Positions 1 to 64,000 of a DNA stretch of 64,000 nt are shown here, one piece after another. The stretch is from Amphiscolops sp. MND2022 (Eukaryota). The stretch covers positions 34,844,001-34,908,000 of the forward strand of contig OZ076409.1 in assembly GCA_964187785.1 (NCBI GenBank), written 5' to 3'. The notes beneath the pieces are model-generated. The model made no database searches, had not been told where the DNA came from, and worked only from the letters and a program-made list of their open reading frames with translations. A program made the translations under genes and the position numbers. How positions within the stretch are numbered: the first letter of the stretch is position 1; every line of letters begins with the position of its first letter.

Positions 1-1699
1 AGTGTGAGGTCTGTGGTCTGAAAAAAAGGTCACTGCTGTAAGAGTCGGGCATTTTTCCTTTAAAGGAAAATGCATCGACTAAAAATAAAACTAGCCACGT
101 CATGAAAATAAGAAATAGGAGTCTTGCTTTTTCTTTGAAAATGACAATTAAAAAGATAATATGAAAATTACCGGATGGGAAGAATAAACAACATATTCAA
201 AATAATCTTCGTTGACTAATTCGTTGACAAAATAATCTTCTTTCTTTGATTGAATAATTTAGTTTTTCTTTTTGATTCGCTGTAAGTTCTGTTTGTGCTC
301 ATATCATAACGCATCAATCCTAGTTTCAATTTTTCGTTTCTTCAATCAAATATTAATAATTTATTAGGACAGTTTTTTTCAAGTAGGGATCCTCGTTTTT
401 TTCTGAGTAAATGTATTTTAAGTAATTGATTAAGGCCAGCAATGTAAACCAGGCTCTAAACTGCTCAGCTCGCTAAAAGTCCGCTTCACAAAGGTGAGCA
501 AGTTTCCGAAGGAGGGTTATGCGAAGTAGACGCAACATTTCCAGAAAATGAAGGGATAAACCCCAAAGTTCCCAGTCACGAAAAAATCATTCCAATTGTT
601 TTCAACAACGCGTAATTATCGTAGGTCAGAAAAATCGGAGTTCAAAGTTGAAAAACTAAGAAAATGTCACAGATTTGGGACAGTAATGAAAGAACGTTTC
701 CAGTTGCCAATCTCTGATGGCCATGAGGCTTCTCAAATTTCGCATCAATCGCTTAAAAAATGAACAAGTCTTCCATTGTCATTTGTTTTCATTTGGGACG
801 AACCTTCAACTATTGGATGTTTCACATCTGCTTTTTCCCTTTCACCCTCTTTCTTTTTCTAAACAGGATTACGTTTTGCTCTGATTAATGGTTTTTCGAA
901 CAACTTTTTTGGAGGTTTCATTTCTTTTCTCAACCATTATCTCGTTCATTTTAACTGATGTTTAACTGAGACTCATCAAACCTTTCAAAAAAATCTCCGG
1001 TTCGGAACGTTTCATAACTTTTCTCAAAATTGGGTCCACTTCGAGTTCTAAAAATTGCAATTATCCCTCTTCGCTTCAGATTCAACACCAAAACAGGCTG
1101 CTGTGAAGACTGGTGACAACGTTCTTATGGGAAAACATCGAATATTGTAGAGATACGGCATGTTTCAGAAATAGGAGACCAGCTGATGTCGGGATCATAT
1201 AACAATGCTATGATCAAGCGATATCTTATATCAATCGAAACTCGTCACAGCGCCAATTATCTTGAAACTCTTGCCAAGATCTTGCATATTCTTTCATATT
1301 CTTGTTTACACTTGAAAGCCTTGATAAGATCTTGTTTATTCTTGCCTGCCACAAAACTCTTGAAATTTTTTATAGTAATCTTGGTAAGAGTCTTACCAAG
1401 AGTGTCAAGAAAATGAATTGTAAATCTTGTAAAACAAACAACAATTTTGTTTACAAATTTTTGCTATTGTTCGCACTACCAGCTGCACTATAATTATTTG
1501 AAGTGTTGGACAACACAAAGTATTGAAATTCAGAACATGATAGCTTGGTTGGTAGCGCAAACAGCCGTGGTAGAATAGGTTCAAGCCGAAGTTGGCGTGG
1601 GTTTTTGTTTGTTTTCATCCACTTTTGTTAGCTTTTCTCTTGAAACTCCTGGCAAGATCTGGCAAAATCGTACATATTCTTATCAACAATTTCAAGACT

Positions 1700-2071
1700 T
1701 TTCTCACTGGAATATCAGAAAATTAAAATCTATATTTTAAATTTATATCTAAGACAATTTCCAAATAATTCATTAGATAGATAATCACACAAAATTCGAC
1801 TTACAACTAATTGATAAGTAATTAATAGAAATTATGGAATAGTAACAAGAGTTCACGGTAAATATCAGTGTAACTTTCTAATTTTCTAATTTCTAATTGC
1901 AGTTAACTATGTTTGTTAATAATTTGTTCCGGAAGTAAAATTTAGGTATCTGTAACCTATTGGCAAACTTGATATGAATTGTCGCTTGATATGAGTTGTT
2001 GCTTTTTCAACTTGATATGAGTTGTTCCCTGATATGAGTTGTCGCTTGATATGAGTTGTCGCTTTGTCGTG
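1700..2071 (-). repeat. Partial copy of a foldback/MITE-like element with 17-bp subrepeats (GATATGAGTTGTCGCTT)
   Basis: About 5 tandem GATATGAGTTGTCGCTT-like units at 1970-2063. 1700-2071 is the reverse complement of the left arm and interior of the element at 38446-38962 (shared AATTTAGGTATCTGTAACCTAT / ATAGGTTACAAATACCTAAATT). Confidence 0.7.
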
Positions 2072-3348
2072 CCTCTTGTTTCGTCTGAAAAGTGGAGCAG
2101 AGTATCAAGGTCAAATTTTCTGACAAAGTACTCAGGAAGACGTCATCAACCAGTTTTGATTTCTGAATTTACATGAATATTTTTGAGTTTTAACTTGAAT
2201 TATTTGTTCTCAAAAATCCTGTTTGAAAAGTTTTCTGGAACTTTTCGCTTCTAAACCATTTTGTTCTCGAGAAGCAACTCCGTTGCGTTTACACATGTTA
2301 AAAAATTTGGCAACTTCAGTTGCATTTGCTTTCAATGAGGCATGATGTCCGGAATTTTGTAAGTACAGCCCTGAAATACCACAGTTTCAACTTTTTCACA
2401 ATTGTTGTCGGCCAGATCAAAGCAGCATCTTAGGGGTTATCTGGGAGCTTCTTGTAGAGGTTTCAAAGGAGACGTGCGTTTGCGATGCCACCATTATTAT
2501 TATAAAAGGCAAAACCAGCGATACTAACAGCGAACTTCGTTCTACTACGGATTAGGGAAATCTTAGCATTTAAACTTCGTAATTTTGGGTCACTGGAACG
2601 AATACTTTTCATATAACCATACAAACTTTCAAAATTTTCTCGAAACAAGCTCAAAATTACATGAAAAAGTCATCGGATAACTTTCGGAAATGAATTTTCC
2701 CCTGACATTTTCAGTAAACTCTTGTTTAACCCTATATAGTTGAGAACCTTTTCTTGATTGTTTTTCTCTCATTTTCGAGCTTGTCGCAGTGGCAGGGATA
2801 AACAAATCAGAGAATTTGAGAGATTCCAGCTGAAAACTGATAATAAATGTGAACAATTTCTGTGATATATGACTACTGTTACATATATTTGCCCATTCTG
2901 GTGGTATTAAAAAACTGACCGTTAAATGACTTGAAAAATGAGGAGGCTTTCACGCACTCAAATATCTCATTTTCAGCGTCTTTTTGTGTTCTTTTGTTCT
3001 CAGTTGAACGTCAACAACCTCCTTCAAACAATTTGCCACTCTTTTTCCACTCCATTTCCCATTGCCTCTTTTCGTGCCCCATTTGTATGAGCCCAGCCAT
3101 CCTTATTATTCTATGGAAAAGGTAAACTCTTTATATGATCTGTTAGCAATACCTTTTCCTCTAATTCACCGTCATCTTGGTATTCTCAATAATCAGCATG
3201 CTTACCAGCAGGTCGCACTTGGCGTGAACAACATTGTTTTTTCTTACTTTATTTTCTTGTTAATTCTCTTCTTTTTCGTTCTCTTCTCTGTAGTGGTGCT
3301 TATCGGTGCTTATTCGTGAAAGCAGTAAAACAGAGAAAAGAACAATAA

Positions 3349-3588
3349 ATGTGCTTGTTGCTCTTTTGGGATCCGATCAATTGTAGTTGCGACAAGTGTA
3401 TAGGTAAGTAAACAGGCGGGTAGACGGTGTAGACGGCAGCTTGTCTCTGCCAGGGGTGGGGTCGACCGGGACTACGGTTGAATGCTAATAAGTAACTCTA
3501 TCGATTTCCAGTCCTCTCAATTGTGACTGAACAACATCACAAGTCAAAGAATTATTCAAACATGTTCTCTGCATTTCGAATGTTTTAA
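3349..3588 (+). other. Putative spliced mini-ORF or exon pair (43 aa) around a canonical-looking 108-bp intron
   Basis: Donor G|GTAAGT at 3403/3404, branch-like CTAAT near 3485, acceptor TTTCCAG ending at 3511. The spliced frame reads MCLLLFWDPINCSCDKCIVLSIVTEQHHKSKNYSNMFSAFRMF*. No expression evidence. Confidence 0.25.
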
Positions 3589-6412
3589 AATTTCGCAACC
3601 CACTCAATAATAACCAAAATTATTGTTTTTGAAAATATGGTTCAGTATTTTCTCAACTTCATAGACTGAGTTTCAAGTTCAAAGTCAATTTTTGTTGGTT
3701 TTTAGCTGGGTTTTTCGTTTTCAAACAAAAAATTTTCAATATACAATTATATTCGTTTTTATAGTTCAAGTATTTCTATCTTTTTCACATCAGCATGTAA
3801 GACTGTGTTGGTTCTTTTGTTCGAATTAGTCACTATCGCAAAGTAAGACAATCTCATTTTGCACGGTAGCTATGAATATTTTGTGTATCTCAAAGAACGT
3901 ATGGCGTTTCAATGTTTTCAACTCTGGCCGGTACTTTAAACAGGACTATAAATGCATCTAAAGCCTCTCCGCTTGTCAGTCAAAAAACTAGCGCTTCCAA
4001 TTGGGTTTGATCTTGAGTGTGACTTAGGCTGGAGCACATTTCTTCACATGAGAATAATCACACATGAAAAAACCTTGAAACTCAAGTATGTTACTAATCT
4101 ACCTCATTTCGGTAGAATATGCTATCTCAGATAATTGGCAAGTAGAGGTTAAACACAAATCTCATTGTGGGTTTACACACAAATGCTTCATCATCGCAAA
4201 CAGCATCTGAAATTGAACTCAATACTGCAATTATTACTTGTAACTTTGATCTACTAAACCAGAAATCGTTTGAGTTAACACTTATGGATGATTTTTAATG
4301 GCTTTTAAATTTTTTCTTAATATCATCTAGCTTGCAAATCAAATGCAATGTACCAGTGGTTACCGATGCCCCATCGATTCAACTGACATTATCTGAAACC
4401 TGAGTCTTCCAAACAATTGGTACCTTCTGGACCCCTGCGAGCCCTGCCAAATTTACAAGTTTCAATAACCACATAACTTCTAAAAACGGGTAAGCTTCAC
4501 TTAGTTTTGGAACAATCAATTCATAAAAAACACTCAATTACATTTCTCGTCCAATAACATTTCGAGAAAAAAACGCGAAACTTTTATAGAAACTATATCG
4601 TACTTTTGTTTAAGATAAAACATGTTGATCAAAATTAGTTTTTTCAAGTTTTTGAAAGTGCTTTCAATGAGCTTATACATAAATAACGAATCAGAACGGC
4701 CCAAGTCGGCGCCTCAAAAGCATAAAGTCATCACATATTGGTTTAGGAACTTTTTCGAGAAATTTCAAAGTAGACGCAAGAAATAGAAAGCTGAGAGACT
4801 TTGGGCTCTTATGGCTTTCATATTGTTGCCAAAATACAAAAAAGGGACCCGTTTGCAAATAAGAAATCCCACAATGTCGAATATTTCAAATGGGGACTAT
4901 ATAACATCTTCTTGTTAAAAGAAAAGCAAAAATACTCATGTAACGCTTCAAGTTGGTTTGTGAATTTTCTACGTGACGGTAAATGACGTAATAAAAAGGT
5001 GAACAGATGGAAGAAGTGGACATTAAATAATAATCGCTGATATTATTTGCTTTTTTCTTTGGAAAGATTATTTGCTTTTTTCCTCGAAAACAGTACTAAG
5101 CAGCCGGTCGTGAGATCACTCGCCTAAACTCTTTTCACTGGGGAAAACTTTTGTCGTTTTGTTCTTTGTCGACAATGGAAGAAATTTATTTTAACTTACT
5201 GTTTTATTTCTTTAAAATTTATTAGTTGGCGTTTTCGATAGATGCCAATTGAAAGAAAAGTTTTCCGAGTCTTAAGATCACTTGTTTGGTTATTTTTGGT
5301 CCTGTGCGACTTATGAGGTCTTTCTTATTATTTCGATTATTGTGGAAAATACCTACAGTTATTTCAAGAACTGTGCAATGTTCCTGGGAAAACACTTCAC
5401 CTTCACCTCAACATTCCGAACTTGTTTTCTCCACCCTCACTGTAGCCGCCACATTATAAAAGTATTTATAAATGAGTTATTTTATATTGTCGCAGATGTA
5501 AAGCCAGATGGCCTAATGGTTAGAGCGTTAGGAAATTCGAAACCTGCACAGGTCCACTTTTTTGTTTTTATATCAAACTACAGAAATATTTTTTTTGCAT
5601 ATAACATATTTAAAGGCACATTCCGGCTATACCATTGAAAAACGTTCTTATTTTTGTTTCGCTGAAATTGGGGTTTAGAATCTAGGCAATACCAAGGTGC
5701 TTATTTAAATTGAATACTAAAAGCTTTACTCGCTTCGGGAATAGCGAGTACATAGTTTTCAACTTGAAAAAAAATTTGAAATCGGATATAACCTTGAAAA
5801 CTCGGATTCCTCAACTGCGCGTTTAGTAAAAAGTGCAAGATTTCTATAGTGGCAAATTTTTTGTCCCCTGAAAAGTCCATTTTTATTTTTTTTACCTTTC
5901 AACTAAAAACGCCCGGAGACCACTAGGTGTAGTGGATGAATGCGTAGCTGTAAGGCAAGGCTGCGTGTTTCCGAATCCCAGATGGACATTGTTTTTATAA
6001 TTTTCGCAAATATGAACGATACCAATTATGCTCCACTTTTAGCACTGTATAAAGTTTCACGATAGTTGTTACTTGAATATTTCAAACACCAATTCTTCTT
6101 GAACCTCGAGCCGTTCCCGACCTATAATAACATTTACCTGATTCAATATGAACGTTCAATGCTAGCGCGGTTTTTTGTATTCAAGTGTATACATTACTGT
6201 TTGCATTTTGTTTGCAGTGAAAAAGTTGTTTCAGCTGTGCTTACTCATGACAGATCACAAAGGGAAATTTCCGGAAAATAACGCAATGTTCGGCTTATGA
6301 CTGCTCGATGTAGCGTTGTGATGGAGTTGAACAGTTCGAGAAAACTAATTTTGAACTTTTGTTCATTTGATAAGTATAGTACATAATCTGTTGAAACATG
6401 TTCAAGAGATAC

Positions 6413-6775
6413 TCAATGTCCTAACTGGGTTGTTGAGATACTTCTTGTGGGTCTTCTATTTCTTGGACGTTTCCCTCTAATGAAACTTCTCGAGTTCATT
6501 CCCGAATTTGAACTACAAAGTCCTAGATTGGAACCGGTTAGTATGTCGACTTTAGAGGACAGATTCTCATTTAATCGAAGGATTTCTCGTTGTCCTAATT
6601 CACCGTCCTTCAGTCTTTTTGAGACTTTGATTTCGATCGTATCAGTGATTTCCTCGAAGTGTCTTTCAGACAAGCTGGATGTTTCTCCAGTCTGGTGGTC
6701 ACTAAGATCAGTCTCTTGACTAGTCTCCAATGAGCAGCCTCTCCTTAGTCTCTTTTTGTTAGTTTTGTCTGGCAT
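6413..6775 (-). pseudogene. Orphan 120-aa ORF, probably the N-terminal gag-like fragment of a retroelement
   Basis: Intronless ORF with a basic N-terminus, a Ser/Glu-rich tract and a heptad-like segment (EILRLNENLSSKVDIL), in a TE-dense context. No catalytic motif; the assignment is inference. Confidence 0.3.
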
Positions 6776-6909
6776 TTTGTCTTGGGAAAAACACTGGTGG
6801 CAGAGTAATAACTAAATTTAAGATTGTTTTCTCCTGAATCACACGATGGATCCGGACTGGCTGCCTAAAGGTTCTTTAGGATTTTAACGCAGCGAAATCA
6901 GGAAATATT

Positions 6910-7661
6910 TGTAACGTCCGGCAGTCGGCGTTGCAGAAGTTTTTGAAAATTTCGATCAAAAATTCGAAATGTGCGACATCAAACAAGCACATTCAAGATG
7001 GCCGACCCGGCAGGTACGAAAACCGTAGAGGAAGCAAAATAAAGGCAAAACACCACCAGAAGATCCCACCCACCACCAAGGAACGAGAATGTCCGATATG
7101 TCATCACCCAGAAGGCGTGAGAATCAGGAATTCGGCCATCTGACAGTAAAAAGACAGGGTTTTGGCAGAAAAGTGCCAAATGAGACCATTGTGCCCCGAA
7201 GATGAGGAATGATGCCAGAGGCAGGAAGCCGATGATCGCCACCGAACTGTAACTGCATACTTTATTGGGGCCTATCCCCACCTACTTTGACTGTTTATAG
7301 CGTATTTGGATAATGTTTGACCTACTAGGGCCTCATTTTAGTCCTTATTCACCAATATAATGTATTTCAGCTAGACACCTTTTTGGACCTCGGAAGTATG
7401 TAGGAGATAGCAGGAACGCGCTAAAAACCTTAGGATTTGTTTTTACAGGCTTGTGGGGCGTGTCCGGACTTTGAGAGTGCCGGCACGTCGCCTCGGAGCT
7501 CTAACTAGAGGAGCCTCCTTAGACGTTAGAAAAGTCCCCCATGGAGACCATTTTGGGATCAAAAACTAGTGTTTAGGAGTGTAGTAAGACAACGGTCTCC
7601 TGTTTAAGCACCCTAGGCATTGTCCCTCTTCCTAGATGTGCGCCGCTAGCCGGACGTTACA
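6910..7661 (+). repeat. 5' LTR (752 bp)
   Basis: Starts TGTAACGTCCGGC and ends GCCGGACGTTACA (13-bp perfect terminal inverted repeat, about 21 bp imperfect). About 3 substitutions relative to 10942-11693. Confidence 0.92.
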
Positions 7662-7677
7662 TCTGGAATAGTTTTTA

Positions 7678-7694
7678 TGGCGACCACAGAGGGA
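7678..7694 (+). promoter_or_regulatory. Primer-binding site, tRNA-Arg(TCG)-like
   Basis: TGGCGACCACAGAGGGA resembles the complement of a eukaryotic tRNA-Arg(TCG) 3' end (TGGCGACCACGAAGGGA, recalled from memory). It lies 16 nt downstream of the LTR. Confidence 0.6.
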
Positions 7695-10600
7695 TATTTT
7701 TCCTTACCGCGTCCTGCGAGGAGCAACTCCTGCTTTCCGGCCCTGAAAGGTCCGGATCTAGGAGAAGCTTTTGGGAGAGTCCTAGATTGTTTTTACTACT
7801 TTATTCTAGCCCTTTGGGCCTTGTATTAGTGTTTTTCCTGTGTTTCCTGCATGTTTCCGAGGTCCCACGTCTGAAAAAGACAGTTTGAAACGGTGTACCC
7901 CCTTGTACCTTATCTGTACTTGTTAAAAAAGCTATTCCGGCTTATCCGGAACGTGTTTTAACGGGTTTTCCAGCTTCTTTTCAGCTAATTGGCAATGTAC
8001 AGGGACTGCGAGGACGGTTTGTGAAGACCCAAGCCAGCTGAGTGCAGGACTGCAGGTGCTTCACCTCATAGCCTCTTCCTCCCCACCTGGTGCCGATTCA
8101 CCGAAGATAGCTGGGTTATTTCGTTCCCTTTACGTTTTCTAGCCCAAAATTAGTATTCCCAGGCCTGTTTTTGCATAAATTAACTGTGAAAAATACCCAC
8201 AGGGTATTTGCATCAATTATTTTAGGGACTTGAGCTCGAAAATGCCAAAAATAACACTAATAACAGCTCAAATATCGAATTTTCCCATTTTGAAAGCCAG
8301 AATTTTATAGAACTGTGTACGGCCTGTGGGAATACCTGAAAAACGTTCTGTCGGACCTACCAGGTCGAGAACAGAATTTTTTGTTGGGCTGTTTTTCAAA
8401 AAAACATGAAAAATTCAGCAACTTTAGTTTAAAAATCGTCAAAATTGGCCATTTTAACCAATTTTGGTAAGGGCGAAGCATTGGGTGTTTGTTCCCAAGC
8501 CTCTTGAAAGGCCCAAAAATTTTGTAGTTGAGCTTGGTAGTATGCAATACTACTACCAAGACGGTTTTTGACTGCCCCCAATATAAATTGAAGTTTTAAC
8601 ATTACTTTTCTTTCATTAAAATAGACCTGAGCACAGGACCCCATAGACCTGAGAGCTATAACATCAAAAGTAATAATTGAAAGAACCCCACTCCCCTGAA
8701 TAAAGTAGTTACACCTTCCTACTATACTGTTAAAACCATCTCGAACCTCTGGGAACCGAAGAATAAAAAGTTCCTAGGGAAAATACGTGTTTTTCATAGG
8801 TGTTCCCAGAGTGTCCAAGGTGTAACCTAAAATCAATTTTGAGAAACCTTATTTGGAACCTGCCAGGTTTCACTCGCCTATTTTCTGTTAGTAGAGAGTA
8901 CTAGATTACTAACGCCGAAAACCGCGAGTGATTCCAACCAGTGGTTGTAGAGAAATAGCCCAAAACGTGCTATTTTTGCGACATTATCGGAACATTGAAA
9001 TAGTGTTTCGAAGAAAGGTCGAAATCTCTCCTAGCAAGAGTAGCCCAAAACGGAATACACCATCGTGTAGACCGCAAAAAGTTACGTTAGTGGTGTAATT
9101 TTCGTAGCGCCACTGTTACTAGTGATCGAGAAATCTTAGCCGCAGTTTTGCTCAAAAATGATCCGAAAATGTCGAAAAAATTGAATTTTAGTTGAGCATA
9201 GTGCATAGTCAAATTTTCAGTGAACATTGTCAAATGACCGCGACACCCACAGGGTCAATTTTAGCGCAATCGGAGGTTTGTTCCCCACGATTCAGCCAGT
9301 GTATTAGATGGTGTGAAATTTTCAGGTCGCTAGCAGCGCTAGAAGTGATTTTCACCTTCCCCGGATTTGCATCTTGACGAAAAAATTGTTGATTTTGGGC
9401 ATTTTTGCAAAAAACCACATAGATTTTCTCAGTGTACATGCCAGTGAGGGCCAAGACGACCCAATTAGCATACCGAGCGCCCTCAGGACGTCTTCTTGAA
9501 TCACTTTGAATAGTGCTAAGCTGACCCTAAGATCTCGGGTCTCTGAGAAAACCGATCTATGAGACATGGAGGTGAAAAACCGAAAATGGAAATTCGCCTC
9601 CCGGCTGCTATCAAAGTCACTTGAGTGCAATCTGTTCATTGAGATTACGCATACTCAGTGCCCCATGGGCCCTACGGGTGCTGGAGCGCGTTTATAGGCA
9701 CTTTTAGAAGTTTAGACTTTGTACGCAGTGCGTCTCAAAACAGGACAACATGTGCAGTAGCGACTACCATAGTCGAAAAAGAACGCTTTTTCTGATCGTG
9801 CTACGATCGTAAGGCAAGAAAGCACTTCAAACTCAGTGTCCATTGTCCTACTCACCCCAAGGTCTACCGGTAGTCTCTAATCACATTTTTGTTACTACTT
9901 GTGCCCTCCAGAAGCAGGGCAGCATGTGTGCCAAACGGACATTTCAGACAATCTAACATCTGTAGCCAAGCAGACTTCTCAAAAAATCAGTGTTCGCTGC
10001 TCAATTCATGCCTATGGCGTACTTTGGTGCTCGGTACCACAGTTGCGTGAACCATGTCGATGTGAAAACACCGGACCAGAGATTGGCCCGGGGAGTACCC
10101 GTACTCACCCGAGAGAAGTCAACACCAAGCATGATGAAACACCTAGAGCTTCGAAGCTCTGAGAACTGCTTGGCCAGCGGCCGTGCTTTTAGAACCCGAA
10201 TGATTGTTCTGGAACTTGTTTTTAATGCTGAAGACTGTTTTCATGATCTATCATGCCTGATTTTTGACTTTTATTGGTTCTGCTCTATCATCGTTAGTGA
10301 CATTGTCCCCTCTTGAGAAGTAGTTTGTTTCCATCTCTTGCATATACACTGGTGCTTGTACTGCCTAGACAATAGCTTTAACTGAGCGTACACTGTTGAC
10401 ACAATAGGTTGAATAGTTCCTCATTTTTGGTGATATTTTTGATTTTTTGAGGCCTATTTCACCATTAGTGCTAGTTATTGTGCAGTTTCTGTTGGCCAAG
10501 ACCACAGCTGTTACTTTTATTTTTCGCTTTTCAAGTGCTATCGTGCATTTTATAAAACCTAACCTATCAGGCGGACCCCAGGTCAGTGCCAAACCTATTG

Positions 10601-10933
10601 TGATGAGTGCTTTTTATGCAAATGCAATAAGGTGCTAAAAATTTTGAAATTTTGGTGCGAAATTAAAAGTTTGAATTTGTTTTGAATATAAGGCTAAATG
10701 TCTAAAGTTGCTAATATTTTTCCAGTGCAAGAACCCGTTGTTGGTGTAGAATCCAAGGAAACCTGCTAGGCTGGCAAAAACTCATGTTTTTGGGCAATAA
10801 CGTGTTTTTGGGCAACGACTTCCATTTAGATTCCTGAAGTACCATGTTACAACAGTATCACTGGATCACTGGATGGTGGCAACCAAGATGTGAACGTTCT
10901 CTCTCGTTTGTCGAGGACGACAAACTACGGCCC

Positions 10934-10941
10934 GGGGAGGA
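10934..10941 (+). promoter_or_regulatory. Polypurine tract
   Basis: GGGGAGGA immediately 5' of the TG of the 3' LTR. Confidence 0.7.
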
Positions 10942-11693
10942 TGTAACGTCCGGCAGTCGGCGTTGCAGAAGTTTTTGAAAATTTCGATCAAAAATTCGAA
11001 ATGTGCGACATCAAACAAGCACATTCAAGATGGCCGACCCGGCAGGTACGAAAACCGTAGAGGAAGCAAAATAAAGGCAAAACACCACCAGAAGATCCCA
11101 CCCACCACCCAGGAACGAGAATGTCCGAGATGTCATCACCCAGAAGGCGTGAGAATCAGGAATTCGGCCATCTGACAGTAAAAAGACAGGGTTTTGGCAG
11201 AAAAGTGCCAAATGAGACCATTGTGCCCCGAAGATGAGGAATGATGCCAGAGGCAGGAAGCCGATGATCGCCACCGAACTGTAACTGCATACTTTATTGG
11301 GGCCTATCCCCACCTACTTTGACTGTTTATAGCGTATTTGGATAATGTTTGACCTACTAGGGCCTCATTTTAGTCCTTATTCACCAATATAATGTATTTC
11401 AGCTAGACACCTTTTTGGACCTCGGAAGTATGTAGGAGATAGCAGGAACGCGCTAAAAACCTTAGGATTTGTTTTTACAAGCTTGTGGGGCGTGTCCGGA
11501 CTTTGAGAGTGCCGGCACGTCGCCTCGGAGCTCTAACTAGAGGAGCCTCCTTAGACGTTAGAAAAGTCCCCCATGGAGACCATTTTGGGATCAAAAACTA
11601 GTGTTTAGGAGTGTAGTAAGACAACGGTCTCCTGTTTAAGCACCCTAGGCATTGTCCCTCTTCCTAGATGTGCGCCGCTAGCCGGACGTTACA
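10942..11693 (+). repeat. 3' LTR (752 bp)
   Basis: Direct repeat of 6910-7661 at an offset of 4032 bp, with the same TGTAACGTCCGGC...GCCGGACGTTACA termini. Confidence 0.92.
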
Positions 11694-12241
11694 ATTATTT
11701 AAAAACGGAAATGAATTTAGAGAATTGATTAATCAGAAGGTACAAAGGTGGATATCAGGAGCAATTGAGATTCACAGTTTAATCAGAATTCGAGGTTAAT
11801 ATGAAAAGATGAGAACTGCACATATTAAACGAACTGCAAAATTGGTCTTCCCTAGTTTCACAAGGAATAAATTAGCGTTAGAAACAGCAATCAAGATTAA
11901 AAGAGTGAAATAGCGCCTATTAGCGCATATATACAGTTAACACCATCAATTTTTTTATAAAATTTTTAACGTTTTCATTGATTAGAACTCTGAAACTGTT
12001 CAAACACAAATGAATGCGTTGTCCAGGAAGCTTTTAGATAGGATGAGTGCCGGTTTCGGATAAAAATGAGCTTTATTATGACACAAAGTATGTCCAAAAT
12101 CCAAAACTTTCCAGTGTATGTAGCTTCTTCATGTTATTTTAGGGCAACTTTTGTGAGTTTTTACAACTTAGAAGGTTCAAATCAATCAAAGGCTACAGAT
12201 TAAGGTTTGTAGTTTTCAGTTTTGATGAGAAGATTACAGTT

Positions 12242-12791
12242 GTCACGAATGACTCAATGGACTTCATGAATGGATTCATCAAAGAAATTTGCAAAATCAA
12301 TCAACTTCATGATGACTTTATCATTCACGACATATTCAGACTTTTGTTTCTACTTTGAATTGACTGGTCAAACATTCCCTGCTCTCATTGATATATAGAC
12401 ATTATTATGTAGACTAATTGTAACAAACTATGATGAAAGAATGTTGACTTTACTGAATTAAGGCAAGAGATTTATAGTTAAATGCGCTTATTTCTAGCAA
12501 CAGTGTTATACATCACAAGTACTTCAAAACGACACAAGTTAGAGTCGCAGAGTCGACTTGAACTTCTGAAGGTTTTTTGTGCAAAGTCTGTGAACGTTTC
12601 GAAACATTTCGAAGGTTAGAATAATAAAATGGTTCAACAACAAATGCAGTTGGTATCCAGTTGGATTTTGGAGGAGGTATTTGATGATTTTTATATGAAA
12701 ACGGTCTCAATCGGAACCGAAATGTGTATAAATATCGAAAGTTTCCTTTTTTGACAGTTTTAGTGATTGTTTGTGAAGCTTTCTATGAACT
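12242..12791. repeat. Diverged ~550-bp direct repeat, copy 1 (candidate old LTR)
   Basis: Colinear with 15386-15923 from GTCAC.AATGACT.AATGG to GTGATTGTTTGTGAAGCTTTCTATGAACT; roughly 80-85% identical by eye. Confidence 0.75.
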
Positions 12792-13257
12792 GGATGATCC
12801 TAAAGCTGATACGAAACACACCCGCAAAACCATTTTGCTCTGCAAATAAACTTTCAGGGGATTACATTGGAGACATTTTTCAAAACTGTGCCTTGGTATT
12901 TTTTGAGGGTGTGTAGTGAGCAAACTTTACCACAGTCTGAATATCTTTCACATTTTGTCGAAATTTGTTTTCCAGCAAGTCCTTCCGCCTATTCTTCATT
13001 TCATCCGCTTTTTTCTGTGCAAACAAATCTGCATTTCTGTTTGACAATTTCTCAATTGGAAATATTAGACGATACCAAGTATTAGATCCAAACCCAAACC
13101 AACACTCGCTCTTCGAAGTTTCCAGTTTGTTCAGATTCGCCACATCCACCGTCAAATCAAAACGGCTGTTGATAACCAGGATACGTTCGTTTGCATCGAA
13201 AAAGCCGAAAGTGACATTGAACGTCTTCTATTCGACGCTCACGACTCCACTACTTTC

Positions 13258-14371
13258 TTGATTGGCAATGTGCCTCAGGACACCGCGGCAGAACAAATAA
13301 TGAATGATCCCATGGATCTTGAAGAAGCATCGTACGCTGTGATGAGACTCTTGAAACAGTCTGGCGTCATAATACCACGACAACTGGGAGCAGTTCTACA
13401 TCGACCAGCACTACGGGATCTCCCAACCCACAGTTGTCACCGCAAGTAACAACCGTTTCATCCGACAACAATCCGCAAACATCTCTGCGCGATGGTGTCC
13501 AAACTGCAAACGCGAGTTGTCCGAAAGTGAAAATTACTCCCTTTAACGGTAACCCAATGAACTGGAATCTTTGGCTCAGTTTATTCAAATTCTGGATTGA
13601 TAGTAAACCACTCCACGATGCCGAGAAGATGTCACACTAACAAACGTTGACAGTCGGTCGTGCCATTAAGCATTTCGCGGTTTTTTGTGTAACAGTTCGA
13701 TGTCTAGGCTGCTTTAGAGGAGATTTAACACCGTTTTGAACGGCCTGACATCCATGTCAACAGTTTCCTTGACACACTACGTACTTTCAAATAGCCAAGT
13801 TTCCAAAATCCAACAACGCTCAAGAAATTTTCTACGTTTGTCAACAACTTAGTAGAAGGCTTCCGTCATGTGGGTTTTGAGAACGCTCTGAATTCGAAAT
13901 TTTACACTCAAATAGCAGCTGATAAGTTGTCGCTGAATGACTGCCTTCGTTGGAACGAATACATTGTACAAAATCAGATAACACACGTAACTGTTAGATT
14001 TCAATTGATGGTTTCGTCAATTAGCACTAGCTTGCGGTCAGATTCCAAATGTCGAGCAATCCAACCGCCCTAGCGACAACATCAACGACCGTCCCTGTCA
14101 TAGTGCTCCGTCTAAGCGACTTGACGAACCGAAATGTCCACTCGATAACCAAAACTACTACCTTGGACCTTGTGAAACCGTTAGAAACTTGTCTGCTGCA
14201 AATAGGAAGAAGAAATGCGTTGAAATGAAAATTTGTTTTAAATGCTTGGGTTCACATACTGTAAAGGAATGTAAAAGTCATTCTCGATGTAAATCAAGCT
14301 ATCGTACGCATACATTACTCAATGGACACCAGATTAAACAACGTGGCGTGAAAACGGGTCATCAAGGGTAA
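13258..14371 (+). pseudogene. Degenerate BEL/Pao gag remnant (DUF1759-like region and zinc knuckles)
   Basis: KITPFNGNPMNWNLWLSLFKFWID resembles the BEL gag P.F.G....W..F...F motif. RKKKCVEMKICFKCLGSHTVKECKSHSRCK is a BEL-type CCHC knuckle. Multiple stops and frameshifts. Confidence 0.75.
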
Positions 14372-15385
14372 AAAGACAATGGCTGTTGTTACAATAGCCC
14401 AATTTCAGATAATTACGCCATTTAAAACATGTTCCATTTTCATAATCGTTGTGTGGTCCATGAATATATCGTTTCGTAATTTCTATACTTTCAATTTACT
14501 GGTTTATGCTCGAATTGAGGTATCATACATTCAAGGTCTTCCACAACAAAGAATCTTCTGGTTTCTGATTCTCAAGCAAAAAATACTTTTTTCGCAAACT
14601 TCAATATTTTATCATTTCCTGGAGGAGGATCAAGTCCGTTCGGCTATTTCTATCGTCTGCCAGTGAATTTGAAACGATAGGTTCATTGGAGGTAATGACC
14701 TTTTCGAGTTCCAAAGACCTTCCAGTGTTTCTCCCCAATTTGCGACTGGCCAACTCATGGAACCTGCTGAACATTTGAAGGAGTTATCAAGTAAGGTCTT
14801 CATCATCGGCATTCGTCGTCGATGAAATTTACATGAAAGCTCAAGGCAGTCAACAGTCTACTAGCTGGAAAATCTCTTTCAACGACTTTACGGCAATTTA
14901 GAGGGATATCCAGTTCTATTTACATGTGACATTCACACAAAATCAGACGGCGTACATCTTACTGAAAAGCACTCAGCGGAATCAAATCAAATCTAAAGAA
15001 AAAGATACTTCGAAATCGTTTCAATTCAGTTTGTTTTAGACAATGCTGGTCATGCCGGTTATTTTAAATGTGCAGGAAATTGCAGATGTGAATCTGCAAA
15101 AAAAATTTTGCTGAATTAAAATCAATCAGTTTGATACTACTTGCTGCTCTCTTCAGCCCCGGTACTTTCCACTGGCTAAACCACCCGACGCTCTTTCCAG
15201 CCCACGTTTTTGAGTTCCACTGGCTGACTGCAAGCTACTCCCGCTAATGAAATTTCTGGTTTGAAGACATTACAAGGTACTGATAAAAACTTTAGATGTA
15301 TTCAAAAACTTGCTTTTCCTCAGTTTACGTTCCTTATTCTTGTTTCCCAGTTTCTTTGAATTCGCAGAGCAAAACGGGGCCCGCC

Positions 15386-15923
15386 GTCACAAATGACTTA
15401 ATGGCTTTTATGAAGAAATTTTATCAAAGAATTTTGCAATATCAATCAACTTCATGATGAATTTCTCTTTCACGACTTATTCGGACCTTTGTTCCTACTT
15501 TGCCTTGACTGGTCAGACATCCCCTACTCTCAATGAATTATAGACATTATTATATAGACTAAATGTAACAAACTATGATGAATGAACTGAATTAACGCAA
15601 GAGGTTTATAACTGAACTCTCTTAATTCTAACAACAGTGTTTCAGATCAGAAAATCTTCAAAACAAGACAATTGAGTCAAAAAGTAGACTTGAAATTTAA
15701 AACGTTTTCGTGCATAGTCTGTGAACTTTTCGTAACGTTTCGAGGGTTAAAATAATAAAATGGTTCGCCAACAAACACAGTTGATATCCAGTTGGTTTTT
15801 TTAGGAGGTATTTGCTGATTTGTAATTCGGAATTGTCTCAATCTGAACCGAATTATGTATAAAAAATCGAAAGTTTCCTTTTCTGACACTTTCAGTGATT
15901 GTTTGTGAAGCTTTCTATGAACT
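15386..15923. repeat. Diverged ~540-bp direct repeat, copy 2 (candidate old LTR)
   Basis: Homologous to 12242-12791 and preceded by GGGGCCCGC, which resembles a BEL PPT. Confidence 0.75.
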
Positions 15924-18710
15924 ATCTCAGAATGACCTAAATGAGTCGAAAAGCCAAAACGTTTCCGAAAAACGAATTTTGTGGGAAACTTCGTTAATTT
16001 CCTACATTAGAAAACAGAAAAGAATCTTTGGCAAACAAACGCGAAACAGAGTACAGATTTTGAAATTCAATTGCAGTCAAGATGACCTTGGAATAACTGA
16101 GTTATTATAAGAAAAATGCCTCAACTTCACTCCAAAAAAAAACAAAACCCAAATTTTATCAGTTTGTCGTTCTCCTGCAGTTTGAGTCAAATTTTTGAAA
16201 GTTTTTTTGGCTAAGAAAACTCAAAATACTCGCAAACGAACAGACTACAAATTCAGTATGGTTTTTGGAGATAGTCGCAATATTTTGCTTCAAAATCACT
16301 TCAAAAATGACCATGAAGAGTCCGAATTGAAAAAAATCCAAATTCAACTATGCAAAATTCCAGTTTTTTGAGAAATTTCCATCGTTGGAAGAATGAAAAT
16401 GTTTAACCACGTCGTAATGCGTTCTTCAGTAGGCTTTTTCAAAGTCAATTGCAGTTTCACCTTAGAAAAGAGTCTCAAGATAACCCCAAATTATTGAAAA
16501 AAGACAAATTTTGGCAGTTGTTTGACAAATTACTGAACTTCTAATGAAGTTTACAAAATATTCGTAAAATTCTAAAAATCTACCTTTTTAAATATGCATG
16601 AAGAATTTTAAAAAAACTTACAACATTGTATACACAAAAATCGTCAGAAGTAGGTGAAAAATCCATTTTTTGATTTTCAAATATTGATAAACTTTTTTGT
16701 AAACCTTTCGAGCAGTTTTGTAATTCAAGAACGACTTGATCCGTTATCTAAAAAGCGTTTTTAAACAGACATCTACAGTTTCTCAGAAAGGTCCTTCAAT
16801 TACCGCAACGTTGTCGAAGAAACAAAATTTTCCAAAATTTGACGTTTTTGGCGACTTCGCGCAAGAAAAATGATTGGTAAGGTTTTGGGATACACACAAA
16901 CCGACAAAACAAATATGTGTTTGATGTGTGCTTGAAGTGTTTCCTCCCGAAATGGGATGACATTATTCAAAAAGTGTCAAACCTTTTTTCATCAAACCAC
17001 TATGCGTTTTCTTCGTACAATGGCAACTCTTGAGTCTCAAAAGTATGTTATTGCTAGAACAGTTTGGACGGAAAATATCCTGCTGGTCAGCTGGCGTCTT
17101 TTTCGTTGTTTTTTGTCAGCCCCAGTTTTCTTGCCGATTTCAAAAATTTGAAAAATACTTTTTTGAATTGAGTTTTACCTTGAAAATTTATCCGATGTTT
17201 GAATGCCCGCCAAAGTTGGTTTTGTTATTTTCTGCCAATACTTTTTCCACGTTTTCGTGTGTTTGAAAGTCCACTGAGTTCAACAACAAAACGAAAAATT
17301 ACATATCTTGCTAATATGAGCTACATATGCATGCTACATAGCAAACTTTTTTTATGAAGACTAAAAAATGCATCAAATTGTCCCAAAACTGCCAATGTTT
17401 TCTTATGTTTGACATACATTCTGTAAAACTTTTCTACTATTATTTTATTGGAATGAATATCCACAGAAGTTAACGATCAAAACATTAGGCTACTAATCAT
17501 GCTTTATTACCAAAATTTGAACTTTTTGTGAAAAGAAAATGCCTAAAATGAAACAAAGACGAAAGGTGTCAAATTTATCAAGTATTTCGAACTTTTTGTG
17601 CAATTTCAGTACTTTGGCTCTGCTCGCGCCCAAAAATATGTTGTCGCTAAAGCAAATCAGGGTAGAAACGTTCAGTGGGCGTCTTGTAGCATAAAAATTT
17701 GGTATATTTCAAGTTATGCCGAAAAGTTTCAGCTTGCAAGTGTTCAAAAATCACAGTTCATTTTTTCAACAGATTACATTGCTCGTCGTCAACATAGAGC
17801 AATAACCATTGCAGCAAAATAAAAAACAACACATAAAAATATGACAAATATCATCCCACTCTCATTGTGAAAAATCGCCATAAATATGCAGTTATGTTAA
17901 CATTCATTATCGCTGCGCTTCGTTATTACAAAAGCAATTAGCAATAAAAAATGAAAGTATCAACTCCGAAATGTGCTCAACTGTTTGTTATGCTATTTTT
18001 ACCTGTTAACACCTACTGTTTCCCGCTGCTTTTACTACTACTAGAGCTGTGAACAAAAAAGGTTAAATTAGACTAACTTTTGAATATCATTTTCACACTT
18101 AGCGTGGGAGTCTTATTTTCAATTATTATTTTCTATGACTTTCAGTTGATCGAGGGTTTCTCGACTCCATCACTTATTAAAGGGTTAAAATTTCGAAAAT
18201 GAATTTTTATTCCCTTCCCACGAAAAGCCCCTTCAGCACCTGAATATTTTCCGCCATGGTTTTTTGGCGACAACATATTTTTTGGGACTCAAGGGTAGTT
18301 GATACATTACGAACCTTGGACAAAAAGTTCAAAAATCGTGTAAATTTTTCACTTTTAGGATTTTAGGAATTAACAGAAAACTTACCGCGAGAATTTTTAA
18401 AACAAAAAAATAAAACAGAAAACCCAACACACTTGTAGTAACACTCAGTAATCAAATCAATTAAGGATGGTTCGAATCTTCAGAGAAGTCGAGTCTTTCA
18501 CCAGTCATTTCGGTATCACTTCAGATGTGAGAAAGTTCCTGAATAATTGAAAAGTTCAATTGCTTTGTTTGCAGAAGTTTTTGTTAACATATGTTAAAAT
18601 TTTTGTCTGAAGCTTTCATTTTTTTTCGTTTTTTTTTCGTTCACCTTGTAGCAATTGTCAAAACAATGAAGCGCGTAAAGTACTTATTCGAACACTCAAT
18701 TCTTGAAACT

Positions 18711-18851
18711 TTGTCAACGTCTATTCTTGAAGAACTTCAAAATTACTGTTTCAACTTGTCGATCATCGAAAATATTGAAACCTTGATCTGATATTGAACT
18801 GAAAATTGACCTCTTAATGCCTATTTGATGCCCAAGAATAGACGTTGACAA
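18711..18851. repeat. 19-bp perfect inverted repeat with a ~100-bp spacer
   Basis: TTGTCAACGTCTATTCTTG (18711-18729) and CAAGAATAGACGTTGACAA (18833-18851). Confidence 0.7.
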
Positions 18852-20292
18852 GACTTCAATATTTTCAATTATAAGCTCTGCTAATTGTTAAAATTTTGTT
18901 CTAACAAACAAATTATAAGTATAATTTTTTATTAGCATTATGATTAGCAAAGATAGAGACATTTTCCGCAGTTGTCTTCAAGTGTTTAATTTTTCCTCGT
19001 GAAATGCTTTGCGTTTTCTGAAATACTTGAAAATGTATCGAGGTCTAGATGTCTTCAATGTTTTTATCAATTGAGTTCACTAATAATGAGTAAACATGAG
19101 AACCAAGTAGAAGTTTCTATTTTGATCAAATCTTTGGCTCACATGCTGTTTTAAATCGGTTTCGAGTTAGTTGTTGACAGATCTCTGTTTTCGGGAGCTT
19201 ATGAATTTTAAGTGCTCCGATTTTGTTTTTGAAACCGACAATACATGCAGTTGATTTTTTAGCTCTCCTAATGTACGCCGATGGTAGCAAGACCCAATTT
19301 GGCTATTATTCTGACGTCATTGTACTATTTTTTGAGCTCTCGAATCTCGACATATTTGTCAACAACTATTTTGAAACAGCTTTGGAACTTTTATTTCAGC
19401 TTGTCAATCATCCAAATTGACTACCGTAGTTCGAAATGCATTTACTTCGAACATCAAAAATGATATTGAGATATCAAGTATTTCTAACTGAAGATATTCA
19501 GAAATTCTCACACGATCTGAAGCATCTCGATTACGTTATGGCATATCCATTTCGAAAGATTGACAAAATTTGACAAACAATGCATTCTCGAGATTAACAA
19601 ATTTTACGCGGTCCGTTTTTGGGACATCTACACTAGCCAACAAAAAAGCGTCGATGGCAAAAAATAACCTAATAAAGCAGCTACAACCATCTAAGCATTA
19701 AAACAGAAAATGACTCACAGAAAGGGTAAGATTTAAGCATTTTAAACAATCGATATAAAGTATGACCTCCTCGAGCATAACAAACTTCTATTCGGTTCAG
19801 AATTGAACTGGATACGATTTATGAAACTTTGGGCACAGGCGTCTATATATAGTTCAGTTCTGAAGCAAGTGCTGCTTGGTTTTGGTGTTTAGGGTTTACT
19901 TTCCGGAAGGATTGTTTATGATAACCCCATAGGTGTCCGATGGGATTGAGAGATGGCGACATACTTGGTCAGGATGAGGTTGGTATTCGCTGTTAAGATG
20001 AAAAGACTCGCCTCTTGGGAATAGGCTAGTTGATCTACCATATCGGTACTTGCCTGCTACAAAACTTCTTTCAATCAATTTTTTCATAACGTTCTTACAG
20101 TAGAACTAACGGCCAATATACAGCACCCTGCTTCGAACATTACGATAATAAGCAACAGTTGAATGACCGAAAAGCGTTGCGTTGCTTTTTAGTCGGCGCT
20201 TCATGAAGTGAAACGCGACTATTATAGTGACTCTTTTTTTTCTATCCACACAAACTGACCAAAATAGTTCTTAAAAGTTCTATAAAATATTA

Positions 20293-21513
20293 TTGCACCA
20301 AATTGCGCATTTAAATAACATTTTCAAAATTGATTCGATGAAGAAAGACAGTGCAGACAGCTTGAGGAAACTCATTGGTATTTTTATTGAGAATGAGATG
20401 GCTCTTAGTGCCTTGGGAATTGACACAAAAAGTTGTGACTTCGTTTGGGTGCATATACTCTCCGAAAAACTGGATTCTGAAACTGCTCGTGAGTGGCAGT
20501 TGAGTAATGCTGATGGAAAATTGCAATCAATGGAGCAATTGAGAAAGTTTCTCGAACGTCGTGCTCGTGCATTAGAGGCATCTGGCCGATCTTTAGAAAC
20601 CACTCGCGAGTTGACGCGAGAAAAAAGGGCTGAAAGAGAAACCTGTCAAAGTTATCAGTCCAATTCAATGTCTTGTCCTGTGTGTAAAAAGGCACATCGG
20701 ATATACGCCTGTCCAGCTTTCTTGTCTTTATCACTTAATGAAAGACATCAAAGGATTAAAGAACTTAGACTTTGCTTCAACTGTCTGAAAGAAGGTCATA
20801 GTATCAAGAGTTGTTCCTCGAAAAAGTTATGCCAAACCTGTAACAAAAAACACAACACATTGTTACATCGGGTTGATACTGCCTCAGTTCACTTTACTGA
20901 AAATGCCCATACCACAAATGACGATCCTCAATTTACAGGACATCAGCAGGAGTCAAGTTACACGACAGTTCTTCCTACTGCTATTGTTTCTGTAATTGAT
21001 TCACAAAATAAACTTGTACAATGCCGGGCTTTATTGGATAGTGGCTCGCAACTTAGCTTTATCACTGAAAAATTGGCTGATGCATTGAATCTAAACAAAG
21101 ATGATGTAAACTTGAACCTGAGTGGTATCGGCGGCAAGGCAAAAGATGTTAAAGCTGGTCGTGTCAAACTTGTTTTGAAATCTGGACCGAAACAAGTCAA
21201 TGTGTCTGCATACATTTTGAAACAACTAACAAATTGCATACCGAGTAAACTTCTGAACGTTCCTATAACACCTACCAATATCTCTTTGGCCGATCCCAAT
21301 TTCAATGTCTCCAAACCAGTGGACATGATATTAGGTGCGGATGTCTTCGAAGAATTGATGGAAAATCAACGCCGGGAAATTTCTCCTGGTTTGTTTTTAC
21401 GTAAAACGATTTTTGGATGGGTGTTGATTGGAAAACAGAACGAATCAACAAATTCTTTCATCTCTTGTCATGCCTCCATTGACGAAACTTTGAGAAAGTT
21501 TTTGGGAAGTTGA
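20293..21513 (+). pseudogene. BEL/Pao gag (three zinc knuckles) and aspartic protease, ending at a frameshift
   Basis: CPVCKKAHRIYAC, CFNCLKEGHSIKSC, CQTCNKKHNTLLH and protease RALLDSGSQLSFI. An extra T in AAGTTTTTGGGAA (near 21500) breaks the expected LRKFWE motif. Confidence 0.92.
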
Positions 21514-21532
21514 GACTCTACCTCAAAGAAAG

Positions 21533-23983
21533 TTGCCAACTGAAGAAGAATTGCTATGTGAGAAAATCTTTCAAGAAACCACAAGGGTTGTCGACAATCG
21601 TTTCGTAGTCAAGTTGCCTTTCAAAAAAGATGCGATTTTAGGTGAAAGCTTAACTCAAGCTCAACGCAGATTCAGTTCATTGGAACGTCGGTTGGACACT
21701 AATCCCGAATTGAGAAAACGGTATGGTGATTTTGTTGATGAATTTGTTTCACTTGACCACATGGAAGTCGTTCCTGAAAATGAAATCAACAAACCTGATA
21801 GTGATGTTTACTATCTACCTCATCATTGTGTCTTCAAAGAAGACTCAACAACAACGAAGTTACGTATAGTCTTCGATGGTTCTGCGAAGACTTCGAATGG
21901 ACTTTCACTGAACGAAAGTCTCATGGTTGGACCAGTCGTTCAGAATGATCTGTTTACTATTCTGAATCAATTCCGTTGCAAGCCTATAGCGCTATCAGCG
22001 GACATTGCCAAAATGTACCGTCAAGTCGAACTAGATGCACCTGACAAAGACTTTCATCGTCTTCTGTGGCGCAGCAAAAAAGATGAAAAAGTGAAACATA
22101 TGCGAATGAAGCGAGTTACCTACGGAATTGCTTCTTCTGCTTTCCACTCCACTCGCTGCCTAAAGGAAGTTGCTAATCGGACAAATAACCATACAGTCGC
22201 TGACGCAATCAATAATTCATTTTACGTTGATGACTTTCTCGGTGGTGCTAACACCATCACAGAAGCGCGTAATTTGATGAAAGACTTATGTACTGAGCTT
22301 TCCGCCTTCGGGTTTGAGCTCAGAAAGTGGACTTCAAGTCACCCGGAATTAACAATGGAGCTACCCCTTGAACTCCGAGAAACATCAGATGAACTTGCGC
22401 TTTTTTCAGAAGAATACAAAATAAAAGCACTTGGCATCTGTTGGAAACCCAACACTGACGAGTTTGCGTTTTCAATAGACTTATTTCCTGTCGAACAGCT
22501 GACAAAAAGAACGCTTTTCGCCGACTCTTCAAAAGTTTTTGACCCTATTGGCTGGATCGCACCAGTCATTATCGCCTTCAAGTGCCTTATCCAACAAACA
22601 TGGATTGAAGGACTTTCATGGGACGAGAAACTACCGGTTCATATTGCAAATGATTGGATGGAACTACGCACAGGTTTAGATAAACTTAACGAATTTCGGA
22701 TTCCTCGCTGTGTTGTCCCGAGTCAAATGCATACAAAACAACTTCACGTTTTCTGCGATGCATCAGAGAAGGCCTATGCAGCAGTTGTGTATTTACGCAC
22801 AGAAGATGCAGACCAAATTATCCGAGTATCGCTTCTGACTGCCAAAACTAGAGTATCACCTGTAAAACAATTATCAATGCCGCGGTTAGAACTTTGCGCC
22901 GCGCAACTTGGTGCAACATTACTGAATACCATGAGGCATATACTTGATATACACGATGTTTTCGCTTGGAGTGACAGCACCATCGTTCTGAATTGGCTCT
23001 CAAAGCTACCTCGAACTTGGAATACCTTCGTTGCAAATCGAGTAGCAAATATTCAAGAGATTCTGCCTCGAAATCATTGGGATCATGTACCGACCGAGGA
23101 TAACCCTGCAGATATTGCTTCGCGAGGTGCAACAGCTTCCCAACTATTTGAGAACAAACTTTGGTGGACAGGGCCGAATTGGCTAGAAAGTAATACAACA
23201 CATTGGCCTCATTATAGGCCCACTAATGAAGAAAATCAAGAGAAACGAGAACCAAAAAGCGTTCTCACTCTCACTATTACTCCTCATTTCATGGACGTGG
23301 ATCGTTTTTCTAAATTGAAAACATTAGTTCGAGTTTTTGCATTCATACAAAGATTCATCAACATTCTGAAAAAGGATCGCAGCAATTTCGGAACACCTTT
23401 AACAGCTACTGATTTATCTAACGCCAACTTTCGAATGATTTCCTTTGAACAAAAGAGATATTTCTCTGAAGAATTCAATTTGTTGAAAAACCAAGAAGAG
23501 CTTCCGAAATCTTCGAACATGCGGAATTTGACACCTTTTTATGATGCCGAGTTTGATGTTCTGCGAGTAGGAGGTCGAATGGGCAATTCTAACTTCAACG
23601 AGTTGAAGAAGTTTCCACTGCTTATCCCAAAAGGCTCACCTCTTGTTCCTCTCATAATTAGACACTTCCATGAAGAGACTCTTCATGGTGGGGGCCTTTT
23701 GACAAATGCTGCTATCAGAGAGCAGTACTGGATCATTGGTGCTAAACCGCAAATCAATAAAGTAATGAAAAATTGTGTCAAATGCTGTCGTTACTCTTTG
23801 AAACCACCGTTCCAGCTAATGGCTGATCTACCAGCCGAACGAGTCACACAGGCCAGACCCTTCTCTCAATGTGGTCTCGATTTTGCTGGACCAATAATGA
23901 CTAAATTACCTGATTCTGCATGTCAAAAAAGATATATCGCTTTGTTTGTGTGCTTTATAACTAAAGCTATACATCTTGAATAA
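21533..23983 (+). pseudogene. BEL/Pao pol: reverse transcriptase, RNase H and integrase Zn finger
   Basis: YYLPHHCV, RIVFDGS, ADIAKMYRQV, FYVDDFL (RT); LHVFCDASEKAYAAVVY and PRLELCAA (RNase H); HEETLHGG...CVKC and GLDFAGPI (integrase). Ends at a premature TAA where AIHLELV is expected. Confidence 0.95.
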
Positions 23984-23992
23984 GTCTCAAAT

Positions 23993-24754
23993 TTGACGAA
24001 AGAAGCCTGTATTCTTGCATTGAAACGATTTTCGGCTAGGCGCGGTACCCCAACAAAACTTTTTAGTGACAATGGATCCAATTTCATTGGAGCTAGAAAT
24101 GACTTAATCAAACTTCAAGAAATCCTCTCAAGCAAGGAAGAGAATTCTTTGTTTGTGTATGCTAATCAAAAAGGTTCTCAGTGGATAACTATTCCCAGCA
24201 GATCTCCACATTTCGGTGGCTTATGGGAAGCGGGTGTGAAAAGCATGAAGCGACACTTACGCCGGATTGTTGGTCAGCAGAAATTAAGCAATGAAGAATT
24301 ATTGACAGTTCTGACACTGATTGAAGCCATTTTGAATTCCAGACCATTAACTCCCCTCTCCAATGACCCTAATGACTTAGCACCGCTGACTCCTGCACAT
24401 TTTTTAATTGGTAGTTCTTTCAATCCCGTACCAACATCCAATCTTCAGTTGCCGCTGAACACTAGATTTCGTCTTATACAACAAATTCAGAAGGACTTCT
24501 GGGATGCTTGGAAACGAGACTATCTTGTAACTTTACAAGTACGGAAAAAATGGTTCACTAACGGACCAGAAATTAATCGTGACGATTTGGTCCTGATAGC
24601 TGATGATGACCTCAAACCGCTCCAATGGAAAACTGGTCGTGTAGTGGAACTTTACTCCGGAAACGACAATATTACAAGAGTTGTTAAGCTGAAAACTTCC
24701 ACCGGAGAAATGATTAGACCAGTTATAAAACTGAGAAAACTTCCAATTGAATAA
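23993..24754 (+). pseudogene. BEL/Pao integrase core and C-terminal (DUF5641-like) domain
   Basis: Same frame as the preceding ORF. FSARRGTPTKLFSDNGSNF, PHFGGLWEAGVKSMK, LNSRPLT, LTPAHFLIG, WKTGRVVELY. Confidence 0.93.
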
Positions 24755-24798
24755 CTTTGAATTCTTTCCATAATTGATGTTGATCAAGGGGTGCGGTA

Positions 24799-25045
24799 TG
24801 TTGAGTTTTATTTTAATTTAATTTAATATTCCATGATTTGACGCATGAACACTTTTATAAATACTGATGAAAACTTTTCATGATTATTGAATGACTTTTA
24901 GCGCGAAATACTTTGACTCATTGTTTTTCTTGAAATCTTTGATATTAGTCACTTTGATCAAAAAGAGATTAATTCCGTCCAAGAATTTTTGCTATCAAGC
25001 TATAGCGTAAACAAAGAGCAACTGCCAGTGCAGCAGAATTCTACA
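24799..25045 (+). repeat. BEL/Pao 3' LTR (end approximate)
   Basis: TGTTGAG start directly after the PPT; AT-rich; ends near CTACA, before the next repeat family begins. Confidence 0.6.
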
Positions 25046-25052
25046 ATACCAT

Positions 25053-25510
25053 ATCGGGCGAGACCAAAGGGTCCCCCCTTTCATTTTTTTTCGGCACTGC
25101 GAGACCTTTTTTTCGGAAAAAAATTTCCCCCAAAGGGTCCCCCTTCAATTTTTTGCTGTTTTGCGTCAGAATGGATGTTGGAAAATCCCAAAGGGTCCCC
25201 CTTTCAGTTTTTCGGCATTGTGAGATTTTTTTTCGAAAATTTGTTTTTTCTCCGAAGGGTCCCCACTTCAACTGCGACAAAAATATTGACAATTTCGGAA
25301 GTGTCCCCCATTTAGCGCGCCAGGGGCTCGCGCCAGCGGGCCTCGGCGCGCCACTCGGTCCATTTTTTTGAGTATGTAATTTTTTCGAAAAAATTTTTTC
25401 GAAACATTTTCGATTTTTGAGTACTGTAAAAGAGAACACTTGACACTTGGAAGTCTTTTTGCTATTTTTGAGCCTTGGATATGGCGCCGACTTGGGCCGG
25501 TCCCGGCTTG
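25053..25510 (+). mobile_element. Helitron-like non-autonomous repeat (family A, AAGGGTCCCCC subrepeats) with a CTTG|T 3' end
   Basis: Four CCAAAGGGTCCCC motifs about 60 bp apart. A GC-rich terminus GGCGCCGACTTGGGCCGGTCCCGG-CTTG|T matches the reverse-strand termini at 37308 and 39852. Confidence 0.55.
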
Positions 25511-25936
25511 TTTCAAACTACTTTTGCTTGCAAAAGTTCATGCTGTTCTGAGAACGGCAAGTTTTTTGCAAACAAGTTTATTGTTTCGTCCAAGCTCAGT
25601 ATCAGTGCCTACTTTAGCATTAGCATACTTAGCAGTGTATCAGTTTTCGCTCTAAACATGAAGCCACTAAAAGTAAACAAAATATCAAAAAGCTTCTCGG
25701 GACGAAGTGCGAGTCTGAACTGAGCTAATGTGGTCAAAAAACGTGTTTTACGGCACTGATGACTGGAACTCACTGCCATTCCTCGAAGTTCAAATTTTTC
25801 GGCACTGTGCGACTTACCAACATATTTTTCTTGAAAAAATTTCATCACACAATTTTATTGGAAGTTTTCTGTTCAGAGAAACCGAGTTCTTAGTCGTAAA
25901 GTTGACCTTTGTGGCACCGATGAGAATTTTTGAGAA

Positions 25937-28900
25937 CAAGACGCCCGCTGAGCAGCGAGATATTTACCGCCCCAAATTGTTCTAAAACTAAATAAACTTG
26001 AGGCTCAAGAATAGCCGATGCACTATAAAATCGCAAAGAAGCTCGAAGCAAGGAAAGCTTTGATTAATTTGGTCAAAGAGTTCCCCGTTGATTTGATAGC
26101 TGATTTCGGGTTGAGAAAAGTAGTTTTGCGAGCTGAAAGTTGTTTCGCCATCATAGAATTTCACCGGAAAAAAATCAAAAATTTATATTTTTTGTGATTC
26201 CTTTTGGGCAAAATGAGGGTTCCTAGTTTAGGGCGTATGTCTTGAGGTAATGTTTGGCACTGGGAAATGGGTAAAAGCTTGAGACTAGGTCCCTTGGAAA
26301 TTTAGGAAAGTTGAGCGATCCCGGTTTGTTATATTATTGCACATAGTTTAGCCAGAAGTGTCAAAACTTGGAAATCGTTTTGTCAAGGTTGAGGTCAATT
26401 TGAGGAACTTTTCTAACATAAATCTACAGATATTTCTTCATAATTAATCCTACTGGACACCTAGTTTAGCTGTTGTTGAAAGTGTACACCATTCTAACTC
26501 ACGACGTAATTCGAATCATCTTCCTTTGGAAGGCGTACCCCATATCTAGTGATTTTGCTTGGAGGGTATTGAGTATTAAATATTAGGTAAACGAGGTCGA
26601 AATTTACGCTTTCAAGTAAAGTTTTTGAAAGTAGGGCAAACAAATTTGTCTGATATCTTTTCGAAACACTACCCGTAGCTACACGTTTCAATCCTGGGCT
26701 ATTGATATTTCTTGATTGAAGTAAATTTTCGGAAAGGGTCCAAAATTGGGACTGTGTTGTAGAAAATAAGGAAGTTTCGGAAACTTTGACACCTTTGTTG
26801 TAAACTCGATGAACTTCATCCCACTTTTTTCCTAATTGCGTGTTGAATGCCCTATTGTTTTAACGCTCAAGTCTTTGGAAGAAGTTGTATTCTTCAAAAA
26901 CATTTGTGGTTTGAACAAACATTAAGATTAGTTTGTCAAACAACGTGCTTTTTGTTGTTTCATGGATTTTCAGGTCTTTTGAGGCCAATTCCAATAAAAT
27001 CATGCAGTTATGTTTTCAAATTTGCCTACTGGAGATACCCGAATTAGCCAATGTTGACAGTTTTTTAAACCATTTTATGCAAGGAAGTAGCTCAAAACAT
27101 TTACAAAAAATTGCGTAAAATTGTAAAAAAAACTTGAAATTTCTCAGTTTCTCAAACATTTGGGTCCTTCTGAGGAACGTTTTGGCTTGTTTTGAAAAAA
27201 CGTGCGTCTGACCTAGTTTTATCATCAGGAGCCGTTCGAAGCAATTATTTTACCAAAGTTTTCCAATTTCAAAAAATTCCCTGAAAGTATCTGCAATCGA
27301 CAAAATTTCAACTTTTTCGACTTTTTGCGGTCAATTTTGAGCCATTCTTCGACTGAAGTCTGCACGTACTTCTAGATTATCAAGCCTACTAGATTATGAG
27401 TTCAGTCTTTGTTGAACGTTCGCTGACATTTTGACTCCAAAACGATTCAAAAAGTACAAAAGTTGCACAAAACCGAAGATGTTGAAATTTTTCGACTCCT
27501 TTGGATTCATTCTAAAGTGTTTTTGAAGAACAACGCTGCAACAATGTCTTCAAAAAATGTAATGCAAAGCTCGTGCTTTCGTTGTTGAGTTGATTGTGTG
27601 GGAACTTAGAACGAAATCTCTCGAAAAAAGTACAGCAATTGCATCAAAAACGACAAAAACAGTCACATTTTTCACAGTTCAGGGTCAATTTGAGGCATTT
27701 TTCTAGTTCAAGGTGAACTTATCTCTTGACGAAAGCACACCGATACAACAATGCTCCAGGCGTTTTAACATTCTAATCCACGAAGTCTATCGATATTTTG
27801 ACAAAAATTGACCAAAAATAGTGATAAACGGAAAATTTTCGAAATTTTGTCTTTTTCGATGTCAATTCTGGACAATTTCATCTATTTTCTAAGCATACTG
27901 GACAACATATTCTTTCCATGTTGACCCTTTCCAACGTTCCAGTTGACGAAATATGTCAAACATTTGAAAAAGTGCATAAAATCTTTGAAAATTGAAAAGT
28001 TTGATGTTTTTGTCATTTTCGTTGGCAATTTGAAACATTTGCATTCAGAACATTGCAATTATCTCTTCAAAAAAGACTACTGGACAACCAACGTTTTCCC
28101 TGTTGACCCTTTGAAACATTCCAATCACGAATTCTGTCAAAGAATGCATAAATTCTTTGAAAATTGAAAATTTTGGGTTTTTTGTCATTTTCTGTATCAA
28201 TTTGAGACATTTTCTCTCAAAAACTGCACTAAACTCTTTGGAAAAGGCTACTGGACAACACAATCCTTGTTTGTTGACTCTTTCCAGCGTTGAAAGTCAC
28301 GAAGTCAGTCCAAACTTTAACAAAAATACACAAAATCTTTGAAAATAAGAAACTTTTGGATTTTTGTCATTTTCGGTGTCAATTTGAGACTTTTTCACTG
28401 AAAAAATTTGAAGAAACTCTTCGGAAAAGACTACTGGACAACACACTTTTTCGTTGTTGACCCTTTTCAACGTTCCAATCCACAATGTCTGTCAAAAGTT
28501 TGGAAACAAATTGCATAAACTCTTTGAAAAATGGTAATTTTTGATGTTTTTGTCATTTTCGGTGCCAATTTGAGATTTTTTCATATAAAAAACAGCTATT
28601 ATCTCTTCAAAATGCTTCCTGGATAACAAATTAGTGCCATGTTAAATACTGCATAAAAACGTTAAAAATCGGGAATTTTTTAGTTTTTTTCATTTTGGGT
28701 CTCTTTCTTTCCAAAAAAAACACATTTAACTTTTACTGAACAACTACTGGACAACCAATTCTGGCTTTGTTGGATCTTTTCAACAATCTAATCTACAACA
28801 TCTATCTAAAAAATGACAAAAATTGCAATAAAACGTTAAAAATGGGAAGTTTTTGCAGTTTTTACTTATTTTTGGGGTGATTTTAGGGTCATTCTGGGGT

Positions 28901-29095
28901 CCTTGGGGTGAATTAAAAAAGTCCCGAAATATCCAAAAACACAAATCGTACGATGCTATGCTAAAATTATGTGAGTTGATTTTTATGGGTAACACCCTTA
29001 TAGTTAAATGTAAATTTGGTGCTTGGTTAATTTTGTAAAAAAACCGTTTGATTTAAATTTTTTCCTTTCCCAAATGAAATATGGGCGGAAAATAA
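25937..29095 (-). mobile_element. 3.16-kb Helitron/Helentron-like non-autonomous element (family B) with asymmetric subterminal inverted repeats
   Basis: Left end A|CAAG-ACG-CCCGCTGAGCAGCGAG (hairpin)-A-TATTTACCGCCC; right end GGGCGGAAAATA-A|T (11/12 inverted match). Both ends match the 58059-58293 insertion. A|T target, no TSD. Confidence 0.65.
27830..28860. repeat. Diverged ~180-bp tandem array (about 6 units)
   Basis: CTGGA(C/T)AAC anchor at 27898, 28080, 28251, 28434, 28619 and 28747 (spacings 182, 171, 183, 185, 128), with recurring TTTTTGTCATTTTC and GTTGACCCTTT. Confidence 0.8.
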
Positions 29096-29254
29096 TAATT
29101 GTAGAAACGAATTTTCTTCAGCTCTGTGTGACTTTTTAAACGATTTTTGGATCTTTTCTGTTAATTACCCCCACAGTCAGCGGGAAAATTTTTATTCCCA
29201 CTGTCGCAGGACTATCGGTGCGAGATTTCCGGAGTGCAACGTAATTGAAGCAGT

Positions 29255-29940
29255 CAACGCCAGCATCATGATGAATTTACAGGTAATTGTGTTTGTAATT
29301 TATACTGCATTATGCGGTTTGTATAAAACAGCATATGCGGTATTCTTGACGAATCAGCATAATGATTTCATACATACTTCTGCTTATGCTCTATGCTGCA
29401 TTATGAGGTTTTCATTGAACAGCTTATGCGGTATTTCAATCAAAACAGCGTAATGATTCGTCACTCTGGTGCTCAGACATATTATGATGTACTATACAGT
29501 TTATGCGGTAATTTCACAAATTCAGCATGATGTATATTCAAAAACAGCACATTGAACACCAGCAGGACAGTGCTAGCTAATTATACTGCATTATGTTAAT
29601 AGAAAAACAGCATAACATCTACACGTGTGTTCATGCATACACTTCACGTCATAGTATGCGGAGATTCTATAAAAACAGCATGATGACCTTAATCAAAAAC
29701 AGCATGATAATCTTAATCAGAAACAGCATAACGATCATTCACACAGGCACTCACATATTATGATGTATCATATGGCTTATGCAAAAACTTCAGAAAAACA
29801 GTATGATGATGAAAAGTGAAAATAGCATAATGAATATATGTGCGTGCGGCGGCGCTAGTGTATTATACTGCAATATGCGGTTTTCATAAGACAGTATATG
29901 TGGAATTATGACAACAATCAGCATAATCTGCATAAAATTC
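29255..29940. repeat. Diverged ~281-bp tandem repeat (about 2.5 units) built from AAAACAGCAT subrepeats
   Basis: TTATACTGCA(T/A)TATG at about 29300, 29581 and 29863; many AAAACAGCAT(A/G) motifs. Confidence 0.7.
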
Positions 29941-30398
29941 CGCGTTAATCCGCCGCTACTACAGTGCTATATTTAAACTTTCTAGAAACATGATGTAACG
30001 ATTTATTTTTAACTTCTGACCCTAGAAACATGACGTTATGAGGATTTGCAAAAAATAGACCGTCATGCTACTAAAAATACCACCCAATGGAATCACTTGA
30101 AAAGAGACCCTTAAAAATCATTTTATAACCATCATTCAACAAAAATCTCAGATACGACGCAGTCACTCAATGTCACAAACGAACCACAATCCCAAAACTC
30201 TACAGTTTTCTTTCTCTGTAAAGACAATTTCTACAGTTTCATTTCACCCAAATATCTTGTAATTCAAAGATTTTTGCACTCATCAATGTTTTCATCACGG
30301 GAAACCAGAGAAATAGACGTTCAAGGACAGTAGAATCTCAGTCATCAGACAGAGACGAAAATACTTCAGATACAAGCTTCACTCAAGGTAATGCAACT

Positions 30399-30896
30399 TT
30401 GGTTGATTTTTCTGAAAATGTTGACCACATTTTTGACAGGAACTTAGATAGTGAACTAACAGAACCTTCGCAAATCAGTAATGAGTTAGAAGCGATAACC
30501 CAGAGATTGTCCGCGCAAAACAGTAATAAAATGACACAAATTGAACAACAGCTGAATAGTAATTTCAAAGAGATACTCAAAGAAATCAGAACAAATAGAG
30601 ACAGCAGTTTAGCAAATTATGAAACGGATGCTGAGAACAACAGACCTAGTACTTCAAATTCAGAAAACAAGTTTCTCAGGAGAAAACAAGCATCAAATAA
30701 TGAAATCGATAAAGACACAAATCAGGATAATCGCTTTCAGTCCACAGAAATGTATGAACTAAGGCAACCGTCAACTCCTTTTGGAGTTGTAAATGAGACC
30801 TTAGATGATACAATTATAATGAACGAAAACAGAGAGGAAGCCAATTACCACATCTCAGGTATTAGCGATGAGTTTCAGTTGCAGTTACAGTTATAA
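30399..30896 (+). pseudogene. Orphan 165-aa ORF, probably a retroelement gag-like N-terminal fragment
   Basis: The frame stays open upstream (TGNQRNRRSRTVESQSSDRDEN). Ser/Asn/Glu-rich with a coiled-coil-like segment (QIEQQLNSNFKEILKEIR); intronless. The assignment is inference. Confidence 0.3.
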
Positions 30897-32954
30897 AATA
30901 CTGCAATTTGATTCGTTGTTACTATTAATCGAATGATAATTTCACTTGACCGCTTAACTGGGTGGAGGTGACTCGGTGAGGGGGGGGGTGATTAACAGAA
31001 AAGATCTCGATTTCTTTTCTGTTAATTGGAGGTTCGCTGTTCCCGTTCTTTCATGTTTTCAGTTTATATAACGCGTTTTTGGAGCCTAAAGGGTCACATG
31101 TTTGGGTATTTTCAGCACTGCGACCTCTTCCGAACCAAAACGTTTCAAAAAGCCACAATATAGTTTTTTGTGATATTTTCAGTCCAGAGAAAGTCCTTTC
31201 TTCACCCTTGGAACTTTTCTGTTGTAACAGTTTACAGTGACCATTGGTGGAATTCCCTTGGAATTTTTTCAAGCTGCAGGCTTGCGCACAAATGTTGTTT
31301 TGACTTAGAAAGTTTAAGTAGCAGTCGTACGCTGCAGTTTTACCTATTGCGAATGAAATTTAAACAATGTTTAAGGTTGTCACCTACACGGTCACTTTGT
31401 TTTCAGCTTGACCTTCAAACTACTCCTCTGACGTAATCACCACGTCTCAAAAAACACTTTGAAGATAAGGCTATATTGCAGGTTTTTTAACTTAAGGGGA
31501 GAAACTGCATTGAAATGAAATTCGGACAAAATGTCAACAATTCAGATATAGCATCGAATTAAATGTTATATCCAAAAATGGTATTTTCATCGTTCAGTTT
31601 TAAAAATTACTTTGGTTAAAACAGATTTAAAAAACGTCGTACAATACGAAAAAACCAAATGAACAGCCCAAGTTTTTTCTAGAAAAAGGAATATTCAACC
31701 TCAACCATTACAAAAACACGCTAAAACACTTTATTCTAATTGAAAGGAGTGAATGCAGTGAAACTGGTCATGATAAAAAGTCTGCACAGTGTTCTTCTTC
31801 ATGTTTGTATATAAATAGTTTGCTGCAGCTTTCGAGGCTGAAATCGTATCTGAAGCAGTATAATATAGGATGGAGGTTATTGAAGTAGGATAAAAGTGCT
31901 AGAGATGAAAAATGTTTCAGGAAAGAAGAAGGTCCACCGAAATTAGTTCAATCATCGCCGGTGACGTGCTACATGTTGGCGGTTGTGAGATTTATGATGA
32001 TTCAACTCTCACATAAATTAGTGTGCAGCAGGTGTTATCCCAACTAACAACACTCTCAGCAAATTAGCTACTAAATTGATGATGTCATAAAAACTCCCAG
32101 CCTCGCTACCAGCGCAGCTCAACTCTTCAGTCGTGAACAAAAACAAGGATAGAAAATGTTGGAAAAATAGTTATTTCACATGTTTGCTGCAACAAGAAGC
32201 GTCTGCTGAATCAAACATCATATCATTCACATGCTTTTGGCCTCAAAGTGTGTGACTTGAACAAAGCTTGCTGAGTGAACGAGTGAACAGTTTTAAACAT
32301 GCATTGCTGCAGTTTTCGCACGCGGCGGTTTGTCAAAAAGTGACAGAAATGAAATGCAGGAACAAACATGTGACTATGTGATTTTGGCATGGATAAATAG
32401 AGAATGGAGTTAATAATTTGGTGAAAATATCAGAAATAGTCTTGGAAGTGTGGAAAGAACATAAAGTGACGCAACGCGGGTTCCGAATAATGCTGGGTTT
32501 GGAAAAATGATTGGAACAGATTCCATCAAAGGTGAATAGACTCCGCAGGATATCATGTTTATCTACAATTGCCAAACTTTTGCGGATCTTCTTACAAAGA
32601 TGTTTTTGAACCAAGTTCATAAACCAGAACTCGTTCTCAGAAAAACGACAATATTATAATGTTGTCGCTTTTCTGAGACCGAGTTCTGGTGGAGAAAATA
32701 TGCAAAATATCATAAAAAATTGGGCGTTTGGATAGAAAACAAGTTGGCATGCGGGAAAATAAAAAAACAAACGTTGAATGGTTTTCAGGGTTCAAAAGGC
32801 TATTTAAGACTATCTTTTTAGAAAATAAAACTCCAAATGCTCTCTAATTCCCATAATTTTTTTCAGGAATTTACTTCGCGAAATTTTCATTTATACCAAA
32901 CTAGGCCCACCAAATTTCCCATAACTATCTAGGTTTACTGAATTTTAACCCTGG

Positions 32955-33164
32955 ATGGGGGTCAATTCTGCGGGGTCTACTGCGTGTGAAGGAGACGTGG
33001 ACAACCATAAGAGGAAGAAGTTTCTCCTGACTGTCGGCCAAGACACAGTCGAAGATGTTATCTTGCACTGCAGCCAGACAGCCAAAATTGACATCCTTTT
33101 ACACGCAATCGATCTCGAATGTATTAGTGTGCTGCGCGAGTTACTTCAGGCTCCACAATTTTTG
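32955..33164 (+). CDS. TRPC: TRPC-like channel, first identifiable coding exon (ankyrin region)
   Basis: IDILLHAIDLECISVLRELL resembles the TRPC ankyrin motif D.LLHAI..E.V..V..LL. Phase-0 donor TTG|GTTAGT at 33164/33165; candidate acceptor TATCTAG ending at 32932; in-frame TAA at 32946, so the ATG at 32955 is the likely start. Confidence 0.7.
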
Positions 33165-34894
33165 GTTAGTGCTATCTGTCAATTTTCTATTGTTAGGAGT
33201 TGAGGTATTACTACGAGCATGATTACCGCAACCGAATTTAAAAATTCTTTTTGATTCCATTACATGAAATCAGATGATCAGGGCAATACTATGTGACTAC
33301 ATGCGAGCAACTACCGTCAGTCACTGCTTTTCATACAACGCCAAGCATGAAAAAGGCATGAAGTTCCCTTATGGACTAAATGATTTCATTCGGGCATTCG
33401 CTTGGAGTTCAATGATGCCTTCAATCCGAACACTGATTCTTTGGTGTCAACAAAAATAGAACTATTTTATTATTTTTCAGGTTCGATAAAAACAGGTCTG
33501 ATAAACGAATTTAAGACAAAACTGAGACCTCACGAATCGAACCCAAAAAAGTAGATGGATCGAGTGCTGAGGAATTCAATCTTCTGTGATTTTTGTTGAA
33601 ATGTTTCAAGTTTATCTAGAAAAATTGTCTGAAGATCAATAAAGGATCATAATGTCAAATCATGCCTTCTTATTATTCTCAAACTTGAATGAATTTTAAA
33701 TAGCCTTCAAAAGCCTGCAAGCTTAGCTGTGATTTCTTGACAAGACATTTTTTACCCAATCCAAAATTCAAATGTTCAGATTATAGTAGCTTTTTGATGT
33801 GTTTATAATGAATGTTTTAATCAAGCTGCTATGAATATTTTTAAACCATAAAAATCAACAGAAAGAGAAGAGTTTCAAGAGATTATATTCTCATACGATT
33901 GTCAAATTTTCGATTTTTGATCCAATTTTGTCTCGAGTAATTTAACAACCTGGCTCTACAAGCTTGGGTAACATGTGAATGCATTGGGGATTCAGATTGC
34001 TAAGGGTGTTGCTAAAGTTGTTGCTAATGAAGCACCCGTTGATTCGAAAGTTGGAAAAGTTTTCTATTCAATCCGTGCGACATTTGAAGATGTGTGTTGG
34101 TCCCCTGGGAGGTAGGGATTAGGATGCGGGAACCCTTTATGTGCGTGTGTTTGAGTGAGGTGGGTCTGGCGCGTTGGAAATAAGTTATTCGGGAGGGAAA
34201 GTGCAGTAGGGGCGGCAGGTATTAAGAAGAGTTTGTCACAAAAGTCTATACATGAGTGTCTTGTGCCATTTTTTGTGGCCCCCTGTGAAAGGAGAAAATT
34301 TGTTAGAGCTCCGTTCTCCTCACATGCTCTTTGTTGCATAATAAATGAAGTATGACCTGTCTTGTCGTCCAGCTATTTTGTCTTTTTTCTACAGCCATAG
34401 TCACAATTGCTTTCCCAACTTTGCAGCATAGGCTTGAATCACGTGACTTTTAACATACGCTTCACCGTGGATTCACAACTGCAGTATGCCAGTATGAATT
34501 TGCCAGCACGGTCAAAATATTCATCTGCAAACATGCCAGACAAAAGGGAGGCGCTTTCCGGACGCCTTCTGATTGCACTGATTGGAGTTGGCGGTGCTTA
34601 CCATCGTTTTAATAAGTCCCACACTCACACGTCCGCATGAGGGGCCTTTTCGGCCGAGACCACCAGTCAGCTCAATCGCAACAAACTTTCATTTCAGACC
34701 ACGATAATTTTATGCAAATATTTTAGATTTTTAAATAAAAACCTTTAAGTTTTAGCTGGTGAGTGCCGAAAGACCGTGTTGAGGGTAGCTAAAGTGGATA
34801 CTATAGTGATAGAGTTGAGAAAAAAATAGTTTTGCTCAACATCTTCAACGGAGTTTCACCGGTAGAAAGTGAATCCAAAGGGAGGTTGTTTTAG

Positions 34895-35025
34895 GATGTC
34901 ATCCAAGAAACCAGCCGCTCTGGCTATTTCCCACCCGACCTGACACCCTTGATGTTGGCGGCACACCACAACAACTACCAGATGATTAATCTGCTGTTCA
35001 AGCACGGGGCCAAAAAGATCCAAAG
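34895..35025 (+). CDS. TRPC: TRPC-like channel exon (last ankyrin repeat)
   Basis: TTTTAG acceptor. Encodes DVIQETSRSGYFPPDLTPLMLAAHHNNYQMINLLFKHGAKKIQ, matching the TRPC F.PDITP..LAAH.N.YE...LL..GA motif. Phase-2 donor AG|GTTAAT. Confidence 0.9.
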
Positions 35026-35309
35026 GTTAATGTCAGTCTTTTTCCTCTTACTTTGCGTTCTTCATTACCCACCTTATTCTTCTACCAATATCCAGTAGAC
35101 ACTCAATTATCAGAAATATAATCAGGATTTTAGTTGTTCCGAAAAAAGTCAAAAGCGTTCAAGCCCAAAATTTAACAATGAGGCTAATCAAAATGAATGG
35201 TTCAATAAAACACAAATTTGACTTGACAACATATTCTTTGAACTATTTCTCAGTTGGGTATCAAATAGTTTTTTTTGTATGAAGACTGAATAGTTCGAAA
35301 TATTTCCAG

Positions 35310-35399
35310 CAAGTTATATCAGTTTGAAAATGTTTTCCAGGGTACTCAGTGCTTAAGCACTGAGTACCCTGGAAAACATTTTCAAACTGATATAACTTG
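35310..35399. repeat. 90-bp perfect spacer-free palindrome centred on CTTAAG
   Basis: CAAGTTATATCAGTTTGAAAATGTTTTCCAGGGTACTCAGTGCTT|AAGCACTGAGTACCCTGGAAAACATTTTCAAACTGATATAACTTG. Confidence 0.95.
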
Positions 35400-36188
35400 T
35401 TTTCTCGGCTGTTGACCAGCGGCCCGCTTGTTGCCCTCTCAGAGACTACCGATGCTACCTCGGTAGCCCATCGGTAGAATTTTGGTGAATTATCAGTGAC
35501 CACCGGAAGATTACGATTAATTGCCGACCCAATGTGAAATCTTTTGTGATTCTAGACGTCAATTTTGCATTTTTCTGAAAACTTTGATAAAACTCTTGGC
35601 AAGATGATTATCAAGAGCGCCAAAAATATGTACGATCTCGCAAGATCTTGCCAACAGTTTCAAGAGAAAACCTAACAAATGTGAATGAAAATTGAAAAAA
35701 AAACTGAAGCAGAATAAAAATCGTCTCGAAGGTTTCAAGAGGAGTGACAGGAAACATGTAAGAATACGTTGGCAAGAATTTCAGGATAAAAATTTTTATC
35801 CTGAAATTCTTGCCAACGTATTCTTACATGTTCCCGGTCACTCCTCTTGAAACCTTCGAGACGATTTTTAATCTGCTTCAGTTTTTTTTTTCAATTTTCA
35901 TTCACATTTGTTAGGTTTTCTCTTGAAACTGTTGGCAAGATCTTGCGAGATCGTACATATTTTTGGCGCTCTTGATAATCATCTTGCCAAGAGTTTTATC
36001 AAAGTTTTCAGAAAAATGCAAAATTGACGTCTAGAATCACAAAAGATTTCACATTGGGTCGGCAATTAATCGTAATCTTCCGGTGGTCACTGATAATTCA
36101 CCAAAATTCTACCGATGGGCTACCGAGGTAGCATCGGTAGTCTCTGAGAGGGCAACGAGCGGGCCGCCGGTCAACAGCCCAGAAAACA
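35398..36188. repeat. ~790-bp spacer-free palindrome (arms about 395 bp, about 98% identical)
   Basis: Centre GGATAAAAA|TTTTTATCC at 35792/35793. The arms differ by about 6 substitutions and one homopolymer indel (A9 vs T10). Confidence 0.95.
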
Positions 36189-36909
36189 TTGCAAGTTCTG
36201 CAAGAAAAGTGTCAGCACAAGTTGAAACCAAACTTTTCACAAAAACTGTTATTCTTCAATTATTCGATGAAAGATTTTTACAGCTTTTTCTATTGAGATG
36301 TTGATGATTAAGCACATTCACCGGATTGGCCTGATGAATTTTTTTCAAACATACTGTTTCCATTGTTGCAAAATTTACAATGGTTGAAATAAGACTTCTG
36401 CATAGGTTTGATTGCGTTACAAAGTTTGTAAATTTCTGAAAACTTTGCTGGAACTATCGATTTCTCAAATTTAGTTGGAACAAGAGGGCACCGTATGAAA
36501 TCGGCACCCCACTTAAAGCTCAAAAGCACAAAGTCTCACTGAAATACTTAGTGTGGCTTTTAGAAATTTTTACATCTTTCACAGTGGCAAAAATATAAAA
36601 AACGGAATCTATAGCCTCGAAAACGCTTTTTGTCTCTGGCAAAGCTTTAAGAAAGACCCCAATTAGTGATTTTTTTCGAAAAAAATGCACAGTGCCAAAA
36701 AACCCAAAGATGGGCTTCTAGAAATTGACACAGAAGGGAACCCGTTGGTGAAATAATATAAATTTTCGATAAAACGTACAACGTGGAAAAACCCCAAAGG
36801 ACGGAACCCTTTGAGACGCCAAGGTTTGCAAACAGAGATTTCACTTCCTCGTTGTGCATCGAACCTGCGACCGTCTGTTTGGGCTATTGGTGACGTGAAC
36901 AAGTTCTGT

Positions 36910-37109
36910 NNNNNNNNNNNNNNNNNNNNNNNNNNNNNNNNNNNNNNNNNNNNNNNNNNNNNNNNNNNNNNNNNNNNNNNNNNNNNNNNNNNNNNNNNNN
37001 NNNNNNNNNNNNNNNNNNNNNNNNNNNNNNNNNNNNNNNNNNNNNNNNNNNNNNNNNNNNNNNNNNNNNNNNNNNNNNNNNNNNNNNNNNNNNNNNNNNN
37101 NNNNNNNNN
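36910..37109. other. Assembly gap (200 N)
   Basis: Run of exactly 200 N, a fixed length typical of scaffolding joins. Confidence 0.99.
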
Positions 37110-37307
37110 ATTTTAAGATATACGAAAGTATTATTTAACGTAAGTGTTCGACGTTTATTTACAAACATTTCCAACTGATACAATATCACAAAAACCTCGT
37201 TTGTAAACTCAGTTGCATTAACACAATGATGTTATGAAATCTAACTTTTGCCGGTTACTAATTAAGTTGCAGCATCAACTATATAACTATAACAATTTCA
37301 GGTATAA

Positions 37308-37570
37308 CAAGACGGGGACGTCTCAAGTGGGCGCTATATCTAAGGCTGAAATAAAATAATAAAATCGAAGGGGGAGCCTTTGGAGACAAAAAAATTAAAA
37401 GGTTACGTTTAAAAGTAAAAAACCAATTAGATGCGTTTCCCGGGTATTCGTTTAGTTTTCTTTCGTTGAACTTTAACGGTCGTCGCTTCGAGTCTGTCTT
37501 AAAAAAAGGAAAAAAACGAGTGACTGTAATAGTCGGGCTCTTTTATTAATAAACCGACTAAAAACAACTA
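37308..37570 (-). mobile_element. Helitron-like family A copy
   Basis: A|CAAGACGGGGACGTCTCAAGTGGGCGCTATATCTAAGGC terminus, then AATCGAAGGGGGAGCCTTTGGAGAC and AGTGACTGTAATAGTCGG...CCGACTAAAAAC, which are shared with 20170-20240, 40060-40350 and 47540-47890. Confidence 0.55.
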
Positions 37571-38445
37571 AAGTTAACGCTTCTCATCTGCGGCAAATTT
37601 TACAGCTAGGATCTCAAATTTGTTTCCAAACGCTATAGATGTAACAATTTTCAATTCGTATTGAACCAATTCAATGCTCTCAGATTTTCAAAACCCCAAT
37701 TAACCTGACGATGCTCTAGAGCAGTGTATATTTTTCAACTTTTGAATATTTTAGTTCCTTTTGTCGGTGGTTCGAGACCCAAATTACACCAATCTTTTTA
37801 TGCTTGCAAAAGTAGAGGAAAACCAAAAGATCTGATTTTTGGGATTTCTTCAGTACAATTTTTAAACAAAACTCCTTCCTCTGATTTTCAACAGGAACCA
37901 AGCTTTTTGGGAATACAGAGAATCTCTGAAGGTTTTGCGGCGCTGTGCGACTTCCAGACAATTTTTTGAGAAATAAATTCCAAGTTGCTCTTCAAATGTT
38001 TTTTGAAGAAAGTTTTTTCATACAAATTCATGTATTTTCCTAGTCTTTAGAATGACCTTTTGTAGTTGAAGGTGACAGATAAGTTCCAAGATTTGTGAGA
38101 AAGAACTTTTTCGGCTCTGCGCGTTTTTTAGGGAATTTTTTTCTGTTCACTAGATGTTAGTTGCTTCAGTTTTTTGATATTTTTTTCTGTTTAGAAAACG
38201 AGTTTTTTAGCCTAAAGTGTCACAACATGGAGTAGTTTTGGCACTGTGTGACTTTTTTCGAACCAAAAAAAATATCGGACAAAATATCGGAATAGTTTTC
38301 TCACACTTGCTTAAGTTGAAAGGTCCCTTTGGAAGTTATCCGTGGTAACAGTATACGAGAAAGATCGCAGTGCCACTGCGCCCCTTGGTTGTTTTTAGTT
38401 GTATTCTCCTAAAGAAATTTGGTGGTTACCGTGTGTATGTATGAC

Positions 38446-38962
38446 GGCATAGCGACAACTCATATCAAGCGACATTTCATATCAGGCAACAACTCATATC
38501 AAATTGAGAAAGCGACAACTCAAATCAAGCGATAAGTCATATCAATTAGTAAAAAGTGACAACTCATCGGGTTTGTCTATAGGTTACAAATACCTAAATT
38601 GTGATAATATCTAGTTGTAACAATTTATAATTAACTACAATAAGAAATTAGGAATTTTTTTTCCATTTTATGCGCTATACTCAAGATTACTTTCTCTCCA
38701 ACGCTTTTGGATGAAGGTGTGATTATATTCAAGACACTTATATTTACTATACAATCTTGTTTCTGTTTCATTATTTCTAGTAATTATTCATCAATTGACT
38801 AATTTTCTCTTATTATCTAATAAATTATTTAGGTTAACATTTCCTATGTAGATTTTGATTTTCTGATGTGAGTTTTGATTGATATGAGTTGTCGCTTTTT
38901 CAAATTGATATGAGTTGTCGCCTGATATGAGTTGTCGCTTGATATGAGTTGTCGCCGTGTGG
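38446..38962. mobile_element. Foldback/MITE-like element with arms built of 17-bp subrepeats
   Basis: Left arm GCGACAACTCATATCAA repeats (38452-38570), right arm inverted TTGATATGAGTTGTCGC repeats (38878-38956), AT-rich interior. TGTATGAC flanks both sides (38438-38445 and 38963-38970). Confidence 0.7.
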
Positions 38963-39851
38963 TGTATGACAGCGGCTAAGGCTGGGAATCAAATGCACAG
39001 TGGGATCTGGAATTAATATATTTTGTATGCTTGCCAATGTAAAGGGCAATAAAGGGGTCCTTCTAGGTGTTTTTCGGCAGTGCTTGACTTCATCTCTAAT
39101 CAGTCTCCTTAGTAAAACTATAAAATACTAAAAGGAGTTCCTCGGCCTTTTTGGGAACTTTTTGGCTTCTTCTCTCCAACCGGTGATGTTAGGTGAATAT
39201 TATAAAATTCATAAAAGTGGACGTTCAAGGGTAACTGGAGAAAATAAAACTTGCCACTGGAAGAATCTTGCACTTTTTTCTTGCGCCGAACATTTTCACA
39301 GTTTTATGATAAAACGCTCTAATTCTGATTTTTGGGTTTTTGGACGTAATTTTTGGTTGATTTCATAGTTTGCCGGGATGATTGTGGGGTTCCATTCGGT
39401 TCATTGTTCAACTTTTGTAACCTTTCAGTTTCAAAAATAATTTCTGTTCTCTGTTATAGCACCTGTAACAATAAAAAGGAGATATAACTCATATTTCCGA
39501 ATTATCGAATTATGTTAGATTTTGCAAAGACGAAGTCAAGAGAAACACTTTTTTCGAGTTGTCATTTGGAAACACTAAATGCTGATTTGCATTCTCAGAT
39601 CTATATACACAATTTGAGTTCAATGTTTTCCTAAACTTTTTTAACAAACATTTGAGGTCTCTATTTTTTCCAAAGGCGTATCAGCCGAATATACAAAAAT
39701 ATCGCAATGCCATTGGGCCTCTTGTAATAAACAAATTGTCTGTGGAAATTTTTTGAAAAACTCAATAAAAAATTGAAGCATATACATTCTCACACCCAAG
39801 GCTATTCATTCTCCGAAATATTTTTGACTTCCAATTCAGTTAAGTTAGTAA

Positions 39852-40350
39852 CAAGACGGGAACATCTGAAGCAGGGTGACCAACTGGTCACTAGTCAGTG
39901 ACCAGTCACTAAAACTCACTAAAGCGGTCACTATTTTATAACTGGTCACTAAATGTCACTAATTTCCAGGGTGACCAAATCGTCGGTTTAAACCGACCAT
40001 TCGGTTGATTTTTAAAGTCGGTTTTTCTCGGATATCAGTGAAAAAATATCAAAAAAATTGATGCGGGGACCCTTTGGAGACAAAAAAATTCTTTAAAAAG
40101 TCGCACAGTGCCGAAAAAAAATCGAAGGGGGACCCTATAGTCTCGTCCGGTTTTGCATCTTACGTTTAAAATGAAGTAAATGAAAGAGGGACCCTTTGCA
40201 TTAATTTAGATGCATTCCCGCTTGCCGGTCCAGTAGTTTAGTAGTTCTGTGAAAAGTGTCCACTTCGCATATATTCTGTTATCTGACGAAAAAAACTTGC
40301 TATTGTAATGATTGGGTTTTTTTACTTAAAAGGAAAATGCGCCGACTAAA
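39852..40350 (-). mobile_element. Helitron-like family A copy with CAGGGTGACCA-type TIR fragments inserted
   Basis: A|CAAGACGGGAAC terminus; CAGGGTGACCAA twice (about 39872 and 39967) with GGTCACTA subrepeats; then GGGGACCCTTTGGAGAC / TCGAAGGGGGACCCTATAG family motifs. Confidence 0.5.
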
Positions 40351-41163
40351 AACTAAGTAATTGGAGTCAAAAGAGAATTATTTAACGTGGAAAGAATTTT
40401 TCGGTTAGTCATCGTTGAAACATGTCTTTTATCAACATGTTTCCCAAACAGGGAAACTGGTTTCTGTCTGAATGAGTTCAAGTTCAAAAATGTCTTTTCT
40501 GTTTGGAAAATGAGCTTTTTGTATTTAGTCTCATGAAAAATGCAATCAGAATCACGAAATTGTGCATTTCTGAATTTTGCTGTCTTAATGAAGTGAAAAG
40601 GATATTTAGGTCATCAACTTCTTTAAATGATTCTAAAAATAGGTGTGAACAGAAAAGGAAAACCCCCTCCGTCTTGTCTGCACGCAGGAAGTGAAGGGCT
40701 TGGCGCATTTGAAAAGACATCCACAGGATGTGTAGATGGTTTTGGTCAATTAAATTGTGCGAAGGCTCCAATTGAAATTTTATTAGCGCTTTCAACAAAA
40801 TTGCACTCGTCTCAGACTCTTTCTCGTTTCCAAACTGGAGTGCATTGAAATTCTACAATTTGTTCTTTTGTTTCCAAATCTGTGCGTCTTTTATTTGAAG
40901 GGGGAACACCGTAGCGGTTGTCCCTTGGAGGTAAAAAGCATTCCGCTTAACGCTCTTTGTCTCGAAGCAACAGGTTGCTAGCCGAACACACTACTGATTG
41001 AACAACCAGAATTTCACGAATTCCCACTTGACGTATCAAAGTGTATGGACAAGATTGTCTCTAATGAATTTACAATGCAGACACAAGACAGCAGCTGCTA
41101 CCATATTCTGACGTTTTTTGGGGTAAAAGTAGCTGAGAAGTTGTCATTATTGATAACTTTTTA

Positions 41164-41701
41164 GGGGGGAAGTAAATAACTTCTAAATAAATAACTTCTA
41201 ATTAATATAGTAAACAACTTCTAAATAAATAAGTTCTAAAATTATTTTAGTAAATAACTTCTAAATTGCAATGGCATCTAGTAAATAACTTCCAAACAGC
41301 TATTTTGACGTAATTATTTCTATAACGTCGTTAGCTATGTTCACATACCCCTAGTGCCCTAAATGCAGGAGCGGAGCGACGTGCCATATGGCCATGCCTC
41401 AATGTTGCTACTTGGCGAAGGGAGCGAAGCGACTAGCGAGCCATACAACAAATATGCTAATCTTTTCAAATAACAGTTTTCGGAATAATAGAACGGTAAG
41501 TTTATTTTCGGAATAATGGAACGGTTAATTTATTTTCGGAAGAATGAATAGCAATCTTTACTAGAATGATTTCAGAAGTTACCAGACGCAAATGCATTTT
41601 AGAAGTTATTTACTAATATAATTTTAGAACTTATTTATTTAGAAGTTATTTACTAATATAATTTTAGAACTTATTTATTTAGAAGTTATTTACGTGATCC
41701 C
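41164..41701. mobile_element. Foldback element with GGG...CCC termini, long AAATAACTTCTA-based arms and a candidate 6-bp TSD
   Basis: Left GTAAATAACTTCTAAATAAATAA repeats (41172-41300), right inverted copies (41565-41693). TTTTTA on both sides (41158-41163 and 41702-41707). Confidence 0.7.
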
Positions 41702-44700
41702 TTTTTAGGATTGGATAAGATTAAGAAGCTCTTAACGCGTCGCCTCAAGTCCTTCTTACATGCGTTTTATTCAAGGTTGAATCATTTGTCCAGTATGGTA
41801 TGTTGAAAACTACATGCTTGGAAGCATGAAATCTTTTCGTGTGTTTTTAGTCGATGCTTTTTGTGAAAAGAAATGCCCGACTCCTACTGTGGCAACTTTT
41901 TTGTCAGACCACTGACCTTATCACTGAGAGGTCCACTTTTTGAACCCTTGATGTAATGTGCGTCCATGCGTCCCAAAGGGTCCCTCTTCGAATATTTCAG
42001 TTTTGGAGTTTTGGGTAAATTATCAAACTGAATGCGACCAAAAGGCTATTTTTGGCAATGTGCTACTTTTTTCAAAATTTCTAATTTCGGTTCTCTATTT
42101 GGATTTTTTTGATGTTTAAACTTTATCAAAACCCCTGAACATATTTGAAATGGGACTAGGTAGGCGAAGCGCCGGCTTGAGGCCTTCAAGTTTATTATTG
42201 TGTCAGAATTCATCGAAAAGCCTTAAAGTATTGAATTAATTTGAAAAACGAGTTATTTCTTGGTTAGCGAAACAATTAATACTTTGTTTTCAGCCAATAT
42301 TTTGTGTATGGTTATTTATAATCACACGGTGAGTGACAACTATTTTTCTGGGCGGACAAACAAAATTCAAGCATTGCCTAAGAAGACAGAATATTTTGCC
42401 AGTGAGGAGATTTCCTTGTCGGTTGGTGGAGAAGTGTAGTCAATCGCCGTGAAAGCATAGATCTCAATTCAAATACTTCTCACTTCTGAGGTTAACGGTC
42501 CGAGCCCCTTGGTGTTTCGATTTTGTCGAAAAATTTAGTCTACACCCAGGTTTGATTCTATTTATGGGCTTTTTCAAATTATGATAACCAGTTGGGATGT
42601 GGCACATAGCTAGCTTTGTGTCATTAACAGTTGTCTAATAAGTGAGAAAATAAATTGGTATATTTTTCAATGGTTGCCCGGTCGCAAGTGCAAGGCAACC
42701 TGTAATATTTCAGATAGTCAAACGAAATAATGAGGTGATAAAAACGACCGCAGGCTACAATTTCATTGCTGCTCTTTACTGAATCATCAATCATCTTCAT
42801 TCATGCAATTTTCCATCAAAGATCTGGCGCGGATAACGGTCAAAGCAATAAATTTGTTATCTCGCTTCAAAGCCTTAGCTGGGAACGAAATTACAGCTAA
42901 ATTAAAAACGGAAATTGTACGGTGCAAATCTTTGTGCAGAGCTTTGTTCAAATTTCTGCCGATTTGGCCGCAGTCCATGCACTGATGATGCATCACCTTT
43001 CTCTGGCATCAAAGTTAAAGTCCCATGTCAAATGATGGATCAGCTTATTCGCTGTCCTTTATGTTCTCTTTTGTAGAATACTATGTAAATTTCCTTAGAG
43101 AGTAGAATCATTTGGTAGGTGTCCAGCAAAAACCTTGTCAAATTTAAGGCCGTTTAATTTTCCATCAAAAGATTTTGTTCAACCATACCCAAAGAAGAGT
43201 TGGAATATATGGATTAGAGATTTTAAAAACTTGGATTCAGCTTTTGACCTCTATTTTGCTTTGACCTCGATTTCCCAAACTATGCGTTAAAGTTATAACT
43301 TTGATAGCTTTTGTGGGTCTTTTGTCTAAAGGAACAATTCTGAAATGCATTTGCGAATAACAATAGTTATAATCCAACCTTGAAAAATGATTCACTTTTC
43401 ACTTCAAGTTTTGTTTTTTATTTCACTGAAACGTTTGATCAGTGAGGTTCGCACGATATTTCAAACACATCTTTTTCGCATATTTGCATTAGAAATTTGC
43501 AGGCTCAACAACGTTCCACATCTTGTCACAACAAATTCTCGAGTGTTGCCCACCGATAGTTGCCGCTTTGCTTTCAGTAAGTGGTCTCTAGAAAGGAAAC
43601 ATAGAAAAAACCGACGCAGCGAACCTCTAGTGAAAAGTCTATCATAAAAACTATTAGTGAAAAGTCGCACAGAGCCGAAGAAATATCTTTTCACTGATAA
43701 CAAAGAAATCTCTCATCAGCCTCATACGACCAAAGAATAACTAGAGAGTTCACCCTTAACTTTCGGTTTGCATTAGAAAAAAGGTTCGCAAAAATAAAAA
43801 AAACTTCACAAAACCAAAGAAGTGTAAAAAATTTTTCGAGAGAAAAGTTCTTTGAAGTAGGATTCTTGAAATTTTTCACACACATCTTAAGGATGTTTAT
43901 TTATATTAACCCAATGTTACTATTGTTCGATAATCAGCGTCTGATTTTACTTACTTAAAACAATAAGCGAGAGCGACGTTAGGAGGTAAGCACATTAAAT
44001 AGATGTAATATTAGGTAAAAAAGGGTAGTGTGTCTCCTAGTAAATCCAATGTTTGCGAAGATGTTCTTTTGAAACTTGAGTGCCAACTGCGGCGAAAACA
44101 CCCATATCCGTAATTTTTCTCTGCCTTTTGTTCGTGAAATCTTCCTCCATGTCTAACAATGTACACCTACATTGTATTCTTCCAGAGTCCTCCTGATGAC
44201 AGTGGAGTCGCCATAGCGTCCCAATCAGATCCAATTGCAGGCTTAGCTGTGTCGATAGTCAAAACAGCACGAAGATGCAACCTTAGAACGTATCGTAAAT
44301 TACCAGGTGGTTGATTTGTGAATCGCAAACAATTAGCCTTTTTTGCGCGCAGCCCTCTTTGAATTGAACCATTCAAACTATTTACATTTCACATTTTTAA
44401 AACAAAGATTCATCAAACGTGAAGACGAATTAGTAGTTGTTGAACACCAAAAATGGGTTCCTGTATACAAACGTGCATTTGAAATGCCTCCAGCAATTTA
44501 AATATTCGTGGGAGAAACCGTACGAAAAAGCGGCCAAAGTTCATGAAATATTTTAAAGTCAGAAGCAGAATTTTGAATGCCAAAATCTTATAGAAGTCAT
44601 TATTGCGTCCGATCACGCTTCGACTACGTGTTGAGTAATTAGTAGTCTGTTGTGTTTTTTTTTCAAAGCACAACAACTAGTTGAAGAAGTCAGTTCAGTT

Positions 44701-46489
44701 CAATTCGTGAACAGAATAGAGCAAAATTGCAACGTTAAAACGTGCGATTGAGGGAAAGCAAGAGTAAAACTTCGTGTCTGCCACACGAAACGCACCAAAG
44801 CGTGTTAGAAAGCGAAAGGAGCGACCTTTCTAAAGCGCTGTGAGGTTCCGAACGCACAGCGAAAGTGAAAACGGCCGCCACACACTTTGAATTTTCCTCT
44901 TGCTTAATAAGAATCAAAAATCAACCTCGATTCTTCGAGAACGGAAAGAGTTATCGACTGACGGTTTCTGGCATTCGATAGCCAATTCAAGTGAGAGCTC
45001 AACTTTAAGGTATCAGCTTTTTGAAATAACTTGAACCTTGTGGAGAAAGCTTTGAAAACTAGGTTTTTTCAAAACTTTGGACGAATTTCCAAAACTGAGT
45101 TTCAATAAATAATTTCGTGTGATCGCCACTGGTGTCCAAAAAGAGGATTTGAAAAACAGTTTCAATTGAGCATGAGCGAACCATTTCAATTGTGGTAAGT
45201 GATGTTAAAAATTTTTTGTAATTTTTTTGTAATTTTCGGAAATTCAGTCAATATACCTCAAAAATGGTCTTGAATGGCCAAAAATGTAGTTTATTGCCTT
45301 TTATTTTTTTGTCCTCAACTTATAACCGCACAATAGCCGCTTTCATTTCAGCGTACTTGAGAATGGAAGTGAATAAGTGAATGACGTATTAAGTAGAGCG
45401 CTGCCGCGGGCTAGCGAATAGTCGCTCAAAATTGAAATTTGAGAATTCTTTCTGTCAGTAGCAAAACCGACCTATCTAAAAGCAAATTCATCGCACGTTC
45501 CGGGCAACTTGGAGCTGAAACGTTGTGGTCATGTGCATAAGATTATTGCGCATAGCCTTTAGCTGGAGCATTTTCCCGAAAAGGGTTATACAGGTGAGAT
45601 ATTGACTCGAAACGTTGGAGGTCAGGTCAACAATTTTGGAAAAAAATATTGTTTCCAGGAAAAGTGCCACCAAAATTTGTTGAGACAAGATGGAAACCTC
45701 ATCTACGGAACCAAAATTTCTTGTGGCTCGGGCTTTTGATTGATAAAAACCATACGTTGTACCTTTCAAACTGAAAAGGTACGGGTTCTTCAAAGTTGAG
45801 TTGGTTGTAGAATTTGAAAAATGATTTTCGACCCCAACTCCTTCAAGGGCGTGTTTCACCGTCAAGTAGTGAAAATAAAAAGCTGTCAACATGAAATTTG
45901 TTTAGCGTTTTAAAGGTTTATGCATATGGGTTACGTCAAATTTGCCTCAGGTGATCGGAACAGCTAGTTTTTGACCTTAGATGGTGTATCACAGAATCTG
46001 ATTTTTTGGAAAGTGAAGAGTACAAATATGCTTTTCTAAAATAAGCGTTTTTTACGCTTTTCTAAAATATTGCTAAGTGTTTCGTTAGATCAGTTTTTGC
46101 AAACGAGAGTTGTCAGAAATCGTGTGGGAAAAAGCAGCTTGACAAAAAGTGCAACTGTCAATCATTTAACTGAAATTAAAGTCGTGTTTGAAAAAGTGGG
46201 AAAAATTGAATCAGCGAAGGCCTTCCCTTAACTTTTATTTTATGTAAAACTACTAGTCTTGGTTGACAAGAAGGTGGAACTAAGAATCACAAGTGATTAG
46301 AAATTGCACTTTTAATGATACTGAAGTAGGAAAAAACGTCTCAAAAAATAGGCAGCTCCCAAAAAAGGAAGGCTGACATTTTACGAGTACCTATAAAATC
46401 AAACCGTCGAAAAGTTAACTTTGGCCGAAGTGTGTGCCGATTTGAAGTCTAGAGAACAGCTTCCTTCGTGTTGTGTTGGTGATTTCTTT

Positions 46490-46830
46490 CTGCAACTGAA
46501 AGTGACGAGGGACTCCAAGATCTTGTGTTGAGACTACTTCAGAACAAGATTTTGGCCATAATTGAGGTGGCCGCAAGACCTTCGTCTAGATTCTAAAGCG
46601 TCAATCGTGTATGAGATGGGACTCCAATACGTTCGTTGTAATAACCCACTTCCTAAACTTCTAAATCGTGCGCGAGGTGAGACGTCAAGACCACCTTTAA
46701 GAAACCCTAAATAATAGCAACCTTATTACGAGTGGATCGAGACTCCAAAACCTTCGTTGGACATTGTTGTATTCATTTTCGTGCGTGAGATGGCACTCCG
46801 AAGCTGTCGTTGAGATACAATTGCTTTCAA
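46490..46830. repeat. Highly degenerate ~55-60-bp tandem array
   Basis: GACTCC(A/G)A...C.TTCGTTG and ATCGTG..TGAG.TG motifs recur at about 46510, 46619, 46740 and 46793. Confidence 0.4.
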
Positions 46831-47539
46831 TTCAAGATCGATAGAGAAGACGATTTAATTTGAAATTTTGATTTATATCACACCACATCCTCGCTAATAC
46901 CCAATTCAACGTTGCTGAAACTCTTGCTTTTTGATTCCTTGTGTTATATCTTTTTCAATCAAATCCGTATTATCGACAAATGTTGTTCCTGTATCTAGTT
47001 CATCATTCGTGGCTGTGACATTGTGTTTGTGTCTATTAGTCGCCCTATTTATTTGATTTGTATCAATTAACTTTCAAACTGCTCTTTGCATCTTTAAAAG
47101 ACACCAAAACAGCCTACGAGTTGCGAGAGACACGCCTGAAGAATGCTTATAATCAAAGTAGTAAAATATCCGAATTTCCAAGCCACATTTACCCTCACGG
47201 CCATCGATTGAGTCCATTCGTCTTTCCTTTCGGAGTTAATTAAAATTGTGTGGATACATTAATAAAATAAATGTGAATACTCAGCCAATTCTTGTCTTGT
47301 GCTTGGTACCTACGGTTCTAACTGAGTTATGGTGGAGCAATTCTCAACAAATTGTTCAAACTACTGAAAACAAAAACCTTACAATTGTCGCACAGCACCG
47401 AAAAACCCTAAAGGACCCTCTATGATCGCCTTCATTTGTGCTAAATATCAAAGAGGCCTTTCAATGAAAATTATCAGAAAAAAGTTGCGTAGTTCCGAAA
47501 AACCCAAAAGGGGAGTGGCAGTTTGGTCTTTTTCAGTCG

Positions 47540-47890
47540 GTGCGTTTTCCTTTGGATACTATTACAGTGACTAGTTTTTTTCCTCAGACAACAAACAGAA
47601 TGTATGCGTAGTGGACACTTTCTCTACAGAACTACTAAACCACTAAACTACTGGACAGACAAGCAGAAACGCATTTAAGTTAGTGCAAAGGGTCCAATTT
47701 CAGTTATTCCATTTTAACGTAAGATACAAAACCAGACTAGACTATGAGGGTCCCCCTTTGATTATTTTTGTCACTGTGCGCTTTTTTTTCGAGTGTTTTT
47801 CATCTCCCAAGGGTCCCCCCTTCAAGTTTTTTGATATTTTGCCATAAACGGGACTTTCAAAACGCCCAAATGGTCCCCCTTTTACAATTT
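47540..47890 (+). mobile_element. Helitron-like family A internal fragment
   Basis: Reverse-complement homology to 40060-40350 (AGTGGACACTTT, CAGAACTACTAAAC, AGGGTCCCCCTT motifs). Confidence 0.55.
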
Positions 47891-49404
47891 TAAAAACTGC
47901 GCTTTTTGAGTCTTAGATATAGCCCCGATTTTAGACGCTCCCAGCTTGTTCCACCTTTGCGAGCATAAAAATTTGGCCCACTGCGGGATTCGAACTCCCA
48001 CTTCTCAGATCTCGTTTTTGGGCAACAGTTTGTTTTTAATTGAATTGATAAAAAATAGACCTCAGAGGATTCAAATCCATACCCTGCTAACAAGTTAGAT
48101 TTGGACAAATAACCTGCTCAGCCGCTACATCAAATGAACCAGTCTTCAGTCTTGTCGATAGACAAAAAATCACTAACTGCATTCAAAATTAATAACTGGC
48201 AGAATATTTTGGCTGGAAAAACACCCGGTAACAAATAAAGAAAACGAATAATGAAGCCTCATGCAATACTTTTACACATTTCCCAATACAAAACAAACAA
48301 CCCGCAGTACTACTGTCTATTTTAAGTTCGATTCCAAATTCCTACTTTTTCTCACGACTTCAACTGATTCGCAAGCTAGTCAGAGACCGTTTGCTGAATC
48401 AGAAAGTTTTTTGATTGTATAATGTGTAGTTCCAAGTTATCGACTTTGTAAAGTTTCTTTCTGAAACTCTTCACGTATCACTTCGATTGCGTATGGTGAC
48501 GATATCAACAGTCCAACAGTTAATGATCTTCGTAGACTGCTTGCGGTAGAAAATTCAGTCCTACGCGCTCTCCAGGATTTTCTACAAAGATGAGGATTTT
48601 TATGCGTGAGAGGTTTTTCAAAAAAAGCCATTGAAGTGATTCGCGAAAATTACTGCACGTAGCCTGGGCAATAAATGTTTGTTAATGGATTCCACTGTTT
48701 GCATTGAAGTTTGATGAAACGATCTAGTGCAATCCATTACGTCATGATGCAATGTTCCAGCGATTTTTTCAGAGGGTTTCACTGGAACTCTAGGTTTTTC
48801 CACTGCATACCAGAGGTTTTCACGGCAAAATAAGGCATCTTATTGAAGTCTTCCCAAAATGTGAAATTACTCACATTTGCCTTAGTGCGGCTCTTCTTGT
48901 TCGTATTGCTAAGGCATGAGGTTGCTGTACTAGAAAAACCTGATCTAGTTTATGAGCATAACGTTCACTGTCTTAATTCATTCATCTCTCATTCATCTTA
49001 ATCAATATCTCTTTGAGAAGAACCACCACATTTGTAACGAAGTTTTCACTATTAACGTGTTGAATGTTACCTCTCCGTTACATGAAGGCCTAGTCAATGA
49101 AAAAATAATGTCTTTAACTCGCTGTGTTGAAAAAATGACCCCCTTTCTGAAACAACCGATTTTCTTTTCACTTTAACAGCGTTTAGCGTTTATATTCGAA
49201 TTTTGTCTCTTTTTTTGTCAACGATCAATTAAATATCAACACGATGATGCAGTTCAAGCAGGTTTTCCACTAGTTGCTGCTGGTACTTGAATATGTTCGG
49301 TGGCGTCATGACGTCATTTGTATAGATGACATTTTGCACCTCAACAACAGTATCACCCGACTGAACGTGGTAAACATTTTGACCGGAAGTTGACCTTGTT
49401 TCAG

Positions 49405-49533
49405 GCCGGAGCACGACCACAACGACCCTCTGAGTGCACATGCGACTCTCAACGTGTTCAAAGCAATATCGGCGCCCATGTACTTGCTCACGGTCAACCC
49501 ATCAAACCCCATCCATGCCAGTCTCTCACTCAG
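49405..49533 (+). CDS. TRPC: TRPC-like channel exon (TRP_2 domain)
   Basis: TTTCAG acceptor; phase 2-2; 129 nt. Encodes (R)PEHDHNDPLSAHATLNVFKAISAPMYLLTVNPSNPIHASLSL(S), aligning with TRPC HS..RLN.YK.LASP.YL.L.S.DP...A..LS. Donor AG|GTTATT. Confidence 0.88.
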
Positions 49534-51299
49534 GTTATTATACAATGCTTCGCAACTAATATGCAACTTAATTAAGTCAATATTTTCCGCCCGTATTTCA
49601 CGATGGAGAATGAAAACTAATATCTCAGTCTGCGGACTTTTTAAACAAACTTTGCCGCACTTTATATTCACTCCAAAAAATCTTTTCCCCACAGAAGTTA
49701 ACGGCAACAAATAAGGTTCTTGTGAACTTTTCATTTGTTTCTTGGTAAAACATTTTTCTGAAAAAGTGCCTAGAAATTGAAAAAAACAAACGTGTAACTT
49801 TCTTGTTTCACTTCCATTTTATTGTTTCATTTTATATTTGGTACAATTTTTGAAAGTTTTCGTCGACATGAATATCCATCCCCAAAGCTCAACGACAACA
49901 CAAAAAGGTGCTGGGAATTTTTTTTATCACTGCAGAAAACAGAAGTTTTTGAAAAAGGGTTAAAAATGAACAAAAAAGTGCCCAAACCTTTACAACGCTG
50001 AAAGTGACTCTAGTTCTTGAGCAACTCCAGCAATCCGACAGCCTTTTGAAATTTGCGTTTTCATAGCTATGATAGAAACCGAGCGCGCTCAAATAATCCT
50101 CCAACAAACTAACAGCATTGAATCCAAACATTTTCTGTAACTTTCAGTAGAATTGTAGACCACTGGTGCATTACGGAGCTCTTGAGGTTTTAATAACGAA
50201 GACTAACAGGTAGTTCAAACACACATCGTGAACACAGTTTCAATTTTCCTCCGAGAGCGAACGAGCACTGCGAATACGCTGCATTTTTACCGTACGGCTA
50301 TACAACTTACCACCGTTGAAAAATTGTATTTGCTAATATAAATCACGGCGAAAAATATCTGGTGCTTAGTAAGCGCGTTGCTATTAAATGATTAAATGAT
50401 GAATGGACTTGAATTTTACTCTTTCAATCATGAAATTAATATTTCTCATCCTGGATAGCTGTCTCGGATATGTCGGTTGCTGCATTTTATTGTTCTAATG
50501 ATTTAAATCATTAGAGAATTCTCAGAACCGTCATCATTGCGCAGGAGAAATGGATTTTAACAATTAACATCTCCCTTGTCGAACTTGCGTGAACTTTTTT
50601 CACGTCAACATTGTTACTCAAAGTTGCTAGCAACTTGTATAATCAGTTTTCAAAACTTGTACTGAAGTTTCACGTGAAAATGTTTTCCTGCTGTATTCGA
50701 TGTTTATCAAGCTGCTTGGAAATTATAAAAGTTTTAGCGTTAATTTCAAGCCGTGTACATTACAGGTTTTCGCACAGGTTTTCAAAAGTTTCTGCAAGTG
50801 TTTAATTGCAGCTTTGACGCTAACAATCACTTGGTAACCTGCAATCTAGCGCGAACTTCAGCCGCTATTTGAGAACGGTGATTACAACAGATGAGTGGTT
50901 GAGAAATCAAAGTGTGCAACCAACGTGATCGTGTCGGTAACGAAGTGGGAAATGTTTTCAAAATTAATTGCAGTAGTGGAGGATACAATGTAATCCTACA
51001 AGATTTACCGCAGGGACCTTACAGATGTTTTTAGGTTTTATCAAAAAGTACTCTACATGCAGCCCTGCAGCATGTAAAAAAGTTCCAACAATCTCCACTG
51101 GGACTTTCAATAATTGTTTCATGGTTCACAGATTTCTGATTTTCAGGTTAAATTGAAACAGTTGCTCACACTAGGTTTTTTTTATTCAAACACAACCCTG
51201 CCAAGCAACCACTCGGTGGAAAAATGCAAAACCATTACGTGACATCTTTTGCACGGAAAGTTCCGTCCAAGAGAAACACTTGATGTCGAATAATCCTCA

Positions 51300-51925
51300 G
51301 AAAAATAGAAATGGCCCAACGTAGAATTTTGAGAGGCATTTTTTTCAAAAAAAAGTATGATTCCATAAGCAACATACTACGTCGGAATGGAGTATTAACA
51401 GTTTTTGAACTCTACATTGTTGAAGTAATGAAGGAATTGTTCCGACAACTACAATCAAAATCACCTAATTTGCTCCTCTCAAACATTGAAGCTACCACGA
51501 ATGACAAAATAGAAAGAAGATCTAAGCAAAAAAATCCTTTACCGCTCACCTGGAGTAGGACGATAGTGAAACAAAAATGTCTTACCAATGTTTTGATAAA
51601 ATGTCATAATTGGCTTAAACAATTCAATCTTTTACCCGAAGACCTTGCGACAATGAGTAAAACTCAAACTATGAAATTAACACAGAAAATTAGTTCGTTA
51701 TATGTTGTTGATAATGAGCAACTTGTGACATTATTCTTTTAGGAAGTGGTTTATCTTTCTCCTAACTGAAAGGGTACCTAACTGGTTTTCAAGGGTGGAA
51801 ACTCGAAGAGCTATTAAGCTCCTTTTCCATCCCAATTGGATAATAATTCATCTTTGTATGAAATAGAATATTATTTTATTTAATATCTTTAGCCAATTAA
51901 ATTAACTTATCTTATCTTATCTAAT
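51300..51925 (+). mobile_element. 5'-truncated LINE (CR1/L2-like) 3' fragment with a (CTTAT)n tail
   Basis: ORF 51311-51742 (KIEMAQRRILRGIFFKKKYDS...LTVFELYI) resembles the post-RT C-terminus of CR1/L2-clade ORF2. It is followed by a 3' UTR and CTTATCTTATCTTATCTAAT at about 51906-51925. Confidence 0.7.
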
Positions 51926-52893
51926 CCTACTCTACATCGATTGACAGTAAAAAGCTGCTGATTGTGTTTTTTGTGACGGAGAAGCTTTTTTTGTTGAAAT
52001 TAACACTTTCTTATACGATTTTGGTTTGTTTCAGACGTAAAATTTTGCTACTTCGGAAAACAATATAAAAAAGTTCGGATCATTTTTGCTGGAATTGTCA
52101 AAACAGCTTTAGAAACAATTCCTCAAATATTTGTTACCATATCAATTTTTTTCCTTCTTGCAGAAGTTTGTAAAGTATAAATGTGGTTTACGTGTTAGGG
52201 GATAAGATATTGGACAATTTCAATGTTCACACGCAAATTTCAATGCCCCATTTTTAACGAAGAGTCTAATTGTCAAAAACCGGCAACCTTGCAAGATTCT
52301 TCCAAGATATTCAAAGAGACTGCTTTTTTCTTAAATTCTTTACTGAATCATGCGAAAGAACCTAGCGAGAAAACCATTTTCTTCACGAATCTCGTAACCA
52401 ATCTTCTTGAAATTTTTCTCAAGATCTACATGGCTTACAGCTACCATAGCTCGGTTTATTTTGAAGTGCTCAACTTGCAGTCGAAATCATAGATTGGAAA
52501 TTTTATTGGCTGAACTCAATCGTTTAGCAAGTGGTAATAACTTGGTAGGCTCAATTAATTGCAATAATCCTCAATTTTCTCAATTCACTTAGCAGGATGC
52601 CACCGAGCGGATATCTTCCGTTCTGAACAATTTTGGCGACAACATGTTCTTAAGGCTCGTAGCAACGAAGCTACGAATCTTGTTACAATATTCAAATTTC
52701 GGACATTCTTTATTTCATTTTGCTTTTTCCTGGAAAAGTCTTCTTTTCTTTATAAAAGTATGTTAAGTAACCTTTGGTTTTGTTGTGGAACTGTGGATAA
52801 TAATACCCGCTAAAAAATAAAAAAATTTTAGAAAAAGGCGCCAATGAAAATTTTAAAACTTTTTAGTTAATTTTATGCGTTTTGTTTCAACAC

Positions 52894-53072
52894 TGTTGTA
52901 CCTGTATAGTTGAAGAAATCAGTGCTATACGAAACTACATTTTGTATCCCATCAATTGCTACTGAGTAAAGTTTACATCGTAAGCATATTAAAATAGTAG
53001 CAGGTACTTGATACTAAATAATAAATATGAAATGATAACAGTGTCTCATAGTAGTTTGTCCACTATAACTCA
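52894..53072 (-). repeat. Gypsy 3' LTR (179 bp)
   Basis: TG...CA termini; roughly 88% identical to the uninterrupted parts of 57963-58380; PPT complement CTTCCCCCTCC at 53073-53083. Confidence 0.85.
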
Positions 53073-54230
53073 CTTCCCCCTCCGTGATTAAACGAGAATT
53101 GGATAATGAGGGAATGTGACTCTCTTCTGAGGCGGTTGTCCGGCCAAAGCTGTATTGTTTTTCCACGGTGTTCCGCGTGGTGTCCTTGTTAATGATCCGG
53201 TTTTCGAGTGGTTCTTCCTGACGGGCCAATTTGTGAGGCTGTTGTATTGGTTGTCCATGTTGTTTTTTGTGGCCGGTGTAGTTTCCCGCTCGTTCAGTCT
53301 TTTGACTGTATTTCTTCTAATCAGATGGTACTGGATTATTTAATCTAATAATCGAGTTGGTTTAGGTTGGACGTATTGATCTACGTAAATTATCTTCTTC
53401 CCCTCTGTTCAGATTTTTGTAACTATTTTGAATTACTTTACCGTTATTGTCTCTAATGTGTATTTCGGTGTTTGCCCTTCTGGCATCTTCAATGATGCGG
53501 TCTACTTCCGCGTCTGTCATGTTTTCCTGTACAATGGTCGGCGGTCCGGTGGTTTTGTTTTGTTGTTGGGCCATTTGTGTTGATGGCCCCCCGAGTGAGC
53601 CACGGTTTTGCCCGTTCCGGTTCAATTTCGTTCTCCCAAGTGTTCCACTTCTTTGCGGTGTAATGGCTGTTTTGCCAGAATCTGAGGTGGTGGAGGTAGG
53701 AGTTACCGACAATGCATCTCCAAGGTTGCTCTCTGAATCGTGGACATTGTTTATCCTTGGGGACTCGATAGAGTAGCCATCCGGTCCCTTTAGTTCTGTT
53801 CCGCTGTTGTTGGGTTCTTGTGTAAGCTAAAAACATTTTTTTACTTATGTGTTTTCTTATGTTTAGTGTCCGATATTGCAACTTGAGTTTTATCGAGGTA
53901 TGCAATGTCGAACTTTGGTTTTGTAATCTTTTTCTCATGGAAAAAAACGGATAAACACCAAATCGTTGGTTACTTTATTCTGTTTCAACGTTTGCTGCTC
54001 AGTTACACCGCCAGTTCTCTTGGATAAGTGCGCTTGTAATCATTTGTTATAGTTTTCAACGCATCAAGATTTAGCAAATTGCTGATTTCGCTGTTTGGTT
54101 CGCTATTGCAGTTCAGTTCAAATGCGGATTTTTTAACTGCGCGTGTGGCGTTTTCCGCATTACATCGAATTCTAAGTCTAGCGCTCAACCAATTTTTTTT
54201 GCCTGCTTTTATATTGGCCAGTAGTATTTT

Positions 54231-54761
54231 TTACCGTTCTAATTCTGCGTTCATCCAGTGCTGTGGGGGTGTGTATATTCCGTGTCCCGTATAAAAGTTT
54301 TTTTTGGTGATTTTTGCAAAATCCCTAAACGTTCGGCCCGTAAATGCTGTGGCTTTACCGGTCTTATTTGTCTTTGAAATACCGTTTATGTTTAGGTATT
54401 TTTCCGAAATGTAACCGCTAATTTTTCCATCGGTCGTTGTACAAAGGCTAGTCACCGGCCAATCACTGAAGCGGTTCATTGAAAGTTGTATATAAAATCT
54501 TTGGTTCTTTTCGGTGATTGGACCAATGAAATGCAAATGGATTTCTTCGTTGTGTTTATTCAGCGATGGTAATTGTCTTTTTTCCGGACTTAGTACATTA
54601 TGTTTAATATTCTTACCGAACATTTTACACAGGACGCAACCGTCGCAATTCTTCTGTACAGCTTCGGTAGTTCTTGGCCACCAAAAATGCCCTGCTGCCA
54701 TAAAGATTTCGTTTGTTGCTGGGTGTCCTTCGTGAAGGAGGCTGATGACGGTTGTCCTCAA
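54231..54761 (-). pseudogene. Gypsy integrase remnant
   Basis: LHEGHP...WWP...CDGCVLC (H2C2 finger), IHLHFIGPI (degenerate IHLDF.GP), KATAFTG. Confidence 0.8.
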
Positions 54762-55929
54762 ATTCTTCTTAGAATAACAGACCGTATATAGTTAAAAGCT
54801 TCTTCTTGTATAGCATGTATTCCTCCAGAATACTTCCATGTTGCTGGCCAACGAGGCAGACAAGTGCTTCGAGGAAGCTCGGCTCTTTAGATGTCTAGGT
54901 CATGAGTACCGGTGAATCAGTAGAGAAATTAATTCCCGTCTCTTTTACAGTATTTCTTAAATCCAAGTTATTGCGCTCACCTGAGTCCACTTTTGGTGCG
55001 TTGCCATTCATGATATACTGGACGCTTTCAACGCCATAGTATTTTGCCCAGTTATCTGCCGGAACTTCTATACTTGACGGACTTAGGTCTGTCTCTGATC
55101 CAATTTCTCCTTCCAACGGAATATGCTTCTAGTATATTTGTTCGTTTTGTTGTCAAGAGGGTCCGGGTTTGTCTTCTTGGTGCGATTGTCGGCGTTGTGG
55201 ACTGTCTACTCCCCAAAAAGTGTCCACCATCCAATTTTCGTACCGCCTCTCCGGCGGTTGGAAACCTTGAGGCTGCTGGTGTCTTTGTCCGCTTTCAATG
55301 TTTTGGATGGCTAGTTGCAGTTGTTCTTCTAAACTTTCTTTCATTCCGGAAATGTTTCGGCTCGTAGTATTTCTTCCAGCTGCCACCGGATTATCGGTGA
55401 ATTCCCGTTTGACAATATCTCTCCATCGGGCAATCAAAATTTCTCGTTTCTACAGATGGGTCTGCGCTTTTCAAAATGCCGATGGTTCTTGCGTCCATGC
55501 TCGGTTTATTTTGTGCTGTTATTCAGTTTATCGTTCGATTAAGGAAAGTTATGGTAGTTTGTTCACGTGTTTTGGAATGCTTTGGTTCGCTGTTCGGTTT
55601 TGCGCGCTGTGATTGGTCCAAATGGTTACTAAGGCAACCGTATTTGGTAATGAATTTGTAGTGCAGTTTGATGCTGTTGATTACGTATTCTTCGTCGTAT
55701 GCGTCATTCACTTGTGGTGATGCAGACGGATTTCTGCTGAAAAAATCCGTGAGTACCAAGTGTTTACCAGCTATATGATTTACGTTAATAGAAAAACACG
55801 CTAGTCGATCTAGCCATCTAGTTAGCCGTTAGACGTTTTATAAGATCGATTACGTTTAATTAGCCGTTTTAAAGGTTGGTGATTAGTGACCAATTTTATC
55901 GGTTTTCTGTGTATGTATAGGCGAATGTG

Positions 55930-57450
55930 TTAAAGTCACCATTCCACCGCCACTATTTCCAGTTCATTGATGGCGTATTTTGTTTCCGTGTCGGGAAGAA
56001 AATTAATGGCAAATCCGATCGGTTTTAATTTACCACCTGGTTGTTCGTGCCGTAGAATGGCCCGAGGCCCTTTGTGCTTGCATCCATTTTTCTTTTGTTA
56101 GAATAATTTGATCTACATTGTGCTAAACACGGTATTTCCGTGATTTTTTGTTTCAAGTTTTCAAATGATTTCGTATGCTCTTCTGTCCGTTTCCAATTGG
56201 TGTCCTTTTTGAGGAATTGTATTAGAATATCTGTTTGGGCAGAAGGTTTTCAATGTATTTAGACAATAATTGGATAGCGCCTAAAATTGAGTTCAGTTCT
56301 TTTTTGTTCGCTGGTTTGTTCATTTCTTTGATTGTTCGTAGTTTGTCTTGTGACTGTCTGATTCCGTTATCATTCTAACTTTTGTAACTGATCCATTCTT
56401 GTTCGGTTTTGAATAGTTGTTCGAATTTGCTTTCCGCTCAGTCTATAACCGGCATGTACCAATTCCGATATGAAGTCCATCAATTCGTCCAAATGTTTTT
56501 GTTTGGTGCCTTTTGTGACAACTATATTGTCGTAGAGCCATCCTGAATGATTTTCCCCAGTGTTTGGTCGATTTTTTCCCGAAATGTTGTTGGGATGTCA
56601 GCTAACCCGTAAAAGCCATTAGGAAATTGGTAGTACCCAGCGAAGTTTCCTCCGGTAACCGCGAAAAGGCATAGAACCATTGCTTTTTTCGAGAGTTGTA
56701 GTTCATCATATGCGTAGTCTAAGTCAAATTCTGAAAGCCAGTTTTCGTCCGCCGGTCCATCCACTATTTTTTCTCGGAATTCTCGATATTGAAATCTTCC
56801 ATGTTAGACATATGTGTCTTTCTATTTACCGTTAATTCGTTCAGTAATATCGACTCAAGCGTAACTTCTGATTTGATCTTCCTATTTCACGGTTCTTATT
56901 TACAAAACAGTTTTCATTGATGTTTTCAGATTCCTCGATGTGTCACTGGTTTTTGAGTGTTTCATATTTCTCTTCAAATGCGGGTTGTAAGTGAATTGGT
57001 ATAGGTCTGCTTTTTTGTTGTATGAGTTTTGCCCCTTCTTTTAGCTGTATGTCCACTTCCACATTCTTTACTGTGTGAGTTTTTGTAAATAGTTTTTTGG
57101 AACTTACATTTCAGTGTTGCTCTTTCTCGGTACGGTCCACAGCTGGTTTGGTCCGTTTTGTTCATGTGTTGACTGACTGTTTGGTTGTCTTGATCCGTTT
57201 TTGGGGTGATGCCCAGCTTTCCCACCCAGTCCAGTCTGAGTAATGAGTGTCTTTGTCTGGTTGTTATTAGCAACTCCAGTTGCTTCTTTATGCTGTCTAT
57301 TTTGATGTTTTCTGTCGTTTTCCCTTCCAATTTTGTTTTAGTATTGTTCACGTCTCGCTAATCTTCCCGTTACCGGTTTAATTGTTGTTATATTGTTGAA
57401 TTGTATCTTCGGTATTAATGTTACCGGTGAGCCTGTGTCAACAATGCATT
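55930..57450 (-). pseudogene. Gypsy protease / RT / RNase H remnants
   Basis: IVDTGSPVT near 57430; SEFDLDYAY...GYYQFPNGFYGLADIPTTFREKID (RT, 56522-56764); DASTKGLG...PIGFA..FL.DTETKYAINELE (RNase H, about 55960-56085). Frameshifted. Confidence 0.85.
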
Positions 57451-58058
57451 TTATCGGTCGGTTATTGACCAATAGTGTTTTGGTATACAACGGGAGCCCG
57501 TTCCACTTTTGACTCCCATTGAGTTTTATTTTCTGTGGATGGAATGTGTTCAGTCCGGTTTCCAGTCATCCTCGTCTGGACTGTATGTTTCTTCATCTTC
57601 TATATGGTTTGTTTTCCGTGTTGATCGGCAACATTTTGCATATTGTCCTGTTTTTTTTTCACGCACATTTTTACCACAATTTACGCAATTTTATTGGACA
57701 AATTTCCGCCACCGCAAATTCGCACTGGAGCTGTCGTGTTTTTCTAAACTGGGACTTTTGCGTGCGGGCTCAGTCCCCCGTTCTCATTTTGTTCCCGTTG
57801 TGTATCAACCGGCTGCTCGTTGATTTATCGGTTGTCCAATTGGACTGTCCCCTGTCGGCGGAGGGGTGTTGTTGGTGTCAACCATTCTTGGGTTATCTGT
57901 TTTTAGGATAATTTTTTGTTGGCTTAAACGTAATTGTCAGTTAGTCTGACACTGACTGGCCATGTTGTAACTGTATAGTACAAGAATTCAGTGTTATACG
58001 AAACTGTATTTGGTATCTCATCAATTGCTACTGAGTAAAGTTTACATCGTAAGCATAA

Positions 58059-58293
58059 CAAGACGCCCGCTCAGCACCGGGATATTTTCCGCTATAAAAA
58101 ATGTAACGCTACAGCCCGGGTTCAAACCCATGACCTCGTGCCTGACAGGCAGACGCACTACCAACTGTGCCACGGTGACTAGTTTATCGTTTCACCAAAT
58201 GGAGTTAATGAAAGTGGAGTTTTGTCAGAATTTGTAAAAAAAACGCAGCACAGATCATGATTTTTTGCCCCCATTCATGTGAGCGGAAAATAG
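58059..58293 (-). mobile_element. 235-bp Helitron/Helentron-like element (family B) carrying a tRNA-like head
   Basis: Precise A|T insertion into the LTR without a TSD. 11-bp subterminal inverted repeats TATTTTCCGCT (58083-58093) / AGCGGAAAATA (58282-58292). Hairpin plus CTTG end shared with 25937. Confidence 0.75.
58108..58179 (-). ncRNA. tRNA-Asp(GTC)-like Pol III head / pseudo-tRNA
   Basis: GTCACCGTGGCACAGTTGGTAGTGCGTCTGCCTGTCAGGCACGAGGTCATGGGTTTGAACCCGGGCTGTAGC: A-box TGGCACAGTTGG, Asp-like loop CTGTCA, B-box GGTTTGAACCC. The acceptor stem does not pair, so it is not a functional tRNA. Confidence 0.6.
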
Positions 58294-58756
58294 TAAAATA
58301 GTAGCAGGTACTTGAGGCTAATTAATGAATATGAAATGATAATAGTGTCTCGTAGTAGTATGCCCTCTAGCTATACTTCAGATCTTCTCAAAAATTTGCT
58401 AAGCCGCTGATTTTCATGCCCACTTTAAAATCCAAATTTTGCAGATATTTTTATTATTTTTTTAAATTGAAAAATGGGCACATTTTTAGGTAACACTTTT
58501 GTTTCGGTGCTTTTTTCAAAACCTTCAAAAACACAAATGCTAAAAACTATTTTTCTAGTAGTTGAATTCCGTGGAAGATCCCCTATCTATTGACTAAAAT
58601 TGAAACATAACAAATTTAGGGGGAAAACGCGCCTGAATTAGTAATTTTTGTTTTCACAGAAAAATTGATTTTCAATAACGAATTTCCAAAATAAATAAAT
58701 ATGAAGTAGGAACAAAAATATTGAAAACTGTGTGATGACTCATGTTACCGCTGCAG

Positions 58757-58955
58757 TCACGAGCTGGACCGTTGGTCAATGTGGGAGTACGAGTTTTTCG
58801 AAGATTACCACGAGATGAGCTGCACGATGGAGCAGTTCGCTGTGGAGCTGCTCAAACTCACCCACCCTGAGGAGTTGCACACCCTTCTGGTGCAGGGACC
58901 CAACGGCAACTACCTCGAAACCTTACAGTACTCTGTCGACCTGGAACGTAAAAAC
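58757..58955 (+). CDS. TRPC: TRPC-like channel exon (helical linker before the pre-S1 region); the gene continues beyond the window
   Basis: CTGCAG acceptor; the first T completes Ser with the previous exon. HELDRWSMWEYEFFEDYHEMSCTMEQFAVELL...LQYSVDLERKN aligns with TRPC EL..L...E.EFK.DY..L...C..FA..LL...L..A....KKFV. Donor AAC|GTGAGT. Confidence 0.9.
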
Positions 58956-59736
58956 GTGAGTAATTCTCGTGTCCTTCTCTTGATTATTTCTGAATCATTT
59001 CTTTGTTCAAGAACAGCATACATCGCGGCCCAGAAATACGAGAAAACAGCTTCAGCAGCGAAAGTAAATCGCAAAATTAGGATATGCCGTTAAAATGGTA
59101 CTTCGGAATAGGATCAAGGTTGAAACTGTCAAACTTTCGCAGGTACAAATGTTGTTAAGGACTTCGGAAGGTAATGTTTTAAAAGTACACATCGGTTACT
59201 GGGTTTTTATCTTTTTTGCTATAAATATTTGTTTTTCGTACAACATTTTTAGACAACAATCATACATTCATGTTAAACATACTTGTATATGACTTGTTTT
59301 CTTAATTTCCACTTATACATGGGAAAATACTAGAATTCCAATTGACACTCAAATTGTGAAAACTATTGCAGAAAACTTGAAGTTTCTTGAGAGTATATTA
59401 TCGAAAATTCGAACGAAGTTTTTTCCCCCGAAATTCATAGAAACGCAAGATTTGTTTCTGAACCTTTCAAAGTTGGCGACCAGAGAAGAATTTTTTTGAA
59501 TATTTTATGCATATCGCACGTGGTCGCCAACTTTAAAAGGTTCTGAAAGAAAACTTGCGTTTCTATGAATTTCGGGGAAATTTTTATACACATTGGTAAA
59601 AAATTACAGTGAAGAATTTCTCCAAAGCAGTGGCATAAGAGCTCACATTTAAATCTCCGTAACATTTGTTTTTGATTCTTCCAAATCTCAAGTCCTTGAA
59701 AAAAGCACGGAAAAATACTCCGAGGTGGCTGGAATT

Positions 59737-60004
59737 CCAACAAGACGTCTTGGATTCACCTGGATTGTGTATCTGCGTTTGAAATCAATTAGGCTACTGC
59801 ATTTCCATACATGGTCAATTTGAACTCTTGTCCTGGTCACAAAAGGTCAATGTCCAAAAAAGTTTGTCTTAAGACAAACTATTTTGGACATTGACCTTTT
59901 GTGGCCAGGACAAGAGTTCAAATTGACCATGTATGGAAATGCTGTAGCCTAATTGATTTGAAACGCAGATACACAATCCAGGTGAATCCAAGACGTCTTG
60001 TTGG
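59737..60004. repeat. 268-bp spacer-free palindrome centred on CTTAAG
   Basis: 134-bp arms with 4 mismatches; centre AGTTTGTCTT|AAGACAAACT at 59870/59871. Confidence 0.95.
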
Positions 60005-60688
60005 TATAGAAAACTATCTAAATTCTGATTCAAAAGTAGAAACAGTCTGTTTTCATTCATTTCTCCTAATAGCAGTTTTCCCAGATTACACACCAAATTA
60101 TGGTAACAAAATATAAACTGTGCTCTGAAAATATATTTTTACTTCATTCATTTACCGGTCAGGAAATTTTTGTAGCATTGCAAAATTTCTCTGGAAGACA
60201 AAAAACGAATACCAAATCTAATTGATCAATGAACCGGACTGAGATTCTTTTTATTTCTCCCTTCGTGAAAATATATAGTTTGCATCAAGGTATATATTCA
60301 CAAAGCGACAGTACGGCACCGCAGTGTTTCACATTTGTAGAAAAACAAAAGTTGAAAGTTGAAACAAAATGGTATGAAAACAATGGAACATAGAAGCATG
60401 CGCGGAACACAGAAAAACTATATGTGAAAAAGAAATGTGATTCCACCTGTCGAAGTAGAAGCATCGGCGTAATTGAAAAGTTGATGAATTATTGATATAT
60501 GACCTGCTCAGTCGTTTGCACAAAAAAGGGTACTTCTGTGTTATATCCATGTGAGCTGCCAGCCGCAGCCGTGTTGAAGTAGCCAGCTCGAAGATTTAGA
60601 AGCTTCATCAAAATTTAATCACAGTCTTTTTTCTTTATCCACGTTGCGGTCGGCGACGGCGGCCCAAAAACACAACAATTTAAACTCA

Positions 60689-60780
60689 TGTTTTTTGATG
60701 CCTTTGCTCTGAAGACGACCTGTTTACAAGCTTATAAGCTTGTAAACAGGTCGTCTTCAGTGCGAAGGAATCAAAAAACA
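60689..60780. repeat. 92-bp spacer-free palindrome with a 52-bp perfect core
   Basis: Perfect core CTGAAGACGACCTGTTTACAAGCTTA|TAAGCTTGTAAACAGGTCGTCTTCAG (60709-60760); the outer 20 bp have about 4 mismatches. Confidence 0.92.
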
Positions 60781-63476
60781 GGATCTCTTGAACTACGAGT
60801 ATCACCGTACTCAAAAATATCACCGGAACTGCAGAACAATTTTCGTACGGTGATGCTCGTAGTTCAAGAGATGCTCGTTCCAATGTTGGTTTTTAACAGG
60901 TCATGCTGCACCGCTATTTACTATACTGTTTCATTTTATTTTAACATATTTAAAAGGCTTTCGGTTTTCTAAGCTTTTCCCTCACGAGGTGGTAGCATTC
61001 GAATCTTCAAACTGATTGCTCATTATTTCGTTCAAATTGATAATATTCTCGAAACAACCACCAACTACAATTGGCTTTGCTAGCCTTCGTTAGGATGAAA
61101 GCTGAAGAAGAAACTAAAACTTGTCTGCGTATGATCTGTGAAAACGTCCACACACTATTGAGAATTTTCGTAGCCTAATAATTAGTAGGCTTATAACATT
61201 TGATTTGGTACCAATGGTACAACAACAATTCTTCACAAACGCTGACTTTTCTGGTTGGGTCATTTACCTCAGTGTGATAGAGGTATCTAATGATCCCGAT
61301 TTCTTCATGAAATTTGAATTTCCAATTTTTCCATTTTTTCCAGTTTTTGAAGACTTTGCATTGGAAAATTAAGTGAGTGTGTAGGCTTTAAGTACTTTGC
61401 CGATATATTTTCAGCTACTTTTCTGAGCATTTTGCAAGCTTTTCATATTTAATTGGCCGTTCCTTTGAAGTCTTTATATCTTTTGGCACTGGCCACTGAA
61501 TATATCAGTCACATGTAAAAGCAGTGATGAATAAAACATTAGCAGAGTTGAACTATTTTAGAATGCATGAAATGGCCTGTTCCGCAAACTTCAGATGTTT
61601 TTCCATTAATCATCGCTACTTTTCTCGCTGTGGCATTCTATTGAGATGTGCAGTCAATTTTTTTTTGGTTTCAAGAAATTTTTGGTCTTCAATTTTTTAT
61701 TCAATCTCGGAAAATGCAAAACACTTCCTTAAAGTTATTTTCTAATCCTAAGCTGCTTTTTATATGCAGAAGTCTAAACATGAGGCATGATACGAAGAAA
61801 AAGCAGGGAATTTAATTCGATAAAACTTATATGGTTTATGATATACCCCAGAAAGTAAGAATGACAGATCAACCTAAAAATGAGTTGGTAAGGAGTGATT
61901 GTTAATTTCTGCTGAATCTCAAATACGCTCAAACAAATTAGGAACAAAGAAAAAGTTCCATCTAGGGAGGCAACTAAAAACAAAGGCTTGCTTCCGAATA
62001 AGGAGGCCTCAGTAACAAAGAAAGTAAAGAGCCTTGGGTGTCACCAAGGTCGTCGAAGATGGAGAGAGGGAGAATTTTGGAAAATAACGGGAGGATTTTC
62101 CATGGGTTTCCACAGAGGTCCATTCTTTTCCCAACAGCTGCAAAAACAACGAGGGTTCGAGGCTTATTCAACTTGTTTAGACTTCTAAGACCAATCTCAT
62201 AACTAGTTTGTAAACTTCATCTTTCAGCAAAGGCGGTTAGGCAGAGAGTAGGAAATTCAAGCTTCGATGAAGTGAAATTTTTCAGTCATCAAGGAAAAGG
62301 TAACTACTAGATTTCAATAAAACCAATTTCAAGTACTTGTGGTAAATTTACCCGGCTGATTCTGGTACTCATTTTGGTTTCAGTTCAACTTTGCATTAAT
62401 CTTACATTTGCTCTAATAAAAATTAGTATCTGGTTTTCTTTAATTTTTCAAAATTTAACGTTCTCGAACTTCGTGGAGTTATTCCGCAAAAAATCAGTGG
62501 AAATTCTTCGGTCTAATGATTGTGGTTACCTCATCTTCTAGTGAATAAACAAAATACAGGTGTTTCAGTAAATGTGATATTTTTCAAATCGAGATTTCAT
62601 TGTTATCAATTGTGGCATAAAGAGGATAGATGTCAAATCCTCCTAGAAATTCTCATAAGCGCCTTATTAGACTGGTACCTCAACTTAATCATTGATTACC
62701 ATCTGGCGATGATCGGTCTGGTGGAGACTACAAGTACGAAATTGACGACATATGATTTTGCATTCATCAATTCACTATTTTTGGTTGCTTTCTATTCTTT
62801 CAAACTAGACTTAGATAATTGAAATACAACATCAATCTATCAATTTTCAAAATCTGAGGTTTTCAAAATTTAACTCGAGTTAAATTCTGCTTGCGTGATG
62901 TAAGATTTTTAGTTTTCCGGTAGCTTTAACTATTTGTTGAGAATAGCTCCACTACAACTCAATTAAACCCGTAGGTACCATGCACGAGACAAGGACTGGC
63001 TGAGTATCTACATAAATTTTTATTAACTCCGAAGAAGAGACGAATCAACTTAATCGAAGGCGGTGGGGGTAAGTGTGACAAGGAAATCACGATCTTTACA
63101 ACTTTGCTATTTTCCCCTCTGTCAGGGGTTTGTCTCGCTACTCTTGGACTGTTTGAAATTATCTTTTCGCTGATGAAAAGAAGCAGGTTGAACATTAATT
63201 ACTATACATCAAATAAACAAGTCGAGTAATAGACACAAATACAATTTCATATCCACGAATAATAGAATGAATAATATGATAACATCGATAATAGCGGAGA
63301 ATATTACTGAGTAAATTAGGAGGCATATTAGGAGGCATATAACACAAGAGAACAGAATACAAGAATTTCAGCAAGGTTAAGTTTTTTGTATCCGTAAGGA
63401 TGGGGGTGATATCGAAGATATCGGAAGAATCAACTCGCCGCAAAATCTCTATCGGTCTTGGAGTGAAAACAACAAT

Positions 63477-63650
63477 CCGTGTATTATCAGCCCACTTAGG
63501 CATAAACCGTGTATTATCAGCCCACTTAGGCTTAAACCGTGTATTATCAGCCTACTTAGGCTTAAACCGTGTATTATCAGCCCACTTAGGCTCAACCGTG
63601 TATTCTCAGCCCACTTAGGCTCAACCGTGTATTCTCAGCCCACTTAGGCT
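63477..63650. repeat. Minisatellite, 6 copies of a 30/29-bp unit
   Basis: AACCGTGTATTATCAGCCCACTTAGGCTTA. Four 30-bp periods, then 29-bp variants carrying TATTCTCAG. Confidence 0.92.
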
Positions 63651-64000
63651 CTTTTACATGTAATACGATAGACCAGCAGTCCACCCTACTCCCGGGTCGA
63701 AATCCGTACTAGCGAAGAGCGGGGTATCAACAAATCAGGCAACTTCAGGTTGTTAGGCTGAAGGCACGGGCTAACCGGCCAGACGAAGTAAATCTGCAAT
63801 TTCGATAGTCCGGCGTCTGATGCGGGATGCTATCGGACGCAAAGCAGCAAACCGTTCTCTAGTTTTCAACTCACTTTGTGTGTCGCTAAAATGGCGCACA
63901 CTTCGGCCAAAGTTACTTCTTCGGCACTTTAGTCATTTAAGTATTCGTAATTTGTCATCTTTCCTTTTTGGGGGCCTGACTAAGTGTTGAGTAAGACAGT

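What the first reader, a model, noticed from the sequence alone, without database searches (positions are those of the whole stretch)
35398..36188. ~790-bp spacer-free palindrome in TRPC intron 2
Seen: about 395-bp arms, no loop, about 7 differences. The arms include pieces of a dispersed repeat (related to 1620-1690) and a nested hairpin CTACCGATG-CTACC-TC-GGTAG-CC-CATCGGTAG, so ordinary genomic sequence was copied in inverted form rather than this being a simple TIR pair. Knowledge: long perfect palindromes extrude cruciforms and are normally unstable; transcribed ones form long dsRNA (ADAR/Dicer substrates). Inference: a genuine, aged foldback duplication that is tolerated, 370 bp from an exon. 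It lies 720 bp from a contig end, so an artefact must be excluded; the arm divergence argues against one.
Basis: partly seen in the sequence, partly recalled or inferred. Interest (0 to 1): 0.7.

Follow-up and report, generated by a model that had tools for sequence, protein, structure and literature searches.

The report
Twin fold-back palindromes in an intron
A 791-bp mirror-image duplication of ordinary intron DNA, touching a second 90-bp one, is really in the sequence and looks like the scar of a broken chromosome whose two ends each copied themselves backwards before rejoining, a scar type that recurs across this genome.

Summary
Arms 35398-35792 and 35793-36188 (395/396 nt) have no spacer and differ by 6 substitutions and 1 indel.

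Both palindromes are single-copy. Only arm positions about 130-307 belong to a dispersed tRNA-SINE family. There are no target-site duplications, so this is not a transposon.

Contigs from three runs of one sample carry both centres, the junction between the two palindromes, and both versions of the outer arm. This rules out a single fold-back read. A second sample shows the small centre and the right arm joined to the right flank. It does not show the large centre or the inter-palindrome junction, so independent confirmation is incomplete.

Similar unique palindromes occur about once per 40 kb in 352 kb sampled. Their arm identities run from 100% to 93%, and three are abutting pairs. Earlier notes of this scan report more twins elsewhere in this genome.

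Best reading: one double-strand break whose two ends each folded back, were extended, and were joined by microhomology. The scar is probably neutral. Long-read spanning and dsRNA effects remain untested.

The parts
34895..35025 (+). Upstream exon of the host gene (ankyrin repeat of a TRPC-like channel). The donor GT is at 35026.
   Evidence: Translation. Pfam Ank 25.7 bits, above the cut-off. PDB ankyrin hits.
35310..35354 (.). Arm a: left (outer) arm of the small palindrome, inferred to be the original sequence and contiguous with the left flank.
   Evidence: Contigs of all four runs run from the left flank into it.
35355..35399 (.). Arm a': inverted copy of a, 100% complementary, no spacer, centre GTGCTT|AAGCAC.
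   Evidence: The centre is crossed by contigs in both samples (records 2, 10, 18, 29).
35398..35399 (.). TG shared by the end of a' and the start of b: a 2-nt junction microhomology between the two palindromes.
   Evidence: Overlapping arm coordinates; sequence.
35398..35792 (.). Arm b: left (inner) arm of the large palindrome, inferred to be the newly made inverted copy.
   Evidence: The junction contig 35370-35459, carrying the b-specific bases, is present in runs X1-X3 only.
35793..36188 (.). Arm b': right (outer) arm, inferred to be the original and contiguous with the right flank.
   Evidence: Contigs run from 36065, 36109 or 36127 on to 36909 in all four runs. In the second sample they carry the b' bases at 36157, 36168 and 36180.
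35753..35832 (.). Perfectly symmetrical core around the centre at 35792|35793 (TAAAAA|TTTTTA).
   Evidence: Contigs end at 35807, that is centre + 15, in X1-X3, as expected for 31-mers that fold back on themselves.
35527..35704 (+). 5'-truncated body of a tRNA-derived SINE inside arm b. Its mirror copy lies at about 35881-36059 in b'.
   Evidence: 41 scored genome hits at 78-86% identity covering arm positions 124-313, out of 957 candidates. Alignment A1 shows that other copies continue into a tRNA-like head that is missing here.
35446..35477 (.). Its mirror is at 36109-36140.
   Evidence: Sequence.
36189..36909 (.). Unique right flank up to the assembly gap (200 N at 36910-37109). It contains fragments of other dispersed repeats.
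   Evidence: It is present at full depth in the second sample.
59734..60007 (.). Another single-copy spacer-free palindrome in the window (137-nt arms, 96% identity).
60686..60872 (.). Another abutting pair: 60686-60783 (49-nt arms, about 92-93% identity, no spacer) touching 60783-60872 (28-nt arms, 34-nt spacer).

Best explanation
This is a germline structural mutation, not an element with a function of its own. The layout is L - a - a' - b - b' - R.

The outer arms a (35310-35354) and b' (35793-36188) are the original intron sequence, each continuous with its flank. The inner 440 bp, a' plus b (35355-35792), are new DNA.

The most likely history (inferred):
1. One double-strand break fell between a and b'.
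2. On each broken end the 3' strand turned back on itself, either by snap-back priming at an AT-rich tip or through a covalently closed hairpin that was later nicked.
3. Each strand was then extended along its own sequence, for 45 nt on the left end and 395 nt on the right end.
4. The two extended ends were joined through a 2-nt microhomology (TG).

This is the topology of synthesis-dependent microhomology-mediated end joining and polymerase-theta-type templated inverted insertions, and of the Pol-delta-dependent fold-back insertions seen in yeast, but with far longer tracts.

The scar sits about 372 bp inside an intron of a TRPC-like gene and is probably neutral. If the intron is transcribed it would fold into a roughly 395-bp double-stranded RNA stem (inferred, untested).

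What is shown: the structure, its single-copy status, the absence of transposon hallmarks, multi-read support in one sample, which arm is contiguous with which flank, and the recurrence of the pattern.

What is inferred: the break, the fold-back chemistry, that both palindromes arose in one event, and neutrality.
For: - **Geometry.** Two spacer-free palindromes abut with a 2-nt overlap.
- **Single-copy arms.** Apart from an embedded old SINE fragment the arms are single-copy, and both flanks are unique.
- **No transposon hallmarks.** There are no target-site duplications at this palindrome or at the 8 other palindromes checked.
- **Read support in sample S1.** In three runs, separate contigs carry the a|a' centre, the a'-b junction with the b-type bases, the b|b' centre, and b'-R with the b'-type bases, at word depths 6-37.
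- **Second sample (S2).** It carries L-a through the small centre, and b'(35976 onward)-R with the b' bases. The outer arms are therefore the ones tied to the flanks.
- **A recurring class with a range of ages.** In 352 kb sampled I found about 9-12 unique palindromes with arms >= 25 nt. Arm identities are 100, 100, 100, 99, 98, 97, 96, 93 and 93%. No sequencing artefact would produce that spread.
- **Abutting pairs recur.** Three of them are abutting pairs with 1-6 nt overlaps: this one, 60686-60783|60783-60872, and L048 192-498|493-566.
- **Earlier notes of this scan.** They list three further twins in the same genome.
- **Where the differences lie.** The arm differences cluster towards the two ends of the arm, that is near the a'|b joint and in the inner quarter towards the fold-back point (P about 0.003). 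This is compatible with low-fidelity repair synthesis.
- **Published precedents for the topology.** Fold-back templated inverted insertions at breaks in yeast (PMC11724301); snap-back SD-MMEJ in Drosophila (PMC2943611, PMC5728401); polymerase theta extension in cis (PMC4912351).
Against: - **No ancestral allele.** No allele with a joined directly to b' was seen in either sample, so the adjacency of a and b' before the event is assumed.
- **Gaps in the second sample.** It shows no contig over the a'-b junction or over the large centre. Its contig through the small centre has no branch where a' should leave for b. Either that individual lacks the large palindrome, or short weakly covered links were dropped when its contigs were built.
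- **Low depth in S1.** Word depth over the palindrome and the right flank is only a third to a half of that of the left flank. This is not fully explained; heterozygosity is likely.
- **Spacer-free centres.** Snap-back priming should leave a loop of a few unpaired bases, yet 5 of the larger palindromes are symmetrical to the last base. That needs either a pre-existing short palindrome at the tip or a covalent hairpin.
- **Tract length.** The 45-395 nt tracts are an order of magnitude longer than the 5-34 bp reported for yeast.
- **No repair-gene loss.** Ku, Mre11 and CtIP/Sae2 domains are all present in the genome, so no simple gene loss explains the pattern.
Confidence: 0.6

Rival explanations
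1. Two separate events rather than one. The 90-bp palindrome arose first and is shared by both samples. As a hairpin-forming fragile site it later provoked a second break at its edge, and repair of that break produced the 791-bp fold-back. The large palindrome would then be younger and polymorphic, which is why it is absent from the second sample.
For: - The second sample has the small centre but not the a'-b junction or the large centre.
- Another note in this genome describes a palindrome growing out of a pre-existing hairpin with further small fold-backs (s1-152472).
- Palindromes are known break hotspots (reviewed in PMC7999016; listed, not read here).
Against: - The large palindrome has 7 arm differences while the small one has none, which is the opposite of the expected age order. 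With 45-nt arms, though, zero differences is uninformative.
- In the second sample nothing distinct follows a', which does not fit a simple 'small palindrome only' allele either.
- Pairs with microhomology joints recur, which a single two-ended event explains more economically.
Confidence: 0.17
2. Technical artefact of the assembled sample. Chimeric inverted molecules, made during amplification or library construction, were incorporated near a contig end. The true genome would then have only one copy of each arm.
For: - The contig ends 721 bp away.
- All supporting runs come from one sample and one study.
- The other sample lacks the diagnostic junctions.
- Word depth over the structure is lower than on the left flank.
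- Whole-genome amplification and nanopore libraries are known to make palindromic reads (PMC6218980, listed; PMC12870357).
Against: - The arms differ at 7 sites (1.8%), several times the roughly 0.4% difference seen between haplotypes or samples in the right flank. Both outer variants are assembled at depth 6-18 in three runs.
- Unique flanks continue on both sides, so the fold-back does not run to a read end or contig end.
- Described fold-back artefacts are read-length and symmetrical about the read midpoint, and were virtually absent from the one PacBio HiFi dataset examined (PMC12870357).
- The small palindrome's centre is present in the second sample.
- Sister palindromes elsewhere are 3-7% diverged and are not near gaps.
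Confidence: 0.15
3. A mobile or functional hairpin element: a foldback transposon or MITE, a transposon-excision footprint with hairpin-derived palindromic additions, or a hairpin-RNA (endo-siRNA) gene.
For: - Long inverted arms without a loop resemble foldback elements and hairpin-RNA loci.
- Palindromic additions on both sides of one break are what hairpin-forming transposases (hAT, Transib, RAG) leave behind.
- The centres of these palindromes are AT-rich.
Against: - The whole arm occurs only here.
- There are no target-site duplications. No shared 8-bp duplicate flanks the supposed excision point: the end of a is CAGTGCTT and the start of b' is TTTTTATC.
- Excision footprints are a few bp long, not 45-395 nt.
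- The arms match no gene. Apart from the SINE there is no possible target.
- Rfam gives only generic hairpin matches far below the gathering scores.
Confidence: 0.04

Closest known systems
Fold-back (snap-back) templated inverted insertions at double-strand breaks: SD-MMEJ, polymerase-theta-mediated end joining, and the Pol-delta-dependent fold-back insertions of yeast (PMC11724301, PMC2943611, PMC5728401, PMC4912351)
   Same: - The inverted copy lies directly next to its own template.
- Local unique sequence is copied.
- The extended end is joined to the other side through a few bases of microhomology.
- No transposon hallmarks.
   Different: - Tracts here are 45-395 nt (up to 187 nt in sister cases), against mostly 5-34 bp.
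- Both ends of the same break carry a fold-back, giving twin palindromes.
- The centres are often symmetrical to the last base instead of keeping a small loop.
- The events are fixed or segregating in a germline genome and are numerous.
- Enzyme dependence is unknown.
Large fold-back inversions / inverted duplications of human disease, cancer and yeast Mre11/Sae2 mutants (PMC3907307, PMC7467729, PMC10622511; seen in the listing only, not read here)
   Same: A hairpin or fold-back intermediate at a resected break produces a head-to-head duplication.
   Different: - Those are kilobases to megabases long and usually keep a spacer set by a pre-existing short inverted repeat.
- They create dicentric or terminally deleted chromosomes.
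- Here the duplication is sub-kilobase and interstitial, and both flanks are retained.
- Mre11 and CtIP/Sae2 domains are present in this genome.
Palindromic (P) nucleotide additions after opening of hairpin-capped ends (V(D)J recombination; hAT/Transib excision footprints). This comparison rests on general knowledge, not on a tool result.
   Same: - Spacer-free palindromes lie on both sides of a single break.
- The original sequence is on the outside and the copy on the inside.
   Different: - P additions are 1-5 nt long.
- Excision footprints keep the target-site duplication, and none is present here.
- No transposon remnant is seen.
Fold-back / palindromic read artefacts of nanopore and whole-genome-amplified libraries (PMC12870357, PMC6218980)
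   Same: Head-to-head inverted sequence, sometimes with nothing between the two halves.
   Different: - The artefacts are read-length, centred on the read midpoint, have identical halves and differ from molecule to molecule.
- Here the arms are 395 nt, differ at 7 sites, have unique flanks on both sides, and are supported at depth in three runs.

Membership tests
Fold-back templated inverted insertion at a double-strand break | The inverted copy lies immediately beside its template, and the copied material is local unique DNA. | tested here: met
   Zero spacer. The arm is single-copy apart from the embedded SINE.
Fold-back templated inverted insertion at a double-strand break | The end of the new tract is joined to the other break end through short microhomology. 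| tested here: met
   There is a 2-nt overlap (TG) at 35398-35399. Sister pairs overlap by 6 nt (L048) and 1 nt (60783). Two nucleotides alone is weak evidence.
Fold-back templated inverted insertion at a double-strand break | An ancestral allele exists that lacks the insertion (a joined to b'). | tested here: inconclusive
   No 35354-to-35793 joint appears in any of the four runs (table 5). No other copy of the locus exists in the assembly. No related genome was available.
Fold-back templated inverted insertion at a double-strand break | A short unpaired loop, or a pre-existing short inverted repeat, lies at the turning point. | tested here: inconclusive
   The centre is fully symmetrical (AAAAA|TTTTT). 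Sister palindromes have spacers of 0, 0, 0, 0, 1, 3, 4 and 25 nt. Without the ancestral sequence, a pre-existing mini-palindrome cannot be told apart from a covalent hairpin.
Fold-back templated inverted insertion at a double-strand break | Dependence on polymerase theta, polymerase delta and end-joining factors. | not testable with these tools
   This needs genetics in the organism.
Foldback transposon / MITE | Multiple copies in the genome. | tested here: not met
   The full arm matches only itself and its partner. Every other hit covers only the SINE part.
Foldback transposon / MITE | Target-site duplication flanking the element. | tested here: not met
   The flanks ...GATATAACT and TTGCAAGTT... 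share no direct repeat.
Long-read or amplification fold-back artefact | The two halves are identical, being copies of one molecule. | tested here: not met
   There are 7 differences. The outer three are assembled separately on each arm in three runs.
Long-read or amplification fold-back artefact | The fold-back runs to the end of the read or contig and has no unique flank beyond the second half. | tested here: not met
   721 bp of unique right flank follow, and the runs' contigs continue about 840 nt beyond the assembly contig end.
Long-read or amplification fold-back artefact | Absent from independent samples and libraries. | tested here: inconclusive
   The second sample lacks the large centre and the a'-b junction but has the small centre. 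Only contigs were available, and the tool itself states that a hole proves nothing.
Hairpin-RNA (endo-siRNA) locus or known structured RNA | Arms homologous to a target gene, or a match to a curated RNA family. | tested here: not met
   There is no genic match for the arms. The best Rfam score is 72 bits against a gathering score of 211.
TRPC channel gene (host gene) | Ankyrin repeats followed by a TRP_2 domain on the same strand. | tested here: inconclusive
   The Ank exon scores above the cut-off. TRP_2 scores 15.9 bits against a cut-off of 27. The transmembrane exons were not examined.

The most novel reading that the evidence does not exclude
In this animal, germline double-strand breaks are often repaired through long fold-back or covalently closed hairpin intermediates on both ends. 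This leaves twin, spacer-free palindromes with arms up to about 400 nt. Extrapolating from roughly 1 per 40 kb in 352 kb sampled, there would be on the order of 25,000 in the 1.07-Gb genome. They then persist until their arms are 7% diverged. Together that would mean a lineage-specific repair signature combined with unusual tolerance of long perfect palindromes, even though Ku, Mre11 and CtIP are present.
Probability: 0.35. Interest if true: 0.75.

Novelty: new variant of a known kind. Interest (0 to 1): 0.5.

Why it matters
Long spacer-free palindromes are normally among the least stable DNA sequences. Fold-back repair products have been studied mostly as very short insertions in reporter assays or as catastrophic rearrangements in tumours.

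A genome in which sub-kilobase twin fold-backs are common, interstitial, heritable and of many ages would offer two things:
- A natural catalogue of one repair outcome, with tract lengths, turning-point sequences and junction microhomologies all readable.
- A test case for how a germline tolerates palindromes.

For this particular locus the practical points are these:
- The structure sits next to an assembly break.
- It may be polymorphic.
- If the intron is transcribed, it would put a roughly 395-bp double-stranded stem into the pre-mRNA of a TRPC-like channel gene.

Tried and rejected
- **Extension of the palindrome into the flanks at lower identity.** Local alignment of the left flank against the reverse complement of the right flank scored no better than shuffles.
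- **Inverted-triplication layout** (b' before a, and a after b'). No such repeats were found.
- **Other copies or haplotigs of the locus in the assembly that might show the ancestral allele.** None exist; both flanks are unique.
- **Known RNA families.** Only generic hairpin matches appeared, far below the gathering scores.
- **Loss of repair genes as an explanation.** Ku is present at two loci, and Mre11 and the CtIP/Sae2 domain are present.
- **Restriction-site or ligation origin of the centres.** CTT|AAG and CTTA|TAAG were considered. The centres do not fit filled-in Hi-C junctions consistently, so I dropped this as untestable here.
- **A wider genome census.** The density estimate therefore rests on 352 kb only.
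- **The joint 35606-to-36065 seen in the second sample and several loose ends.** They lie at the borders of the high-copy SINE and most likely come from other SINE copies, so I did not use them.
- **Word depths from contigs.** I tried to fit them to homozygous and heterozygous models and none fitted cleanly. I draw no zygosity conclusion.
- **RNA evidence.** No RNA run was listed, so transcription, editing and small RNAs were not examined.
- **The N gap.** It was left untouched.

Full report
**1. The observation.**
The region 35398-36188 is a 791-bp palindrome with arms of 395 and 396 nt and nothing between them. As a single DNA strand, 35300-36200 folds at -534 kcal/mol, against -96 for shuffles (z = -78).

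The smaller details also check out:
- The nested hairpin is at 35446-35477.
- The repeat piece related to 1602-1681 is real.
- The upstream exon ends at 35025.
- A 200-N gap begins at 36910.

The palindrome does not continue into the flanks at lower identity.

**2.
A perfect 90-bp palindrome (35310-35399, 45-nt arms) abuts the left arm. The two palindromes share the dinucleotide TG at 35398-35399. The layout is therefore L - a - a' - b - b' - R.

**3. What the arms are made of.**
A search of the whole 1.07-Gb assembly finds the full arm only at this locus, once on each strand. All other hits (957 candidates, 78-86% identity) cover arm positions about 124-313 only. Aligned with eleven of those copies, this stretch is the body of a tRNA-derived SINE. 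The copy in the arm lacks the tRNA-like head.

The arm is thus unique DNA, then an old truncated SINE, then unique DNA. The small palindrome and both flanks are also unique. No direct repeat flanks either palindrome.

**4. Reads.**
Only assembled contigs of four public runs were available. Three runs (X1-X3) are from one sample, S1, and one run (X4) is from a second sample, S2. All belong to one study.

In each of X1-X3:
- A contig runs from the left flank 30 nt into arm a.
- A 60-nt contig runs from the start of a to 15 nt past the small centre.
- A 90-106-nt contig carries the a'-b junction with the three b-specific bases.
- A contig runs along the arm to 15 nt past the large centre.
- A contig carries the b'-specific bases on into the right flank, and about 840 nt beyond the assembly contig end.

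Breaks at exactly these places are what 31-mers give for two true palindromes. Word depths are 6-37. The structure, and the three outer arm differences, are therefore consensus features of many reads and not errors of one fold-back read.

Three cautions apply:
- The three runs are one sample, possibly the assembled one.
- Depth over the palindromes and right flank is only a third to a half of that of the left flank. I could not fit that to a simple zygosity model. The right flank is visibly heterozygous in S1: an alternative contig in X3 differs at 36419, 36598 and 36732.
- Contigs cannot show a single molecule spanning everything.

In S2:
- A contig runs from 35173 through arm a and across the small centre.
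- Contigs cover b' from 35976 into the right flank at full depth, with the b' bases.
- Nothing is laid on 35370-35515 or on 35718-35818.
- The contig through a shows no branch where a' should leave for b.
- S2 also has a second allele that departs from the assembly at 35203.

S2 therefore confirms independently that a spacer-free palindrome centre exists here and that the outer arms are the ones tied to the flanks. It does not confirm the large palindrome. That individual may lack it, or short weakly covered links may have been pruned when its contigs were built. The tool itself warns that a hole proves nothing.

**5. It is one of a class.**
The window holds a further spacer-free palindrome and a further abutting pair:
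- 59734-60007: 137-nt arms, 96% identity, single-copy.
- 60686-60783 (49-nt arms, about 92-93% identity, no spacer), which touches a further inverted repeat at 60783-60872 (28-nt arms, 34-nt spacer).

In 289 kb of other stretches of the genome I found:
- L023 1772-2145: 187-nt arms, 100% identity.
- L004 56-304: 124-nt arms, 1-nt spacer, 100% identity.
- L034 2391-2651: 129-nt arms, 3-nt spacer, 93% identity.
- L043 7290-7345, with L043 7117-7216 only 74 nt from it.
- L048 192-498 (141-nt arms, 25-nt spacer, 99% identity), which abuts L048 493-566 (37-nt arms, no spacer, 97% identity) with a 6-nt overlap.

Shuffled sequence gave none. That is roughly one such palindrome per 40 kb.

Three of them are abutting pairs. 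None has target-site duplications. Their centres are AT-rich (CTT|AAG twice, CTTA|TAAG, ATT|AAT, GTA|TAC, AAAAA|TTTTT). Only the palindrome under study lies near a gap.

Earlier notes of this scan on other parts of the same genome describe three more twins: 422+148 bp, 176+290 bp and 94+372 bp. One follow-up agent also read its pair as a fold-back repair scar. The scan has therefore found this kind of object before on other DNA of this genome. I treat those notes as leads; the pairs cited above are my own.

The spread of arm identities from 100% down to 93% is the strongest argument that the class is biological. No sequencing or assembly artefact produces partly diverged halves.

**6. Mechanism.**
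The arrangement has original arms outside, copies inside, and a microhomology joint between the copies. This is what results if one double-strand break fell between a and b' and each 3' end turned back and was extended along its own strand. The extension was 45 nt on one side and 395 nt on the other. The two new ends then paired through TG and were sealed.

The same topology is documented on a much smaller scale:
- Yeast fold-back templated inverted insertions, mostly 5-34 bp (PMC11724301).
- Snap-back SD-MMEJ in Drosophila (PMC2943611, PMC5728401).
- Polymerase theta extension in cis (PMC4912351).

The arm differences are clustered: three lie in the outermost 32 nt, next to the joint, and four at arm positions 297-355, with a clean run of 264 nt between them (P about 0.003). 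That fits low-fidelity synthesis or later conversion of the middle, so the 1.8% divergence is not a safe clock.

Two features do not fit simple snap-back:
- Many centres are symmetrical to the last base. That needs a pre-existing mini-palindrome at the tip or a covalently closed hairpin that was later nicked off-centre.
- The tracts are ten times longer than the published ones.

I found no loss of Ku, Mre11 or CtIP/Sae2 that could explain a shift in repair. A variant reading, in which the small palindrome came first and its fragility provoked the second event, fits the second sample better but not the recurrence of microhomology-joined pairs. I keep it as the main rival.

**7. Artefact.**
Described fold-back read artefacts are read-length and symmetrical about the read midpoint, and were virtually absent from the one PacBio HiFi dataset examined (PMC12870357). 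Amplification palindromes are also read-scale (PMC6218980, listed).

The structure here has short arms, unique flanks on both sides, 7 arm differences and depth in three runs. I put an artefact at about 15%. That figure stays this high because of the nearby contig end, the single supporting sample and the gaps in S2.

**8. Function.**
Nothing suggests a function. There is no curated RNA family, no gene homology in the arms and no coding potential beyond chance ORFs.

The host gene has an ankyrin-repeat exon just upstream and a weak TRP_2-like exon 14 kb downstream. 'TRPC-like' is plausible, but the intron number is unverified. If transcribed, the intron would contain a stem of about 395 bp. 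Whether that is edited, diced or harmless could not be tested, because no RNA runs were listed.

**9. Verdict.**
- The object is a new variant of a known kind, fold-back break repair. It is of moderate interest as a single locus and of higher interest as a genome-wide pattern.

Noticed in passing
window 59734-60007: Single-copy spacer-free palindrome with 137-nt arms, 96% identity and centre GTCTT|AAGAC. It is not near any gap.
   Followed up: partly
window 60686-60872: Abutting pair: a 98-bp spacer-free palindrome (about 92-93% identity) that touches an inverted repeat with 28-nt arms and a 34-nt spacer.
   Followed up: partly
L048:192-566 (G000:C7, near 40.0 Mb): Abutting pair: 141-nt arms (25-nt spacer, 99% identity) overlapping by 6 nt (AAACCA) with a palindrome of 37-nt arms and no spacer.
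   Followed up: partly
L023:1772-2145 and L004:56-304: Perfect palindromes with 187-nt and 124-nt arms. The L023 palindrome starts inside the end of a SINE copy.
   Followed up: no
window 35203 (run X4): The second sample carries an allele that departs from the assembly at 35203, about 107 bp before the small palindrome. Word depth is about 91 before this point and about 41 after it. What the other allele contains is unknown.
   Followed up: no
window 36189-36909: The right flank is heterozygous in the main sample: the alternative contig has A>C at 36419 and 36598 and a 2-nt deletion at 36732. The runs' contigs continue about 840 nt past the assembly contig end into the gap. I did not read or use that sequence.
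   Followed up: no
window 59423-59580: Inverted repeat with 60-nt arms (92% identity) and a 38-nt spacer, possibly a MITE. Its copy number was not checked.
   Followed up: no
L019:1836-1930 and L028:1836-1930: The same inverted repeat (46-nt arms, 3-nt spacer) sits at the same offset from the SINE in two different loci, so this one belongs to a repeated element and not to the unique-palindrome class.
   Followed up: no
window 63444-63593 and 27891-28870: Two tandem arrays. The first has a 30-bp unit, with copies 93-95% identical. The second has a unit of about 180 bp and lies inside the region another note calls a Helitron/Helentron-like element.
   Followed up: no

Follow-up and report, generated by a model that had tools for sequence, protein, structure and literature searches.

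Abutting spacer-free palindromes in introns of a TRPC gene of Amphiscolops sp. as probable scars of fold-back double-strand-break repair

Results

We found that the spacer-free palindromes in the introns of one gene of Amphiscolops sp. MND2022 contain inserts that repeat, in inverted orientation, the unique DNA immediately beside them, that paired palindromes abut to form a double structure (A-A'-B'-B), and that this structure recurs at unlinked sites in the genome. We propose that these palindromes are probably scars of double-strand breaks whose ends, one or both, were lengthened by fold-back copying, from a hairpin or a snap-back, before being joined. The window analyzed is a stretch of 64 kb (GCA_964187785.1 OZ076409.1:34844001-34908000), and positions below are counted from its first letter.

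All four spacer-free palindromes described in the initial annotation of this DNA are present, and we add a fifth. P1 (35310-35399) has arms of 45 nt with 0 differences around the centre TTAA, and P2 (35398-36188, centre AATT) has arms of about 395 nt that differ by six substitutions and one homopolymer indel (1.5%). P3 (59737-60004, centre TTAA within CTTAAG) has arms of 134 nt with four substitutions (3.0%) and no indel, and P4 (60689-60780, centre TATA within TTATAA) has arms of 46 nt with three substitutions (6.5%). The fifth, P5 (32623-32690, centre TTATAA), with three mismatches between its 34-nt arms, was recovered by a seeded scan that tolerated mismatches and spacers; a first scan, which required a perfect 6-bp centre, returned no further zero-spacer palindromes with arms of at least 14 nt in the 64 kb. 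The centres of all five are fully symmetric (0 nt unpaired). As had been described, the arm sequences of P1-P4 are mutually unrelated, and their divergence measures 0-6.5% instead of the 0 to about 9% given earlier. The number of such palindromes expected by chance is none, and 200 kb drawn at random from this genome contain no zero-spacer palindrome of at least 18 nt. The different ages that had been read from the arm divergences are weakly indicated (heterogeneity p = 0.085 for the four palindromes and 0.027 with P5), and the shared centre chemistry is a mild effect, with AT-only centres in 5/5 palindromes (p = 0.009-0.018 against background). A piggyBac or restriction-like TTAA chemistry was considered and rejected: CTTAAG and TTATAA occur twice each, which goes no further than the AT-only bias (p = 0.13 given AT-only centres), and the AATT of P2 does not fit it.

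Two spacer-bearing inverted repeats of unique sequence belong, with P3 and P4, to a second cluster, which thus holds four inverted duplications inside 1.45 kb (59.4-60.9 kb). These are I7 (59423-59580; arms of 57-60 nt matching at 92%, spacer of 38 nt), which lies 157 nt to the left of P3, and I12 (60780-60875; arms of 28-36 nt, spacer of 24-34 nt). The palindromes had been grouped into two pairs, which holds for P1 and P2, as these do abut. A distance of 684 nt separates P3 from P4, and the partner of P4 is I12, which adjoins it within 0-3 nt and which we read as a second, loop-bearing fold-back of the same scar. A search for small partner palindromes abutting P3 or P5 found none.

The palindromes lie in introns of one gene. 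An open frame with a TRPC ankyrin-repeat exon is located upstream of P1 (34949-35098, + strand; assigned by reading its translation, the coordinates being limits of the frame and not the exon end), another with a TRP_2-region exon is located upstream of P3 (58779-59093, + strand), and a further TRPC exon lies at about 49405-49533 (+ strand). These exons, at 34.9, 49.4, and 58.8 kb, remain collinear across the assembly gap described below. Their common + strand also leads us to reject an inversion of the 24 kb between the clusters by one two-break event. One gene holds three loci in a span of 28 kb, but the window was chosen for its palindromes, so this clustering is a biased sample.

The double palindrome of P1 and P2 reads as A-A'-B'-B. 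The left arm of P1 (A, 35310-35354), which is covered by read contigs in both samples (S1 and S2), is regarded as the sequence that originally lay left of the break, and its perfect inverted copy (A', 35355-35399) as an insertion. Similarly, the left arm of P2 (B', 35398-35792) is taken as the inserted inverted copy of the right arm (B, 35793-36188), which in turn would be the sequence that lay to the right before the break; B' and B differ at six bases and in the length of one A9/A10 run. The end of P1 (35399) overlaps the start of P2 (35398) by 2 nt (TG), which can be read as the last bases of A' or the first of B'. At the three outer differences between the P2 arms, S2 matches the state of B, indicating that B' is the changed copy there. 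Moreover, four of the six substitutions are at CpG sites, which argues for real mutation and not read error. B' also contains a copy of an old dispersed repeat of about 180 bp (35527-35704), sharing approximately 80% identity with over 950 candidate copies, with a mirror copy in B (35881-36058). No base substitution separates these two arm copies, and the P2 duplication is therefore far younger than the insertion of the repeat. The repeat is passive cargo of P2: its two copies show no base substitution between the arms yet are only about 80% like their family, which indicates recent copying of ordinary resident DNA.

Another chromosome (C2) carries an independent abutting pair, in about 25 kb of repeat-anchored, quasi-random DNA that contained this one pair. 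Its two palindromes have perfect arms of 96 and 124 nt and abut exactly (1363-1555 and 1556-1804 of the sampled stretch L033), with a centre of 1 nt each, both C, junction microhomology of 0-3 nt, and no N bases within 3 kb. The two members of each pair checked (n = 2 pairs) agree in centre type (both 0 nt in P1/P2, both 1 nt in C2), which suggests one defined end chemistry. These samples bound the palindrome density, at 0 unique long palindromes in the 200 kb of random sequence and one pair in the approximately 25 kb of repeat-anchored sequence. The earlier suggestion of a recurring process rather than a one-off artefact is borne out by the presence of P1/P2 in sequencing reads and by the independent pair on C2.

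Discussion

The proposed origin would begin with a germline double-strand break that is repaired inaccurately. At one or both broken ends, the terminal 34-395 nt would be duplicated in inverted orientation, either because the end becomes a hairpin that is cut open at a distance from its tip and then filled in, or because a resected 3' tail snaps back and primes synthesis on itself. The extended ends would then be joined via 0-3 nt of microhomology. Two-sided events would produce the abutting A-A'-B'-B arrangement (P1/P2, the C2 pair, and P4/I12, in which one side is looped), and one-sided events would produce the single palindromes P3 and P5. From this anatomy we infer the initiating break, which arm is the copy, the involvement of particular enzymes, and the germline timing; A and B would have been contiguous before the event. 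Each of P1-P5, I7, I12, and the C2 pair contains an insert that is the reverse complement of the sequence directly next to its junction. The joined ends show microhomology of 2 nt (TG) in P1/P2, 0-3 nt in P4/I12, and 0-3 nt in C2, inside the 0-5 nt range expected of fold-back joins, although chance could yield so short an overlap too. Among the mechanisms that the initial annotation had listed, hairpin-capped breaks or template switching fit the A-A'-B'-B anatomy.

In animal genomes, long perfect palindromes are regarded as unstable and uncommon, and most of the fold-back repair scars described so far are insertions of a few to some tens of bases, from experimental systems and tumours. The palindromes described here most likely represent a known type of repair error that is unusual in its size and recurrence; arms of 134-395 nt are longer than most described fold-back insertions. 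An unpaired loop between primer repeats is absent from P1-P5 (0 nt) and from the C2 pair (1 nt), and loops are seen in I7 (38 nt) and I12 (24-34 nt) alone. The zero or 1-nt centres speak against snap-back priming, which needs an unpaired loop of several nucleotides, and a covalent hairpin fits them better. We know of no pathway that opens hairpins tens to hundreds of nucleotides from the tip.

Several described systems resemble these scars. Snap-back SD-MMEJ is documented (PMC5728401, PMC2943611), and Pol theta extends stem-loops from two terminal base pairs (PMC11292364). The products of these reactions in Drosophila, worms, and mammals (PMC2943611, PMC5728401, PMC11292364) share with our palindromes the reverse-complement insert, the extension of either or both ends, and the few nucleotides of microhomology, and I7 and I12, with loops of 24-38 nt, match snap-back SD-MMEJ directly. 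However, the inserts known from these reactions are mostly shorter than 30 nt and include an unpaired loop, whereas the arms here measure 34-395 nt around a symmetric centre of 0 or 1 nt. Fold-back insertions at the yeast HO break vary in size from 5 bp to over 150 bp, and the opposite end is joined to them with 0-5 nt of microhomology. They likewise involve fold-back priming at a resected end, extension by a replicative polymerase, and capture through microhomology, but their starting point is a 10-bp inverted repeat already present in the DNA, with a loop of 41 nt, and they affect one side alone (PMC11724301). Hairpin-capped inverted duplications (PMC10622511) differ in that they are chromosome-scale dicentrics, in contrast to the small local insertions reported here.

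Replication template switching at a stalled fork without a two-ended break (of the short template-switch or FoSTeS/MMBIR type) is, in our view, an unlikely origin, yet it deserves weighing. The nascent strand would move to the complementary or nascent strand, copy backwards, and return. In natural variation, such switches create one-step perfect inverted repeats from neighbouring sequence, giving reverse-complement copies of adjacent DNA and new hairpins in a single event (PMC5453318). One switch and return would be adequate for P3, P5, I7, and I12, for which template switching accounts as well as a break does, and the four inverted duplications within the 1.45 kb of the second cluster (59.4-60.9 kb) resemble a multi-switch event. 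The abutting pairs are harder to obtain: A-A'-B'-B needs three precise switches, one of them to template ahead of the fork, and such pairs are a recurring form in this genome. Moreover, the reported template-switch mutations are replication-based, mostly tens of nucleotides long, and consist in the replacement or insertion of a single segment, with abutting doubles not being a natural product (PMC5453318).

Even less probable, we think, is that the palindromes were left as footprints by a transposase that forms hairpins (hAT, Mutator-like, Transib, or RAG-like), whose excision or off-target cleavage would leave covalent hairpins on both flanks that, when opened off-centre, would become giant P-nucleotide palindromes on both sides. 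It is known that hAT, Transib, RAG1, and Muta1 form hairpins in flanking DNA that are opened by the host and leave footprints (PMC5499845). This explanation predicts the spacer-free centres and two-sided scars seen at P1/P2 and C2, and the same centre type on both sides of each pair (0/0 and 1/1) suggests one chemistry. P nucleotides at V(D)J, hAT, Transib, and Mutator-like breaks follow the same A-A'-B'-B logic, in which a palindrome lacking a spacer is added to either side of a single break; however, they are a few nucleotides long, and transposon footprints lie between copies of a target-site duplication (PMC5499845), whereas the additions at our pairs are 10-100 times longer (45-395 nt) and come without duplications. 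Specifically, the inner ends of A and B show no direct repeat resembling a target-site duplication at P1/P2 or C2, a negative result for a hAT/MULE footprint at both pairs. There is also no element remnant, and the two C centre letters of the C2 pair have no evident relation.

A sequencing or assembly artefact, arising from fold-back or chimeric long reads or from a mis-join near a contig end, is very improbable, even though P1/P2 sit 0.7-1.6 kb from an assembly gap (200 N at 36910-37109, 721 nt to the right of P2) and fold-back reads do make up about 0.6% of Nanopore genomic reads (PMC12870357). Artefact reads of this kind fold at their midpoint, run back to the end of the read, and are nearly absent from HiFi data (PMC12870357), whereas here unique flanks are present on both sides. 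The gap is outside every palindrome, and the one thing that it leaves uncertain is the exact distance between the two clusters. In the three runs of S1, contigs hold both centres and the A'/B' junction: those at 35370-35459 (the junction) and 35430-35807 (through centre 2) show zero differences in all three. The junction depth of 18, 7.8, and 15, against 33.8, 19.4, and 26.8 in the flank, is about half the single-copy depth, and the palindromic scars are probably heterozygous. A contig at 35310-35369 spans centre 1 in all four runs of S1 and S2, and contigs starting at 36127 or 36065 extend into the right flank of P2 in both samples. The contigs of S2 include neither the A'/B' junction nor centre 2, and coverage is missing on both arms around centre 2. 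Because these contigs stop at TTAA and GATC sites, S2 is probably a Hi-C library, and holes in a library that looks restriction-cut are uninformative. No pre-event (empty) allele or haplotig is present in the assembly, and the joint 35354 -> 35793 is absent from the read contigs. The read check covered P1/P2, and these at least are not an assembly error. Substitutions between arms that concentrate at CpG sites, and a C2 pair with no N inside 3 kb, also contradict an artefact.

The arms are single-copy in the 1.07-Gb genome, since searches return the two arms alone (except for the repeat of about 180 bp inside P2), and no target-site duplications were seen flanking the palindromes. These results rule out the class of zero-spacer mobile units that had been suggested, and nothing points to an HUH/rolling-circle enzyme, to Helitrons, or to a dsRNA role, which had also been named. 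We therefore give almost no credence to mobile palindromic units (foldback elements or all-inverted-repeat MITEs) or selected hairpin-RNA genes, despite a shape like that of foldback elements and the RNA duplex of about 395 bp that P2 would give if the intron were transcribed: the arms are mutually unrelated and decay freely, and the many dispersed copies with target-site duplications that mark a foldback transposon or MITE are replaced here by self-matches alone. A genuine element palindrome (L016, from the random sample) behaves otherwise, with 40 full-length matches at 95-100% identity, and was excluded from our set, since it sits inside a young element of high copy number.

We thus favour fold-back repair of double-strand breaks as the origin of these palindromes. 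A further idea, which we put forward tentatively and consider possible rather than probable, is that the germline of this lineage routinely makes both ends of a break copy themselves into hairpins as long as tens to hundreds of nucleotides, as a lineage-specific repair signature. If true, such routine double fold-back would have left hundreds to thousands of polymorphic palindromes genome-wide, and possible causes would include weak opening of hairpins close to their tip, a fold-back polymerase of unusual processivity, or a hairpin-forming nuclease that has so far escaped recognition. For annotation, the palindromes would need to be treated as neither transposons nor assembly errors. Natural scars of 90-790 bp at unlinked single-copy sites would constitute a catalogue of germline break processing in a non-model animal, and they would be a source of new hairpin-forming DNA within genes.

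Results

The initial annotation had described four spacer-free palindromes in this stretch, and we confirmed all of them by an inverted-repeat search, a centre-by-centre scan and arm alignments. These are P1 (35310-35399; 45-nt arms without differences, centre TTAA), P2 (35398-36188; arms of ~395 nt that differ by six substitutions and one A9/A10 length difference, centre AATT), P3 (59737-60004; 134-nt arms with four substitutions, centre TTAA) and P4 (60689-60780; 46-nt arms with three substitutions, centre TATA). Beyond these, the centre-by-centre scan, which demanded a perfect 6-bp centre, found no zero-spacer palindrome with arms of at least 14 nt in the 64 kb. A second scan that tolerated mismatches and spacers added the zero-spacer palindrome P5 (32623-32690; 34-nt arms, three mismatches, centre TTATAA) and two spacer-bearing inverted repeats, I7 (59423-59580; arms of 57-60 nt, spacer 38 nt) and I12 (60780-60875; arms of 28-36 nt, spacer 24-34 nt). 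A random 200 kb from twelve chromosomes yielded only three zero-spacer palindromes, with arms of 15-17 nt, which excludes a chance origin for those in the window.

We found that P1 and P2 abut: the right arm of P1 (A') ends at 35399 and the left arm of P2 (B') starts at 35398, with TG common to both. The plan is thus A-A'-B'-B, with an inserted block at 35355-35792. P4 adjoins I12 within 0-3 nt, an arrangement of the same kind but with a loop on one side; no abutting partner of P3 or P5 was found, even at a low threshold. An independent abutting pair, met by accident in ~25 kb of repeat-copy flanks, lies on chromosome C2 at 35.82 Mb. In the sampled stretch L033, its first palindrome has perfect 96-nt arms (1363-1458 and 1460-1555) and its second perfect 124-nt arms (1556-1679 and 1681-1804), each around a single C. 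The two abut exactly and are single-copy in the genome, with no N letters within 3 kb, and the pair provides an independent check of recurrence in this genome. In both verified pairs the centre type is concordant (0/0 nt in P1/P2, 1/1 nt on C2), a hint that a single end chemistry acted in each event.

To determine what the arms are made of, we searched the whole 1.07-Gb assembly. P3, P4, I7 and I12, together with the intervening DNA, match only their own two arms, as do the arms of P5. The only further matches of the P2 arms fall at arm positions 128-305, where an old copy of a dispersed ~180-bp repeat lies, with ~80% identity to more than 950 candidate copies genome-wide; its two copies in P2 (35527-35704 and 35881-36058) differ by no base substitution. 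The copy number of the arms and this undiverged repeat pair therefore show that the palindromes arose recently, by inverted duplication of single-copy DNA already in place. The possibility that they are mobile units was rejected, given single-copy arms and flanks in which no target-site duplications were seen. How element-borne palindromes look is shown, in contrast, by a 267-bp near-palindrome with a 3-nt spacer from the random sample (L016), which sits inside a young high-copy element: the 551-nt stretch L016:2250-2800 (G000:C1:80002250-80002800) has 40 full-length matches at 95-100% identity.

The window also holds other elements. Two ~500-bp MITE-like units (38451-38955 and 41163-41702) differ from the loop-less palindromes in having 30-85-nt inverted ends of short tandem repeats, 290-460 nt apart. 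A BEL/Pao-type LTR retrotransposon (20293-24754, + strand) has long open frames with aspartyl protease, reverse transcriptase, Pao peptidase A17, integrase zinc and DUF5641 domains. A fragment of an integrase zinc domain is found at 54231-54761 (- strand), and strand asymmetry is strong at 52000-58000 (AT skew -0.19 to -0.35 across 6 kb).

Arm divergence is 0% in P1, 1.5% in P2, 3.0% in P3, 6.5% in P4 and 8.8% in P5, but the different ages ascribed to the palindromes are only suggested by a test for one common rate (p = 0.085 for P1-P4, p = 0.027 for P1-P5). The P2 differences bunch close to the centre and towards the outer end (35406-35429 and 35749 on B', paired with 36157-36180 and 35836 on B), and the 274-285 nt in the middle have none (p about 0.002-0.003). 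CpG sites account for about 8% of arm positions but for four of the six substitutions, so that divergence is no clean clock; the window overall shows no CpG depletion (observed/expected 0.92). Two of these four are CpG-to-TpG/CpA changes on B'. At the three outer differences (36157, 36168 and 36180) the second read sample, S2, carries the bases of arm B, which makes the inserted arm B' the changed one. The P2 differences look like real mutation, and the CpG-biased changes in B' may stem from methylation aimed at the copy, or be due to chance. The sharing of AT-only centres held for all five window palindromes as a real but mild bias (p = 0.009 with a background of 0.387 per centre from dinucleotide content; p = 0.018 with 0.45, the AT-only share of self-complementary 4-mers). 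CTTAAG occurs at two window centres and TTATAA at two others, and centre sharing adds no signal beyond AT-only (p = 0.13 given AT-only). On C2, each palindrome has one C at its centre, with A/T pairs on both sides.

We compared read contigs from two samples of one study with the P1/P2 region (35000-36900). In S1 (three runs), one contig enters arm A from the left flank, a 60-nt contig (35310-35369) passes through the first centre, and another (35370-35459) covers the A'/B' junction with zero differences. A further contig runs from 35430 or 35448 to 35807, across the second centre, and contigs starting at 36109 or 36127 extend into the right flank. These contigs end 15 nt beyond each centre; in a 31-mer graph, contigs must break 15 nt past the centre of a perfect palindrome. 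Among the S1 contigs placed here, none is specific to inner arm B, probably owing to bubble removal between two near-identical arms. Junction depth in the three runs was 18, 7.8 and 15, versus 33.8, 19.4 and 26.8 in the left flank; this approximate halving suggests that the scar is heterozygous, mean contig depth being a rough measure. In S2, a 197-nt contig (35173-35369) passes the first centre at depth 40.6, versus 66-91 in the flanks. The S2 contigs (run X4) are very short (longest 6.2 kb) and have their starts or ends on TTAA and GATC sites or close to them (35173, 35354 and 36065), which suggests a restriction-digested Hi-C library. Its coverage holes, namely the A'/B' junction and anything within ~75 nt of the second centre on either arm, are therefore not to be read as absence. 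Across runs of both samples, six small variants relative to the assembly lie within 0.8 kb right of P2 (36419, 36598 and 36732; 36145, 36332 and 36669), which puts polymorphism or heterozygosity at the locus at roughly 0.3-0.8%.

Artefacts of the fold-back type have their fold at the midpoint of the read, are specific to single reads and hardly occur in HiFi data (PMC12870357). P1/P2 do not match this description, being short palindromes with normal flanks and at half depth, and we rejected this explanation for the pair. In the alignments, the arms of P3 and P4 differ by substitutions alone, which argues for real, aged DNA there too. The sole N run in the window (36910-37109) is 721 nt to the right of P2, clear of every palindrome, and read-set contigs continue beyond 36900. 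The TRPC exons on either side are collinear on the + strand, so that order and orientation look right, and only the exact distance between the two palindrome clusters is uncertain. P1 and P3 are indeed downstream of frames that hold exons, by a few hundred nt, as had been pointed out, but P5 is not, and we attach no weight to exon proximity.

Discussion

The best reading of the palindromes is that they are break-repair scars of the fold-back kind, unusual in size and symmetry. We propose that one double-strand break between A and B, in unique DNA, would start an abutting block: each broken end would be lengthened by an inverted copy of itself, and the lengthened ends would be joined via a few nt of microhomology. 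One-sided events would leave single palindromes. Two-ended fold-back repair of this kind is the simplest account of the A-A'-B'-B block. Replication template switching (PMC5453318) is a reasonable competing explanation both of the single palindromes and of the cluster of four at 59.4-60.9 kb.

The process class has documented examples, such as snap-back SD-MMEJ (PMC5728401, PMC2943611). In yeast, fold-back insertions of 5 to >150 bp at an HO break begin at an inverted repeat of 10 bp whose loop is 41 nt long, and they end in joins with 0-5 nt of microhomology (PMC11724301), and Pol theta extends stem-loops starting from two terminal base pairs (PMC11292364). The looped I7 and I12 match snap-back priming directly. 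Such priming requires an unpaired loop, so that the 0- and 1-nt centres are at odds with it; they match a covalently closed hairpin end. Hairpin-capped ends are a product of Pol delta when Mre11/Sae2 fail (PMC10622511), and hAT, Transib, RAG and Mutator-like enzymes make covalently closed hairpins on flanking DNA (PMC5499845). In P1/P2 and in the C2 pair alike, the inner ends of A and B bear no target-site-duplication-like repeat. We know of no described reaction that opens a hairpin 45-395 nt from its tip.

The random sample of 200 kb has no locus with a unique long palindrome (spacer ≤3 nt), the ~25 kb anchored on repeats has one, and the window, which was pre-selected for such loci, has three. 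The process is genome-wide, at a rate fixed only within about two orders of magnitude. Long palindromes are fragile (review, PMC7999016), and we speculate that this fragility lies behind the clustering of scars. Overall, the feature is real and recurrent, is not a transposon and, as far as tested, is not an artefact. The class of mechanism is already known; what departs from the standard is the size of the scars, their loop-less centres and how they recur in a germline genome.
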